The notes beneath the pieces were generated by a model. It searched no databases. It was not told the origin of the DNA and saw nothing but the letters and a program-made list of their open reading frames with translations. From Tricharina praecox (taxonomy: Eukaryota): 64,000 nucleotides of DNA. Numbering within the stretch: the first letter of the stretch is position 1; every line of letters starts with the position of its first letter. A program made the position numbers and the translations under genes. Below are positions 1-64,000 of the stretch, piece by piece. The stretch lies in assembly GCF_024521635.1 (NCBI RefSeq), contig NW_026250411.1, positions 1 to 64,000 of the forward strand. The letters run 5' to 3'.

Positions 1-599
1 ACTGCGGCATCAGGATTTCTACGATACATGAAGCAAATTTGGCGATTATAAGATTCAACATAAATGGTCATGATAGCGTATTATCGAGATTATGTACAAG
101 TTTATGGAGAGCCAGCTGTCGCGGAATGCGTAAAAATCGACATGTAGCATCTCCGCAAATTACAGCAATACACAAGATGTCACCCGTGTGTGCACGTGAC
201 TCTCATGAGCAAGCACTCGGTACTTATACCTCTTCCTGTGAGTTATCTATCAGTCATCACGCAGCCCTATTCTAGAATAACTCAGTACAGTCTCGACACC
301 ACCCGACATTATCACCATAGGCATCCCCGTCTTGCACTGAGCTCCTTTCTCTTTTCCAAGCAAATCATCTCATCTCTCAACTCTCATTCCGAATACTTTC
401 TCCCATCTTATATCTCCAACATCCCTCCCAAAACCAAGTGAAACTGTGCATAGACCACGAGCACAAGCTACAGAGAGTAACGACACAGCTGAGTCGAGGA
501 GCTTGCTCGCTCCCCTCTTCCGAACCGAGTCTTCGGACTGACAGCACGCTGCTCTTTAATATAACTCGAGTTAATAAATCTAGACACCAGACATCAATC

Positions 600-686
600 G
601 GTCGCTTAGCTCAGTTGGTTAGAGCGTGGTGCTAATACGGCTTGTATGCAACGCCAAGGTCACAGGTTCGACCCCTGTAGTGATCA
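600..686 (+). tRNA. tRNA-Ile(AAT): tRNA-Ile (anticodon AAT) with 13-nt intron (638-650)
   Basis: Cloverleaf: acceptor GGTCGCT/AGTGATC, D arm GCTC..GAGC, anticodon stem TGGTG/CGCCA with AAT at 634-636, intron after position 37, T arm ACAGG-TTCGACC-CCTGT, discriminator A686. Confidence 0.95.
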
Positions 687-700
687 TTTTTGCCTTTTTT
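687..700 (+). terminator. RNA polymerase III oligo-T terminator of tRNA-Ile
   Basis: TTTTT directly after the discriminator, plus a second T6 run. Confidence 0.8.
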
Positions 701-2842
701 CGGTGGTGGCGGACGGGGAGGACTGGTGGGGGATCACGTGGGTACTGGTATTGAAGGACATTGGTCACCAGCAGTACTCCACTCTAGATAGATATCTAGA
801 TACTACTCTAATCGTCCGGCGATGTTCGACTGTACGCACGCCTAACGAGACTGGCAGCCTGGCAGCTTGGCAGGTGTAGTGAGTTCGCCCCGACAATTGT
901 GCAAGCTCATCGCGTGACCGCCCGTGATTCTGCCCGAGCGGGTCGTTATGTATTCGCCAGGAATGTGGCGTCGCGGAGAGTATCACGGATTCACGGCTCG
1001 GCTTACTGGGCTCTAGACAGGCGGTACTCTACAGACTAAATACGCGAACTAAAACTCCATAACAGCCTCGCCCCGGCTCCACAGACTCGATTCGGGTTTC
1101 GCCGCGTCTCCTTGCTTCACGCCAAAACGCTGTCTTTTGTAGCTCTTTGCTTTGGTCGGGATCACAAGATTCCTACCAGTGGAAGGGAAGGGCGGATGCT
1201 ATTACAGTCAGCATCCACCTCGAACTCCACGGGGCATGTACGCCCACACACGATATGTGGATGGAAAAGGAAGCGTCGAGAAGGTGCGCTTCGTTCGACG
1301 GGGAGGCTGGGGCAGTGTGGAGCAGTACGGGGTAGGACGTGAGGGCCAGCGCCACAGCCAGGGTCAGGGACCATCCCGTGTTTCTCACCCCCCCCCACAC
1401 ACACATCGTCGCAATGAAGCGGCGGATCACTACAGTCACCACAGTCAGCGCTCGAAGGCTCCGCACACCGCCAAGGGGATATGGGGATATGGTTGTGGGA
1501 TAGGATGGATTCGGGGGTGGGGGAACATGTTGCGTCGGCGGGGTGGCTCCCGACGACGGGAATAGCCGCTGGACGGAGAATACACCCGCGAGTGGGTTTC
1601 GTTAGCCAGCTGGCTGCAGATCTCGGAGGGCTGGAGGTAAGGCTTCTGGAAGAAGAATGTTGAGTGGAGGGTTGCTGGTCCGTCTGGGCTCGTGGATGTG
1701 TTGGAGATGGTGTCAGACGGTTCTGGACGGCATGACATGATGAAACCCGCAGGTGTTGCTATGACTCTATGAGGACTGGCAGGTACGTACAAATTGTCAG
1801 CACGGTAAGTATCAACCAGTCATTTACCGCTGTAGCTGGAGCACGCGGAAATCCCCGTGGACCGTGGGTGGTGGGCTGATGCTGATGCTGATGAGTGACA
1901 TATCATGAAGTGTTGCCTCTCGACTCCTGACGATTGAGCATCCATCAGCAGCACGGAGTTTTTATATTCTGGTTGCTCTAACACTCAGTCCTCACAGCAT
2001 TCCGCAGGCTGCAGACTCCGGGTGCATCAACCTGCCAGCAGTCCAAGGCTACTATTATCACGAGTGCTGCACTTGTCACTTGACGGTTTCGTCGGCGACA
2101 GCGACTGCAGGCCCCAGGGAACATCACCTCCGCCAGCAGCTACAAGGAGAACTACTCGCAGTAGCCGTTGTGCTCACAAAGTGCTGGCGTACCATCCAGA
2201 TCCCAGCCCCTCCCACACGTTACACGCTTGCATACTTCGCGCCGAGACCATTCCTCGACTCTTCGAGTCCTCCTCCCCATCTTCCTCCTCCTCCGCCGCT
2301 GCGAGACAGCACGTAGCACACGTACCCGGAATAGCAGCTGCATGACATCGATAATGAGAATGAGAGGGTGTGGGTGGGGACCACCGCCAAGTTCCACGTT
2401 CCAACGCCAACGGACGTACATACCGCACAGTAGTCTTCCCCCTCCTTGCGTCCGTCCGCCCTGCCGTCCCTCCCTCCCTCCCACCCACCCACGTGACACA
2501 CCGTACAGAGGCGCCGAGTGTTCTCCCTTCTGTTGCAGCGGCGATCATGTCTCCGCCTCCGTGCTGCTGCAGCAGCGTAATAGGTATGCACCTCAGACTG
2601 ACGGCATGGCATGGCACTACCAGATGAGCCTGAGGCCTGAACGATCGGCGTTTGCTGATACCTCCCTTCCAAGTTCCCTTCCCCCCCCCCCGCAATCCAG
2701 GTATGGATCGTAACTGGAAGGGCAGGGTGGCGTGCAACGGTGCAAAGGTGCAAGTGCCGAGGTGAGGAATGTGGATGTGGATGTGGATGTGACGCGCTGT
2801 GGATGTGCAAATTCAGCCCGTTAGCCGGATTCGGATGATATA

Positions 2843-2880
2843 TAGGTAGGTAGGTAGGTAGGTAGGTAGGTAGGTAGGTA
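2843..2880. repeat. (TAGG)n microsatellite, about 9.5 units
   Basis: Perfect tandem TAGG. Confidence 0.95.
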
Positions 2881-4330
2881 CTTGGGTATCATACGTTCCG
2901 CGGGTGAAGATTGTTATCCACTGGTCCTGGGGGATTAAGGTTTCCGTGGGGACTAGTAGCATTCCCGTAGTGAGATGGAAGGGGTGGTACTGACACTAGC
3001 ACGGCTTGGAGAGACGGTATGTACTAGATACTTGGTTTCAAGTCCTCGTGGTGGCCTGGTGCTGATGGTGGTCGATTGGACGGTCCGACCTCCGGATGGG
3101 TGGTTGGCAACTTGGCAGGGAGGGAATAGATGATGAGGTGTGTGGTATGTACCGGTATGTACAGGTGTGTAGATACGAGGGCGAAACGTGGTACTCTCGT
3201 AGCCTACGAACGACATCCCTCCTGGAACGGTGGAACTCCGAGTACGACACTAATATGTACCTTTTGTATCGCGTCGTGTCGTATCGATTGGCCGATTCCT
3301 GCTGTTACGTACGGCCGAGCACTGCAAAGTGCAATTTCTTCTGTCCAGTGTCCAGTGTCCGGTGTCCATACGTAAACGCCAACACCTCGCCGACCGATGT
3401 GTAGTCCAGCAGGTTAGTGGGGCGGGAGTGCCGTTGGAATACCTACGCCGGTAGTATGTTCCATCTTACCTGCTGTACTGTAGGCCTGCTGCGGTGCTGC
3501 ATGCTGATGATACCGTAGTGCGGTATTTCCTTCTAGACGCTGTAGAATCCTGAGGATGATTGGACTGCCCCCTCCCCCCTCCCATCGTCTCCCCCTCCAA
3601 TGAATCGATGCGTTGTGCACATCTATCCTGTCGTAAGATTTCCTCTGGTGTCAGCGTGGATCGCCGCCGGTGATCGTCCAAGCCTGTTGTTAGGCTGTCA
3701 GGCTTTCACAGTGTCACTCGATTTCAAGGTCCTCCGCCCAGGGACCAGACGGCTTTCTCCAACCTATACTACCGTACCGTTTCATGATGTTAGTACATGC
3801 CGATATCGCCGCCATTGTATGTAGGATGTAGGTACCTTGTACATACCACTGCCCATGTCGCCGCATCCCCGCGCAGGCTATCACTGCCGGTGTCGGATTT
3901 GGATGAACCTAACATCACATCACATCCCACCAAAGCACAGATACCTGCGATGCACCGTCAGCCCAAAACACGAATATTTCTCGAACCTTGATTCCCTGAT
4001 TCCCTGACTCCCTGATTCCCTGAATCATCAGACTTCCGCCAAATCAAAACCCTTGCTCGCATCATACAGCATCATACCATCAGACGGCAACCGCCGCAAA
4101 CACTTAGAGGCGCCTTGACGCCGAGGTCGCCGCGTGCATGATGCACACCTACCTTCCGCAGTGTGTGTCCGTTTGTCCGTGTGTCCACGTGTGCGAAAGC
4201 AGCCAGGCAGCGGTAATCGTAAGTTGAGTTAGAGTACGGTCTGCCCTACGACGATTTGGCGGGGGGGGCTGAAGAATCATCACAAACGGGACGATGCAAC
4301 CCTCGCCTCTTCTACCGATACCCGCCCTCC

Positions 4331-4577
4331 CTGCAGAAATTGCTTGCAGACTCAGTGCTCACATCTTCCATCTCCCTCCGCAAGGCTTTCTCGGGGCACA
4401 TCATCCTCATCATCTGCCATCCGCGGTAAATCGCGCGAGTCCTCAGTTCTAACCGCTGTCTCTGCAGAAATTGATCGCAGAAATTGAATTGGTCGCAGAC
4501 TCAGTATTTTCTTGTCTCCCCAAGGCTTTTTCATCTGCCATCCGCGGTAAAACGCGCGAGTCCCGAGTTCTAACCGC
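4331..4577. repeat. Imperfect direct duplication, 2 copies of about 115-130 bp
   Basis: Both copies start CTGCAGAAATTG and share GCAGACTCAGT, CAAGGCTTT and TCATCTGCCATCCGCGGTAAA.CGCGCGAGTCC..AGTTCTAACCGC. Confidence 0.85.
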
Positions 4578-5350
4578 GTTCGTGCGCATTCCCGGCCTGC
4601 TGATGTGGTTAGGGTGCGTGCGACGCGGCAAATTTTGGGGCCACTGGAGAGGTCATTTCCGCAGTCTTTACTGAGACTCGAGAGAGTGGAGGAGAGATGA
4701 AAACGGAGAGAGTGAATTCGTGAGGATGAGTGAGAGGAAAGGAGAGAGAGAGACAGAGAAGGAGCGGTGCAATCACCGTTGCATGCAAGTACCTAGCAGA
4801 GCAAGCCAGCCGCGATCAAAGATGCGGTCGAAAGCGCATGGTTCGCCGTTCCTCAAGGCTCAATGGTACTAGTTGACGCGAAGCGCAATCCGTCGCACAA
4901 AAACCATTTGCGCAGCAGACTGCAGTTCCTAAACTTCCAGAACATCCATAACTTCCTTTCCCCGCGAATCCATGATACGATACGATACTCGAGATAACTA
5001 CGGTAAAAGCGCCAGCCGATAAAATCTGTCATTGGCCGATTGGCATTCCTTCAACTGAACGCATGGGCGTCAGGCCGCAATTACAGCTCGCTTCCCCCCG
5101 TGCTTATGTAAGATGTAAGAGTCATCGCTTGGGGTGAGTAAGCGAGGTGGGCTATGTGTAGGGAATCGCCTCACCTCACGACTCACGCAAAACGCACGGG
5201 CCCGCTCCTTGGTAACCCTCCGGCCAGTCGGTCGGTTGGGGAGTCGCTCGGTCGGGGAGTCGGTCGGTCGGTCGGACAGTCGGACAGTCGGTTGGCTGAT
5301 TGGTGGGTGGTGGTCCGATCTACTAGTCACAACATGTAGGGAAGCAGCAT

Positions 5351-6034
5351 CAGGGAGGTTCTGTAAAACTTTCTGCTCGTCAACGTCAACGGAACAGGGG
5401 TAGAAAAGAAGGCTAGCTAGTGCTAGCGGGTGGTCGCAGGTGCACCGAAAAACGGAGGTTCTGTAAATTTCCGTGCTCGTGAACGGAACTTCAGCGGCCG
5501 GACCTAACGGCGCCGGCCAAATTCTCAGAAAAATTTCTCTGCCACAGCCGTATAAATCCAGCACCAGCGGTCCACGGGCTTTCTAATTCACCATCAGCGA
5601 TAGATCACTCCCTTTCATTCCCGACGCCCGTTTTTTTTTCCGACGCCCGTTTGGTAAGAGGTCTGGCGGCATGATGGTGAAGCGGTAGACGGTATAGAAC
5701 AAAAACTCTCGTTCGGTACGCCGCCTTTCAGAAAGCCGGGTCATCATGGCTTCCGAACAGCAGTTCACGTGCTTCAGAACAGGCTCCAGTCAATCGGCTT
5801 GTTTGTTTTTTTTCTGCTGACCTTTGTTCCGTTCAGAAAAAAAAAACTCTTCGCAGGACATGCTATGTGCAGAACCCCTGTCCTGCTAGTGCCTTACCCC
5901 GGCGTGAACGGAACGTAGTGTGAAGTAGCGTGAAGGATTTTTCGTCCTATCCTGAAGGACCTCAGCCCGTTGCTGTGGTTATGCCCGTCGTTCCGTTGAC
6001 GTTGGCGAGCAGAAATTTTTACAGAACCTCCCTA
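5351..6034. mobile_element. Non-autonomous TIR element (hAT-like ends), about 680 bp
   Basis: About 44-bp inverted repeats (AGGGAGGTTCTGTAAAACTTTCTGCTCGTCAACGTCAACGGAAC versus its near-perfect reverse complement ending at 6033). Ends read CAGGG/CCCTA. Internal partial TIR copy near 5454-5490. No TSD or transposase seen. Confidence 0.75.
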
Positions 6035-8236
6035 TCGGGCGGTCGGGAATGGACATCGGTCCTTCAATCTTCTTTCCCTTCCTTTTCTTGCCTTTCCTTT
6101 CCTTTTTTTCTGTTCTTTTTATTTCTTTTTGTTATTGCACGTTCCTTTTATTTTCTTTTTGTGGTTGTTCTCTTCTTTTTGTTCCGTTTTCTTTTCTTTT
6201 TGCCGTTCCTTTCTTTTTTCGCTTCCATGATCTCCGGCTCGCGGATGTTCAATTCTCGCTTTGAGGAAGAAAAAAACTCGCCGGAATCAGCCTGGCCCGC
6301 CCCTAGTCACTGCGACTGAGATCCCGTGGAAGCCTGAGTACTCTAGTAGATTCGTCGTTGAAGCTCGCGACTGCGTTCATTCCCCCCGTCCCCCCAGGCC
6401 AATCCCAGGTGGTGTCTGGTAAGTCGCGAAGTCGCTTCCCCTGCCCTGCCTTGCCCTGCCCTGTCCGACGATGCCGTGGGGTCCGTTCCATCCCATCCCT
6501 TGCCTTCCCTTCCCCCCAGTGCCCCCTAACCATCGGTTCCAGAATCCAGAATCCACTCGACTCTGGAAGCGAGGGAGGGAGCCAAGGAGCCAGGGAGCGC
6601 CCCGGAGCGAGGGAGCCGTGGACACTGGACGGACGAAGATCTGCCCTGGTCCAACTCTATCATACCGGCGACAGTGCTGGAGACGAGCCTCAGATGTAAG
6701 ATGGGAGCTCTGAGAATTGCTGCCAGGTGTGTGTGTACTCTATGTTGGTGTGTGTAGAGTAGGTTCTCACCTACCTACACTGCAGAGGCTTACTATGACG
6801 GTACCGTAGGCGTAAGCCCGGAATATTATCCCGGTGATAGACCTCCGACCTCAGACCTCAGATGACAGTCATCAGTTTTCAGATGAGAGACAGACAGGCA
6901 GACGGTATGTAGGGAAGACAGAGAGGCGCATTTCACTGCATGCTGCCGCGCGCACGCGCGGTGAGGATCCGCCAGTAGAGTACAGACAATCCATTGGCTT
7001 TGAGGGACTGGCTTTGAGATACCTACAGAAGTTACCTACATACCGGTATACTGGTATCTTGGTAGTAGGAATGGAAGTCTTTCATTCCCTAAATCACCCC
7101 CCGCCGTTCACGGTTCGAGTCTGTGGCTGTGTAGAGTATGTAGAAAACTGAATCTCGCCTCACTCGCCTCGTTCGCTTCGCAGGGGTCGTGGTCACGGTC
7201 GCTGGTAGAGCACATAACCGAGTCCCTACCGTACATACCGCACCCTACCGTAGGTACCATACGCGCTCACGCCGATCCCCATCCCATCGTCAAAAGCCAA
7301 AACAGCCGGTGAGGGTGAAGAGAAAAAGAAAATAGCGTGCGTAAGGGGAAGATGGAAGGGAGGGAGGGATTCCCCTGCCAATTCCTGCAGAATCCACAGA
7401 ATCTTCCATTTCGTCTCCCCAAAATTCCAAAATTCCAGATTCCACTTGTGTGCAGATCCGAGACAGGCCCCTAGAGCATGCCGATACGAAGGAAGGAAGG
7501 GAAAACGCAAGCTTCTCTGCAGATATAGGATTTCGAACGCATCCAAACTGAAAGCCAAGTTACTTATGTAATGTATCATAAAAGAAAGCAGAAAAATAAA
7601 CACAACTCCAGTCTCCAGCCGTAACTACGGCATGCGCAAAGTATAGTAGTAAACCGGGAGCAAAGCAAGCAAGAAAGCAAAACAAAGCCATCCCATCCCA
7701 TCCCCTCCCCCTATGGTAAGAAGTAAGTACATACATGAAACAGAAATCCACAAAAAACCAGCTCGACGAGAAGTCAACAGTGATGGCGACAACAACTGTG
7801 CAGATGAAAAGATACCCCCCAACCCCACCCCATCCCACCCCAGTGTAAAAGACGAAAAGAAAATCATCGACAGTTGAGAAAAGAAAAATCAAACAATCGA
7901 GCAAAACAAGACCCGTCCCATAACTCCAGCTCTGTAGTAAAAGGTATCCCCACAAAGAACCTGTCCCAACCCCAGCCAAGTTTAACAAGTCGAAACACAA
8001 AGAAACATGTAGAAAAAAGAAAAATAAATAAGAGAGCAATAGCCAAGTCCAGAAGCCGTTATACACGCAAAAGATCTAGGAAATAGACATGAACGTCAAA
8101 GATCCCAACCCGCAAAAGAAAGAAAAAAAAGAAACAAACAGGCCCGGTTGTCCTCGTGCGCGCCTCTCGGAGTATGTTTCGCATCTCGAGTGCCCAAGCA
8201 CATCCGGGGGGTTTTCCAGTGAAACTCGTTGTCTGA

Positions 8237-9643
8237 CTAGCTATTACTCTCCCTGCTGGGCATCAGAAACTCGATCCCCTCATCGGTCATTTGAGTGCGG
8301 TCTCCCCACCCTTCAGACCCTTGGGATTGCTCGTCGGTAGAGCCCTTGCGGTGTCTCTTGCGAGACTTGATCCTACGAGCGACACGAGTGGATCCCGCTT
8401 TGCATGGCGCCCGAAGGGATGACATCAAGTCGGCACTCTCGGGGCTTAGTTCGATTCGTCCGTATGGGATCTGGCGGCGCATCTTGAGCGCCTTGGCGAT
8501 GGCAACCTGTTCCTCGTTAGGTTGGTGCCAGGTTTGAGCGAGTGGATGGCCACTTACAGCGTTCGAAAGGTCATGCTGATCTTCTTCATCGGTCGTTGCT
8601 GACGATACGGCGATTGGAACCATGAGATGCGGATGAAAATCATCGTCGTCCTGGTCTCCTGTCTCGGACTGTTGATTGCTCGGTGGCATGGGGCTATTGG
8701 ACTCCTGCATCAAGTGATCTTCCTCGTCGCTCTGTAGCGGGCTCGTCTCATCCTCCTCCTCCTCTTCTTGTTCGTCTTCTCTACCCTCGCTACTGTAGCT
8801 ACCACTCGTGTCCATCCGCAGCTCGGGCTCCGATCCATGCTCAGCCTTCGAAGCCCGCCACTTCTCGAACTCGGCACGCTCCTCCTCTGTGAAGGCTCCC
8901 GTCATCCACCAATAGCGTCTGTTCGTTTTCTCCAGGATTCCGAGTTCGGGCCGCCCACAGGTTGCCTTCTTCCGGTCCCTAACGGATTCCTCCAGGAGAC
9001 GATAGTACCGGGATTGCAGGCCGGGAATCTTGCGTGGTCGTGTGGTTCCATCCCAATGCCACGTTTGATTGAATAGCTTGGTCGAGCACTCCCACGACTG
9101 GCACAGGTCGTCGCGGCAGAAGCGGATGAAGTCATCCTCTTCCGGCCGATACGCAGGGCGACCTTCGCGTCGTTTGGCTGCCGGAGAAGGCGAGCGCGAG
9201 GAGTCGGGCACTCGACGCTTTGAACTTGGCGCCGGGGTAGACGCAATTGACTGTGTGTTCTTTGCTGAGGGTTCCGGTGGTTGCTGGGCAGCCTTTGCGA
9301 CGTCAGCATCACATCCTGGGGGGGAAACCATTGTGGTAGCAAGGGTAGTAGATACCACAGAGGTCGATGATTCACCTCCGCAGAGAGAGGCCGACGCGGC
9401 GTGAAGCAAGGACTGTATTCCTGGATTTTGTGGCCGTGGTGGTGATGCTGGTCCTCCGATTGGCGGTTGTGCGAAGGGTCTCCGGTGCTCGGTAGAGTCC
9501 ACCGGACCACCATGTGGCTGGTGCGCGTATGGCATGGAGTGGGTGTTGGTACCGGTTGATGTGGTTGGCCTCGACCTTCGGTCCGGAGACTGATGTGTTT
9601 CCGAACGAACCGAGGAAGCGAGTATGTCTTTGAGAGGCAGCAT
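8237..9643 (-). CDS. Myb/SANT-like domain protein, putative transcription regulator (about 468 aa)
   Basis: Long ORF; first ATG at 9643 (the ORF track starts at a TTG). Segment RPAYRPEEDDFIRFCRDDLCQSW...RKIPGLQSRYYRL resembles fungal Myb-like helix-turn-helix domains. Flanks are low complexity and acidic, with a basic NLS-like RRIKSRKRHRK. Confidence 0.75.
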   Translation of the reverse strand: MLPLKDILASSVRSETHQSPDRRSRPTTSTGTNTHSMPYAHQPHGGPVDSTEHRRPFAQPPIGGPASPPRPQNPGIQSLLHAASASLCGGESSTSVVSTTLATTMVSPPGCDADVAKAAQQPPEPSAKNTQSIASTPAPSSKRRVPDSSRSPSPAAKRREGRPAYRPEEDDFIRFCRDDLCQSWECSTKLFNQTWHWDGTTRPRKIPGLQSRYYRLLEESVRDRKKATCGRPELGILEKTNRRYWWMTGAFTEEERAEFEKWRASKAEHGSEPELRMDTSGSYSSEGREDEQEEEEEDETSPLQSDEEDHLMQESNSPMPPSNQQSETGDQDDDDFHPHLMVPIAVSSATTDEEDQHDLSNAVSGHPLAQTWHQPNEEQVAIAKALKMRRQIPYGRIELSPESADLMSSLRAPCKAGSTRVARRIKSRKRHRKGSTDEQSQGSEGWGDRTQMTDEGIEFLMPSRESNS

Positions 9644-12365
9644 CTTGTTGGAAGAGAGGGTGGAAGATTCTGTCGTATGAATTGTGGGTAGCGGCAAGGT
9701 AGAATATGCACTGGGAAGCAGCAGAAGAGAGGAGGCGGTGCCGGGTACAAGTAAAGGCAGTAATTCAAAGGTGGTGGTGGTAGAAAAGGCAGCCCGCGAT
9801 CATCGCATTCGATATGGCAGGTTTGTTCGAGGGGACGCTGTCTGTGTTCTAGAACAATCCGGGGTGATGTGAGTTGACAATGTAAACACCTCAATGGAAT
9901 AGAATGAGATGGAAGGAATGGAAGGAAGGTAGTGGTGCCTGGTCTTGTGGGATCTTAAATGGAACTGAGGAAGAAGGGAGGGAGGGGGTAGAAGAGCAAG
10001 TGGGCAGGTATGGAGGGTGGGTGGTGACGAGGAGTAGAAGAGCGGAGAGGGAGTGACGGGGGAGGTATGGATCGTTGTTTCTCCGTACCTCAGTAGTCTG
10101 CGCTATCCTGTCAGCCGTTTGTGTGCAGCCTCGCGCCCACACACCCCAAACAAACAAAGAGAATGCGCTCTCGATCGCAAGGCTCTTCCTCGAAGGTTTC
10201 TGCCTTAATTGTGTGTTTTCTTTGACGTCGGTGGTGCTGGCGGCGGGCGTATGGCTTCGACTTGAACTTCGGCGATACAGAAAGTTGGCACGCAGGAACA
10301 ACAACAACAGTAAGTGCGAAGTCCAGGCCCCGGAGAAGTGAAGGCTCGGGAGAAGACGAAATAGAACAAGTTTTTGAATGGGGTGGTTGAGCCTTACTAC
10401 CCCCGACACGGGAAAGGTACCAGCAGCAGCAATGACGGTTGCAACTTGCAGCACTGGTTGTGCCTCGAGCCTAGCGCGCGTACGTCGCGGTACCGTGGGT
10501 CGTTCGAATCGATCGGACGTGTGTAACTGGCCGGCTCTGTTTGTCGGGCCTTGTTATATGCGAAGGCCGGCAGGCTGGCAAGAGAACGGGCCAATTCGAC
10601 CGCTGCGAGTTGGACAAGGCGGTCAAGACAAGCACACGAAAAAATCAGGCAAAACGGAGAGAGATTCGGTCTATTGTCTGCACTCTGGACTGTACGGATC
10701 CACCCCCGCCCCACGCGTTGTCTCTTCCTCGCTCGAGAGCGTTCGGCCGGCGTGTTTGTTTGTTTGTTTGCTTGCTTGTGTTTTTTTTTGTCGCGAAACC
10801 GAACACTTTCCGTTGTCCGATACGGGGAGAACTGGATTGTCCTTCGGAACGGAGTACGGTATTGTCGGCTGCGGCGGTGGTGCGCGGTGGTGGTGGCGGC
10901 AGCTCTGGTGCTGGCGCTGGCGGGTGATATGGATTGATGCTGCCAGGCAAGCAGGCGACGGGCGGACGGATGGCGACGGGCGAATGACGACGGGCGGACA
11001 GTTGGCCGCGAGGTTGCGATTCGAACAAGCTGGCAGGCACAGAGGATCGATCTTCGGGCTCGAGGTATGTGGACTTTGCAGACGCGCACCCAGGCGCTTG
11101 GTTCATTATAAGAGTTGGGGTTGATGAGTTCCCCAGCATTAGGGGCTTCCAGATTGAGAGATCCGGGGTCTGTGCTTGGTGGGTGCGGCACTCAATTCTC
11201 TCCGCCATCCCTCCCCCCATTCCTCCCCACCTCTCCCTGCGCACCGATGAGATAGCCCAGTCTGCCGCCGCCCCCAATGCAAAGACCCGTCGCTGGGTAT
11301 TTGGTACTTGCTAGTTGCTTGGTTACTCTAGAGCAACCAGACCAACTAACGACTTGGCCGTTCGGATCCTCTCGCCTCCCACATCAGTGCTTAGGTTGTT
11401 GCGGATATCCCGTATCTGCATGGGGTGGCGGGGCTGCCTATACTCTAAGGTGATAGTGCCGGTATCGTTTCTCCACGTACTAGTTATCAGAGGTAAGTGC
11501 TTGATTGTCTGTCCTCAATCACCGCAGAGCACTGACTACATATCGCAGGTAACTAAGCGGATTTCTAGATATCGTCACGATTCCGCGGATAAAGGGAGAG
11601 GCCGTGTGTATGTATCGGTATTCTGGTGCCACGCTCGGGGTCGTGGGGGGCGATGCCTGGGAGGCTGCAGGCAGGAGCTTCTTTGACAAGCCCAGGTCTC
11701 GGTTCCCCCAGCCTGCCTGGCCGGGACTTTTACTCTACCAACTGCTCTATATAGGTAGTGCGTGGTCGACGGTGGCATGCCGCCTGCTTCCATTCTGATA
11801 CATGCGGGGCGCCCACTCGCACCCGACCATGAAATCTGCAGGAACGGAGCGTTGGGAACTATATTTCGATCGTCGGCGAAGCTGGTAACCGGTAACCACT
11901 GACCAGAGGCGACTGTCTGTGTACGTAAGGTACGTACCCAAGTTACGGTACCTCTGAGAACTCGGCAAGCCGGTACGGTACGATACGGTGTCTATTCTAT
12001 CTGCTGTCGTGCCAGGCGTCCACCGCAACCGCGCAACCTACATCCATAACGCCATGTAATATAGAGCATCCATTGACCAGCCGTCACATCTAGGGATTCC
12101 AGCCTGCTTCCGGCTATGCAGGATATCACCTCTAGTGGCTCTCGAAAGGTGCTTTTTTACGTCTTCCAGTCTTCCAGATCCTTCCTTCCCTGGCGTGCGT
12201 GTGCGACTGATCCTCTTCCTGATCCTTCATGCCCTCACAGCACGCTGGGGCTCCTGCCGAAACGCTCACCTCCTCTCCTTATTCTCGGTCGCAACCGATG
12301 CATCCGTTCCCAACAGACGGCTACCCTCGAGGTCAGCTCCTCGCTTCACTGCGGTAATCCTCGGT

Positions 12366-12486
12366 AAAGAAAAGAAAAGGAAGAAAGGAAGAAAGGAAAG
12401 AAAGGAAAAAAGAAAAAAGAAAAAAGAAGAAAAAAGAGACAAAAAAAGAAGGAAGAAAAGAATGGCAAGAAAAGAAAGAAAGAAAG
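12366..12486. repeat. Polypurine (AAAG/GAAA-like) low-complexity tract
   Basis: About 120 nt almost entirely A/G. Confidence 0.9.
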
Positions 12487-13553
12487 CATCGCAACAGACG
12501 ATGCAGTTACTATTCCGTGCGCCACACCCTTTTTTTTCTCCTGATCCCACAACCGATTCTCCGGGCCTGCGCCGTCAACTCGGTTTATGCAAAACCGATG
12601 TCCCAGTCCCATGCAAACGGGCTTCCTTCCTGTTCCCAAGAAATCAAAGTCCTTCCTGCCGGCCTCTCCTCGCTCTCGGCACTAGCTAACTAAACAGCAA
12701 CAACCACCCTTGCGGAACTTGGAAGGCTATAACCGGTTAGAAAATCGCACGCGCACCGCCTCGCCTCGCCTGGTGGGCCAGCACCTCCAGCACCTCCACC
12801 ACGCTCCTGCCTCGTCTGTGCCAGCCACACGCAGAGAGCCACACCCTTCTTCGCTCACTGCACCTTCTCGACGCGACCAACCAGCCTTCCCTCCTTTGCG
12901 TCCCCTCGCTCCTGCTCACGGTGCACACCCATAATCAAATTCCGCAGCCAACCGAATTTTTCTGAGGAATTCTCATCATCTGCGACCGAGAGGCACAAAC
13001 CACAAACCGGCCGTCGGAGACTCGGAGAAGTCCAGTCCAAGACAAGTTACTCTACAATCTCACACGCACACGCAAAACCCTCGTCCAAGACTCCACACCT
13101 GCCAAGTTCTGCTGATGTCTCCAGTATCCACAGCCACATCGCCCGCCAAGACGACTCTGCAGAAGCGGAGCCTGGTCGAGTAGACGAGAAGTCGCTAGTC
13201 TTCTTTTCCCCTGGACCCTGCCCAGCTCTGGATTCTGCACGGATCAAAATTGTGAAGAGCCTGCAAGGGTTGAGATATCTACTCTGCTCTACTCTACATA
13301 GCGTACTCTACATACTAGTAGTTAATTGCCGAGACAGACAGTCCTTGCAGCGGATTGGACTGGTTTGGATTTTGTTTGGTTGGGTCGGTTCCTTTCTCAT
13401 CACGGGATTTGCGAGCTTGGCCCTGCCGGGTGCGTCGTTCCAGGCGTGAGTCGGTTGGTTGTTTCGGTTGACAGACAGACGGACAGACTGAGGGTTCGTC
13501 AATTATAGTGGAGAATGATTAATCCCGCTGTCTCTGATTATATGAGTACAGTA

Positions 13554-13771
13554 CCGTATCTACTCGTTCATACGATACAACCGCTAAGCATTCTGAATGA
13601 GCTTCCCGAGTGGAAAAGGGTGGCACGAGCGCGGCGACAGAGGGCTGTATGGTGCTTTGTACAAGAGATCCCGCTCAAATGACGACGAAAGTGGTTAATA
13701 GACTTCCATTGCCACTCGGCAAGCTCATTCAGAATGTTGAGCGGTTGTGTCTTATGAACGAGTAGATACGG
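13554..13771. mobile_element. MITE, Tc1/mariner-pogo (Tc2-like ends), 218 bp with TA target duplication
   Basis: TA|CCGTATCTACTCGTTCATA...TATGAACGAGTAGATACGG|TA, with imperfect TIRs of about 60 bp and no ORF. Confidence 0.88.
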
Positions 13772-14600
13772 TACTCTACGTAACAGGCCATCTCGAGAAT
13801 GAATGGACAGGGTGCTCTAGGTAGAGTACATACCGTAATACTACTGAGTCTACTCTGATACCACTCTACGGCAGGTCAAAGCCCCTCTAGCGAATCCACT
13901 CGGGAGTCGGAAGAAGTAGAGTATAGGAATGCTGGTGAGCTCACTCGTTCGGTGCGATCCCTCGAACTTGAATCGCCCGCCGGCCACCTGGTTCACCGGC
14001 GCCCGCAACCGTCACCTTGAAGGATGGAGTCTGAAGGATGCCTGCGAGTCTGCGAGTCTGCGACCCGCGCCGCATAGGTAGAGTAGCAGGGCCCCCTCCA
14101 CTCCCACCATCTTTACTCTGCGACAGTGCACACCCGAGCGAATGCCCATCTCATTCTCACCTCACATCACCTCACCTCATCTGTCGCATCGCATCGCATC
14201 CCAAGCTTAGCTCAGCTCAGCTCAGCTCTGCTATGAAGTATGTAAGGAATTCCGCAGCGCTGTGGTGAAGATATGTATATATGCATAGTGCATACCTGCC
14301 TGCTGAGCCACTCTGATCCGGAGGTGGTGGATACCATACCTAAGTTGAATCTTGATGCCGACTCCCGAGTACCTACACCGGCGGTGGCTGGCGGACTGGC
14401 CAGCAGGACACGTTGCCCAAGTTGTAAGTTCCAGCACTTCCGACGAGTCCCTCGGACCCCGTGCCCCAGGATGCCGACGAAATGCATAGGTACGGCGTGC
14501 ATAAATGGGCAACGTGTTGTACATGCCGTAAGGGGGTGGAAGTACACATCCCTCCCTTCCCCCGATTCTCTGCATGGTGAGCACGGTGAGCACAGTGGGG

Positions 14601-14739
14601 CTGCGGAATCTGCGGATTCTGCGGATTCTGCGAGTTCTGCGGATTCTGCGAGTTCTGCGGATTCTGCGAGTTCTGCGGATTCTGCGAGTTCTGCGGATTC
14701 TGCGAGTTCTGCGGATTCTGCGAGTTCTGCGGATTCTGC
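14601..14739. repeat. Minisatellite: 15 x 9-bp units organised as an 18-bp higher-order repeat
   Basis: Alternating CTGCGGATT / CTGCGAGTT. Confidence 0.95.
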
Positions 14740-15622
14740 ATAGCTGTGCGGACTCCGGTGTGATGCTTCATGGCAGGTCGGAGTGATGTTAGGAGTGATA
14801 TTGCATGTTGCAGACGACAACCCAACCCCAAGTACTCTCTATGTATACTGTATGACGTCATTCCTGCCCTGGCCTGGCTTTAGTGGCCTGGTCGGTCAAC
14901 GGTCAATGGTCATCGGTCAACGGCCATCGTCGGTCGCTGTGTCGCTGTGTGAAGGCGGTTGGACGGTTGACCTGCTTCACTATCGGTATCGTAGTGAGTG
15001 AGGGACCATGCTGTGTGCGGCATTATGCCGGCACTTCTCCTACATTACAGAAGTACCTATGCCTACCGGTACCTACTCTATCCCTGGGCCGTTCGCACTT
15101 CGCAACCAGTCGGTAAAGGCTGCATTGCAACTGTAGTTCTTACGCATAGTTGTAAATCCCCCCCTCCTTCCCCGTGCCCACTCGGTAGGTAGGTACGGTA
15201 GGTACGGTATGATGCGAATGGCGAACGGCTATGCAGCATGCGTTTATCCCACGATGGTGCAACTATGAAGGTGTGTATGATCGGTATTAGGTAGCAACTC
15301 CTTCTTGCGAATCTGTGCCATACATAGACTGAGACATAGAGAAGCGCATGGAGCATGTACGGTATCTACCCTTTGATGCAACGACACTCCACACCAGTGC
15401 GTTTCGCACACACGGAATAGATCTATCACTTGATGAGACCTGTCCCGAGGAAAGGCAAATGTTTGAGGTCGATGAAGGGGGTTCTCTGGGCCGTCAGCGC
15501 TTGCACCGGCGGCCGTACATATCATACGAAGGAAAACGCAAGGCATTATGTATGTATTATGGGAACGTGGTTTCTATTCATGTACATGACCAACATCCAA
15601 TTCGTAACGGTAACCCGATTCC

Positions 15623-16593
15623 CTACCATCCTCCCAGAGCTATCTGACCATCCGCCACCGCGACGGCCAGCTTCTCGCCCATCCAGTGGGGTCTAGCCTG
15701 CCTGAGCGGCCCCTCAAACTCCACGATCTCATTCCCGCCGACCCAGAAGGTGCAGCCATTCACGGGCGATCCGATCTTCTGGTCGCCGCTCACGCCGCCC
15801 TCGCGCCACTCCTTCCCGACCGCAGCGAACAGCATCGCCTTAGCCACACCCTCCGCGGTATTCGCCGGGCGCGCCCCCCACTTCGGGCCGAGCCTCGCCG
15901 CCATCGGCGTCATCGTGAACCACGGCGCGATGAGGTTGACGGTGATATCGCCCCACTCGCCGACCGTCGGGCGCAATCCGCGCATCAGGCCGAGCACACC
16001 ATGCTTGGCAGCGCAGTAGTTCAGGAACGGCGGGGTATCGAGCATCGACGCGGCAGAGCCGGTGTAGACGATGCGGCCGTAGCCGCGCTTCCGGAACTCG
16101 TGGACGGCGAGCTTTGTGATCATCAGTCCCGCGGTGAGGTTGACGGCGAGGTCGGGAAAGGTTGGGGGCAGCAGCGCGCCGCTCTCTTCGTCGTACGTGC
16201 TCTCGAGAAGCTGTTCGCGGCCTGTCACCCCCGCGTTCGAGTACACGATGTCGATCGGCCCGTGTGCGGCGGCCGCCGCGAACAGCGCCACGAGGGAATC
16301 CCAGCTCGTCACGTCGCAGTGCACGTACACGACGCGCTCGGGAAAAGACGCGGCGAGCGCGCTGCCCGCCGCGTCGTTGACGTCGCCGATCGTTACGGTC
16401 GCGCCGTTTTCTGTGTGTGCGGGGTTACGTCAGTGTGGGTGTTTCTCCGCAGCAGGGGGGTGCGGATGTTCCCGTGCGTACCGTGAAGGAGTCGGACGGT
16501 TGCCTCGCCGATACCCGTGCTGCCGCCGGTTATTATGACGTTTTTGCCCGCGACGGCGGAAAAAATCGTGTCGTCTACGGGGATGGAGGACAT
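15623..16593 (-). CDS. Short-chain dehydrogenase/reductase (299 aa), 1 intron
   Basis: join(16482..16593,15623..16410); intron 16411-16481 GTACGC..CTGAC..CAG. Motifs TGGSTGIG, NAG and YCAAKHG. Confidence 0.93.
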
Positions 16594-16729
16594 TTTCGTG
16601 CGGTTTCTGGCTGTCTGGAGAGAGGTGCGATGCGGAGGATTTCAATCGAACATCGTGGCGTCTTTCCCGCCCTTTTCTACGAGCGAGAAAGCGCGTAGTA
16701 GTCTCCACCTAGTAATCGGTTGAGCTTCG

Positions 16730-16915
16730 GCATTGCAATGTGGGCCCTGAAAGCGGGGCGCTGGCGGGGAATGTGGGGTAGCGCCTCACGATAAGGATGT
16801 GGGGACGGGTCGGAAGCGAGCCTGCCGGGGACAGCGACGAAAAGAGGTCCTGAGGCCCTGATCTGCGAAAAACAAACTCAACACCTACAGGAAAAGCACC
16901 ACCAGCCCCACCCTC
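16730..16915. promoter_or_regulatory. Divergent promoter rich in GYGGGG sites (C2H2 Adr1/CreA-type)
   Basis: GCGGGG 16753 and 16764, ATGTGGGGTAGC 16771-16782, GGATGTGGGGACG 16795-16807, CCCCAC near 16906. Confidence 0.5.
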
Positions 16916-16943
16916 CCCTCAATTCGCCGACATCAACAACGAT

Positions 16944-18502
16944 ATGACGGACAAAACTACCATCGAGCACCCTACACTCGGTGCCATCACCGGCCTCAGA
17001 ACCGGCGGTGTCGCCTCGTTCCGCGGAATCAGATATGGAACTCTATCCTCCCGCTTCGCCGCTAGCGAGATCAACAACACCGCACCACCCGACGGCGACG
17101 CGACAACATACGGTCCCGAGCCGCTGCAGAACCCCGCTGCCTGTGGTATCGAGTGGTTTCTCATTGGCGCACGATGCGCGCCGGAGCCCGGTTTCCAGCA
17201 GAAGTGGAGCGGCACCGAGTGTCTCAACCTGAACATCACCGCTCCCGTAACTCTGCCAGCAGAAAAGCTGCCGGTCCTGGTGTTCATCCATGGTTCGTGA
17301 CACGTCCCCCTCGATGCTGTGAACCTTCTGACCGTTTCCTAGGTGGCGCAAACATGCACGGCGCCGCTTCGTGGCCGCAATACAACCCCAGTCCGCTTGT
17401 CGCGACCTCCGTCGCCTCCTCCACGCCGATCATCGTGGTCAGCATCAACTACCGTACAAACGTCTTCGGCTTCCTTCACATTCCCGGGCAGGCCACAAAT
17501 CGGGGACTGAACGACCAGCTCACGGCCCTCGCGTGGATCCGCGCCAACATCGGAGGCTTCGGCGGAGACCCGGAGAACATCACGCTCATCGGCCAATCCG
17601 CCGGCTCCGCTGCCGTCGGCTTCCACATCGCCGCCGGTGTCTCCGGTGTGAAGCGCGCGATAATGATGAGCGGCGACCCCGGGCTCATGGCCGCGCTCCC
17701 GGAGGACGTGCACGCCGCCACCTACAAGAGCGTGTGCGAAGCGCTGTCCATTCCGTTCAACGACCTTGTCGAGTCCCTGGAGTCCGCGCCACAGAAGGCG
17801 TTCTACGAGATGCTCCCGGCAGACATAATGTACCGGCCGATCTCGCCGCTGCCCAGCGGCTCGGGCGACAAGATTGCCGCGCTGATGGTGGGCGACACTG
17901 CGCACGACGGTGGCATCCTCGTGCCCCTCTCCCTCGGCCCCGCCAGGGAGGGCCTCGCGGAAACACTCTGCGAGTACTTCTCGATCCTCCCCGAGTCGTT
18001 CAGCCAGCTGTACAGACTGCAGCCCACGCTCTCGCCGCTTGAGGCGCGCTCCAGATTACTCGATATCCTGACCGACTGGGCGTTCTCCGTTTCGGCGGTG
18101 GCCGCCGCAAAGGACGGAGACGTCCCAACGTACCTCTACCACTTCAACCAGGAGAATCCGTGGCCGGCTTCGCAGTTTAACCCCTGGGCTGGCCAGGCGA
18201 ACCATATCCTCGACCTTGCGTATCTGATGGGTAACTATCCGCAGCTCGAGGAGGGCAAAGTCGGCGAGGAGATGAGAAAGGCGGTGGTGACGTTTGTGAC
18301 GGGTGGGGAGCCGTGGGAGAAGTATGCCGAGAACAAACAGGTGGCCGTTTTTGAAGATAAGGACGGGAAAGGGAAGAGCGTTACCGCCAGTGGCGAGAAG
18401 GACGGAAGGGAGAGGGCTGCGGGCTGGTGGAGGGTGGTAGAGGAGGCGGGAGGGTTGAATAAGGTTCGGGGGGTCGTCATGGGTGTGTTGGGGAAGTTGT
18501 AG
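16944..18502 (+). CDS. Type-B carboxylesterase (502 aa), no signal peptide, 1 intron
   Basis: join(16944..17292,17343..18502). Motifs ECLNLNI, FIHGG, NYRTNVFGF, FGGDPENITLIGQSAG and catalytic His region NHILDL. Confidence 0.93.
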
Positions 18503-19079
18503 GCGCTGGTTTAGTCGTCGTCGTTCATGCTGCTTAGTCATGGGTCAGAGGTATAAAAACAAACTTTTGATATCGGTTTCATTGCATCGCATTCGACCGT
18601 GGGCGATCACTGCGCGCTACAAGTATGATTCTTAGCTCCGCCCAGTTGTATATGGGTCACTCCACTGATGTTGGTGATGAGAGTAATTGCAGAGGAGTAT
18701 CGCGCTTCTATGATACACATTGCACTCTTGTTCCCTCAGCCCTGCTCTTTCATGCGTGGCGACTCACTCGCCTCTTTCTTCCCCAGCCCAACCCATCTCG
18801 TGAAATGTTGGAGATATACGATAGAATAGGTAGGTGGAGTATATTTCCAACAGGTTATAAGCTCGGCACAGCGAGAGTTATCCTCTGGCTCATCCTTTTT
18901 TCTCACAATCGCCCTTTCCTACAACCGACTCGACTGGAAACTCAAACTTTACCCCACACCCCACACTATTCGCCCCACATGCAGCAACCTGCAGCAACCT
19001 GCATCAACCTACCTACCACCAAATGGTCCCCACACAGCATAATGTTGTCTGCCACCACCATGAAAGGAGCAATGTATGT

Positions 19080-19595
19080 GGGATAGATAGAGGATCAGAT
19101 AAGATAGGAGGAGGGGCTAGTCGGATCAGTGGATCCATCATCATGGCAATATCCGCCCTGGGCATACGTACACACCCCCGTCGTTTCCACGCGACTGTCC
19201 AACTCGACTTTCATCGAGTGGCCGGATGTGGCTTTCTCTGCCCTCCGTTCTGGCCTTCCCTGACAGTATTTGAGTGCACCAAAGAAACAACACTAGGAAG
19301 AGACACAGTCCGCTCCCTGGGCTCGTCCCTACCCCACCGCAAGTCCCTAATCCGCCTCGCCGTCTCCCTCAGAGTCCTTCTCCTCCAGTCGCCGCAGCTC
19401 CTCCCTCTCTTCCCGCTCCCTCAGCTCCCACTCAGACAGCTCGCTTGCTGCATCTTCCTCATCAGCCTCTGGGATCTGCCTGCCCATAGTAATGGAGGAA
19501 AAGAAGTCGAGGATGACCTCGCTGCACGGCCCGTCAGCGAAGAGGTCCCCGATCTTGAATCGGTCCTTGCCCCTCCTCGTCTCCTTCCGGGCGCC
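19080..19595 (-). mobile_element. 5'-truncated LINE (non-LTR retrotransposon) relic: ORF2 C-terminus plus 3' UTR
   Basis: ATG-less frame ARKETRRGKDRFKIGDLFADGPCSEVILDFFSS...SEWELREREE (stop 19347-19349) resembles the C-terminus of fungal LINE ORF2 as I recall it. It ends in a TATC-like simple tail near 19080-19105. Confidence 0.55.
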
Positions 19596-21062
19596 TTATC
19601 ATCTGAAGTATCTCCAACATGAAACCGGATTCGAGACGAGTGATACTGCATGCGATTACCATCACTACTGAGGGAATCTTGCGATATTCACACCTGTCGG
19701 CCCGCAATAGCCAGGGAGTGAATATCCGAGCCCGGCCTAACCACTACTATACAGTCTCCAGTGAGATGCGAAGTTTTTCTTTTGGTGGAGTTCTCAATCA
19801 TTATTTTATATTCGACCCAGCCAAATCTCGCCAGTTTTAGGTTGACGATATTTATCCGTTTCCGCTTCTCGGGAGTCGGTTCTCAGCTGTCCCTTTGCTT
19901 CCTTCAGCTCTCGAACACACTCCCACCGTCCCACGGGATTGTTTGGCGGTGAGGATGCAAGGGCTTAGGGGGTGATCACTTCTCACGTGGCGACACCGCC
20001 GCCACCGCGAGTGATACCCGATGCATCACTGTGGCACAACTTCGCGTCGCCGAGTGGTGGGTACTAAGCGTTTGGCACGCCGGCTCAACGGCAGCTAGAT
20101 GGCGCATCCGCGTTGCATTCTGGGAAGAATGTCTACGCACCACGCACCGCTGTGCTTGCTCGGGGGAATGGATACCGTCGCCAAGCAACTTGGCAGCAGT
20201 TATTCACTTCGATGCTGAAGATTCAAGCACTGATTGCGTCTCGGTTGGGGAGGTGCGGGGAGAGCGGGATCGAAGAGTGATCTGGAGGCCACATACATAC
20301 GAGCGCGTGGGAAAGATGGCCCATGGGTGACACATACGGGCGAAGCTTAAATCTAAAACCCACGGGCCTGGGTAATGTGGTTCGAAGCGACTGGACTACA
20401 TACAAGCCTGCACCCTATGCCCTACAATCGCATCCCGGTGCGTTACATCCCATTCGACTCCTCCAAGAAAGTGTGCGTTTCCATGATTCCGCATACAACC
20501 CGAAATCGAGAAGATGCCAGTGCAACGGCCCCGCTTTTGGGCAGCGCGAGCTCGGCTGGCATGAGTCACATGACTAACCGCGGTTCACGGCCGCTTCCGC
20601 TGTCGCTGAAAGCCCAAGTTCTCGGTTAGTTAGTGCTCACGGCCGACGAGCCGGACGGGAGCTACCAGTGCGCCCCTTCGCTACGATCGTGCCTATCTAT
20701 GCCGGATATCCGCAAAGCTAAGCTTTGCTTGCTGTAACTAAGGCCGGCAGTCTCCCCGGAGAGCCTTTATTGAGGCCCGTAATGTGGGAGGTTCCAGATT
20801 TGCGAGGGAGCTGGCTGTAGTTATATCGCCCCAAGCCGTCGGCTGCAAGGAACATGCGGATAAACGTTATATTAACCCAAGGACTTGCCCCGGCGCGGGT
20901 ATCCACTTCCTACCCTACAAATCCTATACATACAGGTACGGTTATCTAAACGGGGATATTAAGTCGGTGCTCATATGACCCGAGGGTGTGTATATAGACC
21001 GCGCCATCCGATGATGATGGAAAAAACTCCCAGTAGTAGTGCCCTCCAATAATCACCGCGCA

Positions 21063-22367
21063 ATGATGCTGTCCCGATCATTTACCGCCCTCAGCCTCCT
21101 ATGGCTGCAGCTGCAGTCCGCAACAGCCGCGACTCCCTACTCGCAACTGATGCTCGACTCCGTGATCGCGCGGTCGACTCCGCTGGGCCTCAACGCCGCC
21201 GGGAAGGTGACGACGACGTACGAACACGGCGTGATCGAGCGCGCGCTGCAGATGGTGTACAACGTCACCGGCGACAGCAAGTACTACAACTACCAGAAGA
21301 AGGGCGTCGACAATATCATCGACTCGAATGGGAAGCTGCTGGATTACGATCTGACAGTCTATACGCTCGACGATATGAGGCTGGGCCAGGAGTTCCTCCA
21401 CCTGTATAGGATGACGGGTCAGGCGAAGTACAAGAACGCCGCCGACACCCTGCGGAAACAGATCAATGTCCAGCCGAGGAATTCCGAGGGTGGGTATTGG
21501 CACAGGAACGTATACCCCAACCAGATGTGGCTCGATGGTTCGTCTCCAGTCCTCCCGTACTCCCCCCCCCCCCGCATTCCCGGCCTGACGAGCCCGATCT
21601 CCAGGCCAATACATGCTCAATCCCTTCTACGCCGAGTACACTTCCATCTTCCAGCCCACAAACACGACAGCATGGAACGACATCCTCCTTCAATACCAGC
21701 TGATCCACGCACACACGCTCAACACGACCTCGGGGCTCCTCGCACACGGCTACGACGGCGGCAAGACCGCCTCCTGGGCGGACCCCGTGACCGGCGCCGC
21801 GCCTCACGTGTGGATCCGCGCGCTCGGCTGGTACACCATGTCGCTGCTCGACGTGCTGGACTACTTCCCGCCGAGCCACGCGGGGTTCGCCGAGCTGAAG
21901 GGGTACTTCACGTCGTGCATGGAGGCGGTGCGCGCCGCGGCGGATCCGGCGACCGGTGGCTGGTGGCTGGTCATGGACCAGCCCGGCAGGGACAAGAATT
22001 ACATCGAAAGCTCGGGCACGGCCATGTTTGTCTACTCGTTCCTGAAGGGCCTGAGGGTCGGATATCTTACCGGCGCGTCTGGGAAGGATCTGGCGGCTGC
22101 GGAGAAGGCATACCAATACATGGTCAAGCAGTTTGTTAAGGTCGCGGCGAATGGAACCGCGGACTGGCTCGGGACGGTGGAGGTCGGGAGTTTGGGCGGG
22201 AAGGCGGATTACGATGTGAGTTTCTCCCCTCCGATGACGAGAACTCTGGGTAAGGCGGAGTGACTAACAGTAATGGATAGTATTACGTCAATGTGGCGTT
22301 GAGGACGAATGATCTGAAAGGTATCGGGCCATTTGTGTATGCCAGTGTCGAGTACGAACGTCTATAG
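21063..22367 (+). CDS. Secreted GH105 unsaturated (rhamno)galacturonyl hydrolase (390 aa), 2 introns
   Basis: join(21063..21537,21605..22215,22281..22367). Signal peptide, TLDDMRLG, EGGYWH..YPNQMWLDGQYM, WIRALGW, NYIESSGTAMF, NDLKGIGPF. Confidence 0.93.
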
Positions 22368-25300
22368 GCGTACGGTAGTTAGCGAGTCGCCTCTTCACTC
22401 GGTGATTGTCCGGATACATAGCAATAGATGTAAAAACCAAATCATAAACAAGCGCTTGAACATATTCTCTAGAGTAACTCCACCATCCGTGTCCGCCAGT
22501 GTCCGAATCTTTTCTCCCCTTGGTGATAGTCTCGAATCCTGATGAAGAGATGCTCCAACATTCCGCCACAACTCTCACAAAACCCGACCACCTGCTGGAG
22601 AAACGTCTTTGTAACTTGATTTCAACCAAAAGGTTCGATCAGCAAGCTTGTCGCTTGCGAGAGTTAGAATCAACGTAAAGGGATGCAGTATCTACACGAG
22701 GCGGCGACATCGGTTGCATATAAAGGCTTTATGCCCTTTTCCCCCATTCATATTGCATTCGTAACACAAGTTCCCATCTTCACCGACCTGCTCGTTTTCT
22801 CACCCGGGACGTTTTTAGAAGGTGACAGGTCACGGGAAATCTTTGGGATGCTAGAGGCTGGAGATTCCCTATTTGCCTGCTTGACAGCAAACCGCCTTCT
22901 TCTTCTCTGGGGACGAAGAATATATCCCGCATCCGTGCTTCTGTCGGAGTTAGCATACAGGCACCAAGTATGATAATATAGTCGGACAGCATGTTAAGCC
23001 CGCTGATAGATCGTAATTCCGCTCGGCAACATCCGGCCCTCGCCTCTCAGTTTCCTCCATGGACGGCGATGCATGCCCGCTCGGATATCCACGCCGCAAA
23101 ATCCGCAAAGATGGCTGTCCACGCGTTGTTCTCTTGGCACCTCTTGGCACTTCGTCGTCGTCGCTCACACCTATATGAGAGATATTATAACTGGAGTCCG
23201 AGCTTTGTCCTAACGTTCTTCTGACAACGGTGTTCGGTAGTTGTGGCCCGGGCCCGCGTGAGGGGCGTGGCCAGGTTCGAGCCGGTATATGTCTATGTAG
23301 GACTAGGATGCAGCTACCTCAGAGCCTGTTCGATGTATATGTCACTATTAAGGAGACAGACGGAGCTTGCTCCGTCGGTCTTGAACGTTGAGATCACTTG
23401 TGAGGTCAGAGGGAACTGTGTAACATGCAACGTTTTCAAGTGATGCCGATGTAGGTACTTGGGAATAATAATCAAGTAATCTACGGGGACGAAAGAGAAC
23501 ATTGATAGACTTTACTCGATAGTCCATGGAACGGAGTCAGACGGATAATCTTCCCCCACGGCGGCAAAGCGAGGCGACGATTCAGCCAGCTATAGCCGAA
23601 TTCGCGAGTACAGTGCTAGTGTCCCCAGCTAGTATGTACATATCCGATTTGGCGCTTCGTCGGATCGGCGTTCACATTGGTACATTTGACTGCGGGAATA
23701 TTCATGTCTACAGTGGAAGGTGGATGGTGCTGTGCTGTGCTGTTGTGGCGTAGATGTGGCTGAAGATAAGATTACCGGGGAGATGTAGTGTACTCTACCT
23801 AGTGTGGGGTTCGGGGGCTAGACACGATGCGGTCGACTCAACGTTGAAATGTTCGCTATTGCTTCTTTTCTGTTCGGCTTGTCGGTCGGTCTCTCGTTCA
23901 ACACAACAGAAATTATCCACCACCGCAGACATTATCACCAACACTGCAGAGTTACTTTGAGGTTGTTCAGTCTGGAGACCACAGACTGCTTTTCTTTCTT
24001 GTTCCTTTTTAGTCAATTGAATCAGTCTCATCGGTTGTCCGTACCCCTCGAGCCTCGAGGGTCTCTCACGATTTTCGTGAGCTTTCAGGGGAAGAAAAAT
24101 ATGCTCGCCGCGCAGTTACAACTTACTCGGTTGCGCTCAGTTGCTCCGCATACACTGCCGTATAATGGCCGGCTCCACTGCCCTCACGGACGACCTCAAC
24201 AAATACTTCCCACCCCGGCGCCACACGTCCACCTCACGCCACATGGTACCCTCTCCAGCTCGGCATTTGAAACGCGGGATTCTCAAGAGACCGAACTTCA
24301 ATCTCTCACCGGCGTGTCCTCTACTCTCCCCCGTGTTCGAACCTTTAGGCTATTGGAGACCTCGGGGGTTGAGTGTGAGTGTGAGTGTGAACTCTCTCGC
24401 ATGCGGGCCCGAGCGTTGAGCGCTGGCATCGGCGTACGCAAGCTGACTTTCTTGGCCGACAGGCACAGGGGAAGAAATATGCATATTCCATATATACTCA
24501 TACCTGGGTAGAGAAGCGAGATACGGACCACGGAAGTGTACCGTACCGACGCCGGAACCATTACCGCCCCCGCGAGAGGCCGAGCGGCGGCCATGGATTA
24601 GGGTCCCAGAGGCTTGCGATGCACTATCGACACAAGTCGTCACTGACGCGGCTCGAGCTCTACATTCGCCAAGTCAACCAAGATCTGGGATCAAATCGTA
24701 TGTACCGATGAATGGCCGGTGCCGGAAAAACATGTCTCCTCCTGGGTGGCCATGGTTCAGGGGACTTGCGGAACGGACATACGAGTCAAGCTCAAGCTCT
24801 ACGTTCCCTGGAAACTACCTAGGTATAGTACGCAATACCCCAGATCTCGATTCGCTGACCGGTCAACACGAACTCGAGCTCGCCGGAAAGTGGGTCGCCT
24901 CGTGGAACTGTGGGTAGTGAGTTCGGCGAAGAATCAGGTGACTCTGCCGATTTATTTTTTGCCTACATAGCAAGATCCTACGATACCGAAGGCCGAAGTT
25001 GGCTATCATACCTAGCCCATGCGATCTGATGCTCGTCTACGTACTTGCCTACATAGTTATTCGCGGGCGAAAGCACCGAATACATTGGGGCTGAACTACA
25101 CCGAGGAGTGCCGATCTTGAAGCCTGAAGATTCGTTTCTGACGATCTTTTCGACTGCTCGTCCCGGAGCCCCGTGTGGAAAAACGTAGGTGGAGTCTTCC
25201 CCGGACAATATATTGCACGAACACGAGCACATTAATATCTACGTTATAGGGTTGCTGACAGACAGGCAGGAACAACCCGAGGATAGATTGCTTTACCTAG

Positions 25301-26261
25301 TCTACCCGCCACCACCTCGCCCTCGTCTCCACACGCAGGCACACAGGCACCATATCATACATTTTCCGTCGTGTAGAGTAAGGATCGAGCCAAAACCAGC
25401 TTATATGCCGAGCCAGGAGTAGGAGCGGGGGCGAATCCCCATTCTGGCAATCTAGTCCGCTGTCAAAAGACGTGGAAAGAAAAACCACCATGGCATTTAA
25501 CCACCAGCGCGCGCGATGGATGCACCCCGGATTGACAGGGGTGTATACTCCGAACGCCCGCAACGTTTCAAGGACGTCAAAACCCCGAGAACCGAATGGC
25601 ACGTTGCGGCGGCTCACTTACCGAACTACAGTTACGGGCCGTTGGGAAAGAGGGCTACGTAAGTACGTATGCCTCCCCAATATACCTGCAGCGGCACTAG
25701 AGGGCTTAAATCGCTTGGCATCGTGAATTCTCCGCCAGGATGGGTTGCCCGCGCTTGGCGTCGTCAATTCTCCGCAAGGATGGCTACCCGATGGAGTTGT
25801 CAGAATGCTATATGTGGCGAGAACGCTGGATGTGAATGTCCTTGAATCCCAACACCCCACACGCCTGGAAAGTCCGACGTCCTCGCATAGTATCAAGGGG
25901 CGATGACGCTGATCCCATTATATGCAGTTGTCACCTGGATATTGGTTCTGCCAGAATTCGGAAAAACAGGCCGCCGAGGGGTGCGGACTCAATCAATCAA
26001 TCTTTTTCCATTCCGTGGCCATGGTGTGAGTTGGCGTAAAGGCGAAACACAGCTTCTATATAAACCACAGACATCTCCTCCAGGTTCAAAATCCTCATCC
26101 ACCAGCTTCATCTTCAGCAAGCCAGTTCATCCACTCAAGCCAGCCTTCCTTCATTTTCACAGCTCCAGCAGCTTCGGACAAAAAGCCAGCCTTTTTCATT
26201 CTTTTACCAACAACAAAGCTCAAACTTTTACCTCCAACTTCCGACTCAATCAATTGCAAGA

Positions 26262-27060
26262 ATGCAGTCTATCGTTCTCGCCGCCCTTTACTTCGCCGCC
26301 TCGGCCGCCGCCGCCGCGACTACTACTTTCCCCAGCGCCGCTGGCTCCACCACTTTCTCGGAGCCATACCGTGTCTCGGGCACTTACGATGGTGGCATGA
26401 AGCGTTTCGGACGCGGCCACGACTGCGACTCTGATGAGGACGGTGGTGAGGAGGGTGCCGTCTTCATTCTCGAGGATGGAGCTACCCTGAAGGTTTGTCT
26501 TCCCCCAATCCTCCCATGATTTTCTCTCCATGCTCACATTTCTCTCCCAGAACGCCATCATCGGCTCTGACCAGCTCGAGGGAGTCCACTGCGACGGCAC
26601 CTGCACGATCCAGAACGTCTGGTGGGAGGACGTCTGCGAGGACGCGCTCACCCTCCTGCAGGAGTCGGGCACCTCGTACGTCATCGGCGGTGGTGCGAAG
26701 AGCGCCAGCGACAAGATCATCCAGCACAACGGCAAGGGCACAGTCGTGGTTACCGACTTCTACGCCAACACCTTCGGAAAGGTGTACCGGTCGTGCGGCA
26801 ACTGCAGCGGCAACGGCGGGCCCCGCCACGTCATCATGTCAGGCGTCGTCGTCACCGGAGGAACCGTCTTTGCCGGTGTCAACTCCAACTACGGCGATAC
26901 CGCCACCATCTCCGACAGCTGTGGCGCTGCCCCCGCTAAGATCTGCCAGGTCTACGAGGGCTGCGATAAGGCTGAGGGTGACTGCGAGTCTGAGAAGCAG
27001 TCCACCGGTTTCGATGGCGAGTCGTGCATCGACGGTGGCAACAACAGTGCTTCTTGCTAG
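26262..27060 (+). CDS. Secreted pectate lyase, family PL3 (246 aa), 1 intron
   Basis: join(26262..26492,26551..27060). Signal peptide, AVFILEDGATLKNAIIG, EGVHC, CTIQNVWWEDVCEDA, DKIIQHNG, GKVYRSCGNC. TATAAA near 26059. Confidence 0.95.
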
Positions 27061-27608
27061 AGGATTGGCGAGATGTGGATGGTGGTGGTGAGAAGGGTGG
27101 AGATGATCAGGAGGGATTGACGAGGGCTCTGTAGTGGTGGTTTGCAGTGGAGGGGAGGCTAGGAGCGGATGGTGAAGGATGTAGTAGTAGATATCGCAGT
27201 CGTTCTTTAGTCAATCAGGAATTGCAATACCTATTCCAGTTCAATGTGATATCACCTGCCGTATTATTGACTCCGTACACGACCATCAGTCAGTAGTTAC
27301 AAGCTTACCGAACAATCTGTGCTATCCAGCCTAGATGCCAGCAGATCATCCAGTTAGCTGGTACAGTGCTCACTGGAGCTCAAGGCAGTTAAGTGATCCA
27401 GGACTGCAGGTAATATCATTCATACAACAATTCATGAGGAGTGGTAAAATGACCGATCCTGGCCTGACAGTTTGTACTTTTGCCTTTGCTTCCTGGGTGT
27501 TCCAAGGCCTTCGACGATCCATCTTGTTCTGTAGCCTTTCGGAGACTAGACTCCTCGTAATGCAATCAGTACTGGAGTGTAGGGGGTGGATGGGTGGGTA
27601 CATACTTA

Positions 27609-28580
27609 CTACGCTCGAGCCTCTGCATATTCGCGAGCCCGCGCCCGGTGCTTAGGCCTGGGACAACGGCTTTTAGCGGACTTGGTATTGACGTCGGTCT
27701 CTTTGTCTTTGGTGGTAGGCATCGCAGGTGTGGTAGGGGTTCCCGTGTTGCCTGTGAGTTTCGGGCTCACTTGCTGATTTCCAAGTCCAGACGCTGTGGA
27801 TATCGGAGGCAACTTCTGATGAGGATCCGAAGCGGAAATATAGCTCTTGTAGTAAACCTCCTCGAAGTCCTTCCAGCTGACGCCGTAGACGCCATCCACC
27901 GGAGGAAAAACCCATGTCGAATCACCGACCTGGAAGTGCCACCACCTCTCGAACCAGGCGGGGGGCTCGGAGCGCATGAACTTGAGCACCTTGTCGAGGC
28001 GTATATCGTCTGTTGCTCTGGTGCAGGAGACACAGAGATTCTCGTAAGGGACCTAGTTCGCCGCTTCGACGATGAAACGCATCACTGCATTTTGTTCTCT
28101 GATGATGGGCTTAGCTCTAGATACACCCAGAAGATCATAGTTGAGATTGTCGAGATGAGGATCGTTCTCGATCGGCTGGCAGTGGCACCAACAACGGAGT
28201 TTCTTGAACCGCTCGTGCCACAGCGTTGAGTGCACGCGCCACGAATCTGCATTCGCTTGGCTTTCTTTGCGTAACTCGTACAACTCTTCTTTCTTCTCCT
28301 TTTCCTCGAAGTAATTACGCATCAACTGTGTGAGCTCCTCTGCTTCCTTTAGGCGCTCGGTCAGCGCCTGGATCTGCGCATCGGCAGCATCCACGGAGGA
28401 AACGTGTGAGCGGTGAAGGAAACCGTAGAAGGAAAGAAGAGCGGGAACCGATATTGATGTTACGGTGGATGTATCTTCGTTGCCGGGAAGTCGGTGTTCG
28501 ATCGGGATAGACCTGATGATTTCCGCCTGACTGTTTGGATCCATGGGGTCCGGCCACCGGAAGTTATAGAATTCGTCCAT
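27609..28580 (-). CDS. Hypothetical protein: 323-codon frame interrupted by one in-frame TAG (28053-28055); edited gene or pseudogene
   Basis: ORFs 28053..28580 and 27609..27989 are in the same frame and joined by 21 sense codons (VPYENLCVSCTRATDDIRLDK). Coiled-coil-like N-half, Trp/Cys-rich middle. Confidence 0.6.
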
Positions 28581-28973
28581 GATGGTGCTCGTTGTTGCCG
28601 GCTCTCAGTCGTGAATCTTGCTGGCGGTATCGTGTTATATGGATGAGAGGTCGGAGATACAAATTATGCGTGGCTCGGATGCGGCTCGCCTTCAGACTAC
28701 AAGCCGCACGGGACGCAACCCTTCTTCCGTCTCACACACGACGACTAGGGTGGAAACCCGCCGTGCCTCGGGTACTAGCGTCCCGCTCAAGCTTTCAATC
28801 CCTCCAAATTGCTACCGGTTATCACAATCAGACCAATCGCTAACACAGTACTCACATCACCACACAAACCATCACTCGCCAGCCGCTCTCAACCCCCTCC
28901 CGGTGGTCCTGCTTTCAGCCCCATCCTCCTTCGCACCCGTACCAAACACACACACAGCCACAACAAAAGCAAC

Positions 28974-29794
28974 ATGTCCGAGCCACCCCCGCACCGGAAA
29001 CGTGGCCACGCATTTGACGCAAGCCCGCCTTCGTCTTTCATGCGCACTACGCCCCCTCCCGTTGTGTTTTGTGCCGGCACGGGCCCCGTGACCGGGCTTC
29101 AGACTGTTCCTCCGGCCGGGCGGGATCCGGATGCTGTGCAGGTACGTTGGCAACAGTCTCTCCGGCAGCCGCGTCTGCTGGGTGGCCCAGCTAATGCCTA
29201 CCAGTTGCCTCACCTGCCGGGAATGCCGACGCAGCCGCGATTCCCCCCAGGTCTTCATCCGATGGCAACAGAGCGGTCGCAGCAGGAGGCGCAAAAGGTT
29301 CAGGAGTGGTCGCAGGAGGTGCACGAGTGCAAGCAGGAGATGCATGAGTGGTTGCAGGAGGTGCCATCCTCGATGTATCCTGAGGAGGACCCAGTGCAAC
29401 AAGCCACGCTCCCGGGTGCCTGGCCTCAGAATACCAGCTTCCAGCAGTGGCAACATGATAATCTGCATTTCCAACAAGACCCCCAAGCTGCTGCTCGGCC
29501 AGCCCGTAGTCAAGGACCGGCTTCTCAGCAAGGACCAACTTCTCAGAAACAACCGGCTTTTCAGGAAGAACCGGCTTCTCAGCAAGGACCGACTTCTCAG
29601 CAAGGACCGACTTTTCAGCAAGGACCGGCTTCTCAGCAAGGGTTTGCACCTCCTCAGGCACGTCCCCAAGGTGCCCAACAAAAGCGACCACCGGGATTGG
29701 AGATCAAAAAAGCGCCTCCCGTTGTGTCTGCTTTGGGTTCAACGCCTGTAGCTAGCTTCCTACCTGGCCCTCAAGAAACGGTGAAGCCTCGTTT

Positions 29795-29826
<32 letters not shown>

Positions 29827-31001
29827 CTTCGCAGCAAGAGCGTCCCGAGGGTGACCAATCGCAGGTTCAACCTACCCCCCAGCCGGTTAGCCCTCCATGC
29901 AATATACCTCAGCAAGGACGTCCGCAAGGTGGTCCTAGCCAGCCAGTTCGTCTCCCATCCGTTACACCTCAGCAGGGGCCTGTGCAGGGTGGCCAACCCA
30001 CTCCTCTGCGGGCTCCCCAACAACCGCAAAGTCGTCCGCAAAGTGGCACATCTCCGCAGACTCCTCCGCAGGGGCTCTTTCAAGAAGGACGACAAAGCAA
30101 GCCGCCAGGAGTCCAATCCGGACCGGATTATTCAGTCCAGACTTCTCAGGGCGGTTATCATCGGCTGGCTATGCTGCAGGATTACACTCAGGGACTTCTT
30201 ACCCCGCGGAAGTTGAGATTGAAAAACGGCGTCATCGATATACCTGCGGGCCTACTCACTTGGTTCAGAGTACCCCTCCCCGACTTATCACTGCCGCCAA
30301 ATGCTCTTCACTTCCAGCTCCTGCCGCCAAAGTCGTTCCCCAGCGTGACTGTCCAGCAATTTGATATAATCGAGCTATTCTTCTACAGCGCGATCATGGG
30401 CCCCCTGAACAGCTCCTACACCCTCCGGCACATCGCGATGATGTACTACATCTGCCGGAACAACCCCACCAAGGTTCAGGATTGCATCAAACTCGCGAAG
30501 TCCCTCCTTAGTACTATCCGCTTGGATACCAAAAACATCATGAGCTGGTGCGAGGTGTGGCACAACCTCGACTACATGTTTACCGTGATGAAGGAGGATA
30601 TCGAGCTGGAGATAGTCCTCCACATTGAGGCGAATTGGGAGTACTACAAGACTCTGTGGAATGAATTGCGCGCCGAGAGGATGGAGTGGGTGAAGAGGTA
30701 TGGTTGGTTGAAGGATAGCATCTGCGAGAGGGCTTTCGGTACACAGATTTGGTGGTGGGCCCATAGGTTCGAGAGCAAGACCCTAGAGATGCAGAGGGGA
30801 TACGGTGGCTGCTCAATTTTTTCTGAGCCGCCGCCTGCAACTGGAGAGGATTGTCCGTGCAATGGGAAGGGGTTTGACCATCTCTTTGATGAGGAAGTTG
30901 ATGCGGATGAAACATTCCCGCCAGTTTTGATTGTCATGCGGCCAGAGGCCTACCCTTACATGTTTTCTGGTTGCTTGAAGGAATTGGAGAAATCGAAGTA
31001 G
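28974..31001 (+). CDS. Q/P-rich protein with a divergent BTB/POZ(-BACK)-like C-terminal region (675 aa)
   Basis: Single long ORF from ATG 28974. FPSVTVQQFDIIELFFYS followed by helical segments resembles BTB; the domain call is tentative. Confidence 0.75.
29511..29636 (+). repeat. Coding 18-bp repeat x7 (QGPASQ-like)
   Basis: CAAGGACCGGCTTCTCAG variants; a (CAG)8 polyQ run follows at 29796-29819. Confidence 0.95.
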
Positions 31002-31097
31002 GGAGGATCCTTCGGTGGCTTGGAGAAATTGAAGTATGTAGGGAGGCTTCTTCGGTGGCTTGGAGAAATTGAGGTAGGGAGGATTTCTCGGTGGCTT
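30984..31097 (+). repeat. 36-40-bp tandem repeat x3 spanning the stop codon
   Basis: TTGGAGAAAT.GA.GTAGGGAGG....TCGGTGGC units at 30984, 31020 and 31060. Confidence 0.9.
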
Positions 31098-31272
31098 AAC
31101 TAGGGATACAATACTTTTCTGTTTGTCTTCAATCAGTCGTCTCAGGCTTGTTCATAAGTTCCGTTGCGTGAAACATCCATCATCAAATCGCACAGCTACA
31201 TCTTCTCCGTGATATCAGCCTCACCCGTCACTCGATATGTCTGTGTTAATAGGTACACTTTCCACTCCACTT

Positions 31273-32999
31273 TTAACCGTCGTGTTTTAATTTTACGACC
31301 TCCACTCTTTCGCTTCCTTGTGTCTGGGAGCCACTATCCTTCTCTTCTCCATCTTCTTCACCATTGTCATCCCCATCTTCTTCACCATCGTCATCCCCAT
31401 CCTCTGATTGATCACCCTCTCGACTTTGTCCACCCTTCTCTACAACAGCCTGCTCCCCTTCCGCCTTCTTCTTCGCTTCAGCCTCTACTTCTGCCTGCGC
31501 TTTCGCCTGTGCTTCCGCCATTGCCCTCTGCTTCCCCAGCAGCTCTGCCGTCAAAATATCAATAACGCCTTCAAAATTCTTATCCGCCCACTTCTCGGCA
31601 TCGTAATCCCACCATCCCTCGACGATGCCATCCTCTCCCGGTCCCGCTTCCTCTTTCCTTCCAGGCTCAATCTCCCACTTCAACTCCGCCGCCTCCAGCT
31701 CCCCCTCTGCCGCACTGGCGGTGATTGTATTGAACCGGTCCTGTGCCATCATCATGGCGCGTGCGTACCGTGGGTTACGCATACGCGTGTAGATCTCCAG
31801 TCCCAGCGGCACCGACGCCGCCTTCCGTAGACACACTGCCAGCGTCTGCGCCGCCTCAACATGATAGCTCATCTCCAGATGCGGTGAATGTGGCGGAAAC
31901 GTAAAGCCATTATCGCCAAACATCAGCACCTTCCTACTCTTCCTGCTCACCAGCGTGCTCGGCTTCTGCCTAATCTTCAATCTCGTGCTCGTCGTCTCCC
32001 CTGCCTTCGAAAGCGCGTGAACCAGCCCGCCCTCCCACCCCTCAACCAGCTCCTCGAGCAGTAGCTCCCCCTCGTTCTGCATATCCAGGTCGTACGCATC
32101 GAAGACCACCTCCTCGCCGCCGCCGACGGTCACGGTGGAAACGTACGCCCCCTCACCCACCCAAACGTCCACCCTATCCTTATCGACCAGCTTCCTCGCC
32201 TTCTCATGCTCGCCCAGCTCCGCCGCCAGCACCGACCCGGTAGTGACCGTCCACTTCGTATCGATATCCGGCCACCCCTCCTCACCCGCACTCGCAAGAA
32301 CATGTTTCCGGGCCAGCGACCCATTGCCGTCGCACGCAACGATACAGTCCGCGTAGAACTTCTGGCCGTCGGCCGCCAGCGCATAGGGCCGGCCATGCGG
32401 CAGCGGGCCGTCCAGGTCCTCGGGCGCATCTTTGTACTCGACGATCTCGGTGTTGAGGACTAGCTTTGCGGTCGTGAAGTCGAGGAGGAGGTCGAGGAAG
32501 TCGGTGGCCGTTAGGGCGAGACAGTGCGTGGAGGTGCCACCGCCGCCGAGCGCGGTGCGCGAGAGGGATTTGCCGGATTTATACCGGCGGTAGTGGAGTG
32601 TCTGTGTACGCATCGTCGCCGTCAGCCGGGCCTCCCCCATCACCGTCGGAAGCTCCTAGGTACAGTACATACCTCTGCCGCACACGCCGCCTCCTGCAGG
32701 TACCCAGGCAGCTTCTCGTGCATTCTCTCCAGCACCGTCAGCGCGTTGGGAGCCAGCCAGACCAGCCCTCCGCTTGCTCTGTCGTCGCCCTTGAAGTGCT
32801 GCACGCCCTTCTGGTCAACAATTGTGACGGTAAACCCCTGGGCCCTGCAGAACAGCGCGACGAGCAGCCCGTGGATGCCCGCGCCGACGACGAGAATGTC
32901 CTTTTTTGCAGCCGCGGCGGCTTCGGCCTCTTTTGCGGCCTTCTCGCGCCGCGCTTCGCGTTGTGTAATTGCGACGGCGGTGACGACAGCGACAATCAT
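31273..32999 (-). CDS. FAD-dependent monooxygenase-like protein (551 aa), 1 intron
   Basis: join(32673..32999,31273..32601); intron GTATGT..CTGAC..CAG. Motifs ILVVGAGIHG and ADCIVACDG, a degenerate GD motif, a hydrophobic N-terminus and an acidic tail. Confidence 0.85.
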
Positions 33000-33317
33000 G
33001 GTTTGTGTGTGGGATATTGGGGAGGAGAGGTGGTGAGGGGAAGTGACGTCACGCGGTGGTGAGGTACCTATATGTAGATGAGGGATCTACGCAAGGATGG
33101 GAAGGGTGAGAAGGAATCATCGCATGTGATGAGTCTCATGGATCAGCCGTCTAAAATTTCTGTGGGAACATCACGATATATATTCGAGCGTAGTAATTCT
33201 TCAGAGGTCAAATCGCTATCAAATCCGAAACCACGGCTTGTCTTCTATTTTCCCGCCTACACTGCTTGTATCCATCAAGATTCATGACCATCAAACTTCC
33301 ACATGAATCGAATGTAA

Positions 33318-33434
33318 ACAGATCCACCCCATCAGACAGACCTGGGCAAAGCCAAACAAACTAAACATAAATAGGCCATACAGATCGCCCCCATCAGACA
33401 GACCCAGGCAGAGCCAAACAAACTGAACACAAAC
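33318..33434. repeat. Direct repeat, 2 x about 55 bp (period about 62)
   Basis: ACAGATC..CCCCATCAGACAGACC..GGCA.AGCCAAACAAACT.AACA occurs twice. Confidence 0.9.
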
Positions 33435-33550
33435 CGACGAAACACAATCATGTCCCTAGAAATCAAATGTAACACGATAAAAACCCATTAACACCTCCCA
33501 GTGCGCGAATAATCTCCTAACGCCAGATCGCAAACATCCTACGAGCGCAT

Positions 33551-35641
33551 TCACTCCCATGCTTCCTTCTCCGCTCTTCGCGTGTCCATCTTCGCCTGCT
33601 CGACCTCGGCATCAAACTGATATGTCACCGATATGCGAGGCCGAAGAAACCTAGCCCTGGGCATCGAGTACAGATCCTCGTCGTCGGGGCTATACTCACG
33701 TTTGATACCCGTAATTCCAGTCAGCGGCGAGCTCTCGGGAGACGAGCTCTTGGCCGGGAGCATCATGCGCGCTGACGGCGGCTGGTACTCCTCGTCCTCG
33801 TCGTCAGAGTCGGTGACAACTCGGGGCCGGCCGCGGCGGAAGGTGGCGCTCAGAGCGTTGGACATGGGAGCGGCAACCGCATCAGCAGCAACCATGGGAG
33901 CGTCGGCCATGGGGGCGTCGGCCATGGGAGCGGTGAGCATAGGAGCGGTGAGCATAGGAGCGGTGAGCATAGGAGCGGTGAGCATAGGAGCGGTTGCCAT
34001 GCGAGCGGTGACCGGGCTCACAGGATAGCCAGCGTGTCGGCACAGCGCATCATACAGTCGGCGATCGTACATAAAGGGTTGGAGCAAGATGATCCGGAGA
34101 CGCAGATGCAGGGGATCACTCTTTGCCCGCTGAAAGTACCCCATGAGTGTTTCTGCAGAAATGATGTCGGCGCCTTTGTCCTTCGAAGGGATAATTCCCT
34201 TGTCGAAAAGCATCTGCCGACCCCATTCCTTCGACAGGATTTCTTTACACCAATCGATCCGGTAACGAAGGTCGAACGTGTTCCAGCGTTCCAGGGGAAG
34301 ACAGCCATCATTGTAAGGAAGGTTGCAGGCTTTGTAGTTTCCGAAGTACTTCCATGCGCCTGGGCGGGCAGCGATAAACAGCGGGTGGACATTGCCAGCC
34401 TGCACCTTTTCTCGGAAGAAGGTCAGAGCTCCAGGCTGGCCTGGCTTTTTCGGCAAGAACCGATTAAGATCGGTCGATATGGCAATGTAGAACTGGAGAG
34501 GGGCAATGTTATAAGGGAATGAGATGTTTTTTGCCGGAACGGGAAAAGTGAGTCTTGGACCCCCGCCGAGGACCTTGGATATTTGAGAATCTCTGTTCCA
34601 AGTATGATGTGAGATCGGCTCGTCTGGAAATGTGTCGTTCAGCTGGTTCCGTAGGCTGTTGATACATTCTTCAATGGTGGGACAGGGCGAACTAAGGTCG
34701 CCGACTGACATCGGCGCGGCCGGGGGGATAGCCAAAGAAGTGACTCCATCCGCGCCTTCGCCATTCTCTCTAACTCTATGTGCTCCCGAAGCCGTGTGTG
34801 ATCCGCGTGGCCGGTATGGTCCGCGTGGTCCGCGTGGTCCGCGTGGTCGGTATTGTCGAGATGGTCGAGATGCTTCTTGCGACTCATGTGCTCTGTCCGC
34901 TCCGAATATTCCTTGTGCTCCACTCATGACAGCATCTTCGGGTAGCGGCAGTGGCCGAATCGTCTCATCGTCACCCTGGGGCTCCAGCCGTCTCGGAAAC
35001 AGTGGCAGTGGCGGTTCGGATGGACTGGCAATTGGAGTGAAGCGACCGATGGCGATACTGTTGTCCGTCGATGCACGGATAACCCGAGAATCGGACCCCG
35101 TAGCAGGAGGGCTGATGGTGCTACCAATCGTATTATCAACCGATGAGCGGGACTGGGCAGTTTTGTTCTTCGCTTCGGACCCTCCTTCCACGGCTTTAGC
35201 TTCCGGAATGTACTCCTTGTGCTCCCAACACGCCTCGAGCGCTGCCTTCTGCTCGTATTTATCCTTGATGGCCGTGTACGTATTCTCCACAACCTCTCTG
35301 AACTTCCTCTGCGCCTCTTCGATCTCTTTAGTCTTTGCCTGCGGAAGCGACGGACCAAATGTGGTGTAAGCTCTCGCAATGATATCATCCACTCGCTTTC
35401 CCTCGTCGTTGGTTGACTTTCGTAACTCGGCGATCTCCTTGTCGAATTTGGAAATGCGAGAGAGGAGCCACTGGGGATACGGCGGTGGCGACTGACTAGC
35501 GATAGACTTGGTCTGGGCGGAATCGGTGGTGCGAGGTGCAGATTCTTCGAACTTTACTGGCTGCGAGTCGGGTCGGGCCGACGGTACTTGATGGTCGGCT
35601 CCCAACATGTCGTCGGTTAGGTCGATTGTTATGCGAGACAT
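33551..35641 (-). CDS. DUF6697-like domain protein with coiled coil, AT-hook-like motif and APMLT repeats (696 aa)
   Basis: Long ORF, first ATG 35641. LNRFLPKKPGQPG...WKYFGNY...W...KEWG...LQPFMYDRRLY resembles DUF6697. RRGRPR motif; 15-bp coding repeats at about 33893-34000. Confidence 0.8.
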   Translation of the reverse strand: MSRITIDLTDDMLGADHQVPSARPDSQPVKFEESAPRTTDSAQTKSIASQSPPPYPQWLLSRISKFDKEIAELRKSTNDEGKRVDDIIARAYTTFGPSLPQAKTKEIEEAQRKFREVVENTYTAIKDKYEQKAALEACWEHKEYIPEAKAVEGGSEAKNKTAQSRSSVDNTIGSTISPPATGSDSRVIRASTDNSIAIGRFTPIASPSEPPLPLFPRRLEPQGDDETIRPLPLPEDAVMSGAQGIFGADRAHESQEASRPSRQYRPRGPRGPRGPYRPRGSHTASGAHRVRENGEGADGVTSLAIPPAAPMSVGDLSSPCPTIEECINSLRNQLNDTFPDEPISHHTWNRDSQISKVLGGGPRLTFPVPAKNISFPYNIAPLQFYIAISTDLNRFLPKKPGQPGALTFFREKVQAGNVHPLFIAARPGAWKYFGNYKACNLPYNDGCLPLERWNTFDLRYRIDWCKEILSKEWGRQMLFDKGIIPSKDKGADIISAETLMGYFQRAKSDPLHLRLRIILLQPFMYDRRLYDALCRHAGYPVSPVTARMATAPMLTAPMLTAPMLTAPMLTAPMADAPMADAPMVAADAVAAPMSNALSATFRRGRPRVVTDSDDEDEEYQPPSARMMLPAKSSSPESSPLTGITGIKREYSPDDEDLYSMPRARFLRPRISVTYQFDAEVEQAKMDTRRAEKEAWE

Positions 35642-35990
35642 GACGTGTGTGACAATCAAGGGTATTCAGGCTCGTTGGTGTTCAGCTCTAGAGATATTAA
35701 AGTTAGAGTATGACAAACGGAATTGCGGCGGACTATGGGAATGGATAGGTGAAGGGTGAATCTTTCATCGGGCATGTTGTGGGAGGGGATCAAACAACCA
35801 CCCGATCGGTCTTCATACCTGAGAAGCTCTTGAGTAGTCAAAGGACACACTGTAGCTGTGCATTGGTGGGGGAGTGTTGTGAACGTCAGCGAGAGATGAT
35901 TCCGGAGGTATGTTGGTGTCGTGAGATCAATGGTTGAGCAGCGATACTTTGAGTAGAAGCTGTGAGGTTACACTCACTCGGTTGAGGGGC

Positions 35991-36037
35991 CCTTAACTCT
36001 AGCGTTCCTTAACTCTAGCGTTCCTTAACTCTAGCGT
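35991..36037. repeat. 16-bp tandem repeat x3
   Basis: CCTTAACTCTAGCGTT. Confidence 0.95.
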
Positions 36038-36749
36038 GGGCGGTAGCGTCAACTGAAACAGTTCAAGTGTCGTCTGCCGCCTTGGAACCTTGAAAATGGA
36101 TGCGATAAGATAGAAAGGCGTGTAGGGGGCAGGATCGAAGGAGATTTGAAGAGGAATGGCGCCAGAGGCGATTAGGACAGACTGGGATACTGTAGGCAGA
36201 GCAGCCAGCGGTAGATAGATCACAAACATCATCGTTCTCTCTATCTTTCTTGAGTGTCCACTATGGGCGCACATCAAGCAGACCCAGTCTACTACTAGTA
36301 GTCGAATAACAGATTCAATATCCAGTGTGATGTTTGACTTTCCCTCGCGACTTCAAGGTTGGATTCCCTGCTTTGTGAATGCTGTTTCGACTCAAGTACT
36401 CACGTACTGACGCGTTTACCATACGGCCACGCAAATGACACACGGCAGCCGCCACTCTCATCATCAAGCTTTGGGTAATAAGAGAGAATGAAGGATTAGC
36501 CGCTTTCCACCCCCTTAGAGGAATCTTGCCGGCCGACCCGCGCTCGGTAGATGCCGCGGGGTGTGGGCCATGAGAGACTTGAGAAGGCAATGGCAGTGCT
36601 AGGTATTAGCTCAATAGAAGCTCCAGGCAACCGAGACAACACCTTCAAAGGTAACGACCATTGTGCCCCTCTTTCTATCTAGAGAGACAGAGAATATCGA
36701 TTTATCGTCGTATACGGCCTTCTCCCATGCGCCATTTCGATCTTTCGCG

Positions 36750-36847
36750 GATTCCGCCCGCGGTCTGCCGACCAGTGTCGCAAGTGATCCCCAGTGATTT
36801 CGCCCGCGGTCTACCGACCAGTGTCGCAAGTGATCCCCAGTGATTTC
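36750..36847. repeat. 46-bp tandem duplication
   Basis: GATT.CGCCCGCGGTCT.CCGACCAGTGTCGCAAGTGATCCCCAGT x2. Confidence 0.95.
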
Positions 36848-36850
36848 TCC

Positions 36851-37264
36851 CAGACCCTGCAACAGTCAGGTACCTAGTTTAACTGGGTGGAGCAAACAGA
36901 CTGGTTCAGTTGGCGGGTAGATTGTAGGCAGTTCAGTTAGTACGGTTTTGCTTGTGATTTTCAATCTAGGTATGGTGGTTTAACTGTTAGATAAACTGAC
37001 TGGCGGTTGGAAAGAGGACGTTTCAGTATCCTATCCGCCAGGTGACATGTCCTTCAACTCCACACTTCCGTCTGCCGGTATATCCAATCAATTCTCTCGG
37101 ATCATAATCACCTACTCGGACGAGAATTCCAACCGATCAATTAAAGTGCTGTAAAACGTGAGTATAATCGTCTGAAATAGCTGAATCCATGTTTTCTAAG
37201 TGCAGAAGCGAACCAGCTGAACCAATTGAACCAATTGACCCGGTTCTAACGGTTGGAGGGTCTG
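36851..37264. mobile_element. Degenerate hAT-like MITE, 414 bp
   Basis: TIRs CAGACCCTGCAACAGTCAG versus (rc) CAGACCCTCCAACCGTTAG (16/19). Subterminal AACTG/AACCA repeats. The flanking 8-mers ATTTCTCC/ATTGCGTC match only 5/8. Confidence 0.55.
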
Positions 37265-37769
37265 ATTGCGTCCGTCCTTTCCGTCCGTCATTCCAACCCC
37301 GCACTGGTAGCATGGCAGTCTGCAGATTCCTATCATAGTAATATAGAACCTCGTTCGGCACTAGGGTTTTCTCGTGCTGTCGTCTTCCCGAATAACCAGG
37401 TGCAAAGTACGTGTACTTCTTGTGTGATTACTCTACCTGGTAGAGTACACAGAACGTCACTTACGGCCCCACGTTGTCCAGATCTGCAGGAACAATGGCA
37501 AAAATAAACACCCATGTCCCGCCCCTCACCCCGGATCTCCTGGCATCGTCGGACCGGAGAGGGGCCTACCTACTATGCACATGGCGAGCCTTTACGGAAC
37601 TCACGGCTGCAATTCCGATCAGCCTGCACACGATGCAATTCCAGTTTATATTTGCCGTCGCGGGGAACAACATGCCGAATACCTAACCACTTCCTATATA
37701 AACGAACGGGGCCTACGATGTCACCGACGATTCACCCACGAAAGATACGACAATCATCGCAACCGAAAA

Positions 37770-38774
37770 ATGGGCTTTTCAATCCGGTCCACCGTCGCGG
37801 CCGCTGGTGCGCTGCTGCTCCTCTCAGCCTTCGCCGCCGCAGCAGAACTGAAGGAAATCACCAACTTCGGCCCGAACCCCAGCAACGCAAAGATGTATCT
37901 CTACGTGCGTCCTTCTTTGCTTCCTGCCCTCTCTCGGAGTTCTTGCTAACTCGCCCAATGCTATCCAGGTCCCAGACAACGTCCAGCCTTCCGCCCCGCT
38001 CATAGTCGGCATCCACTGGTGCCACGGGACGGCGCTCGACTTCTACGCGGGGACGAAGTACGCGGCGACGGCGGACAGCAAGGGGTACATCGTGATCTAC
38101 CCGTCCGTGAACACAACAGACGGGTGCTGGGACGTATCCAGTGCCGCCTCGCTCACACACCTAGGCGGGGGCGACTCCCTCGCGATCCACTCGATGGTCT
38201 CCTACGTGCGGCGCAAGTACTCGGTCGACAGCAAACGCATCTTTTCCACCGGCATCAGCTCGGGCGCAATGATGACCGAAGTCCTCATGGGAACGTACCC
38301 GGACGTCTTCGCGGCCGGCAGCGCGTTCGCCGGTGTCCCGTTCGGCTGCTTTGCGGGCACAAGCACGTGGAGCGATGACTGCGCCACTGGGAAGATCAAC
38401 CATACGGCGAGGGAGTGGGGGAATTTGGTTCGCGCGGCGTATCCGAAGTATAAGGGCAAGCGCCCGAGGCTGCAGCTGTTCCATGGCGATCAGGATGAGA
38501 TCCTCAGCTTTAAGAATCTGGGCGAGGCGGTCGAGCAGTGGACAAACGTGCTGGGATTGAGTGCGAAACCGGTGAAGGTCGAGCAGGACCTGCCGAAGGT
38601 CGGGTGGACCAGGAGTATCTATGGCCGCAAGGGAGAACTGGAGACCGTGGTCGAGGTCGGACAGCCGCATAATCTTGTGGTGCTTGAGGACGAGGGTGGG
38701 TTTATCTTTCTTCCCAGACAGGGGAGCAATTGATGCTAATGGCCTAAACAGCGCTGCGGTTCTTTGGGCTATAA
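37770..38774 (+). CDS. Secreted CE1 esterase (acetyl xylan esterase / PHB-depolymerase-type, 294 aa), 2 introns
   Basis: join(37770..37904,37969..38695,38752..38774). Signal peptide, NFGPNPSNAKMYLYVP, IHWCHG, CWDV, GISSGAMMT..YPDVFAAG, FHGDQD. TATATAAA near 37695. Confidence 0.93.
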
Positions 38775-40036
38775 AAGATCAGATGGGCCATAGGGGCATC
38801 CGGGTTGCGGTCAAGCAATTGGGCATGGAAAACATAGGGCCTACGGATGATCGTGCAGTGGACACTGGATATACGAGATGATTTTATGAAAGAATAGAGT
38901 CGCAGCAGTGATCTCTAGACGCACAATTACAAGCACGAGCACGGGCTCTAGTGACGAGTGTGCTGAGTACAGCCGATTCGAGTCAACCCAATTGTCCCTG
39001 ACCCGTAACAAGACGCAACTGGTGCACGACCTTCCCCCGCCGCTTCTCCACTCACAGCCACCGTCGTCCAAGACAATACACCGTAACAATTCCAAGCCCT
39101 CACGAGCCTTTCCAAGCCCTCTCGAGTCTCGAGCCTTTTCAACCTCCCAATGCCGATTCACCCTCGGCTCCGCCCCCCACTAGCACCGCCATCACAGCCC
39201 ATCACGCGCCCTCCAGGCGTTCACTCGCTAGAGCTCGCTGGAGCTCCAGGAAAAGACCCTGGCCAGTGGCAAGTCGCCGATGGCCATGGTCAGGTCTAGG
39301 CTCGTAGCTATGCGACAATGAAGTGATGCTCTCTCTCCCTAAAGACCCTTGGCAAGCTACCTATAGTACCTAGAGTACTCGTAGCCTTGAATAGTCGCTA
39401 GTTGCTGGTCGCTGATCAAGTGCACCGGTTTATGTGCACCTGTTTCTGTTTCTGTGCCTGCGCCTGCCCCAGGTTTCCTGCATAGGTACCTATCGAATCA
39501 CCAAGACAGGATTCTCCACAGCCCATCTAACGGGATTTTCCACAGACCACAGACCATCGCTACACACATACTTCATAGCTAGGCCCCGTGCAGTCCTGGT
39601 GCTCTACTAGTCCACCGTTCAATATTCCCGCGTGCATATGCATGCACACAGGCGTCTCGGAGATACCGGTTCCACAACTCGACTAACCAGTTCTGTTAAC
39701 ACAGCCACACATAGGTAGCTCGTTAAGCTTCGTGGTGACAAGATTCCACTGTCTATTGCTACCGTATGATACTTGCGCGGATCCGAAACCCACCCCTTCC
39801 AACCATAACCGAGCCCCACACCCGAAACCCCGTAGTTACCCCAGTCCCCAGTCCCCAGTCCCCAGTCCCCAGTCCCAGGCTACATACAGACATACAACCA
39901 ACCACAACGCCAAAATACGCCACAGGGCTCCCAAGAAAAGAAAAGAAAATACAAGAAAAGCAACAAGCCACGCCACAACAGTTCAGGAAAGTCGCCCAGC
40001 AGATGCATACATAAGTTTAAGTAAGTAAGTAAACCC

Positions 40037-42958
40037 TCAAAATCCCTCATGCACGCCCCTAATCCTCTCTGCGAGGATCCTCATGCCGTTTCCCAGGGCC
40101 GGTGTGACTGTATAAGCGTTTAACGTCAGTGACCAACCCAGACCAACGGGAATCAAACTATAAACGGCGGGGCACTTACTTCCCCACACCCACGTATCCG
40201 CCAGCAGGTCACCCCACATTCTAGCCAGACTCTGGGTCAGAGGCCCGCCAGCGCTCAGATCGAGATCTGCCTCTTCGAGGAGGTGGCGCACGCTGTCGTA
40301 GACCCTCATCTCCTCGGCGTCCCACTCGTTGCGCGGGAGGTTTTCGAGAGAAAACATCCATCTCAAGAGGAACAGGACTATTCACACTGCGTCAGTAGAT
40401 GATGGGGGGGAATGGATGGGGGAGGGGGCTAGGTAGCACGCACTGCAGTCCCAACCAGCGATGGCGTGATCGACACTCCAATTTAGCGCGGCGGTCTTAC
40501 GCACCATAACGTGCCCCGCCCGTACTGGCATCTCGAGTGCCTCGGTGGCTTTTTCTGCCGCACGGGTGACAGCCGCACTGCGCGGCGTGCCCTCCAGGAC
40601 GTAACTCACCACCGCCTCTAGGTCTAGACTCCCTTCCTCCGGACGGATGATTGCCCTCATCTGTGACGAGGCGGGCTCGAACTGTGTAAACTGCCTGATG
40701 TAGGCCTGTCGCAGTAAGCCCGCCGCGCAGAACCATAGAGACCCGCCGGCGTTTGGCGAGATGTTTTGATGTGTGTAGATCAGACAGTTCTGGAGGCGGC
40801 CGAGTAGCTCCTCTGATTCTTGGGCCATGGTGAAGGGCAATATACTCGGTGCGGTGAAGCCGAACAGTTGAAGAGACTTCCGACATTGTGTGACCTGCCA
40901 TTGCTGCGAGAGGAGACCATGCACCAGGACCAGACCACCGAATGCACTGGGCCCGGGCTCCAATACTGGAGGCGCGCCTGGTAATTGAGCCCCAAAGTAG
41001 TACTCCAGAGCGTTTTTGAATTTAGGGTCCGATACTGTGAAGTTGAGATTGGCTTCCCACACTTCGGCGTTGGGAGACTCCCAAAGATCCTCGGAAGCCG
41101 GTAACTGAAGATGGACCTCTGCGCAAGATATTGCAGGTGGGAGGTTGAAGGTAATGGTGATCAACGATTGCAGGATGTATATGCCATAACAGAGGCGCTT
41201 GAACGACTCGATGTCGACCCAGTCGCGCCAGGTTTGTTGTTGCAACGGAATCTCTTCCCGACGAAGAAGCAACGCCTGGGCAGAGCGGAAAAACTAAAAC
41301 TATCAAGATATATTTTGACAGGAGGTAGGGATTATGGAAATTACCACGGCATATGAGCCCTGCTCGGCCACGGTATCATTGATGAGCTCTCGCTCTGCGC
41401 TCCAAATCCCAAAGAATCCAAGGAGAATCTTGGTGCGCATCAACCAGGCCTTTCTATCCGGCTCAACGCGCTTCCATTTGACATCTTCCACGGCCACGAA
41501 GCGTTTGGTCCACTCGTAGAGATACCTCGCACGCCGTTTTTCAAGGCAGTGCTGTGCGCCGATGCAGCATACCGCAAGAAGAAGGAGCGCCTTGGTACCT
41601 TTGGGATAGAATGTGCCGAGATGCAAGATCGGAAAGTTCTTGTGGAAGCTGTTGAAGTAGCTGTCGAGGTATCTCTGGAGGGTAGTGGAATTTGGCAGAC
41701 AGAAGCCCATCATCAGATCTCGGGGGTGTGATGCCGACAGATCCTGCAGAATCCAGTCCTTTGTGGAATCATCGATATTGAAGGCCGGTTTCGGCACCGC
41801 GCTTCGGTTGATTGACTGTATCAGTGATTGGTTGGAAACATCCGAAGCGTTCGTTCCTCGTCGCTTACGGAATTGTGAGGGTGTCGGAGGGATAATATAT
41901 TCCTCGGTGGGGGTCATGACGTCCATCGAATCGTGGAAGAGGTCCGTCATCGAATCACCCTGCGGTGCCACCGCCTCTTCGAGTATATTTTCAAGTCCCC
42001 GGAACTCTGGGAAACTGTGGCCATGGTTTTGGAAGATGCCATGGACCGCTGCAGCGGCCGCGATACCATCGATGGTATTGTGCGGCGAAGACCCCAAAGC
42101 GTCATCCTCCCTCTCGGCGCCCGAAAAGAGCTCGGAGAAATCCAAGTCGCTCTGAAGCGTACCAAACTCCACCTCGCCGTTCCTGTCCTCGACCGGCGGC
42201 CCGGGTGTGTTCTGCTTCCGACTGATTTGCTCCGAGGCGAAGGACTCCGGCGGGGTCAAGGGCTGGATTACCTCGGTGATGGAATGGATCGAGTGGATGG
42301 AGTGGACGGAATCTCCTCTCGCACGCTGGTGGTGAACCGATGCTGGCGACGAACCACCGGGAGAGAGGCTCAAGAACGTTTCGCCGTCCGCCTCAGCGAA
42401 GCCCATCGTGTGCGCATCTGTAGACTCCTGGAACGAGAGCAATGTAGTCGTCGAATCCGCATGGAAGTCCGTGCCCGCTTCCGAGGCTCGTCGCCGTTTC
42501 GCCGGCCGGTTCGAAGATTGTGGCCGACTACTGCTGTGCACCGTACGTTCGTGTCTCACGAGCAAGTCTCTGCAAGAAAGCTTATTGTCAGACTTGGTAG
42601 CTCTGGGATTCTCGAATTTTCAATGACGCTCGTACTTTCTCGAGAAATAGCATCCGCAAAAAGAGCATCCGAATGGTTTCTCCAGGGTGTCTAAATTGAG
42701 GAGCACGCAACGTTAATTTACCGAGCACACCGGACCGCCGCCTTGTCCGAAAGAGAAGAACTCACGAGACCGCTCATGCCTAACACAATGCTCACTCCTC
42801 CGGAACGTTGTGCTGCAATGTCCGCACTTGTAGATTCTCTTCTCCTTCTGCGCAGCCTGGGCGGCCGCCGACGACGGCAGGGTCAGGATGTGCTGGAACG
42901 CGGCGGCCGCATCGTGCTTCTTCGACTGTTTTGTCTGCATCTTGAGAGTGAGCGTCAT
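40037..42958 (-). CDS. C2H2 zinc-finger + fungal transcription-factor middle-homology domain protein, Adr1/AmdX class (863 aa), 5 introns
   Basis: join(42766..42958,42636..42690,41345..42569,40444..41293,40180..40377,40037..40107). Fingers CGHCSTTFRRSEHCVRHERSH and CSFCGCYFSRKDLLVRHERTVH; YFNSFHKNFPILH; W..WVDIESFKR. Confidence 0.92.
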
Positions 42959-43676
42959 ACGATACTGATCTGTATCCACGTCCGGGAAATCCGGGGAAGC
43001 CGACAATCTCGATAAGCAGAGGGGGGAGCGAGTTCGAGGATCCGCTTCTGGCGTGACGGAGTTTGCGTTCAGTGGTGTGCCGATGGTGGAGGAAGAAGCA
43101 ATAGTGAGCTGATGATGATGGTGATGATGATTGATGGAAGGGGACTACAACCATACGCATCGTGGTGGTGGTGGACCAGGACCCAGGAGTCGGCGGTGCA
43201 GCGCAGCGCGCACCCACACGCTTGTGGGGCCCCAGATCCGGGCCATTGAGCAGAGTTTCCCACGAGGGCTAGACGGAAGACCGAAACCCGCCACCAGTGT
43301 CAGAATGCGGGGAAAAGCGTGTGAATCGGACCAAGTCTGGGGTTCCGGAACAGCGGTCGGGGCGAGATGTGGGTCTCGTTTTTTAGATGAATTTTCATCC
43401 AGTGCGGCTAGCCGCAGGGGGGTTGGAGCAACTGGCTGCTTGTGATACTTCAACTGTTGATGGCTGGAGCGACTGCTGCTGCGGAATAGCGTCATGAAGA
43501 ATTGGCAAACGAGACGCGACCAAGGAACGATGCAGATGCGAGCGCCATGGGAGTGCCCACGGCAATGCTCGGTTACTAATCGCTCGCAGCCCCCCACGCG
43601 AGAATTTCTCCACCAACGGCTCGACGCGATACTGCTTCGGAAAAGACGCGTTTTCATCGTCTCGTGATCCGCATAC

Positions 43677-44068
43677 ACTCGGGTAGGGATGTCGGCGATT
43701 GAACGCTTTAGTAAAAGAGCAAAGGTCTAATATGCCCGCGCTGGAGCTAAAAAGGTCTAATAGAGGGGTTTCGCAGTTCTGAGGGATCTCTGTGAGGCGG
43801 GTTGTTAGCGCGCGGAGCCCTCTGGTGAAAAAAAAGGCGCTTCGCAAACCTGAGGTCACCGTAGGTGCGGGCTGAGAAAAAGTGGACTACTCTCGAAATT
43901 AGCGGTTTAACTAGTGTACACTCAGTAAAAATTCTCCGCGACAGAGGAGAGCAGAGTACAGCGGCGCCGACAGGAGAGCAGAGCACGGCAGTATAGACAG
44001 GAGTACTCCAACATCACCATGATGCGCACGAATCCTGGGCGTTCAATCGCCGACATCCCTACCCGAGT
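43677..44068. mobile_element. MITE-like element with perfect 30-bp inverted repeats, about 390 bp
   Basis: ACTCGGGTAGGGATGTCGGCGATTGAACGC (43677-43706) and its exact reverse complement (44039-44068). TSD ambiguous: TA fits on the right only. Confidence 0.75.
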
Positions 44069-44832
44069 ACTACCTATCCCGGACACCCCGGGGGTTCCAT
44101 GGGCTTACATGTTCATTACCATAGCAGCCTGCGTACTTTGGTTACAGTATTAGAGTACCTCCATAGCAACGTGTATCTAGGCAGTTCCAACGTCCAGATC
44201 GCTCGTATCCGTAAGCCAGATGTTGGAACTTGGAAGGACCGCCGTTATCCGCCCGCTTTATCCACCACAGCCAAACTTTTAGCAAAGCCTCCACAAGCCA
44301 ACTCCACTGTCCAGTCTCAGCACTTCCACGATCTTCTATGTCACGGATTCGCACGCCACAGAAGCCACTTGCCATCAATCAACACTCTCCATCTCTCTCT
44401 CTGGCTTGCGGAGTGGCAACTCCGCCAGCAACTCTGCTGGCTCAAGTACCAACATACATATGCGAGCGGGCAAGAACTCGGGCAGAGTTAGAGTAGAGTA
44501 CTAATGGTTTTGCCGATTTTCCGGATTCGCACGCTAACTAGCCGTTGGTGATCTTCATCGGAACTCACGTCGGTTCATGGTACCGTGCATACAGTTGACC
44601 GCGGTTCGAAAAATGCACTTCTCGTACATATAGTACTGTGCCCGCCGTTCTAGCCGTGTCGTTTCGTGGCTCACGGTTTTTCTACAAAAGGCTGCGAGAG
44701 ACTTCCCTGATCTCGTAGATGCGAAGTGGCACGTAGAACTAAAGAAGGCACCCGGTTGACACAAGTAGGTAGCAAGAGTTTCAAACTTTCCCCAATCGTA
44801 AACCATACAATCATAACAGAAAATTGAAAAAA

Positions 44833-46497
44833 TCAAACGACGCATTCGCCAGACCCCAACCCCTTCCTCGCGGTTCCCACATACTTCCTCTTATGCTCGA
44901 CCTGCAATTTCTTCAGCAGCTCCAGCTGTGGCGCCACCAGGTCATCCCACATGGTGGGATCATGCTCATGCTTCTTCTCGCTGTTCCACGCCCAATCGGT
45001 GATAGTGAAAGCGCGGCAGCTCTCAAACATGATCGCGATGGCACCCTCGCTGATCTTCATCTCTGGCGGGGCCGTCTCGCTGGCCTTCTTCCACTCCGGG
45101 TAGCTAACTCCGTGCGGTACGAAGCCGGACTCGAAGCTCACACCGCCCGGCTGGAAGCTGTCGCTGCGGCCGCCGTAGTTGCCGTAGATCAGCCCCATGA
45201 GCTCCGAGGCGGAGTTGCGGTGGTAGTACGGCGGGCGGTAGGTCTGCGACGCGACGTCCCAGCGTGGCGAGAAGATGAGGAAGTCGGCGAGCGGCGCGGT
45301 GGGATCCCGCGAGGGTGCCGTGAGAACACAGAAAATGGACGGGTCGATGTGGTCGACCGAGATAGAGCCGACGTTGACGAACTTGGTCAGGTCGTATTTG
45401 TACGGGACGTAGTTTCCATGCCAGGCCACGACGTCGAAGGGCGAGTGCTGCTGCACGCTCTGGAAAAACTTGCCGCCGAGCTTGTACACGACATTCCACT
45501 GCTCCTCGATGATCTCGAATGCCGCCATTGGAGTCAGGAAGTCGCGCTTGTTGGCGAGGCCGTTGGCGCCGAGCGGGCCGAGTTCGGGAAGGTCGAAGTT
45601 GGAGCCCCACACCTCGAGGATGTAGCCGCGCGACGGGCCGTCGGGTAGGTCGATGCGGAAACGCTGGCCCCGCTGGATGACGACGATCTCACCCGGCTGC
45701 ACGTAGAGAGGGCCGAACTCGGTCTGGATATCGAGCGCTCCTTGCTGCGGAACGATGAGGAAATCGCCGTCCGAGTTCACGAATGCACGTTTGTTCATCG
45801 AGGTGTTGGCGCAGTAGACGTGGGTGGCGATACCGTCTCGGAGAGTCGGGTCGCCGGAACCGGCGAGAGTCTTGAGGCCGTCGATGAAGTCGACCTTCTC
45901 TGTGTCTTTGGGGAGCTCGAAGGGAAGCCATGCCAGCTGGGTAGGCGAGACGTGGATCTTGGGGTTCAATGGGAGGAAGCAAGACTCGGTGTCTTTGTTG
46001 TCGGGCATATCGGTCTACAGGCACAACCGACGCGTCAGTACAAGCGTTTCTTCCACATTTAGTGCCAATGAAGGGGGACATACGAATCCTTGGTGAGCCA
46101 CAGCTGGCCGCACGCGGTAGAGGTATGCATTCTTGTTGTGGGCGCGGGGAGCAACAAAGGCTGTAGCCGTCATCTGCTCGGCGTAGAGGCCGAATCGCAC
46201 TTTGCGGGGATTGCTCTGGCCATACGGGAGCGTACCGGGAATCGCCTCGGACTCGAATCTAGAACAACATCAGAAGTGCCCGATCGGAGACGGGGATCAC
46301 ATCAAACGCACGTATTTCCGAAGCCCGATTGGTACTGCAGCCTGTCAGCGGGATGCAATGCGCAGTGCACTGCAGCAGGTGAGGGGATAACTTACCGTGT
46401 AGGGATCATTCTTGCGCGTCTTGAACGATGGAATGTCGCCATCCTTCTGGGTCTCCGCCCAGTGGAAGATGCTCTGGTAGTCTTCGGTGGTCGCCAT
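44833..46497 (-). CDS. hmgA: Homogentisate 1,2-dioxygenase (493 aa), 3 introns including a 23-nt exon
   Basis: join(46396..46497,46312..46334,46084..46258,44833..46014). YQSGFGNTFESEAIPG, GLYAEQ, LPELGPLGANGLA, HSPFDVVAWHGNYVPYKYDL, iron ligands in PPYYHRNSASELMG and VPHG. Confidence 0.96.
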
Positions 46498-46719
46498 CGT
46501 CTCGTTCGGTATGTTGAATAACTATTGTGCTGTCGGGCTGGCGGGCTGGCGGGCTGTTAAGAGCGGGTACGGTGACTATTCGACTTCTTCGAGAGCACCT
46601 CTGGCTCTACTCCTTATAAGAACTCTACAATTCATCTCAGCGTGATGGCCAGATGAGTTCATGGAGCCCATCGCACTAGGAGACTACCGAAGACGACACC
46701 GCGGCCGTTGTCCCTGTAA

Positions 46720-47170
46720 CTTTTGTGGGGTTCATCGGAGCTCTTTGGTCGTCCCCACATCCGATCAGTGCAATCCGATTTGGTCATCGGATCTATGGTA
46801 CGCTGACTGACGGCTGACGTGCAAGCGAGCTCACAAATCACAATGTGTACGGAAGTAGCTGTCGGCCGCGCGAACAGGTCGTGTCGGTGCGCAACGTCCC
46901 TGCATAGCTCTTGGTCAGTTCTTGGTGATGATGTGGGGTAGCTGGTGGATCTGGGATGGTCCCCGAACCTGCGTGCCGTGTGCTGGTGGGGACTAACCAC
47001 ATCCCTGTCGCGATGGAGCCCACCTTCACTCGAGCTCTCCCCCACCAATGCGCGATGCCCCGCCATATGCACCGGCTTCACGACGCGAATCGATAGATAT
47101 GAAAGCTCTCGGTATACTGGATCTTCGCAGAGTCGGAAATCTCACGACATCCGAGGAAACACCCCACCTT
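46720..47170. promoter_or_regulatory. hmgA/SDR divergent promoter with GYGGGG sites
   Basis: TGTGGGG 46724, CGTCCCCACATCC 46750-46762, ATGTGGGGTAGC 46931-46942, GTGGGG 46986, CCCCGC near 47058, CCCCAC 47162. Confidence 0.5.
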
Positions 47171-47209
47171 CCATAGCACCCTTCGTTTACCTCAACCACC
47201 GTGCCTGCC

Positions 47210-48082
47210 ATGAGCTCCGAATCTCGCGTCGCGCTCATCACCGGCGCCGCCTCGGGCATGGGTCTCGCGCTGGCTAAAGACCTCCTGGCCAAAGGCTGGC
47301 GCGTCGCCCTCCTCGACGTCTCACCCGCGGGAGCCTCCATCACGGCCGAACTCGGTGCCTCGGCAACCTACTTCTACTGCGACGTTTCCTCGTGGGAGTC
47401 GCAAGCCGCCGCGTTTTCCGGCACGTTCGAGAAGTGGGGTCGCATCGACTTCACTGCCCTCAACGCGGGCATCGATGATAAGGACGACCTCTTCGGCCCC
47501 ACGGGCGACGAGAACGGGCAGCCTGTAAAGCCCGGGCTCAAGACTGTCGCCGTTGATCTGATCGCCGTGTTCTACGGTATCCGACTGGCAATGCATTACT
47601 TCCGCAAGCATGAAGGCCGCGGTGGCAAGATCGTCATCACGAGCTCAGATGCCGGATTGTACCCGTTGATTGGAGTGCCGCAGTACACCGCGTGCAAGCA
47701 TGGGGTTAGTCGCCGTCCCTCCAATCAATGTACGAGCTATGGCTGACCTCGAAATCGATAGCTGGTGGGACTCACCCGGTCGATGGCGCCGCTCTTGAAG
47801 AAAGAGAACATCACCATCAATGCGGTGCTTCCGGCGTTCGTACCGACAGGTCTTGCTCCTCCCGGCCTGGTCAAGGCCTGGCCAAAGGAGAATGTCACGC
47901 CGATGAGCACCGTCATCAAGTGCTTCAACATGTTTATCGATGACGATGAACTCAATGGGCAGACGGGAGAATGTAGTCAGGAGACAGTGTATATGAGGAA
48001 GCAGGCCGAGTATGCCAATGAGAGTCAGCGGTGGGGGAGGGAGGAGGGCGGGAAGGTGTGGGCTTTGGTTTATCCTGGTTAA
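47210..48082 (+). CDS. Short-chain dehydrogenase/reductase, 15-PGDH-like (271 aa), 1 intron
   Basis: join(47210..47704,47762..48082). Motifs ITGAASGMG, NAG and YTACKHG. Confidence 0.94.
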
Positions 48083-49335
48083 GGGCTTTTATTCTGCACA
48101 TATTCAAATTGATTCGCGTTACCTCTACATAGTCCTCATCACTGCTTCTCTGCTTACCTGCGTTCGCACCCTGTTGGCGGGTTGACATGATGGATATTCA
48201 ACATCACCAGATAGTCGGACAGGTACAGTACACGAGTGAGCTGTGATGATGTGAGTCCCTGCCGGATCAGGGGGCCAGCCAACCTCCAACGCTGCTCCAA
48301 CCACGGATCCAAGCAGACTTCTAAGTATCAGGAGCACGCCTACAGCCTACGAAGAATGGTAACGAAGGAAGCGTAATGAAGGAGTATTCTGTACACGTCC
48401 ATACTTGAGATCAAAAGTAGCAACAAACGGACTGGAATAACAAACAAGGCCGGAGGGCCATCGAGTACGGCTACTGGTATGCATTGGACGTCCATTTCGG
48501 CATTAACGAGAGCCATCTCCCATCTCTGTTATGTAGTCTGGCATCTCACAGCCATCGTCGAGTCTCTCAACAAAGTACCGAGAATAATTCTGATCTCTCG
48601 CCTGGGAGCTTCTCCAGCGAGCCGTGCCCGAGCCATTCCTCACTGGGCAAACCAAAAGAATGTTGGAAACTGGTATATACATCCGGGCTATATCCGGCCG
48701 GGGCGGCAGGGCTTGGTCGGGGACGGCCCCGGACGTTATGGTGTTCACGGCTGCTTCTCGCGGGGGTGTTGCTAAGACGGTCGCTAAAGCTTGGAACCGG
48801 GGGACTCTCTTGTGAGCCTTCTGTGCACCTGTACCGAGACCACCACCAATCAATTGCTTGCCCGCCTAAACATCATCAACTCATCCCCCCCCCCCCCCCC
48901 CCATCGTCCCGTTCTACGTACAGGCCGCCCAACGACTGGTATTCACTAGCGAAGCCAAATTGAGATCCAGCACGCATGGGCCATGGCCCCACCGCTCCGC
49001 TCCTCGTTCCCTACCACTAGCCTAGAAACCGCTGACAAACTGATGTAACGCTCCACATCGTGAAGGAGCCTTCGAGTTTTGTCTCTTGGGCGTGCCTCAT
49101 GTGCGGTTGTGTAATTGGCAGTGTACTGATCCCGCACTAGACAGCCGTCTCCCTTCCCGTGCATTCTCGCTTGGTAGATCGCCCCGCCCCACCATGGCCA
49201 GGATTTGCAATGCATCGTTGTCCCCGTGTACCCCACCAACCCCACCACGACTCTCGCCATCACTATCACTACCACCCTGTGCGCCCAAAATGTCGCTTAT
49301 TTGTTTTTACGATCCAACAATCTTCAAGCCGAAAT

Positions 49336-50974
49336 ATGTCTCTCCAGCACACGTCCCTCAACGCAACCCTGACACCCGTCCGTGTATCCACGGCCCCGGA
49401 TATCGTCCAGTACCGGAACATCAAGTTCGCGTCTATCTCGGAGCGGCTCACACATTCGAAGTCGATCAATGACTGGAACGGCGCCTCGATTGGATCTGAG
49501 AAGCATGGGTACGTATTCGCTGATGCTTACATGGCGGCTACTACATACATGCTGACGAGGAACGAAACAGCCCCCGATGTCCGCAGGTATACTACGACCT
49601 GAATACCCTTTTCAGAATCCCCGCCGAGCAAGCCCCTAGCTGGGTGGAGCCCGAGGATGAATTCGAGTGCTTGAACCTTCACGTCACGGTCCCTGCCGGC
49701 GTAAAGGCGGGGGACAACGTGCCGGTCCTGATGTGGCTGCACGGTGGTAGCTTGGTAGCTTCCTGTTGCGGAGCGAAGTCGGGGGTGAATGGTGAACCGA
49801 CCCATCCACTTTCCTCGGACCGGGGCAGCTAATGGCATGTAAAAGATCCCACAAAGCTGGTTGCAAAATCGGTTGAAGACGGCACACCGATCATCTTCGT
49901 CGCGATCAATTACCGCCTCGGATTCCTCGGGTTCGCACACATCGACGACGAACTCACAAATTTCGGACTGTTTGATCAGAAGCATGCCATTGAATGGGTT
50001 CACCGGCACATTCACGGCTTCGGTGGAGATGCGGTATGGCACTGCTCGTTTCGTCTTTTCCGTTCCGTGTACATACTGATGGGATCCAGAGCAACATCAC
50101 ACTCGGTGGCGAAAGCGCAGGCGCTATAGCGACGCACTTTCACACGCTTTCCGCACATTCGTCGCTTCTCAAGCGCGTTATCCTGCAGTCCGGCACCGCC
50201 ACAACCATTCCGGCACAGCCCGTACCCGTGGGAGAGTTTTTCAGGAACAAGCTCTTTGCCGAGCTCTCGGTTTCCAACATCGACGAGTTCAGGAAACTGG
50301 AAGCGACAGAAATTTGCCGTGCGCAACAAGCGATCGGCGTCAACACAATATTCCCCGTTGCAACCGGGAGCTTCTGGAGCAAGGAGCCGTGGCGAGGTGA
50401 AGTCCTGATTGGCGATGTCGAGAAGGAATACAGTCTTTTCACGACAGGCATCACATCACTGTCCGCCCCCGCCATTGAATTTCCGGACGTTCCAGCCTCC
50501 AAGGCAATCCTTGACGGATACGGCAACAACCTTGACGGAGTACTCAAATTCTCCGGAGATGCGAAGTTCAACTACCATACGGAAATGTACCACCGCGAAT
50601 TCCTCCGCGACTCGCCAAAGACGTACCGTTACCTCTTCGACGCTCCAAACCCGTTTGTACCCGAGCTCGGCGCACATCACGCGGTCGACTTGCTGTACCT
50701 CTTTGGAGGTGTGCAGCTATCGGCGAGGCAAGAAGCACTCGGTGACGCGATGCGCCGTATATGGGTTCGGTTTGTGGCTGGCGTTGAACCGTGGAACAAG
50801 GAGGGCCTCGAGAAAGTGCTCGTCATCGATGCGGATGGATGTAGAGTCAGGGATGCGGAGGAAGTGAAGAAGAGAAGAAATGCGGAGCAGTGGAAGGTTT
50901 TGGAGGAACTGGGGTGGGAGGCTGTTTCAAAGGTTATTGGAGAGGTGGTGAGGGGGAAGATCAGGTTTGAGTAG
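49336..50974 (+). CDS. Type-B carboxylesterase (488 aa), no signal peptide, 3 introns
   Basis: join(49336..49508,49571..49791,49846..50033,50090..50974). GPRCPQ, ECLNL, WLHGG, INYRLGFLGF, GESAG, HHAVDL. The second donor (GTGAAC) is less certain. Confidence 0.9.
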
Positions 50975-51389
50975 GAATACGAAAAAAACGGGTTTACATA
51001 GAAAGGAGGGGCTTTTCTATAGTACAGTATCATTCCAGGATGTGTTCGATAAATAGTCACAGACAAGAGAATACACCTCTTGTAAACCCGTGAGCAGTAG
51101 CGAATATCATTATCTCTCACTCACTCTCCGAGCAACTATCCGAGTTCTCTCTGATCTCGCCATAGGTAGTCCCGATGGGCTGCGTGCGAGAAGTAAAGAA
51201 ATAACAAAAACATCCGAGCCCCTTCTTCGCTGACGAGAGGGCATACCTGGACTTTCTGCGGTCCACCGACGTCAGACTCAGGGCGGCAGGTGACATGGAG
51301 GCGGCCAGCGGTCGGGCGCGCCGTCCAAACCGGGCAGACAGGATGACGGCGAGGTGGAAGACCGACTTTCTGGCTCGACTGGGGAGGGA

Positions 51390-51414
51390 GGGGGGGGGGG
51401 GGGGGGGGGGGGGG
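51390..51414. repeat. Poly-G run (25 nt)
   Basis: Homopolymer. Confidence 0.95.
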
Positions 51415-51419
51415 TTCGT

Positions 51420-54400
51420 CTAGGGAGACGAAAGGGAGGAATAAGGTGAGTAGTATGTAGATGGACGGGCAACGTTGACGGCTCTACCTACCACACTCTC
51501 GACGCCGACGATTCTTCCACACTCTCCACGTCGGCCTCTATGTACTCTACCTATTGAGGGCCTCAAAGGGACGAGCAGGACCTGACACGCCCGGGGCGTA
51601 CCAGAGGGCTGTGTCCAGCCTGGCCAACTGTGGGACTCGAGCGGGACCAGTTTCCGGAAGTATGGGGCGGCCCGCCCAGGTTGTGGGACCTGACTGGTGC
51701 CTGGGTGGACACGACTAGAACTTGAGTGGACTTGGGCAAACTTGGGCAGACTTGGGTGGACTTCTCTATTTTGCGGCTGGACTTTCACAGACCTGTTGCG
51801 ACCTGTTGTTTTTGTAGTGATCATTTCTGCTTGTTTACATGGTCGTCGACGGTCGAGCCCGACCTGATACGGTCAGTCGGCCAAACTTTGGGGTTTGGCC
51901 ACTCTCTCTTATTTAAAGGTCGGGCTAGCCGCTCTCTTCTCTTCTTCTTCTTCTTCTTCTTCTGTATCGGTACGTTAACTTTTCTTTGAAGTGCTCTGTG
52001 TTGCTGCTGTTTTCTACAATTGATCAATCTCTCTTTTCTATAACCCCACCGGTGGGCCCTCGTTATTATACTGTCGACACCGACAACTTTACCACACTCT
52101 CCGCCCTCCTCTGTCTCGACCCCTCCACACTCTCCCCTATCGCCACTCCCGACATAAAATTGGGGCCTGGCAAGGTACGATGATTCTACTAAACTTCCGG
52201 TTCCACCTATCCGAGGCCGCTGACTTGGTGTCCGTAGCCTACAAATCGTTAGCACCGTTCCAACACCAGCGAGGTCACCACAGCCTATCGACCAAAGACT
52301 TCCCTTCAGGTCTGGCAGGGTACGTTCATTCCACTAAACCTCCCGTTCCACCTGTCCGAGGCCGCTGACCAGGTGTCTGCAGCCCCCTTTGCGCTTCCTG
52401 TCACCCAAATCCCTGTAGAGGGCGCGGGTTCTTGCGTTACATGAGCGATCACTCGCATCGCTCGGACGATCACTCGTTATGATTACTCAGCGTCGCTAGC
52501 TACTGTGGGCCATAGTTATCTTGTCTTGTCGTCTTGTTCGTCTTGTCTGATCCTTGGCCGTGGACCTTTGAGAGACTTGTCGCCAAGACGCAAGAGCAGG
52601 GGCGTGTGTTGTGTCCGACCGGGGTAGACTCGTTAGTTTTGCTCGCACATTTCGTCTTTGTTTTGATCGTTATTGTCGGTTTAGGCGGTGTTGTGTCAGT
52701 AGAAAGTGCTAGCCTCACCGTCTCTGGCGTAGAAGGGGTCGCCGCGCTAGTGACCTCTTGCACTATTTAAGAGGGGGGTGGTCCGCACTTTGCTTCTCTT
52801 TTCTTTCTTTCTTTTCCTCGCTTTCTGGACTTGTTATACGCAGTAGTAGGGTCAATTTACTTGGTGTTCTTTTACTAGTATGTGATCTCTATAGTAGTGT
52901 CTGCTTGCCTCCTCCCTAGATTCCACGGGGAGGGTCTTTAGTGTGTCTCTGGTTCGTGACTCCTGGACTCGACAGGAGTGTCTCTCTAGTGTGCTTCCTA
53001 GGACGCTTGTGTCCTATTCCCGTTCTCTCTTTGGCACGTTTGCCGGAACCCCTACTTTTCTGTCCTCTCGGATAGACCCTCTTGTGACTTGCTTTCCTAC
53101 CTTCGACTTTTCCGTCCCCCTCTTTTGCCTAGGAGCCGTCCCCCTCTCTAGTGCCTCACTACCAGTATATAGTCGTTCTTTGTAGCTAGCTAGATCACTA
53201 TCATTCTCATCATACGCTACGTTCCCGTCTACGATACTCCGTCTACGTGACACTTCCTGGCCTAGTCCCCAAACCTACTTGTTGAGAGGCACGGAGATAG
53301 TTTAACTCGAATATGATGTTTTGTACGAGAGTTGCTCCTTCAATTGTTCAGTACAATGTGGTTGAGAAAGTCATGTCTACGGGTGAACTTGAGCTTGGGG
53401 GATGTAGAGGGCAGTGAGAAGGGTGGAAATCTGGCGGATGCAGAGGGCAGTGAGAAGGGTGGAAATTCGGCGGAGCGGTGGAGAAGAGTGGAAGTTTCGC
53501 GGAAACTGGTGGATTTGCGACTGCGGCTACGATACAATACTACGACGAGGGCGAAGACGACCGTTTACAACAAGACTTTCGAGAATCAGTATCGGTTTAT
53601 ACATAACCAATACTTTCCACGGATCCACTAGGCTCGACTACCCCTCAACCCCGCGAAGAGCCAATTTTTCATACTTAAAATCGACATTGAGTGAGCGCAT
53701 GCAAGCGTACCACATGATACGTGGACTTCCGGAGCTGGTGAGTATTCCGCCAGCGGAAGCCGTCCCGTCGAGATCAGTCGCTGTTCCGGAGGCAGAGGTA
53801 ACTTCACCTCACTCGGATACGGAAACACTTGTAGGATTACGGCCGGGAGAGCAGAAGCTGTCAACCTTTCGGAACTACCCTACCCCACGTGACGAGAAGG
53901 AGTTCAATCGGTTCATGTATGACGGCTTACTTCTTCCGGTTCTTTTCCGGCTTATTTGCTTCTTTTTGACGGTTCTTGCTTACTTGCTTACTTGATTTCT
54001 TGCTTTTCTTCTTGTTCGAGAGTGGTTCCGTTCGCTTATTAGATAGATATTGTTGGCGAGAGAAGAACATGTCATGGGGATGGATGTTGAAGGCGGATAT
54101 GAAGATGATGAAGCGGGGGTTTGGTGTTTGCGAGAGCGGTTATACGTGAGGTGACTGTCGAGGGCGATCATGTGAGTGGTGAGGATGTTGAGGATGTTGA
54201 GAAGAGCGAGGATGTTGAGAAGAGCGAGGATGCTGAGAAGAGCGGGGACGAGGATGGGATTGGGAAGGACGAGGATGGGCCCGCTGCTGCGGTTCAGAAC
54301 CGCGAGGGGCCGGATCAGATCCAGGAAGCTTTCGGAGAAGCACTGGATTTCCCGACGGAATGGAGGCCCATTTCCAGCTTGCGGGACATCGATACGCCAC

Positions 54401-54790
54401 AGGGAGACATCCCACAATAGGTATATAGAGTAGCGATGTGGGACGCAGCTGGAACTGACGTCTTGGCACCATTTTCGATCCTTGGCTGCGGACCTTGGGA
54501 GGATTTGTTGCCAAGATGTTTGGACCGGCTGTCGTACCTGGGGCTGTAGGGGGGGACCTGTTTTTGTTTTGCTCATCGATTCTGTTTTGTTTTGGTCGCT
54601 CGTGTGCTTCTTGACGGTTGTACGACGATGAGGCGGCGGCCAAAGTTGGCCGACCTGTTATATTTCTTCCGGAGAAGGGCCGCACTTTTCTTAAGGCCGT
54701 GTATCGCTCATCATCCATCATCACTTTTCTTAGGGGTCGTCTGTTCATAACTTGATTTCTTTGCTGCTTGCTTTCTTCAGTCTAGTTCCT
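51420..54790. mobile_element. Degenerate retroelement debris (probable Ty3/gypsy fragments) with internal duplications
   Basis: At 53830-53920 (+), GLRPGEQKLSTFRNYPTPRDEKEFNRFM resembles the gypsy RT-RNaseH linker. Stop-riddled frames at 52500-53260; local duplications (52195/52340, 36-bp at 53401, 18-bp at 54181). Boundaries are uncertain. Confidence 0.4.
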
Positions 54791-56001
54791 CTTTGCTTTC
54801 TTTGAGTGTGCCTCTTTTAATAGTTTTGACGATTACTACAATACTGCGGCTTTAATACAGACTCAAGCATCACCACCTTTTTGTTATATCATGTACTTAC
54901 ATAGGCGGAGGGGCATGCCGGGAATTGGGCCGCTGCCTCCGAGCCGGTATGTACTCTACCTACCTACCTACCTCAGTGCGCTCGCCGTGATCCTAATAGG
55001 TGGCGTATAACATGAAGGAAATATAATAATATCAGAGTTCGCTCTGGTGATCGCATCACGGCTATGGAGGATGGAGTTGTATTGGATGCCTGGAGACTGG
55101 AGTACGGCATGTGCTGTGCTTTTCCTTTGGAACAAGGGTTATCTTGCGATTCCGCTGCGTCAACTCCGCTTTACCTCGCGAAGTGCCTAGGCATAACTAC
55201 GGTACATGCAGCTGCCTACCGTAGGTAGGAAATGACTGTTGCGATCAGGAAGGGCCCATGAGGACAAATCAAACAGACAGACAGCTCCCCACGGCAGTAG
55301 GCGAGGGCGAATTTGAAACAAGAATTAGCTATTAACTAGTCGCGGCGGTGATCTGCGTTGGACTTGGCCAGCTGGATGGCAGAAAGGAGTCGGCCATCGG
55401 CGAATCTCTCACGATAGGAAGTAAGATGTATGTGATCCCCCTGTTGGTTTCAGCAGTTCAAGCTCATGATATTATTATAATCTCAGATATACGAACCTTG
55501 TCGAGTGGCTACCTACTTCGATCTCCCGCGCGCCGGGCAGCCTGACGACGAAGAATCTGCCGTTCGGATGGCTGGAGCACCTTCTATATACCGCACGGCC
55601 AATCCCAGACGTCGTGCAACATTCGCTTCGACGTTTCTCCAACTTCCGTTATGTTGGTACCGAGGTCGCGTCGTCTCCCATGCTGTCAACTTTCAAGGCC
55701 CTGGGCATTCCTCAGGCGCCACAGGTGATTCGCCACGTGGTTGGAGCCCGGGGTAGGAAAAGCTCCCTTTTCTGTGGCTCCAAGTACCCACATGGGGTAT
55801 GGTTCCAACAGGCGAGTTTTGCGGATGCGGGCGTGGGGAAATCATCGGCGGGATGTACTTTATGTGTGCATAACGATATCGTGCGAATTGTTCATAGTGG
55901 ACTGCGGTCCCTCCGCCTGAAGTACATGCACATTTCTCACGACCTTCGCGGCCGGATATCAATTACATACCACTCGTCAGCCGTAGGTATCAACCAGATC
56001 C

Positions 56002-57199
56002 ATGAGTCAACTACCGGAGACGGGCGGCCCACACCCCTCTCCTCAACAGGTCATCGCGATAAAAGGCTTGTCCGCCATCCTGATGTCGATGTGCTTCGTT
56101 CTGCGGTACTCCATCCACCGAAAGCTGCCGCAAAACTTCAATACGCGGCTATGCAATCTCCTCATCGCGGGCGCGATTGTACTCGACATGGGGAGTTCCG
56201 TCTCTTCTATATGGGTCATGACGGAGGAAATAAAAGAGCCATATCGATTCCAGGTGTGGGGTTTGACCGAGAAAGTCCGCAAGGTCCGTCCGTCCTCCGT
56301 CCATTGATTTCCTGGAAGAATCCGTGTTGATGATCGAAGGCCCTCTATGCTACCCACACCCTCTATTTCCTCTCTCTTGCGTTCATCAAGGGTGCTTACT
56401 TGGTCTACTTTGCCGAACTCGCCAGAGGCGCCGTTCACAGTCGCAAACGGTATCTTTCACACATCGCAGCTGCAATCTACATCTCCACCACGTTTGTCGG
56501 TCTATTCATGCTGTTGCTGTGGTGCCGTACGTACTCCCCCCACCATTGACCACACGTGGCTCCTGCTAATCCCAAGTATGTACGACAGGACCATTCTACC
56601 ACAACTATCGCGGCATAACCTTCAAAAACTACCTGCAATGTCCAAGCCAATACAACCGAACCGTCTTCATCACGACGAGCGTTCTCAACATCATCTCTGA
56701 CCTGGCGATCCTAGCGGTGCCATTCACTTTGATCACGACACTATTCCGCTTCGAAAGCTCGCGCTGCTTCAAGCGCGCGGCGCTGCTGTTCGTCTTTGCC
56801 GTCGGCGTCCTCAGCATCGTGGCTACCGCCGTCCGCATGGCAGTCATCCTCGGAAACTTGGACAGCTTCGGACTGCTCCCCTGGGGGCTGATGCGCACTG
56901 CTATGGTGCTGTCACATGTCGAGGTGTTTGCCGCTATCCTTGCGATCACACTGCCCAGCGTCGGAAAGGTCGTAGCAGTGGCGGTCGGCGCGGTAAGGGG
57001 GAGGATCGGCAGTAGAAGCAGTGCCGGCGGCAACGGGGATGCTAATTTTGGGTCGGGCAGCGGTGCGATCCATGGATCGCCGCCGCGAAGACCGGTGCAC
57101 CTCTCGGAGGTGGAGCTAGTTAGTCGGATACATAAGGATGGGGATGTGCTGGTGAGGCGGACGGAGGTGACGAGCTTGGGAGGTGGGAATAGCAGATAG
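56002..57199 (+). CDS. PTH11-like (fungal rhodopsin domain) membrane receptor, no CFEM (359 aa), 2 introns
   Basis: join(56002..56283,56340..56526,56589..57199). About seven hydrophobic segments, LAFIKG, LLWCRP, NIISDLAILAVP, EVFAAILAITLP. Confidence 0.85.
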
Positions 57200-57951
57200 G
57201 TATGATAGCACATATAGGAGTCGAGACCGTACACGTCGTATGTACGATTGATTGGGTACTTTACGGTAATGGGGTTTTGGCGTTAAAGGATCTTTTCCCA
57301 GCGGGGTAATGACTGGATGGACATATCAATGGGTTTTGGTATCATGGCTCGGTCTGCTTGTATTTTTATTCAATTTGCTGGGTGATTAGGGTGAATATTA
57401 CCGATTATTGATACCTACCGTAGTGGACCGTCTATGGCAGCCTTCTCAAACACCCGCGGTCCAACAGCCGGGCACGCCTGGCTATTTTCAAGCACGGCCA
57501 GTCGGGCTGGCGGGCTTTAGCGAAGACTGGCTTGTACCGTACTCTATAGAGCACCTACCATAATATGTAGTAGGTAAACTTGGGCTGGAAGCTTCTCTAC
57601 GCACTACCTACTTTGTATCCACCGGTGCGGCACTCCCCAGCCCTCAACTTACCTTCTCCCTTCTCTCCATCTCCTGCTCTCTCTTCCTACATATCCTCGG
57701 AGATATCTCGCTGGATTGTCGTTCACATGTAGAGTACGGTAGCAAGCGCCCCCACCCTCGGTCAAAAAAAAACATGCTTGTTCCCGGTCCCCCCACATCG
57801 GCCGGTTTATCCTTTCAGGACCCTTCCAGGCAACGCCAATTTTTCGCGATGGGCGGCGACGGCGGTCAAGACGTCCGACGTCCGACTCCCGACCCACACC
57901 GTCCAACTAGTCGCCGACAACTGTGGAGTGTGCCCTACCTAAGCGATGCAG

Positions 57952-57991
57952 CTACAGCAAAAACGCTGCTTCTACAGCAAAAACGCTGCTT
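57952..57991. repeat. 20-bp tandem duplication
   Basis: CTACAGCAAAAACGCTGCTT x2. Confidence 0.9.
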
Positions 57992-59260
57992 AAGAGGTAG
58001 GATTTGGTTTTTTTTAGGGGAATGGCCTGTGCGTTAAGCGCGGGCAAGCCTCCCCGCCAGAGGCGTCGGTACGTACGTCCAATTATTGGAGGTCGCGAAA
58101 CATATCTACTGATCCGTGAAGAAGAAGAAGAAGGGCTGCACTCTCCTCACTGACACCGGCGTCTTGGCCCCCTACTTTGCTTCGGCTTTCGCTTCGCCGC
58201 ATGCCTATTCTGTTCTCATACGCCATGTTTCCTGTCAAAGAAGGCAACTGCCGACCTACATACTGCCTGTTATGCGAGACGTCAGCTCCCACAGCGCTGG
58301 GGTCTATGTACGCGACGCAGCCCCCAAGACACGCGAAAATGGGAATGGGAATGGTTTCAACTCGGGCTTTTGCGAAGGATCTGGATGGGACCGCAGGTTC
58401 TCGAGGTTCTCTGCGAAACAAACATCAATCTGCCCTACGATCGTACTTATCTCCGTTTCGGCATCAGTCGATTTACAGTACCTATATCCCACTGTACTTC
58501 GTACGTATTACTTTGCGGTGGCGAGTAGGATGGCTCGAACTCAACTACATACCCCGCAGCCGCTGATTTATTAGGTCATCCTCGATTCACCGGGACGGGA
58601 TCAGTGACAGCTGCCAGATCAAGGAGTTGACACTCGTATGTAAATTCTTCAGGAGTTCACCCGTCACAAATCCCCCTGCTTACGGAGACCGAGCTTGTCC
58701 AGAGGGCCAGAGTAGATCTTGGCCACACACACTCTAGTGGGGCCGATGTCGAGATGGATACCTCTAATAGGAAAGCACGTTCTGCCTTAACGGCGATGAA
58801 GGCATGTAAGTACATACGGTGACTATCGACTCCCGAGGACCATTGACTTGGAGATCATCACTGGTATCCTGGCTTGTGCATAATTTCCCAGGGGATAGCG
58901 ACGTTAGATGTCCAGAAAGTTATGGGCTGATATTGCTGGCCCGCGAATCCGTCCGTCCAAGTTGCGCTTAGTGATGTCCTCCTTATCGCCGAATCCCATG
59001 CTATAGCCATCGCCTCCACGATACATATTGCCAACGGAATGTCCCTCGAGCTGAAGAAGTTATCGCGGCAAATCAAGCACCAACAGCTACTTAGATAAGT
59101 TCCGGTGCCCGGCGAAAATCACTGTATCGGATCCAACGCAACACAGCACTGTGCGTCCCGCCCCTCCCCTCCGAAACATAATATCGTCCTACCCCCCTCC
59201 ATCCAGGCAGTCCGTTCGACTGTCGTCATATGGAGTAGTACTGTTCTCGATGCAGTGGCT

Positions 59261-60427
59261 ATGGATACCTCACCACAGCAAGTTATCGGCCTGAAGCTGT
59301 CGTCTTCTGTTCTATCCTCTACCTGCGTCTTTTTCCGCTTCTTTATCCTCTACCGCTACCACCCGCCCACGATCCGCGTTACGATCTGCCATGTTCTTCT
59401 TTTCTTCACGTGCTTGTTCGACTGGACTGCTTGCGGACTCTCCGTGTGGACCCTGCGACAAGAGATCAATGACCCGGTTACCTTCGCCGCCTGGGGCTTC
59501 GGCGTCTCGGTCCGTAAAGCCACCTTCGGGAGTGCACTGAGTTACAACTTCGCGCTCGCCACGGTCAAGTTCGCCTGGCTCGTCTACTTCTCGGAGCTAC
59601 TAGTGGGCCTACACACGCGCAAGCGCTGGCTGCTGCACCTCGCCGTAGTGATCTGGATCCTCTCCAGCGCATCGACGATACTACTGCAGCTCCTATGGTG
59701 TCGCCCGCTCAGCGACAACTGGCGTCTCCACAACCATGACTGTCCCGCGCACACCAACCACATAGTATTCGTCGTCACGTCGAGTGTCAACATCGTCTGC
59801 GACGTCGCAATCATCTCGGTTCCCCTAGCCGTAATCGGCTCGCTGAAATTCCGGCGGACACGATTACAGCTCACGGGGCTACTGTTCGTCTTCTGCGTCG
59901 GCGCGCTCTCCCTCGTGGCGACGACCGTGCGCCTGGCCGTTGTCCAGCTGGGCATCCTGCCTGGCGGGGGCGTGCCGTGGAGCATCATCCGGTGGGCGAT
60001 GATGTGGTCGCACATCGAGGTGTTCGCGGCGATCCTGGCGTTCACGCTTCCGAGCTTGGGGTGGGCGCTGGGGCGCGTCAGGGCCGAGATGCGACGGTTG
60101 TGGGCGTCGCCGCTGCCGGCGGAACATGCAGGTGGGCCGACTCAGCTAGCGGGAAGGAGGAGTAACAGTGCCGTCTTGGGATCCTTGGCGGCTGCGGGCG
60201 AGGTCTGGGTCAGCTCGGAGACGGATCTGGTTGCTGGTGGTGGAGGTGGCAGGGCTCCCCCTCGCCACCAGAAGGAGGAGTTTATATGTTTGGAGGCGAG
60301 GATGGAGGAAGGCGGGAGAACGTCTCGCCAGCAGAAGGGAGAGTTTATTTGTTTGGAGTCGAGGACGGAGGAAGATAGCGATTCGGGGGATGATGATGGG
60401 GATGCGGATGGTGGTGGTCGGAAGTGA
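59261..60427 (+). CDS. PTH11-like (fungal rhodopsin domain) membrane receptor, intronless (388 aa)
   Basis: ORF from ATG 59261. LATVKFA, LLWCRPLSDNW, NIVCDVAIISVP, EVFAAILAFTLP. Clear paralog of 56002-57199. Confidence 0.9.
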   Translation: MDTSPQQVIGLKLSSSVLSSTCVFFRFFILYRYHPPTIRVTICHVLLFFTCLFDWTACGLSVWTLRQEINDPVTFAAWGFGVSVRKATFGSALSYNFALATVKFAWLVYFSELLVGLHTRKRWLLHLAVVIWILSSASTILLQLLWCRPLSDNWRLHNHDCPAHTNHIVFVVTSSVNIVCDVAIISVPLAVIGSLKFRRTRLQLTGLLFVFCVGALSLVATTVRLAVVQLGILPGGGVPWSIIRWAMMWSHIEVFAAILAFTLPSLGWALGRVRAEMRRLWASPLPAEHAGGPTQLAGRRSNSAVLGSLAAAGEVWVSSETDLVAGGGGGRAPPRHQKEEFICLEARMEEGGRTSRQQKGEFICLESRTEEDSDSGDDDGDADGGGRK

Positions 60428-60839
60428 AGCCGGTGATGGGAGGGGAAAATTATCATGGCCTCGCTCGGCATCGGTCTCGATGGTCGGAGAGCTCAGCTCG
60501 GCCAGTTCAGTCTTCTGGCAGCACATATCTTGGGCAGCTTTTCATGGTTTCCCATGATCCCTAGGAAAGCTATTAGATGCGTTGGCTGTCGGTCCGTGAC
60601 TTTATCAGCACACGGGGCACCAACTTCTGGTCTCCACGTAAAGCCGCGAGCGAGAAATGGGCGACGCAGATGATAGGACGAAAAGGTTTCGTTTTGGTTG
60701 GATGTCGAATAACCTGCCAGCCTCGCCGTAGTTAACGCGCTGTCTTTATCATTCGCCCAACGAAGACATCGTTATGGCTGAGCTTATCCGTCGCGGGGCC
60801 CCCACCACTGTATAGAGATCGAATTCATTATTCCAGCAC

Positions 60840-60987
60840 GGAAAAACCCCCGCGTAGTCCAGTAGTTGAGACATGCAATCGGTGAGGGGAATTGAGGAAA
60901 GGTTCCTGGTTCAAGCCCGGGTGAAAGACTTCCAGAATTAGCTCTTAGGGTTTCCAAGCCACCCGCCGGGGTTGGGGATGGTTTTTT
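60840..60987 (+). ncRNA. tRNA-like Pol III element (tRNA-derived SINE, pseudo-tRNA or ncRNA)
   Basis: A-box-like TAGTCCAGTAG 60855-60865, T arm CCTGG-TTCAAGC-CCGGG (B box 60908-60918), T6 at 60982-60987. No acceptor stem. Confidence 0.5.
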
Positions 60988-61555
60988 GGTTTTCGTTTTC
61001 GGCGAGACAGGTGAGGCAAAGGATATCACTCGACGGTATCCTGTGACACACCTTTTGCGCTGCCGGCTGTGGACGCGAGAATACATACGATAAACTTCAT
61101 CATCATAGGAGGGGAGGAAGCAGTACGTGCGGTGAGGAGCCCAAATCCTCGTACACAGGAGGTGAGATGATATACAGATGGATCAAGATTGGAAGATGGG
61201 GCGGCGGGCTCCCTAGGGCACGTACACAGCAAGCCGCATTTAAGTAAATACGAGTCCGCATGTAAACAGGCTATTAGCCCAAAGCTTTGCTCATATACTC
61301 TGGAGGTGCTGGTGTCTGCGCACTATCAACGAGATATTACAACAGTTGCGCACAGTAAATTCTCGAGTGATGGCATTGGCAATTACAGAGTGATAATCAG
61401 TGATGGGTAGAGGTCCATGGGTCTTGGCACAACGCGTGTCGTGACAAATGCAACGCGACTTGACCCAGATGCGCGTCTTCCCAGAGTGGCTAAAATGACC
61501 TTTTACTCCCCCCCATCGCCACCCAGCACCAACGCTGAAGCCATCGCCAACTACA

Positions 61556-63969
61556 ATGTCGGAATCCAGCACGCCAATGCCTTTTCCAAGCATCACAGTG
61601 TTAAATCACTCCAGCACCCCAAGCTCTACGCTTCCACTCGAGCTCGGAAAGCCGCCACCAGAGAGTGCTGCATATCTCGTTCATCTCTTTCCACAGCTCA
61701 ACGAGGATGAGGAGCCGTCGCTGGTCCTTGGGAAGGGATCTATCCCGAGTCAGTTACCAGACGACCTGTTGGCTGCTATAAGTATGGACTCCACCATCGT
61801 CGTCGTCGTTGTATGCTTTCGTGCACCCCTGCTGACAGCCGTCTCCCAACAGTGTACGAGCCCAATGGCGACATCTGGGTCGAAAGCTACAGTCCGTCCA
61901 AGCCCGTCTACGTTTCAACCGCAGCAACCACCAGCACTCGCACTGTCCGCCACAAACTCCGCATTTCGACCGTCGCCGGCGAGCGCTACTATGCTATGCT
62001 CACGGGCGACTGCGACATCGAAGTCGACGGTGTGGGCGGCAGCCAATCCAAAATCCGTTTCGTTTACAACACCCAAGAATCGCAAAATCTGAGTCCGCTA
62101 CCACAGCCACAGCCAGTTTTCCAGCCGCCGCAGATTCAGGTTATGCATAGTCTTCCACACAACCCGGAGAGTCTCCACGAGATGTTGGAGTCAACACCCA
62201 CCGTCATTCCAGAGACGAATCCAAATAAGGTTTATGAGACACCTGCAGTCAAGTCAAGGCATATCGATCCGAACAGCTCGCCCCGCCGGCCACCGGATGC
62301 TTCACCTTCACGAGTGGCAGTGCGGAATCGACATGGAAAGTCCGGGTCGGTGGTTGGTGGTGTTCCGGGCACCGGTGAGCTCGACGTGACCGACTCGGAG
62401 AGTGAGAGTGAGCCTTTTGAGCCTACGGCTCCACTGGTAATGGACGTTGATACGATCGATTCCACGCCGGGATTGCAGATCCCCAACCGTCCTACGGCTC
62501 CCGTGGCGGATATGGGTAACGGAAAGACATCCACACCTCCGGGTGATAACATCCAATCTCCTCCGGAAGATTTAGACCTTGATGAAGACAGCGGAGCACC
62601 ACCAGATTCATTGCCACCAGTGTTCAGAGCTGAAGATGAAAAGAGGAAGTTCGCACATGAAAAGAAGCTTAAGACACCTGCGCGTCTGTATGGCAAGAAG
62701 AAGGGGGTTCCATTGGCTGCTATTGCGGAGACACCGGCGGCTGATCGGGATGGTGCGGTGGAAACGGAGGACGACGCCACACCTGTACCTGCGCCGAAGA
62801 AGGGAGCAGCTAAGAAGAGGAAATCTCGGTCGAAACCCGACGAGAATACACCTGAAATCGACGAGGGCTCTGCTAAAAAGAAGAGGAAGGGGAAAGCCGG
62901 TATGCCTGTTGCGTCGGTAGAGGGGGAAGAGGTGCCGGCTCTACCATCTACCAAAGGAAAGAAACCAATTGCAAAAGCTGTGAAAACACCAAAATCTAAA
63001 TCGCAAGTATCCATCACTCCGACGCAGGCTGCCGGAAACGCATACAATCTCCCCGATACCCAAGACGACGAGTCGAGGGAAGATGTGCCCGCTGTGGTGC
63101 CAAAAACCCCCAAGCCCCGCGCCAAAATAATCAAAAAGACGCCTGCTGCCGCCGCAAAGAAGACTCCCCTCACAGTCCGCAAATCCGCCCCCCATACCGG
63201 TTCCTCTGCTAGTCCAGTCGAAGAGTTTTCCCCACCCACCAGCACCCTCCGCACCACCGACCACTACGAAGGTTCTCCACCTCGTATCTCATTCTCTAAT
63301 TCTGCGCTAGCAGACGACAAGCAGGTATTGAAATTCGTCCGTGCCAACGGTGGAAAAGTCATTTCCTCTTCCGCCGACCCAGCGTGTAACTATCTGGTCG
63401 TTGGCCCGGGTGAACTCAAGCGCACACCTAAATTCATCATCGCCGTCGCCCGCGGCATCCGCATCGTGGAGGAGCAGTGGATTCGCGATTCAAACACAGC
63501 CGGTTACTGGGTCGATCCAGATCCATACGTACCGAATGATCCCGAGCGCGAGAAGGAATGGGGGTGTTCACTCGCCGCTGCCCTCGAGCGCGGTCACAAT
63601 GGTGGATGCCAGGTGTTGGCGGGGAAAACGGTTTATCTCACGCCGAACTTAATCTCACACCTCAAGGCGGTTGGCATGGAAGACGGATTGCTGGGAATGC
63701 TGAAGGCTGCGGGCGCTGAGCATATACACAAGAAGGCGCCCCGCGGAGATGCTGAGGATGACATGTTAGTGCTCGGTAAAGATGATGGAGAGAAGGACCT
63801 GGCTACGCTCGAGAAGGGCGGTTGGAAGGTTTTTGGTACTAGTATCATCGGACTGAGCGTCATGAGAGGCGCACTCGAGACCGGCGATGAGTTTGTGGTG
63901 AAGCCAAGCTCCTCTGCGGGAGATGGAACGCAGAAAAAGAAGCGGGGTGGCAGGAAGTCGCTTGGATAA
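61556..63969 (+). CDS. Tandem-BRCT domain protein, MDC1/Mdb1-like architecture (780 aa), 1 intron
   Basis: join(61556..61781,61853..63969). Beta-rich, possibly FHA-like N-terminus, long TP/SP- and Lys-rich linker, C-terminal ISFSNS...GG....YLVV..LKRTPKFIIAVARG..IV..QWI plus a second BRCT. Confidence 0.88.
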
Positions 63970-64000
63970 GCCGAAACTATGCGTGCTCATTTTTTTGTAT

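Follow-up and report, generated by a model that had tools for sequence, protein, structure and literature searches.

Gene organisation

The DNA analysed here (the window) comprises positions 1-64,000 of Tricharina praecox contig NW_026250411.1, and this one 64-kb window was also the background for all frequencies given below. Domains were called with Pfam on the 113 open reading frames of at least 140 aa, a set from which intron-split genes might escape. The Pfam calls, together with start codons read from the sequence, bore out the gene layout proposed in a preliminary description of the locus. SDR1 (15623-16594, minus strand; Pfam adh_short, 5.4e-28) encodes a short-chain dehydrogenase in two exons, of which the N-terminal one, read from the sequence, carries the TGxxxGIG motif and ends at the ATG at 16594. 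It is divergent from Est1 (16945-18502, plus strand; COesterase, 6.2e-41), a type-B carboxylesterase with the motif GQSAG, in which a signal peptide was not evident and whose relatives in the PDB are of the pNB-esterase/Est50 type. In the second part of the locus, hmgA (44833-46497, minus strand) is divergent from a second short-chain dehydrogenase gene, SDR2 (47210-48082, plus strand; intron 47705-47761), which is followed in tandem by a second type-B carboxylesterase gene, Est2 (49337-50974, plus strand; COesterase, motif GESAG). The PDB relatives of SDR2 place it with the 15-PGDH / 3-hydroxyacyl-CoA dehydrogenases. Both families are recognised by the Pfam domain together with either the TGxxxGxG fold or the GxSxG nucleophile motif. 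A transcription factor with C2H2 fingers and a Fungal_trans domain according to Pfam (hereafter TF) is encoded at 40037-42958 on the minus strand.

The product of hmgA is a canonical homogentisate 1,2-dioxygenase (HgmA_N, 1.9e-82; HgmA_C, 7.4e-46), 75-81% identical to many enzymes of Ascomycota and 86% identical to that of Wilcoxina; as judged from its sequence, it is an ordinary, highly conserved member of this family and no special paralogue. An intron in its 5'UTR (46625-46687, minus strand; CT..AC on the plus strand) is joined in contigs of X2 and X3. The two SDR and esterase pairs had been described as one repeated module, but with protein identities of no more than 37% and 29% they are not the products of a recent duplication. 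Therefore, the promoter words that they have in common are not residual homology.

Promoter sites and shared words

The intergenic region between SDR1 and Est1 (16595-16944, 350 bp) contains five GYGGGG sites and that between hmgA and SDR2 (46498-47209, 712 bp) seven, six GTGGGG and one GCGGGG, in agreement with the earlier count of at least five in each; neither count was reached in any of 1000 dinucleotide shuffles. Of 1010 6-mers compared, GTGGGG was the most strongly enriched in the three 5' regions that had been flagged (13 occurrences vs 52 in the remaining window, p = 1.4e-9), a p-value that, like the one below, is optimistic because the regions were chosen by a reader who already knew the motif. 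Within the window, GYGGGG is densest in four 400-bp bins, which begin at 46701 (hmgA/SDR2), 16751 (SDR1/Est1), 48951 (Est2) and 18951 (a spot 3' of Est1). The ratio of GTGGGG to GCGGGG was 17:5 in these bins vs 48:58 elsewhere (Fisher p = 0.009). Within 500 bp 5' of the start codon, GTGGGG occurs three times for SDR1 and for Est1, four times for hmgA and for Est2 and six times for SDR2, while 12 other upstream regions, their start codons being first-ATG guesses, have 0-1 each. The cluster 3' of Est1 (18952-19337, minus strand) includes ATGTGGGG at 18973 and GTGGGGTAG at 19329; the local open reading frames gave no Pfam or Atlas match, and a target gene could not be assigned to it.

Both words reported for the divergent promoters were found exactly where they had been placed: ATGTGGGGTAGC at 16771-16782 and 46931-46942, on the plus strand in each case, and GGATGTGGGGACG at 16795-16807 on the plus strand and, as its reverse complement, at 46750-46762 on the minus strand. 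Two or more words of at least 12 nt were common to 5 of 3000 random pairs of same-size segments from the window (1 of 300 in a smaller sampling), and one 12-mer to 3.8%. The window has seven copies of ATGTGGGG, where 2.24 would be expected, and four of the seven lie inside the two divergent intergenic regions. A 15-mer is also shared with the DUF6697 promoter.

Similar sites had been noted 5' of the TF and of Est2. GTGGGG (43224) and GCGGGG (43307) are indeed present in the 5' leader of the TF (43224-43312, plus strand), in a block conserved in the related contig L002, but they are not enriched, as 346-457 of 1000 shuffles reached the count. The CCCCAC sites of Est2 (48987, 49187, 49231 and 49240) were likewise present, with an enrichment that was marginal when local composition was kept (18-32 of 1000 shuffles), and all of them lie inside the 5' leader (48894-49336, plus strand; exon 1 at least 48894-49044, intron 49045-49140). 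Spliced contigs of X2 and X3, which are of a kind unable to place transcription start sites, span the entire hmgA/SDR2 intergenic region as well as the leader of Est2 and, as far as 43567, that of the TF; therefore many sites are transcribed rather than upstream of the start site, and those of the TF and Est2 fall in 5'UTRs. A relative of Est2 was absent from the 9.6 kb downstream of SDR2 in L002, and from beside SDR2 in L002-L004. With sites of this number and position, both autoregulation of the TF and the membership of Est2 among its targets are doubtful.

Conservation in related fungi

The hmgA/SDR2 region was compared with four related metagenome contigs (L001-L004), SDR2 being 88% identical to the window copy in L001 and 82% in L002. 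Two of the six GTGGGG sites of the window are kept in L001, exactly the two word sites, and the other four are lost. At the hmgA-side word, the core ATGTGGGGA is kept in both L001 and L002; at the SDR2-side word, GTGGGGTAGCT is kept in L001, where the AT before GTGGGGTAG is lost, and GTGGGGTAG occurs toward SDR2 in L002-L004. The conserved cores near hmgA and toward SDR2 survive within otherwise diverged DNA. The intergenic alignment with L002 is limited to TCCCCACAT near hmgA. The L002 intergenic region also contains GTGGGGACGA and GTGGGGTAG, and across the 20.5-kb L002 locus ATGTGGGG and GTGGGGTAG occur once each, both of them in this region. At the level of sequence, the words have the properties of genuine cis elements: they are enriched, they are common to promoters that are not homologous, and they are conserved in part where the promoters are orthologous.

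In the synteny check proposed earlier, the order TF-hmgA-SDR2 was kept in L002. Wilcoxina mikolae and Trichophaea hybrida each have the two proteins TF and HmgA under consecutive accessions of a single contig. In Geopyxis carbonaria, a single contig carries the TF and, four accessions from it, an SDR with 59% identity to SDR2; Sphaerosporella brunnea has the TF on one contig and hmgA on another. On this evidence, physical linkage of the TF to hmgA and SDR2 extends over several Pezizomycetes.

The transcription factor and its predicted specificity

The finger helices RSEHCVR and RKDLLVR had been read correctly. They belong to two adjacent C2H2 fingers of the Adr1 type (RxEHxxR and RxDLLxR), in a region interrupted by two introns, and are kept in all Pezizomycete relatives. 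The two-finger structure of ADR1 (2adr_A) matches residues 38-93 of P0003, over the full length of the two fingers (E = 6e-14). Full-length relatives of the TF were found only in Pezizomycetes; elsewhere the homologues are at most 28% identical, with helices RLEHLQR and RKDLLVR or RSDLLVR in distant family members, and all are unnamed. Among 8000 candidates scored, with no yeast protein listed, 27 relatives reached E <= 1e-10 and none had a name including Adr1, Rsf2 or Tda9. The TF also carries its own conserved N-terminal flank, DAAAAFQHILTLPSSAAAQ.

By the canonical finger code, finger 1 (R at -1, H at +3, R at +6) would read GGG and finger 2 (R at -1, L at +3, R at +6) GTG, so that the helices predict 5'-GTGGGG-3'. 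The excess of GTGGGG over GCGGGG fits the Leu at +3 of finger 2.

Alternative explanations for the shared words

The sites might have no function, the two word matches being chance events picked afterwards in G/C-rich promoters and C-rich leaders. Several CCCCAC copies do lie on the coding strand in non-conserved, C/A-rich leaders near the ATG of SDR2, Est1 and Est2, the enrichment at Est2 almost disappeared in composition-preserving shuffles, and a single shared 12-mer is not rare in random segment pairs. However, no shuffle reproduced the counts of the two divergent promoters, pairs sharing two 12-mers were very scarce, and both word sites are those conserved in L001, with cores that recur in L002, so we regard this explanation as very unlikely. 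That the words act in translation, as upstream start codons (AUG UGG GG..., 'MWG' uORFs) in 5'UTRs, is hardly credible. It would account for the ATG in the sense direction of the adjacent gene in all four words, for the coverage of intergenic DNA by spliced-run contigs and for the retention of the hmgA-side ATG in L001 and L002; but the SDR2-side word loses its ATG in L001 yet keeps GTGGGGTAGCT, GTGGGGACGA and GTGGGGTAG of L002 lack an ATG, and the peptides that would follow MWG are entirely different from one copy or species to the next.

If the sites are real, the question is which protein binds them. They could be ordinary SYGGRG repression sites for CreA/CRE-1 on dispensable catabolic genes, the TF acting through another element, and we consider this, the strongest competitor of the TF reading, possible, if somewhat unlikely. 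CreA targets typically have clustered sites, as here, where every site matches SYGGRG, 6-7 SYGGGG occur per 500 bp and GCGGGG sites lie alongside the words in the SDR1/Est1 region. GTGGGG and GCGGGG are both reported as CreA/CRE-1 binding motifs, reporters that carry only GTGGGG repeats come under glucose repression, and multimers have this effect in three fungi (PMC11395683). On the other hand, no more than 1-4 SYGGGG and 0-1 GTGGGG per 500 bp were counted for the plant-cell-wall genes of the window (GH88, pectate lyase and PHB-type esterase). The enrichment is moreover restricted to the T variant; the CreA of A. niger may, according to the same paper, bind GCGGGG more strongly (PMC11395683). 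The words are identical over 12-13 nt and their 3' flanks, TAG and ACG, are conserved, which exceeds a 6-bp CreA core. An unlinked C2H2 factor, Adr1-like or Msn2-like, could instead bind the sites, the proximity of TF and hmgA being unrelated to the words. The occurrence of the same helices in distant family members implies that several such paralogues may coexist, and the motif reaches outside the proposed regulon, as seen in the 18952-19337 cluster and in the 15-mer of the DUF6697 promoter; the linkage of the TF to hmgA (and SDR2) in four lineages and the conservation of the motif in exactly the hmgA/SDR2 promoter make such a factor improbable.

Proposed regulation

The neighbouring two-finger, Adr1-like TF is in our opinion the best candidate for the protein that binds the words, an assignment that is quite possible and that we make tentatively. 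The putative binding sites would consist of GTGGGG followed by TAG or ACG, often with AT before, and would sit in two compact bidirectional promoters. The TF, hmgA and SDR2 form a conserved three-gene unit in Pezizomycetes, and SDR1/Est1, at a distance of 30 kb, probably belongs to the targets as well, since the same extended words are found there. CreA is a plausible competitor for these sites, and its binding would couple induction to glucose repression. The enrichment, the common words, their partial conservation, the synteny and the finger residues are observations, whereas the identity of the binder and its action as activator or repressor are inferred; the inducer would most plausibly be tyrosine, phenylalanine or aromatics that yield homogentisate. 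Of the coregulation originally proposed, the words as cis elements and the TF-hmgA-SDR2 linkage are supported. Membership of Est2, autoregulation, the SDR and esterase pair as a unit and a single pathway from ester hydrolysis to ring cleavage are not supported, and nothing links the substrates of the two pairs.

A broader reading, speculative and on balance unlikely, is that homogentisate catabolism in Pezizomycetes is under a lineage-specific Adr1-like C2H2/Fungal_trans factor and not one of the Zn2Cys6 HmgR type. Such a factor would read a 9-10-bp (AT)GTGGGG(TAG/ACG) element, partly via its N-terminal flank, and control a dispersed regulon of hmgA-SDR2, SDR1-Est1 and the unannotated locus at about 19 kb, with activator and CreA competing at the same bases. 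If the TF assignment is true, an uncharacterised regulator family restricted to Pezizomycetes would gain its first function and its first binding motif, control of the conserved hmgA step in the catabolism of aromatic amino acids would have passed to a class of TF other than that of Aspergillus, and the locus would be a compact natural case of coinciding activator and CreA sites. The relatives that have names are fungi of soil and post-fire sites, in which aromatic carbon use is ecologically interesting.

Comparison with known systems

Like Adr1 of S. cerevisiae and C. albicans and the Rsf2/Tda9/YGR067C group, the TF has two N-terminal C2H2 fingers, and like Adr1, whose recognition helices are R-x-E-H-x-x-R and R-x-D-L-L-x-R, it sits on catabolic genes for non-preferred carbon. 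It differs in its Fungal_trans domain, which to our knowledge Adr1 lacks, and in target genes that are unlike those of Adr1. Regulators of the Adr1 type are expected to bind sites with a GGGG core (RCCCCM / TTGGRG). The Adr1 motif RCCCCM (PMC10653825) overlaps ACCCCAC (= GTGGGGT), whereas GTGGGGACG (TCCCCAC) does not fit its R.

The CreA finger 2 helix has Glu at +3. The TF, with Leu at this position and a Fungal_trans domain, is not CreA. The sites themselves have the 6-bp core, the clustered copies and the catabolic-gene promoters of CreA/CRE-1/Mig1 sites (PMC11395683), and are set apart by the preferred T variant and the conserved flanks.

In the tyrosine-degradation cluster of Aspergillus fumigatus, hmgA likewise lies beside a pathway-linked transcription factor, but this factor, HmgR, is an in-cluster Zn(II)2Cys6 activator of the tyrosine-degradation genes on tyrosine (PMC3203155), whereas the TF of the window is a C2H2/Fungal_trans protein without a Cys6 motif. 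Apart from hmgA, Pfam searches of the 113 open reading frames of at least 140 aa in the 64 kb detected none of the partner genes of such a cluster (hppD, fahA, maiA or hmgX). The partners here are an SDR and, further off, an SDR/esterase pair, unlike those in A. fumigatus. As an inference from promoter motifs, with common sites and a TF linked to the cluster, the finding belongs to a familiar class and is not a new type of system.

Results

The gene map, drawn from a Pfam scan of 113 open reading frames (ORFs) of at least 140 aa together with direct reading of the sequence, bore out the layout given in the preliminary description. The short-chain dehydrogenase SDR1 (15623-16594, minus strand) is divergent from the type-B carboxylesterase Est1 (16945-18502, plus), and the homogentisate 1,2-dioxygenase gene hmgA (44833-46497, minus) is divergent from a second dehydrogenase, SDR2 (47210-48082, plus); the second esterase, Est2, lies at 49337-50974 (plus), and a C2H2 + Fungal_trans protein, referred to here as TF, at 40037-42958 (minus). 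Also mapped were an FAD oxidoreductase (31276-33086, minus), a DUF6697 protein (33554-35665, minus) and a PHB-depolymerase-type esterase (about 37852-38730, plus). Between both modules, at 21018-27057, lie two pectin-degradation genes apparently unconnected with the motif, a GH88 unsaturated glucuronyl hydrolase (from about 21063, plus) and a PL3 pectate lyase (from about 26262, plus) whose N-terminus resembles a signal peptide. The window is fungal, with Pezizomycetes (Wilcoxina, Sphaerosporella, Trichophaea and Geopyxis) as its best protein matches.

The two GTGGGG-containing words reported to be common to both divergent promoters, GGATGTGGGGACG and ATGTGGGGTAGC, were exact at the positions reported (16771-16782 = 46931-46942; 16795-16807 = reverse complement of 46750-46762), and are candidate binding words for the two-finger domain of TF. 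They are not left over from a recent duplication, which was ruled out because the proteins have low identity (SDR1 and SDR2, 37% over 129 residues; Est1 and Est2, 29% over 328) and similarity between the two promoters stops at the word edges. Among random segment pairs of the same size, two or more common words of at least 12 nt occurred in 5/3000 and one such word in 114/3000.

An unbiased k-mer count over 1010 six-mers put GTGGGG/CCCCAC first for enrichment in the three flagged 5′ regions (13 copies versus 52 in the other 62 kb; p = 1.4e-9); the background for this and every other enrichment test is one 64-kb window, and the p-values are generous because the regions were picked by someone already aware of the motif. 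The four 400-bp bins densest in GYGGGG start at 46701, 16751, 48951 and 18951. Dinucleotide-preserving shuffles never reached the observed GYGGGG count of either divergent region (0/1000), and did so in 18-32/1000 cases for the Est2 5′ region and 346-457/1000 for that of TF; of the further sites claimed upstream of these two genes, those at Est2 are marginally enriched and those at TF are not above chance. Within 500 bp upstream of the start codon there were three GTGGGG for SDR1, three for Est1, four for hmgA, six for SDR2, four for Est2 and one for TF, and 0-1 for each of 12 other upstream regions, whose start codons are first-ATG guesses and which include the esterase at 37.8 kb twice (alternative starts). 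ATGTGGGG was present in seven copies (2.24 expected from shuffles), of which the two divergent intergenic regions hold four and the TF coding sequence one (40212). For the extended form GTGGGGWMG, which takes in the recurrent 3′ flanks TAG and ACG, there were eight copies against 2.7 expected, a number reached by 0/100 shuffles.

Footprinting of the hmgA/SDR2 region and synteny, proposed earlier as checks, were each borne out in part. SDR2 exon 1 was the query of a metagenome scan that yielded four orthologous loci, one (L001) with 88% identity and three (L002-L004) with 82%. Between hmgA and SDR2, L001 keeps two of the six GTGGGG sites of the window and these are exactly the two word sites, on the hmgA side as GTCCCCACAT.CGATC and on the SDR2 side as GTGGGGTAGCT within an 80-nt conserved block; the AT preceding the latter is missing, and deletion or mutation has removed the other four. 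In L002 the cores are kept: amid otherwise unalignable DNA, TCCCCACAT stands at the distance from the hmgA ATG seen in the window (~250 bp), and the same intergenic region contains GTGGGGACGA and GTGGGGTAG. Across this 20.5-kb locus, ATGTGGGG and GTGGGGTAG each occur once, both within that region; by simple arithmetic, 0.03 copies of a given 9-mer are expected in 3.6 kb.

Gene order in L002 is as in the window (TF 539-3005, minus; hmgA 4871-6356, minus; SDR2 10001-10859, plus). Unlike in L002 and L003, hmgA and TF were not found within 10 kb in L004, and no relatives of Est2, Est1 or SDR1 were found in L001-L004 at E <= 1e-5. An endonuclease/reverse-transcriptase (LINE-type) ORF lies upstream of SDR2 in L004 (222-1316). 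Judged by accession numbers, TF and hmgA are apparently neighbours (consecutive accessions, one contig) in Wilcoxina mikolae and Trichophaea hybrida, TF is four accessions from an SDR 59% identical to SDR2 on one contig of Geopyxis carbonaria, and in Sphaerosporella brunnea TF and hmgA sit on separate contigs. Global MAFFT of the TF 5′ regions, and blastn-short, showed little more than short words, and local alignment (43195-43345 against L002) gave a block ~70% conserved around both TF-leader sites (43224 and 43307); since the block spans these sites, their conservation is not site-specific.

Contigs from two sequencing runs, X2 and X3, showed zero letter differences from the window in the listed pieces and were taken as spliced RNA because they skip GT..AG intervals, a nature labelled as a guess for both runs; gaps in cover at about 44200-44420 and 48108-48760 are uninformative. 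The contigs placed introns in the hmgA leader (46625-46687, minus), in SDR2 (47705-47761, plus) and in the Est2 leader (49045-49140, plus), where the upstream exon reaches at least to 48894. The TF leader was covered to 43567 (X2), and at 42959-43567 is at least ~610 nt long and without intron. One unbroken contig (46688-47703), seen in two runs, crosses the whole hmgA/SDR2 intergenic region and joins it to both genes, whose divergent transcripts may overlap or abut. According to the contigs, transcription thus takes in the sites of TF, the four of Est2 (48987, 49187, 49231 and 49240) and at least part of those between hmgA and SDR2; this is a caveat and not a refutation, because the contigs can neither locate start sites nor separate overlapping transcripts.

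Several other features were seen. The hmgA 5′UTR intron is 63 nt long, and L001 has ~1.03 kb of extra DNA there (about 125-1150); in L001 the stretch 46644-46694, made up of the intron's 5′ part and the end of exon 1, is strongly conserved. A long poly-C run (48886-48903) immediately precedes the end of the Est2 leader contig and may be what broke it, and a stretch very rich in G/C runs lies downstream of Est2 (~51351-51750). A fourth GTGGGG cluster, at 18952-19337 and 450-830 bp beyond the Est1 stop, has four TGTGGGG in 80 bp, among them the tandem TGTGGGGTGTGGGG and, at 18973, one ATGTGGGG; it also has GTGGGGTAG at 19329, so that both word variants are present. As to a target gene for it, a Pfam search (E <= 0.1) of eight small ORFs at 18861-20626, and five elsewhere in the window, returned nothing, and an Atlas search gave no usable match. 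The 15-mer CTCCCCCACCAATGC, in which a CCCCAC site and a CCAAT box are joined, exceeds the reported words in length and occurs in the hmgA/SDR2 intergenic region (47037-47051; deleted in L001) and, as the reverse complement, ~225 bp before the DUF6697 gene (35860-35874). Palindromes were seen as GTGGGGCCCCAG in the TF leader block (43195-43345) and CATTGCAATG at 16730-16742 in the SDR1/Est1 region, and TTGCAATG lies at 49205-49212 in the Est2 leader; the 8-mer counts three in the three 5′ regions and one in the rest of the window.

Discussion

The finger helices of TF, RSEHCVR and RKDLLVR, had been read correctly, the finger region being split by two introns. They are retained in TF relatives, found with the 438-aa exon and then the relative P0003 as queries, and Pezizomycete orthologues share in addition a conserved flank on the N-terminal side; no relative found carried a functional name. 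The solved ADR1 two-finger domain aligns across both fingers. Under the canonical recognition code, finger 1 would read GGG and finger 2 (Leu at +3) GTG, giving GTGGGG. The Adr1 motif is RCCCCM (PMC10653825).

The main rival reading, which we regard as only somewhat less likely, is that these are repression sites of the carbon catabolite repressor CreA/CRE-1, whose motif SYGGRG includes both GTGGGG and GCGGGG (PMC11395683); the authors of that paper suggest that GCGGGG may be the stronger binding site for A. niger CreA. The enrichment in the window is carried by the T variant, the ratio GTGGGG:GCGGGG being 17:5 in the four top bins versus 48:58 elsewhere (Fisher p = 0.009). Cell-wall-degrading genes are typical CreA targets, and those of the window have few sites (500 bp upstream). 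The T variant, the recurring flanks and the scarcity of cell-wall-gene sites tilt the balance towards the local TF, with CreA still plausible; both may bind. That the words act as uORFs is a minor rival.

The observation itself stands, and its proposed interpretation is supported in part. The common words and the TF-hmgA-SDR2 linkage are borne out; the single pathway is unsupported, and Est2 is without syntenic counterpart in the related loci. The conserved unit is TF-hmgA-SDR2, to which SDR1/Est1 is connected solely via the common words. Our best, though tentative, reading is that the neighbouring Adr1-like TF governs a small regulon with hmgA-SDR2 at its centre and SDR1-Est1 as a probable member. 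The hmgA product is a homogentisate dioxygenase of the ordinary kind, with 75-86% identity to named enzymes from across the Ascomycota, SDR2 resembles 15-hydroxyprostaglandin and 3-hydroxyacyl-CoA dehydrogenases, and Est1 resembles pNB-type carboxylesterases; nothing links the three to one substrate, as a pathway of ester hydrolysis, oxidation and ring cleavage would have it.

Among the papers listed by literature searches, none showed a C2H2 regulator of homogentisate dioxygenase, and none linked Pyronema and homogentisate. Partner genes of the Aspergillus tyrosine cluster (PMC3203155) were not found in the window (Pfam, ORFs of at least 140 aa). A TF regulon would differ from the Aspergillus cluster in its regulator: that cluster has a Zn2Cys6 activator and other partner genes, whereas here a C2H2 factor stands beside hmgA.
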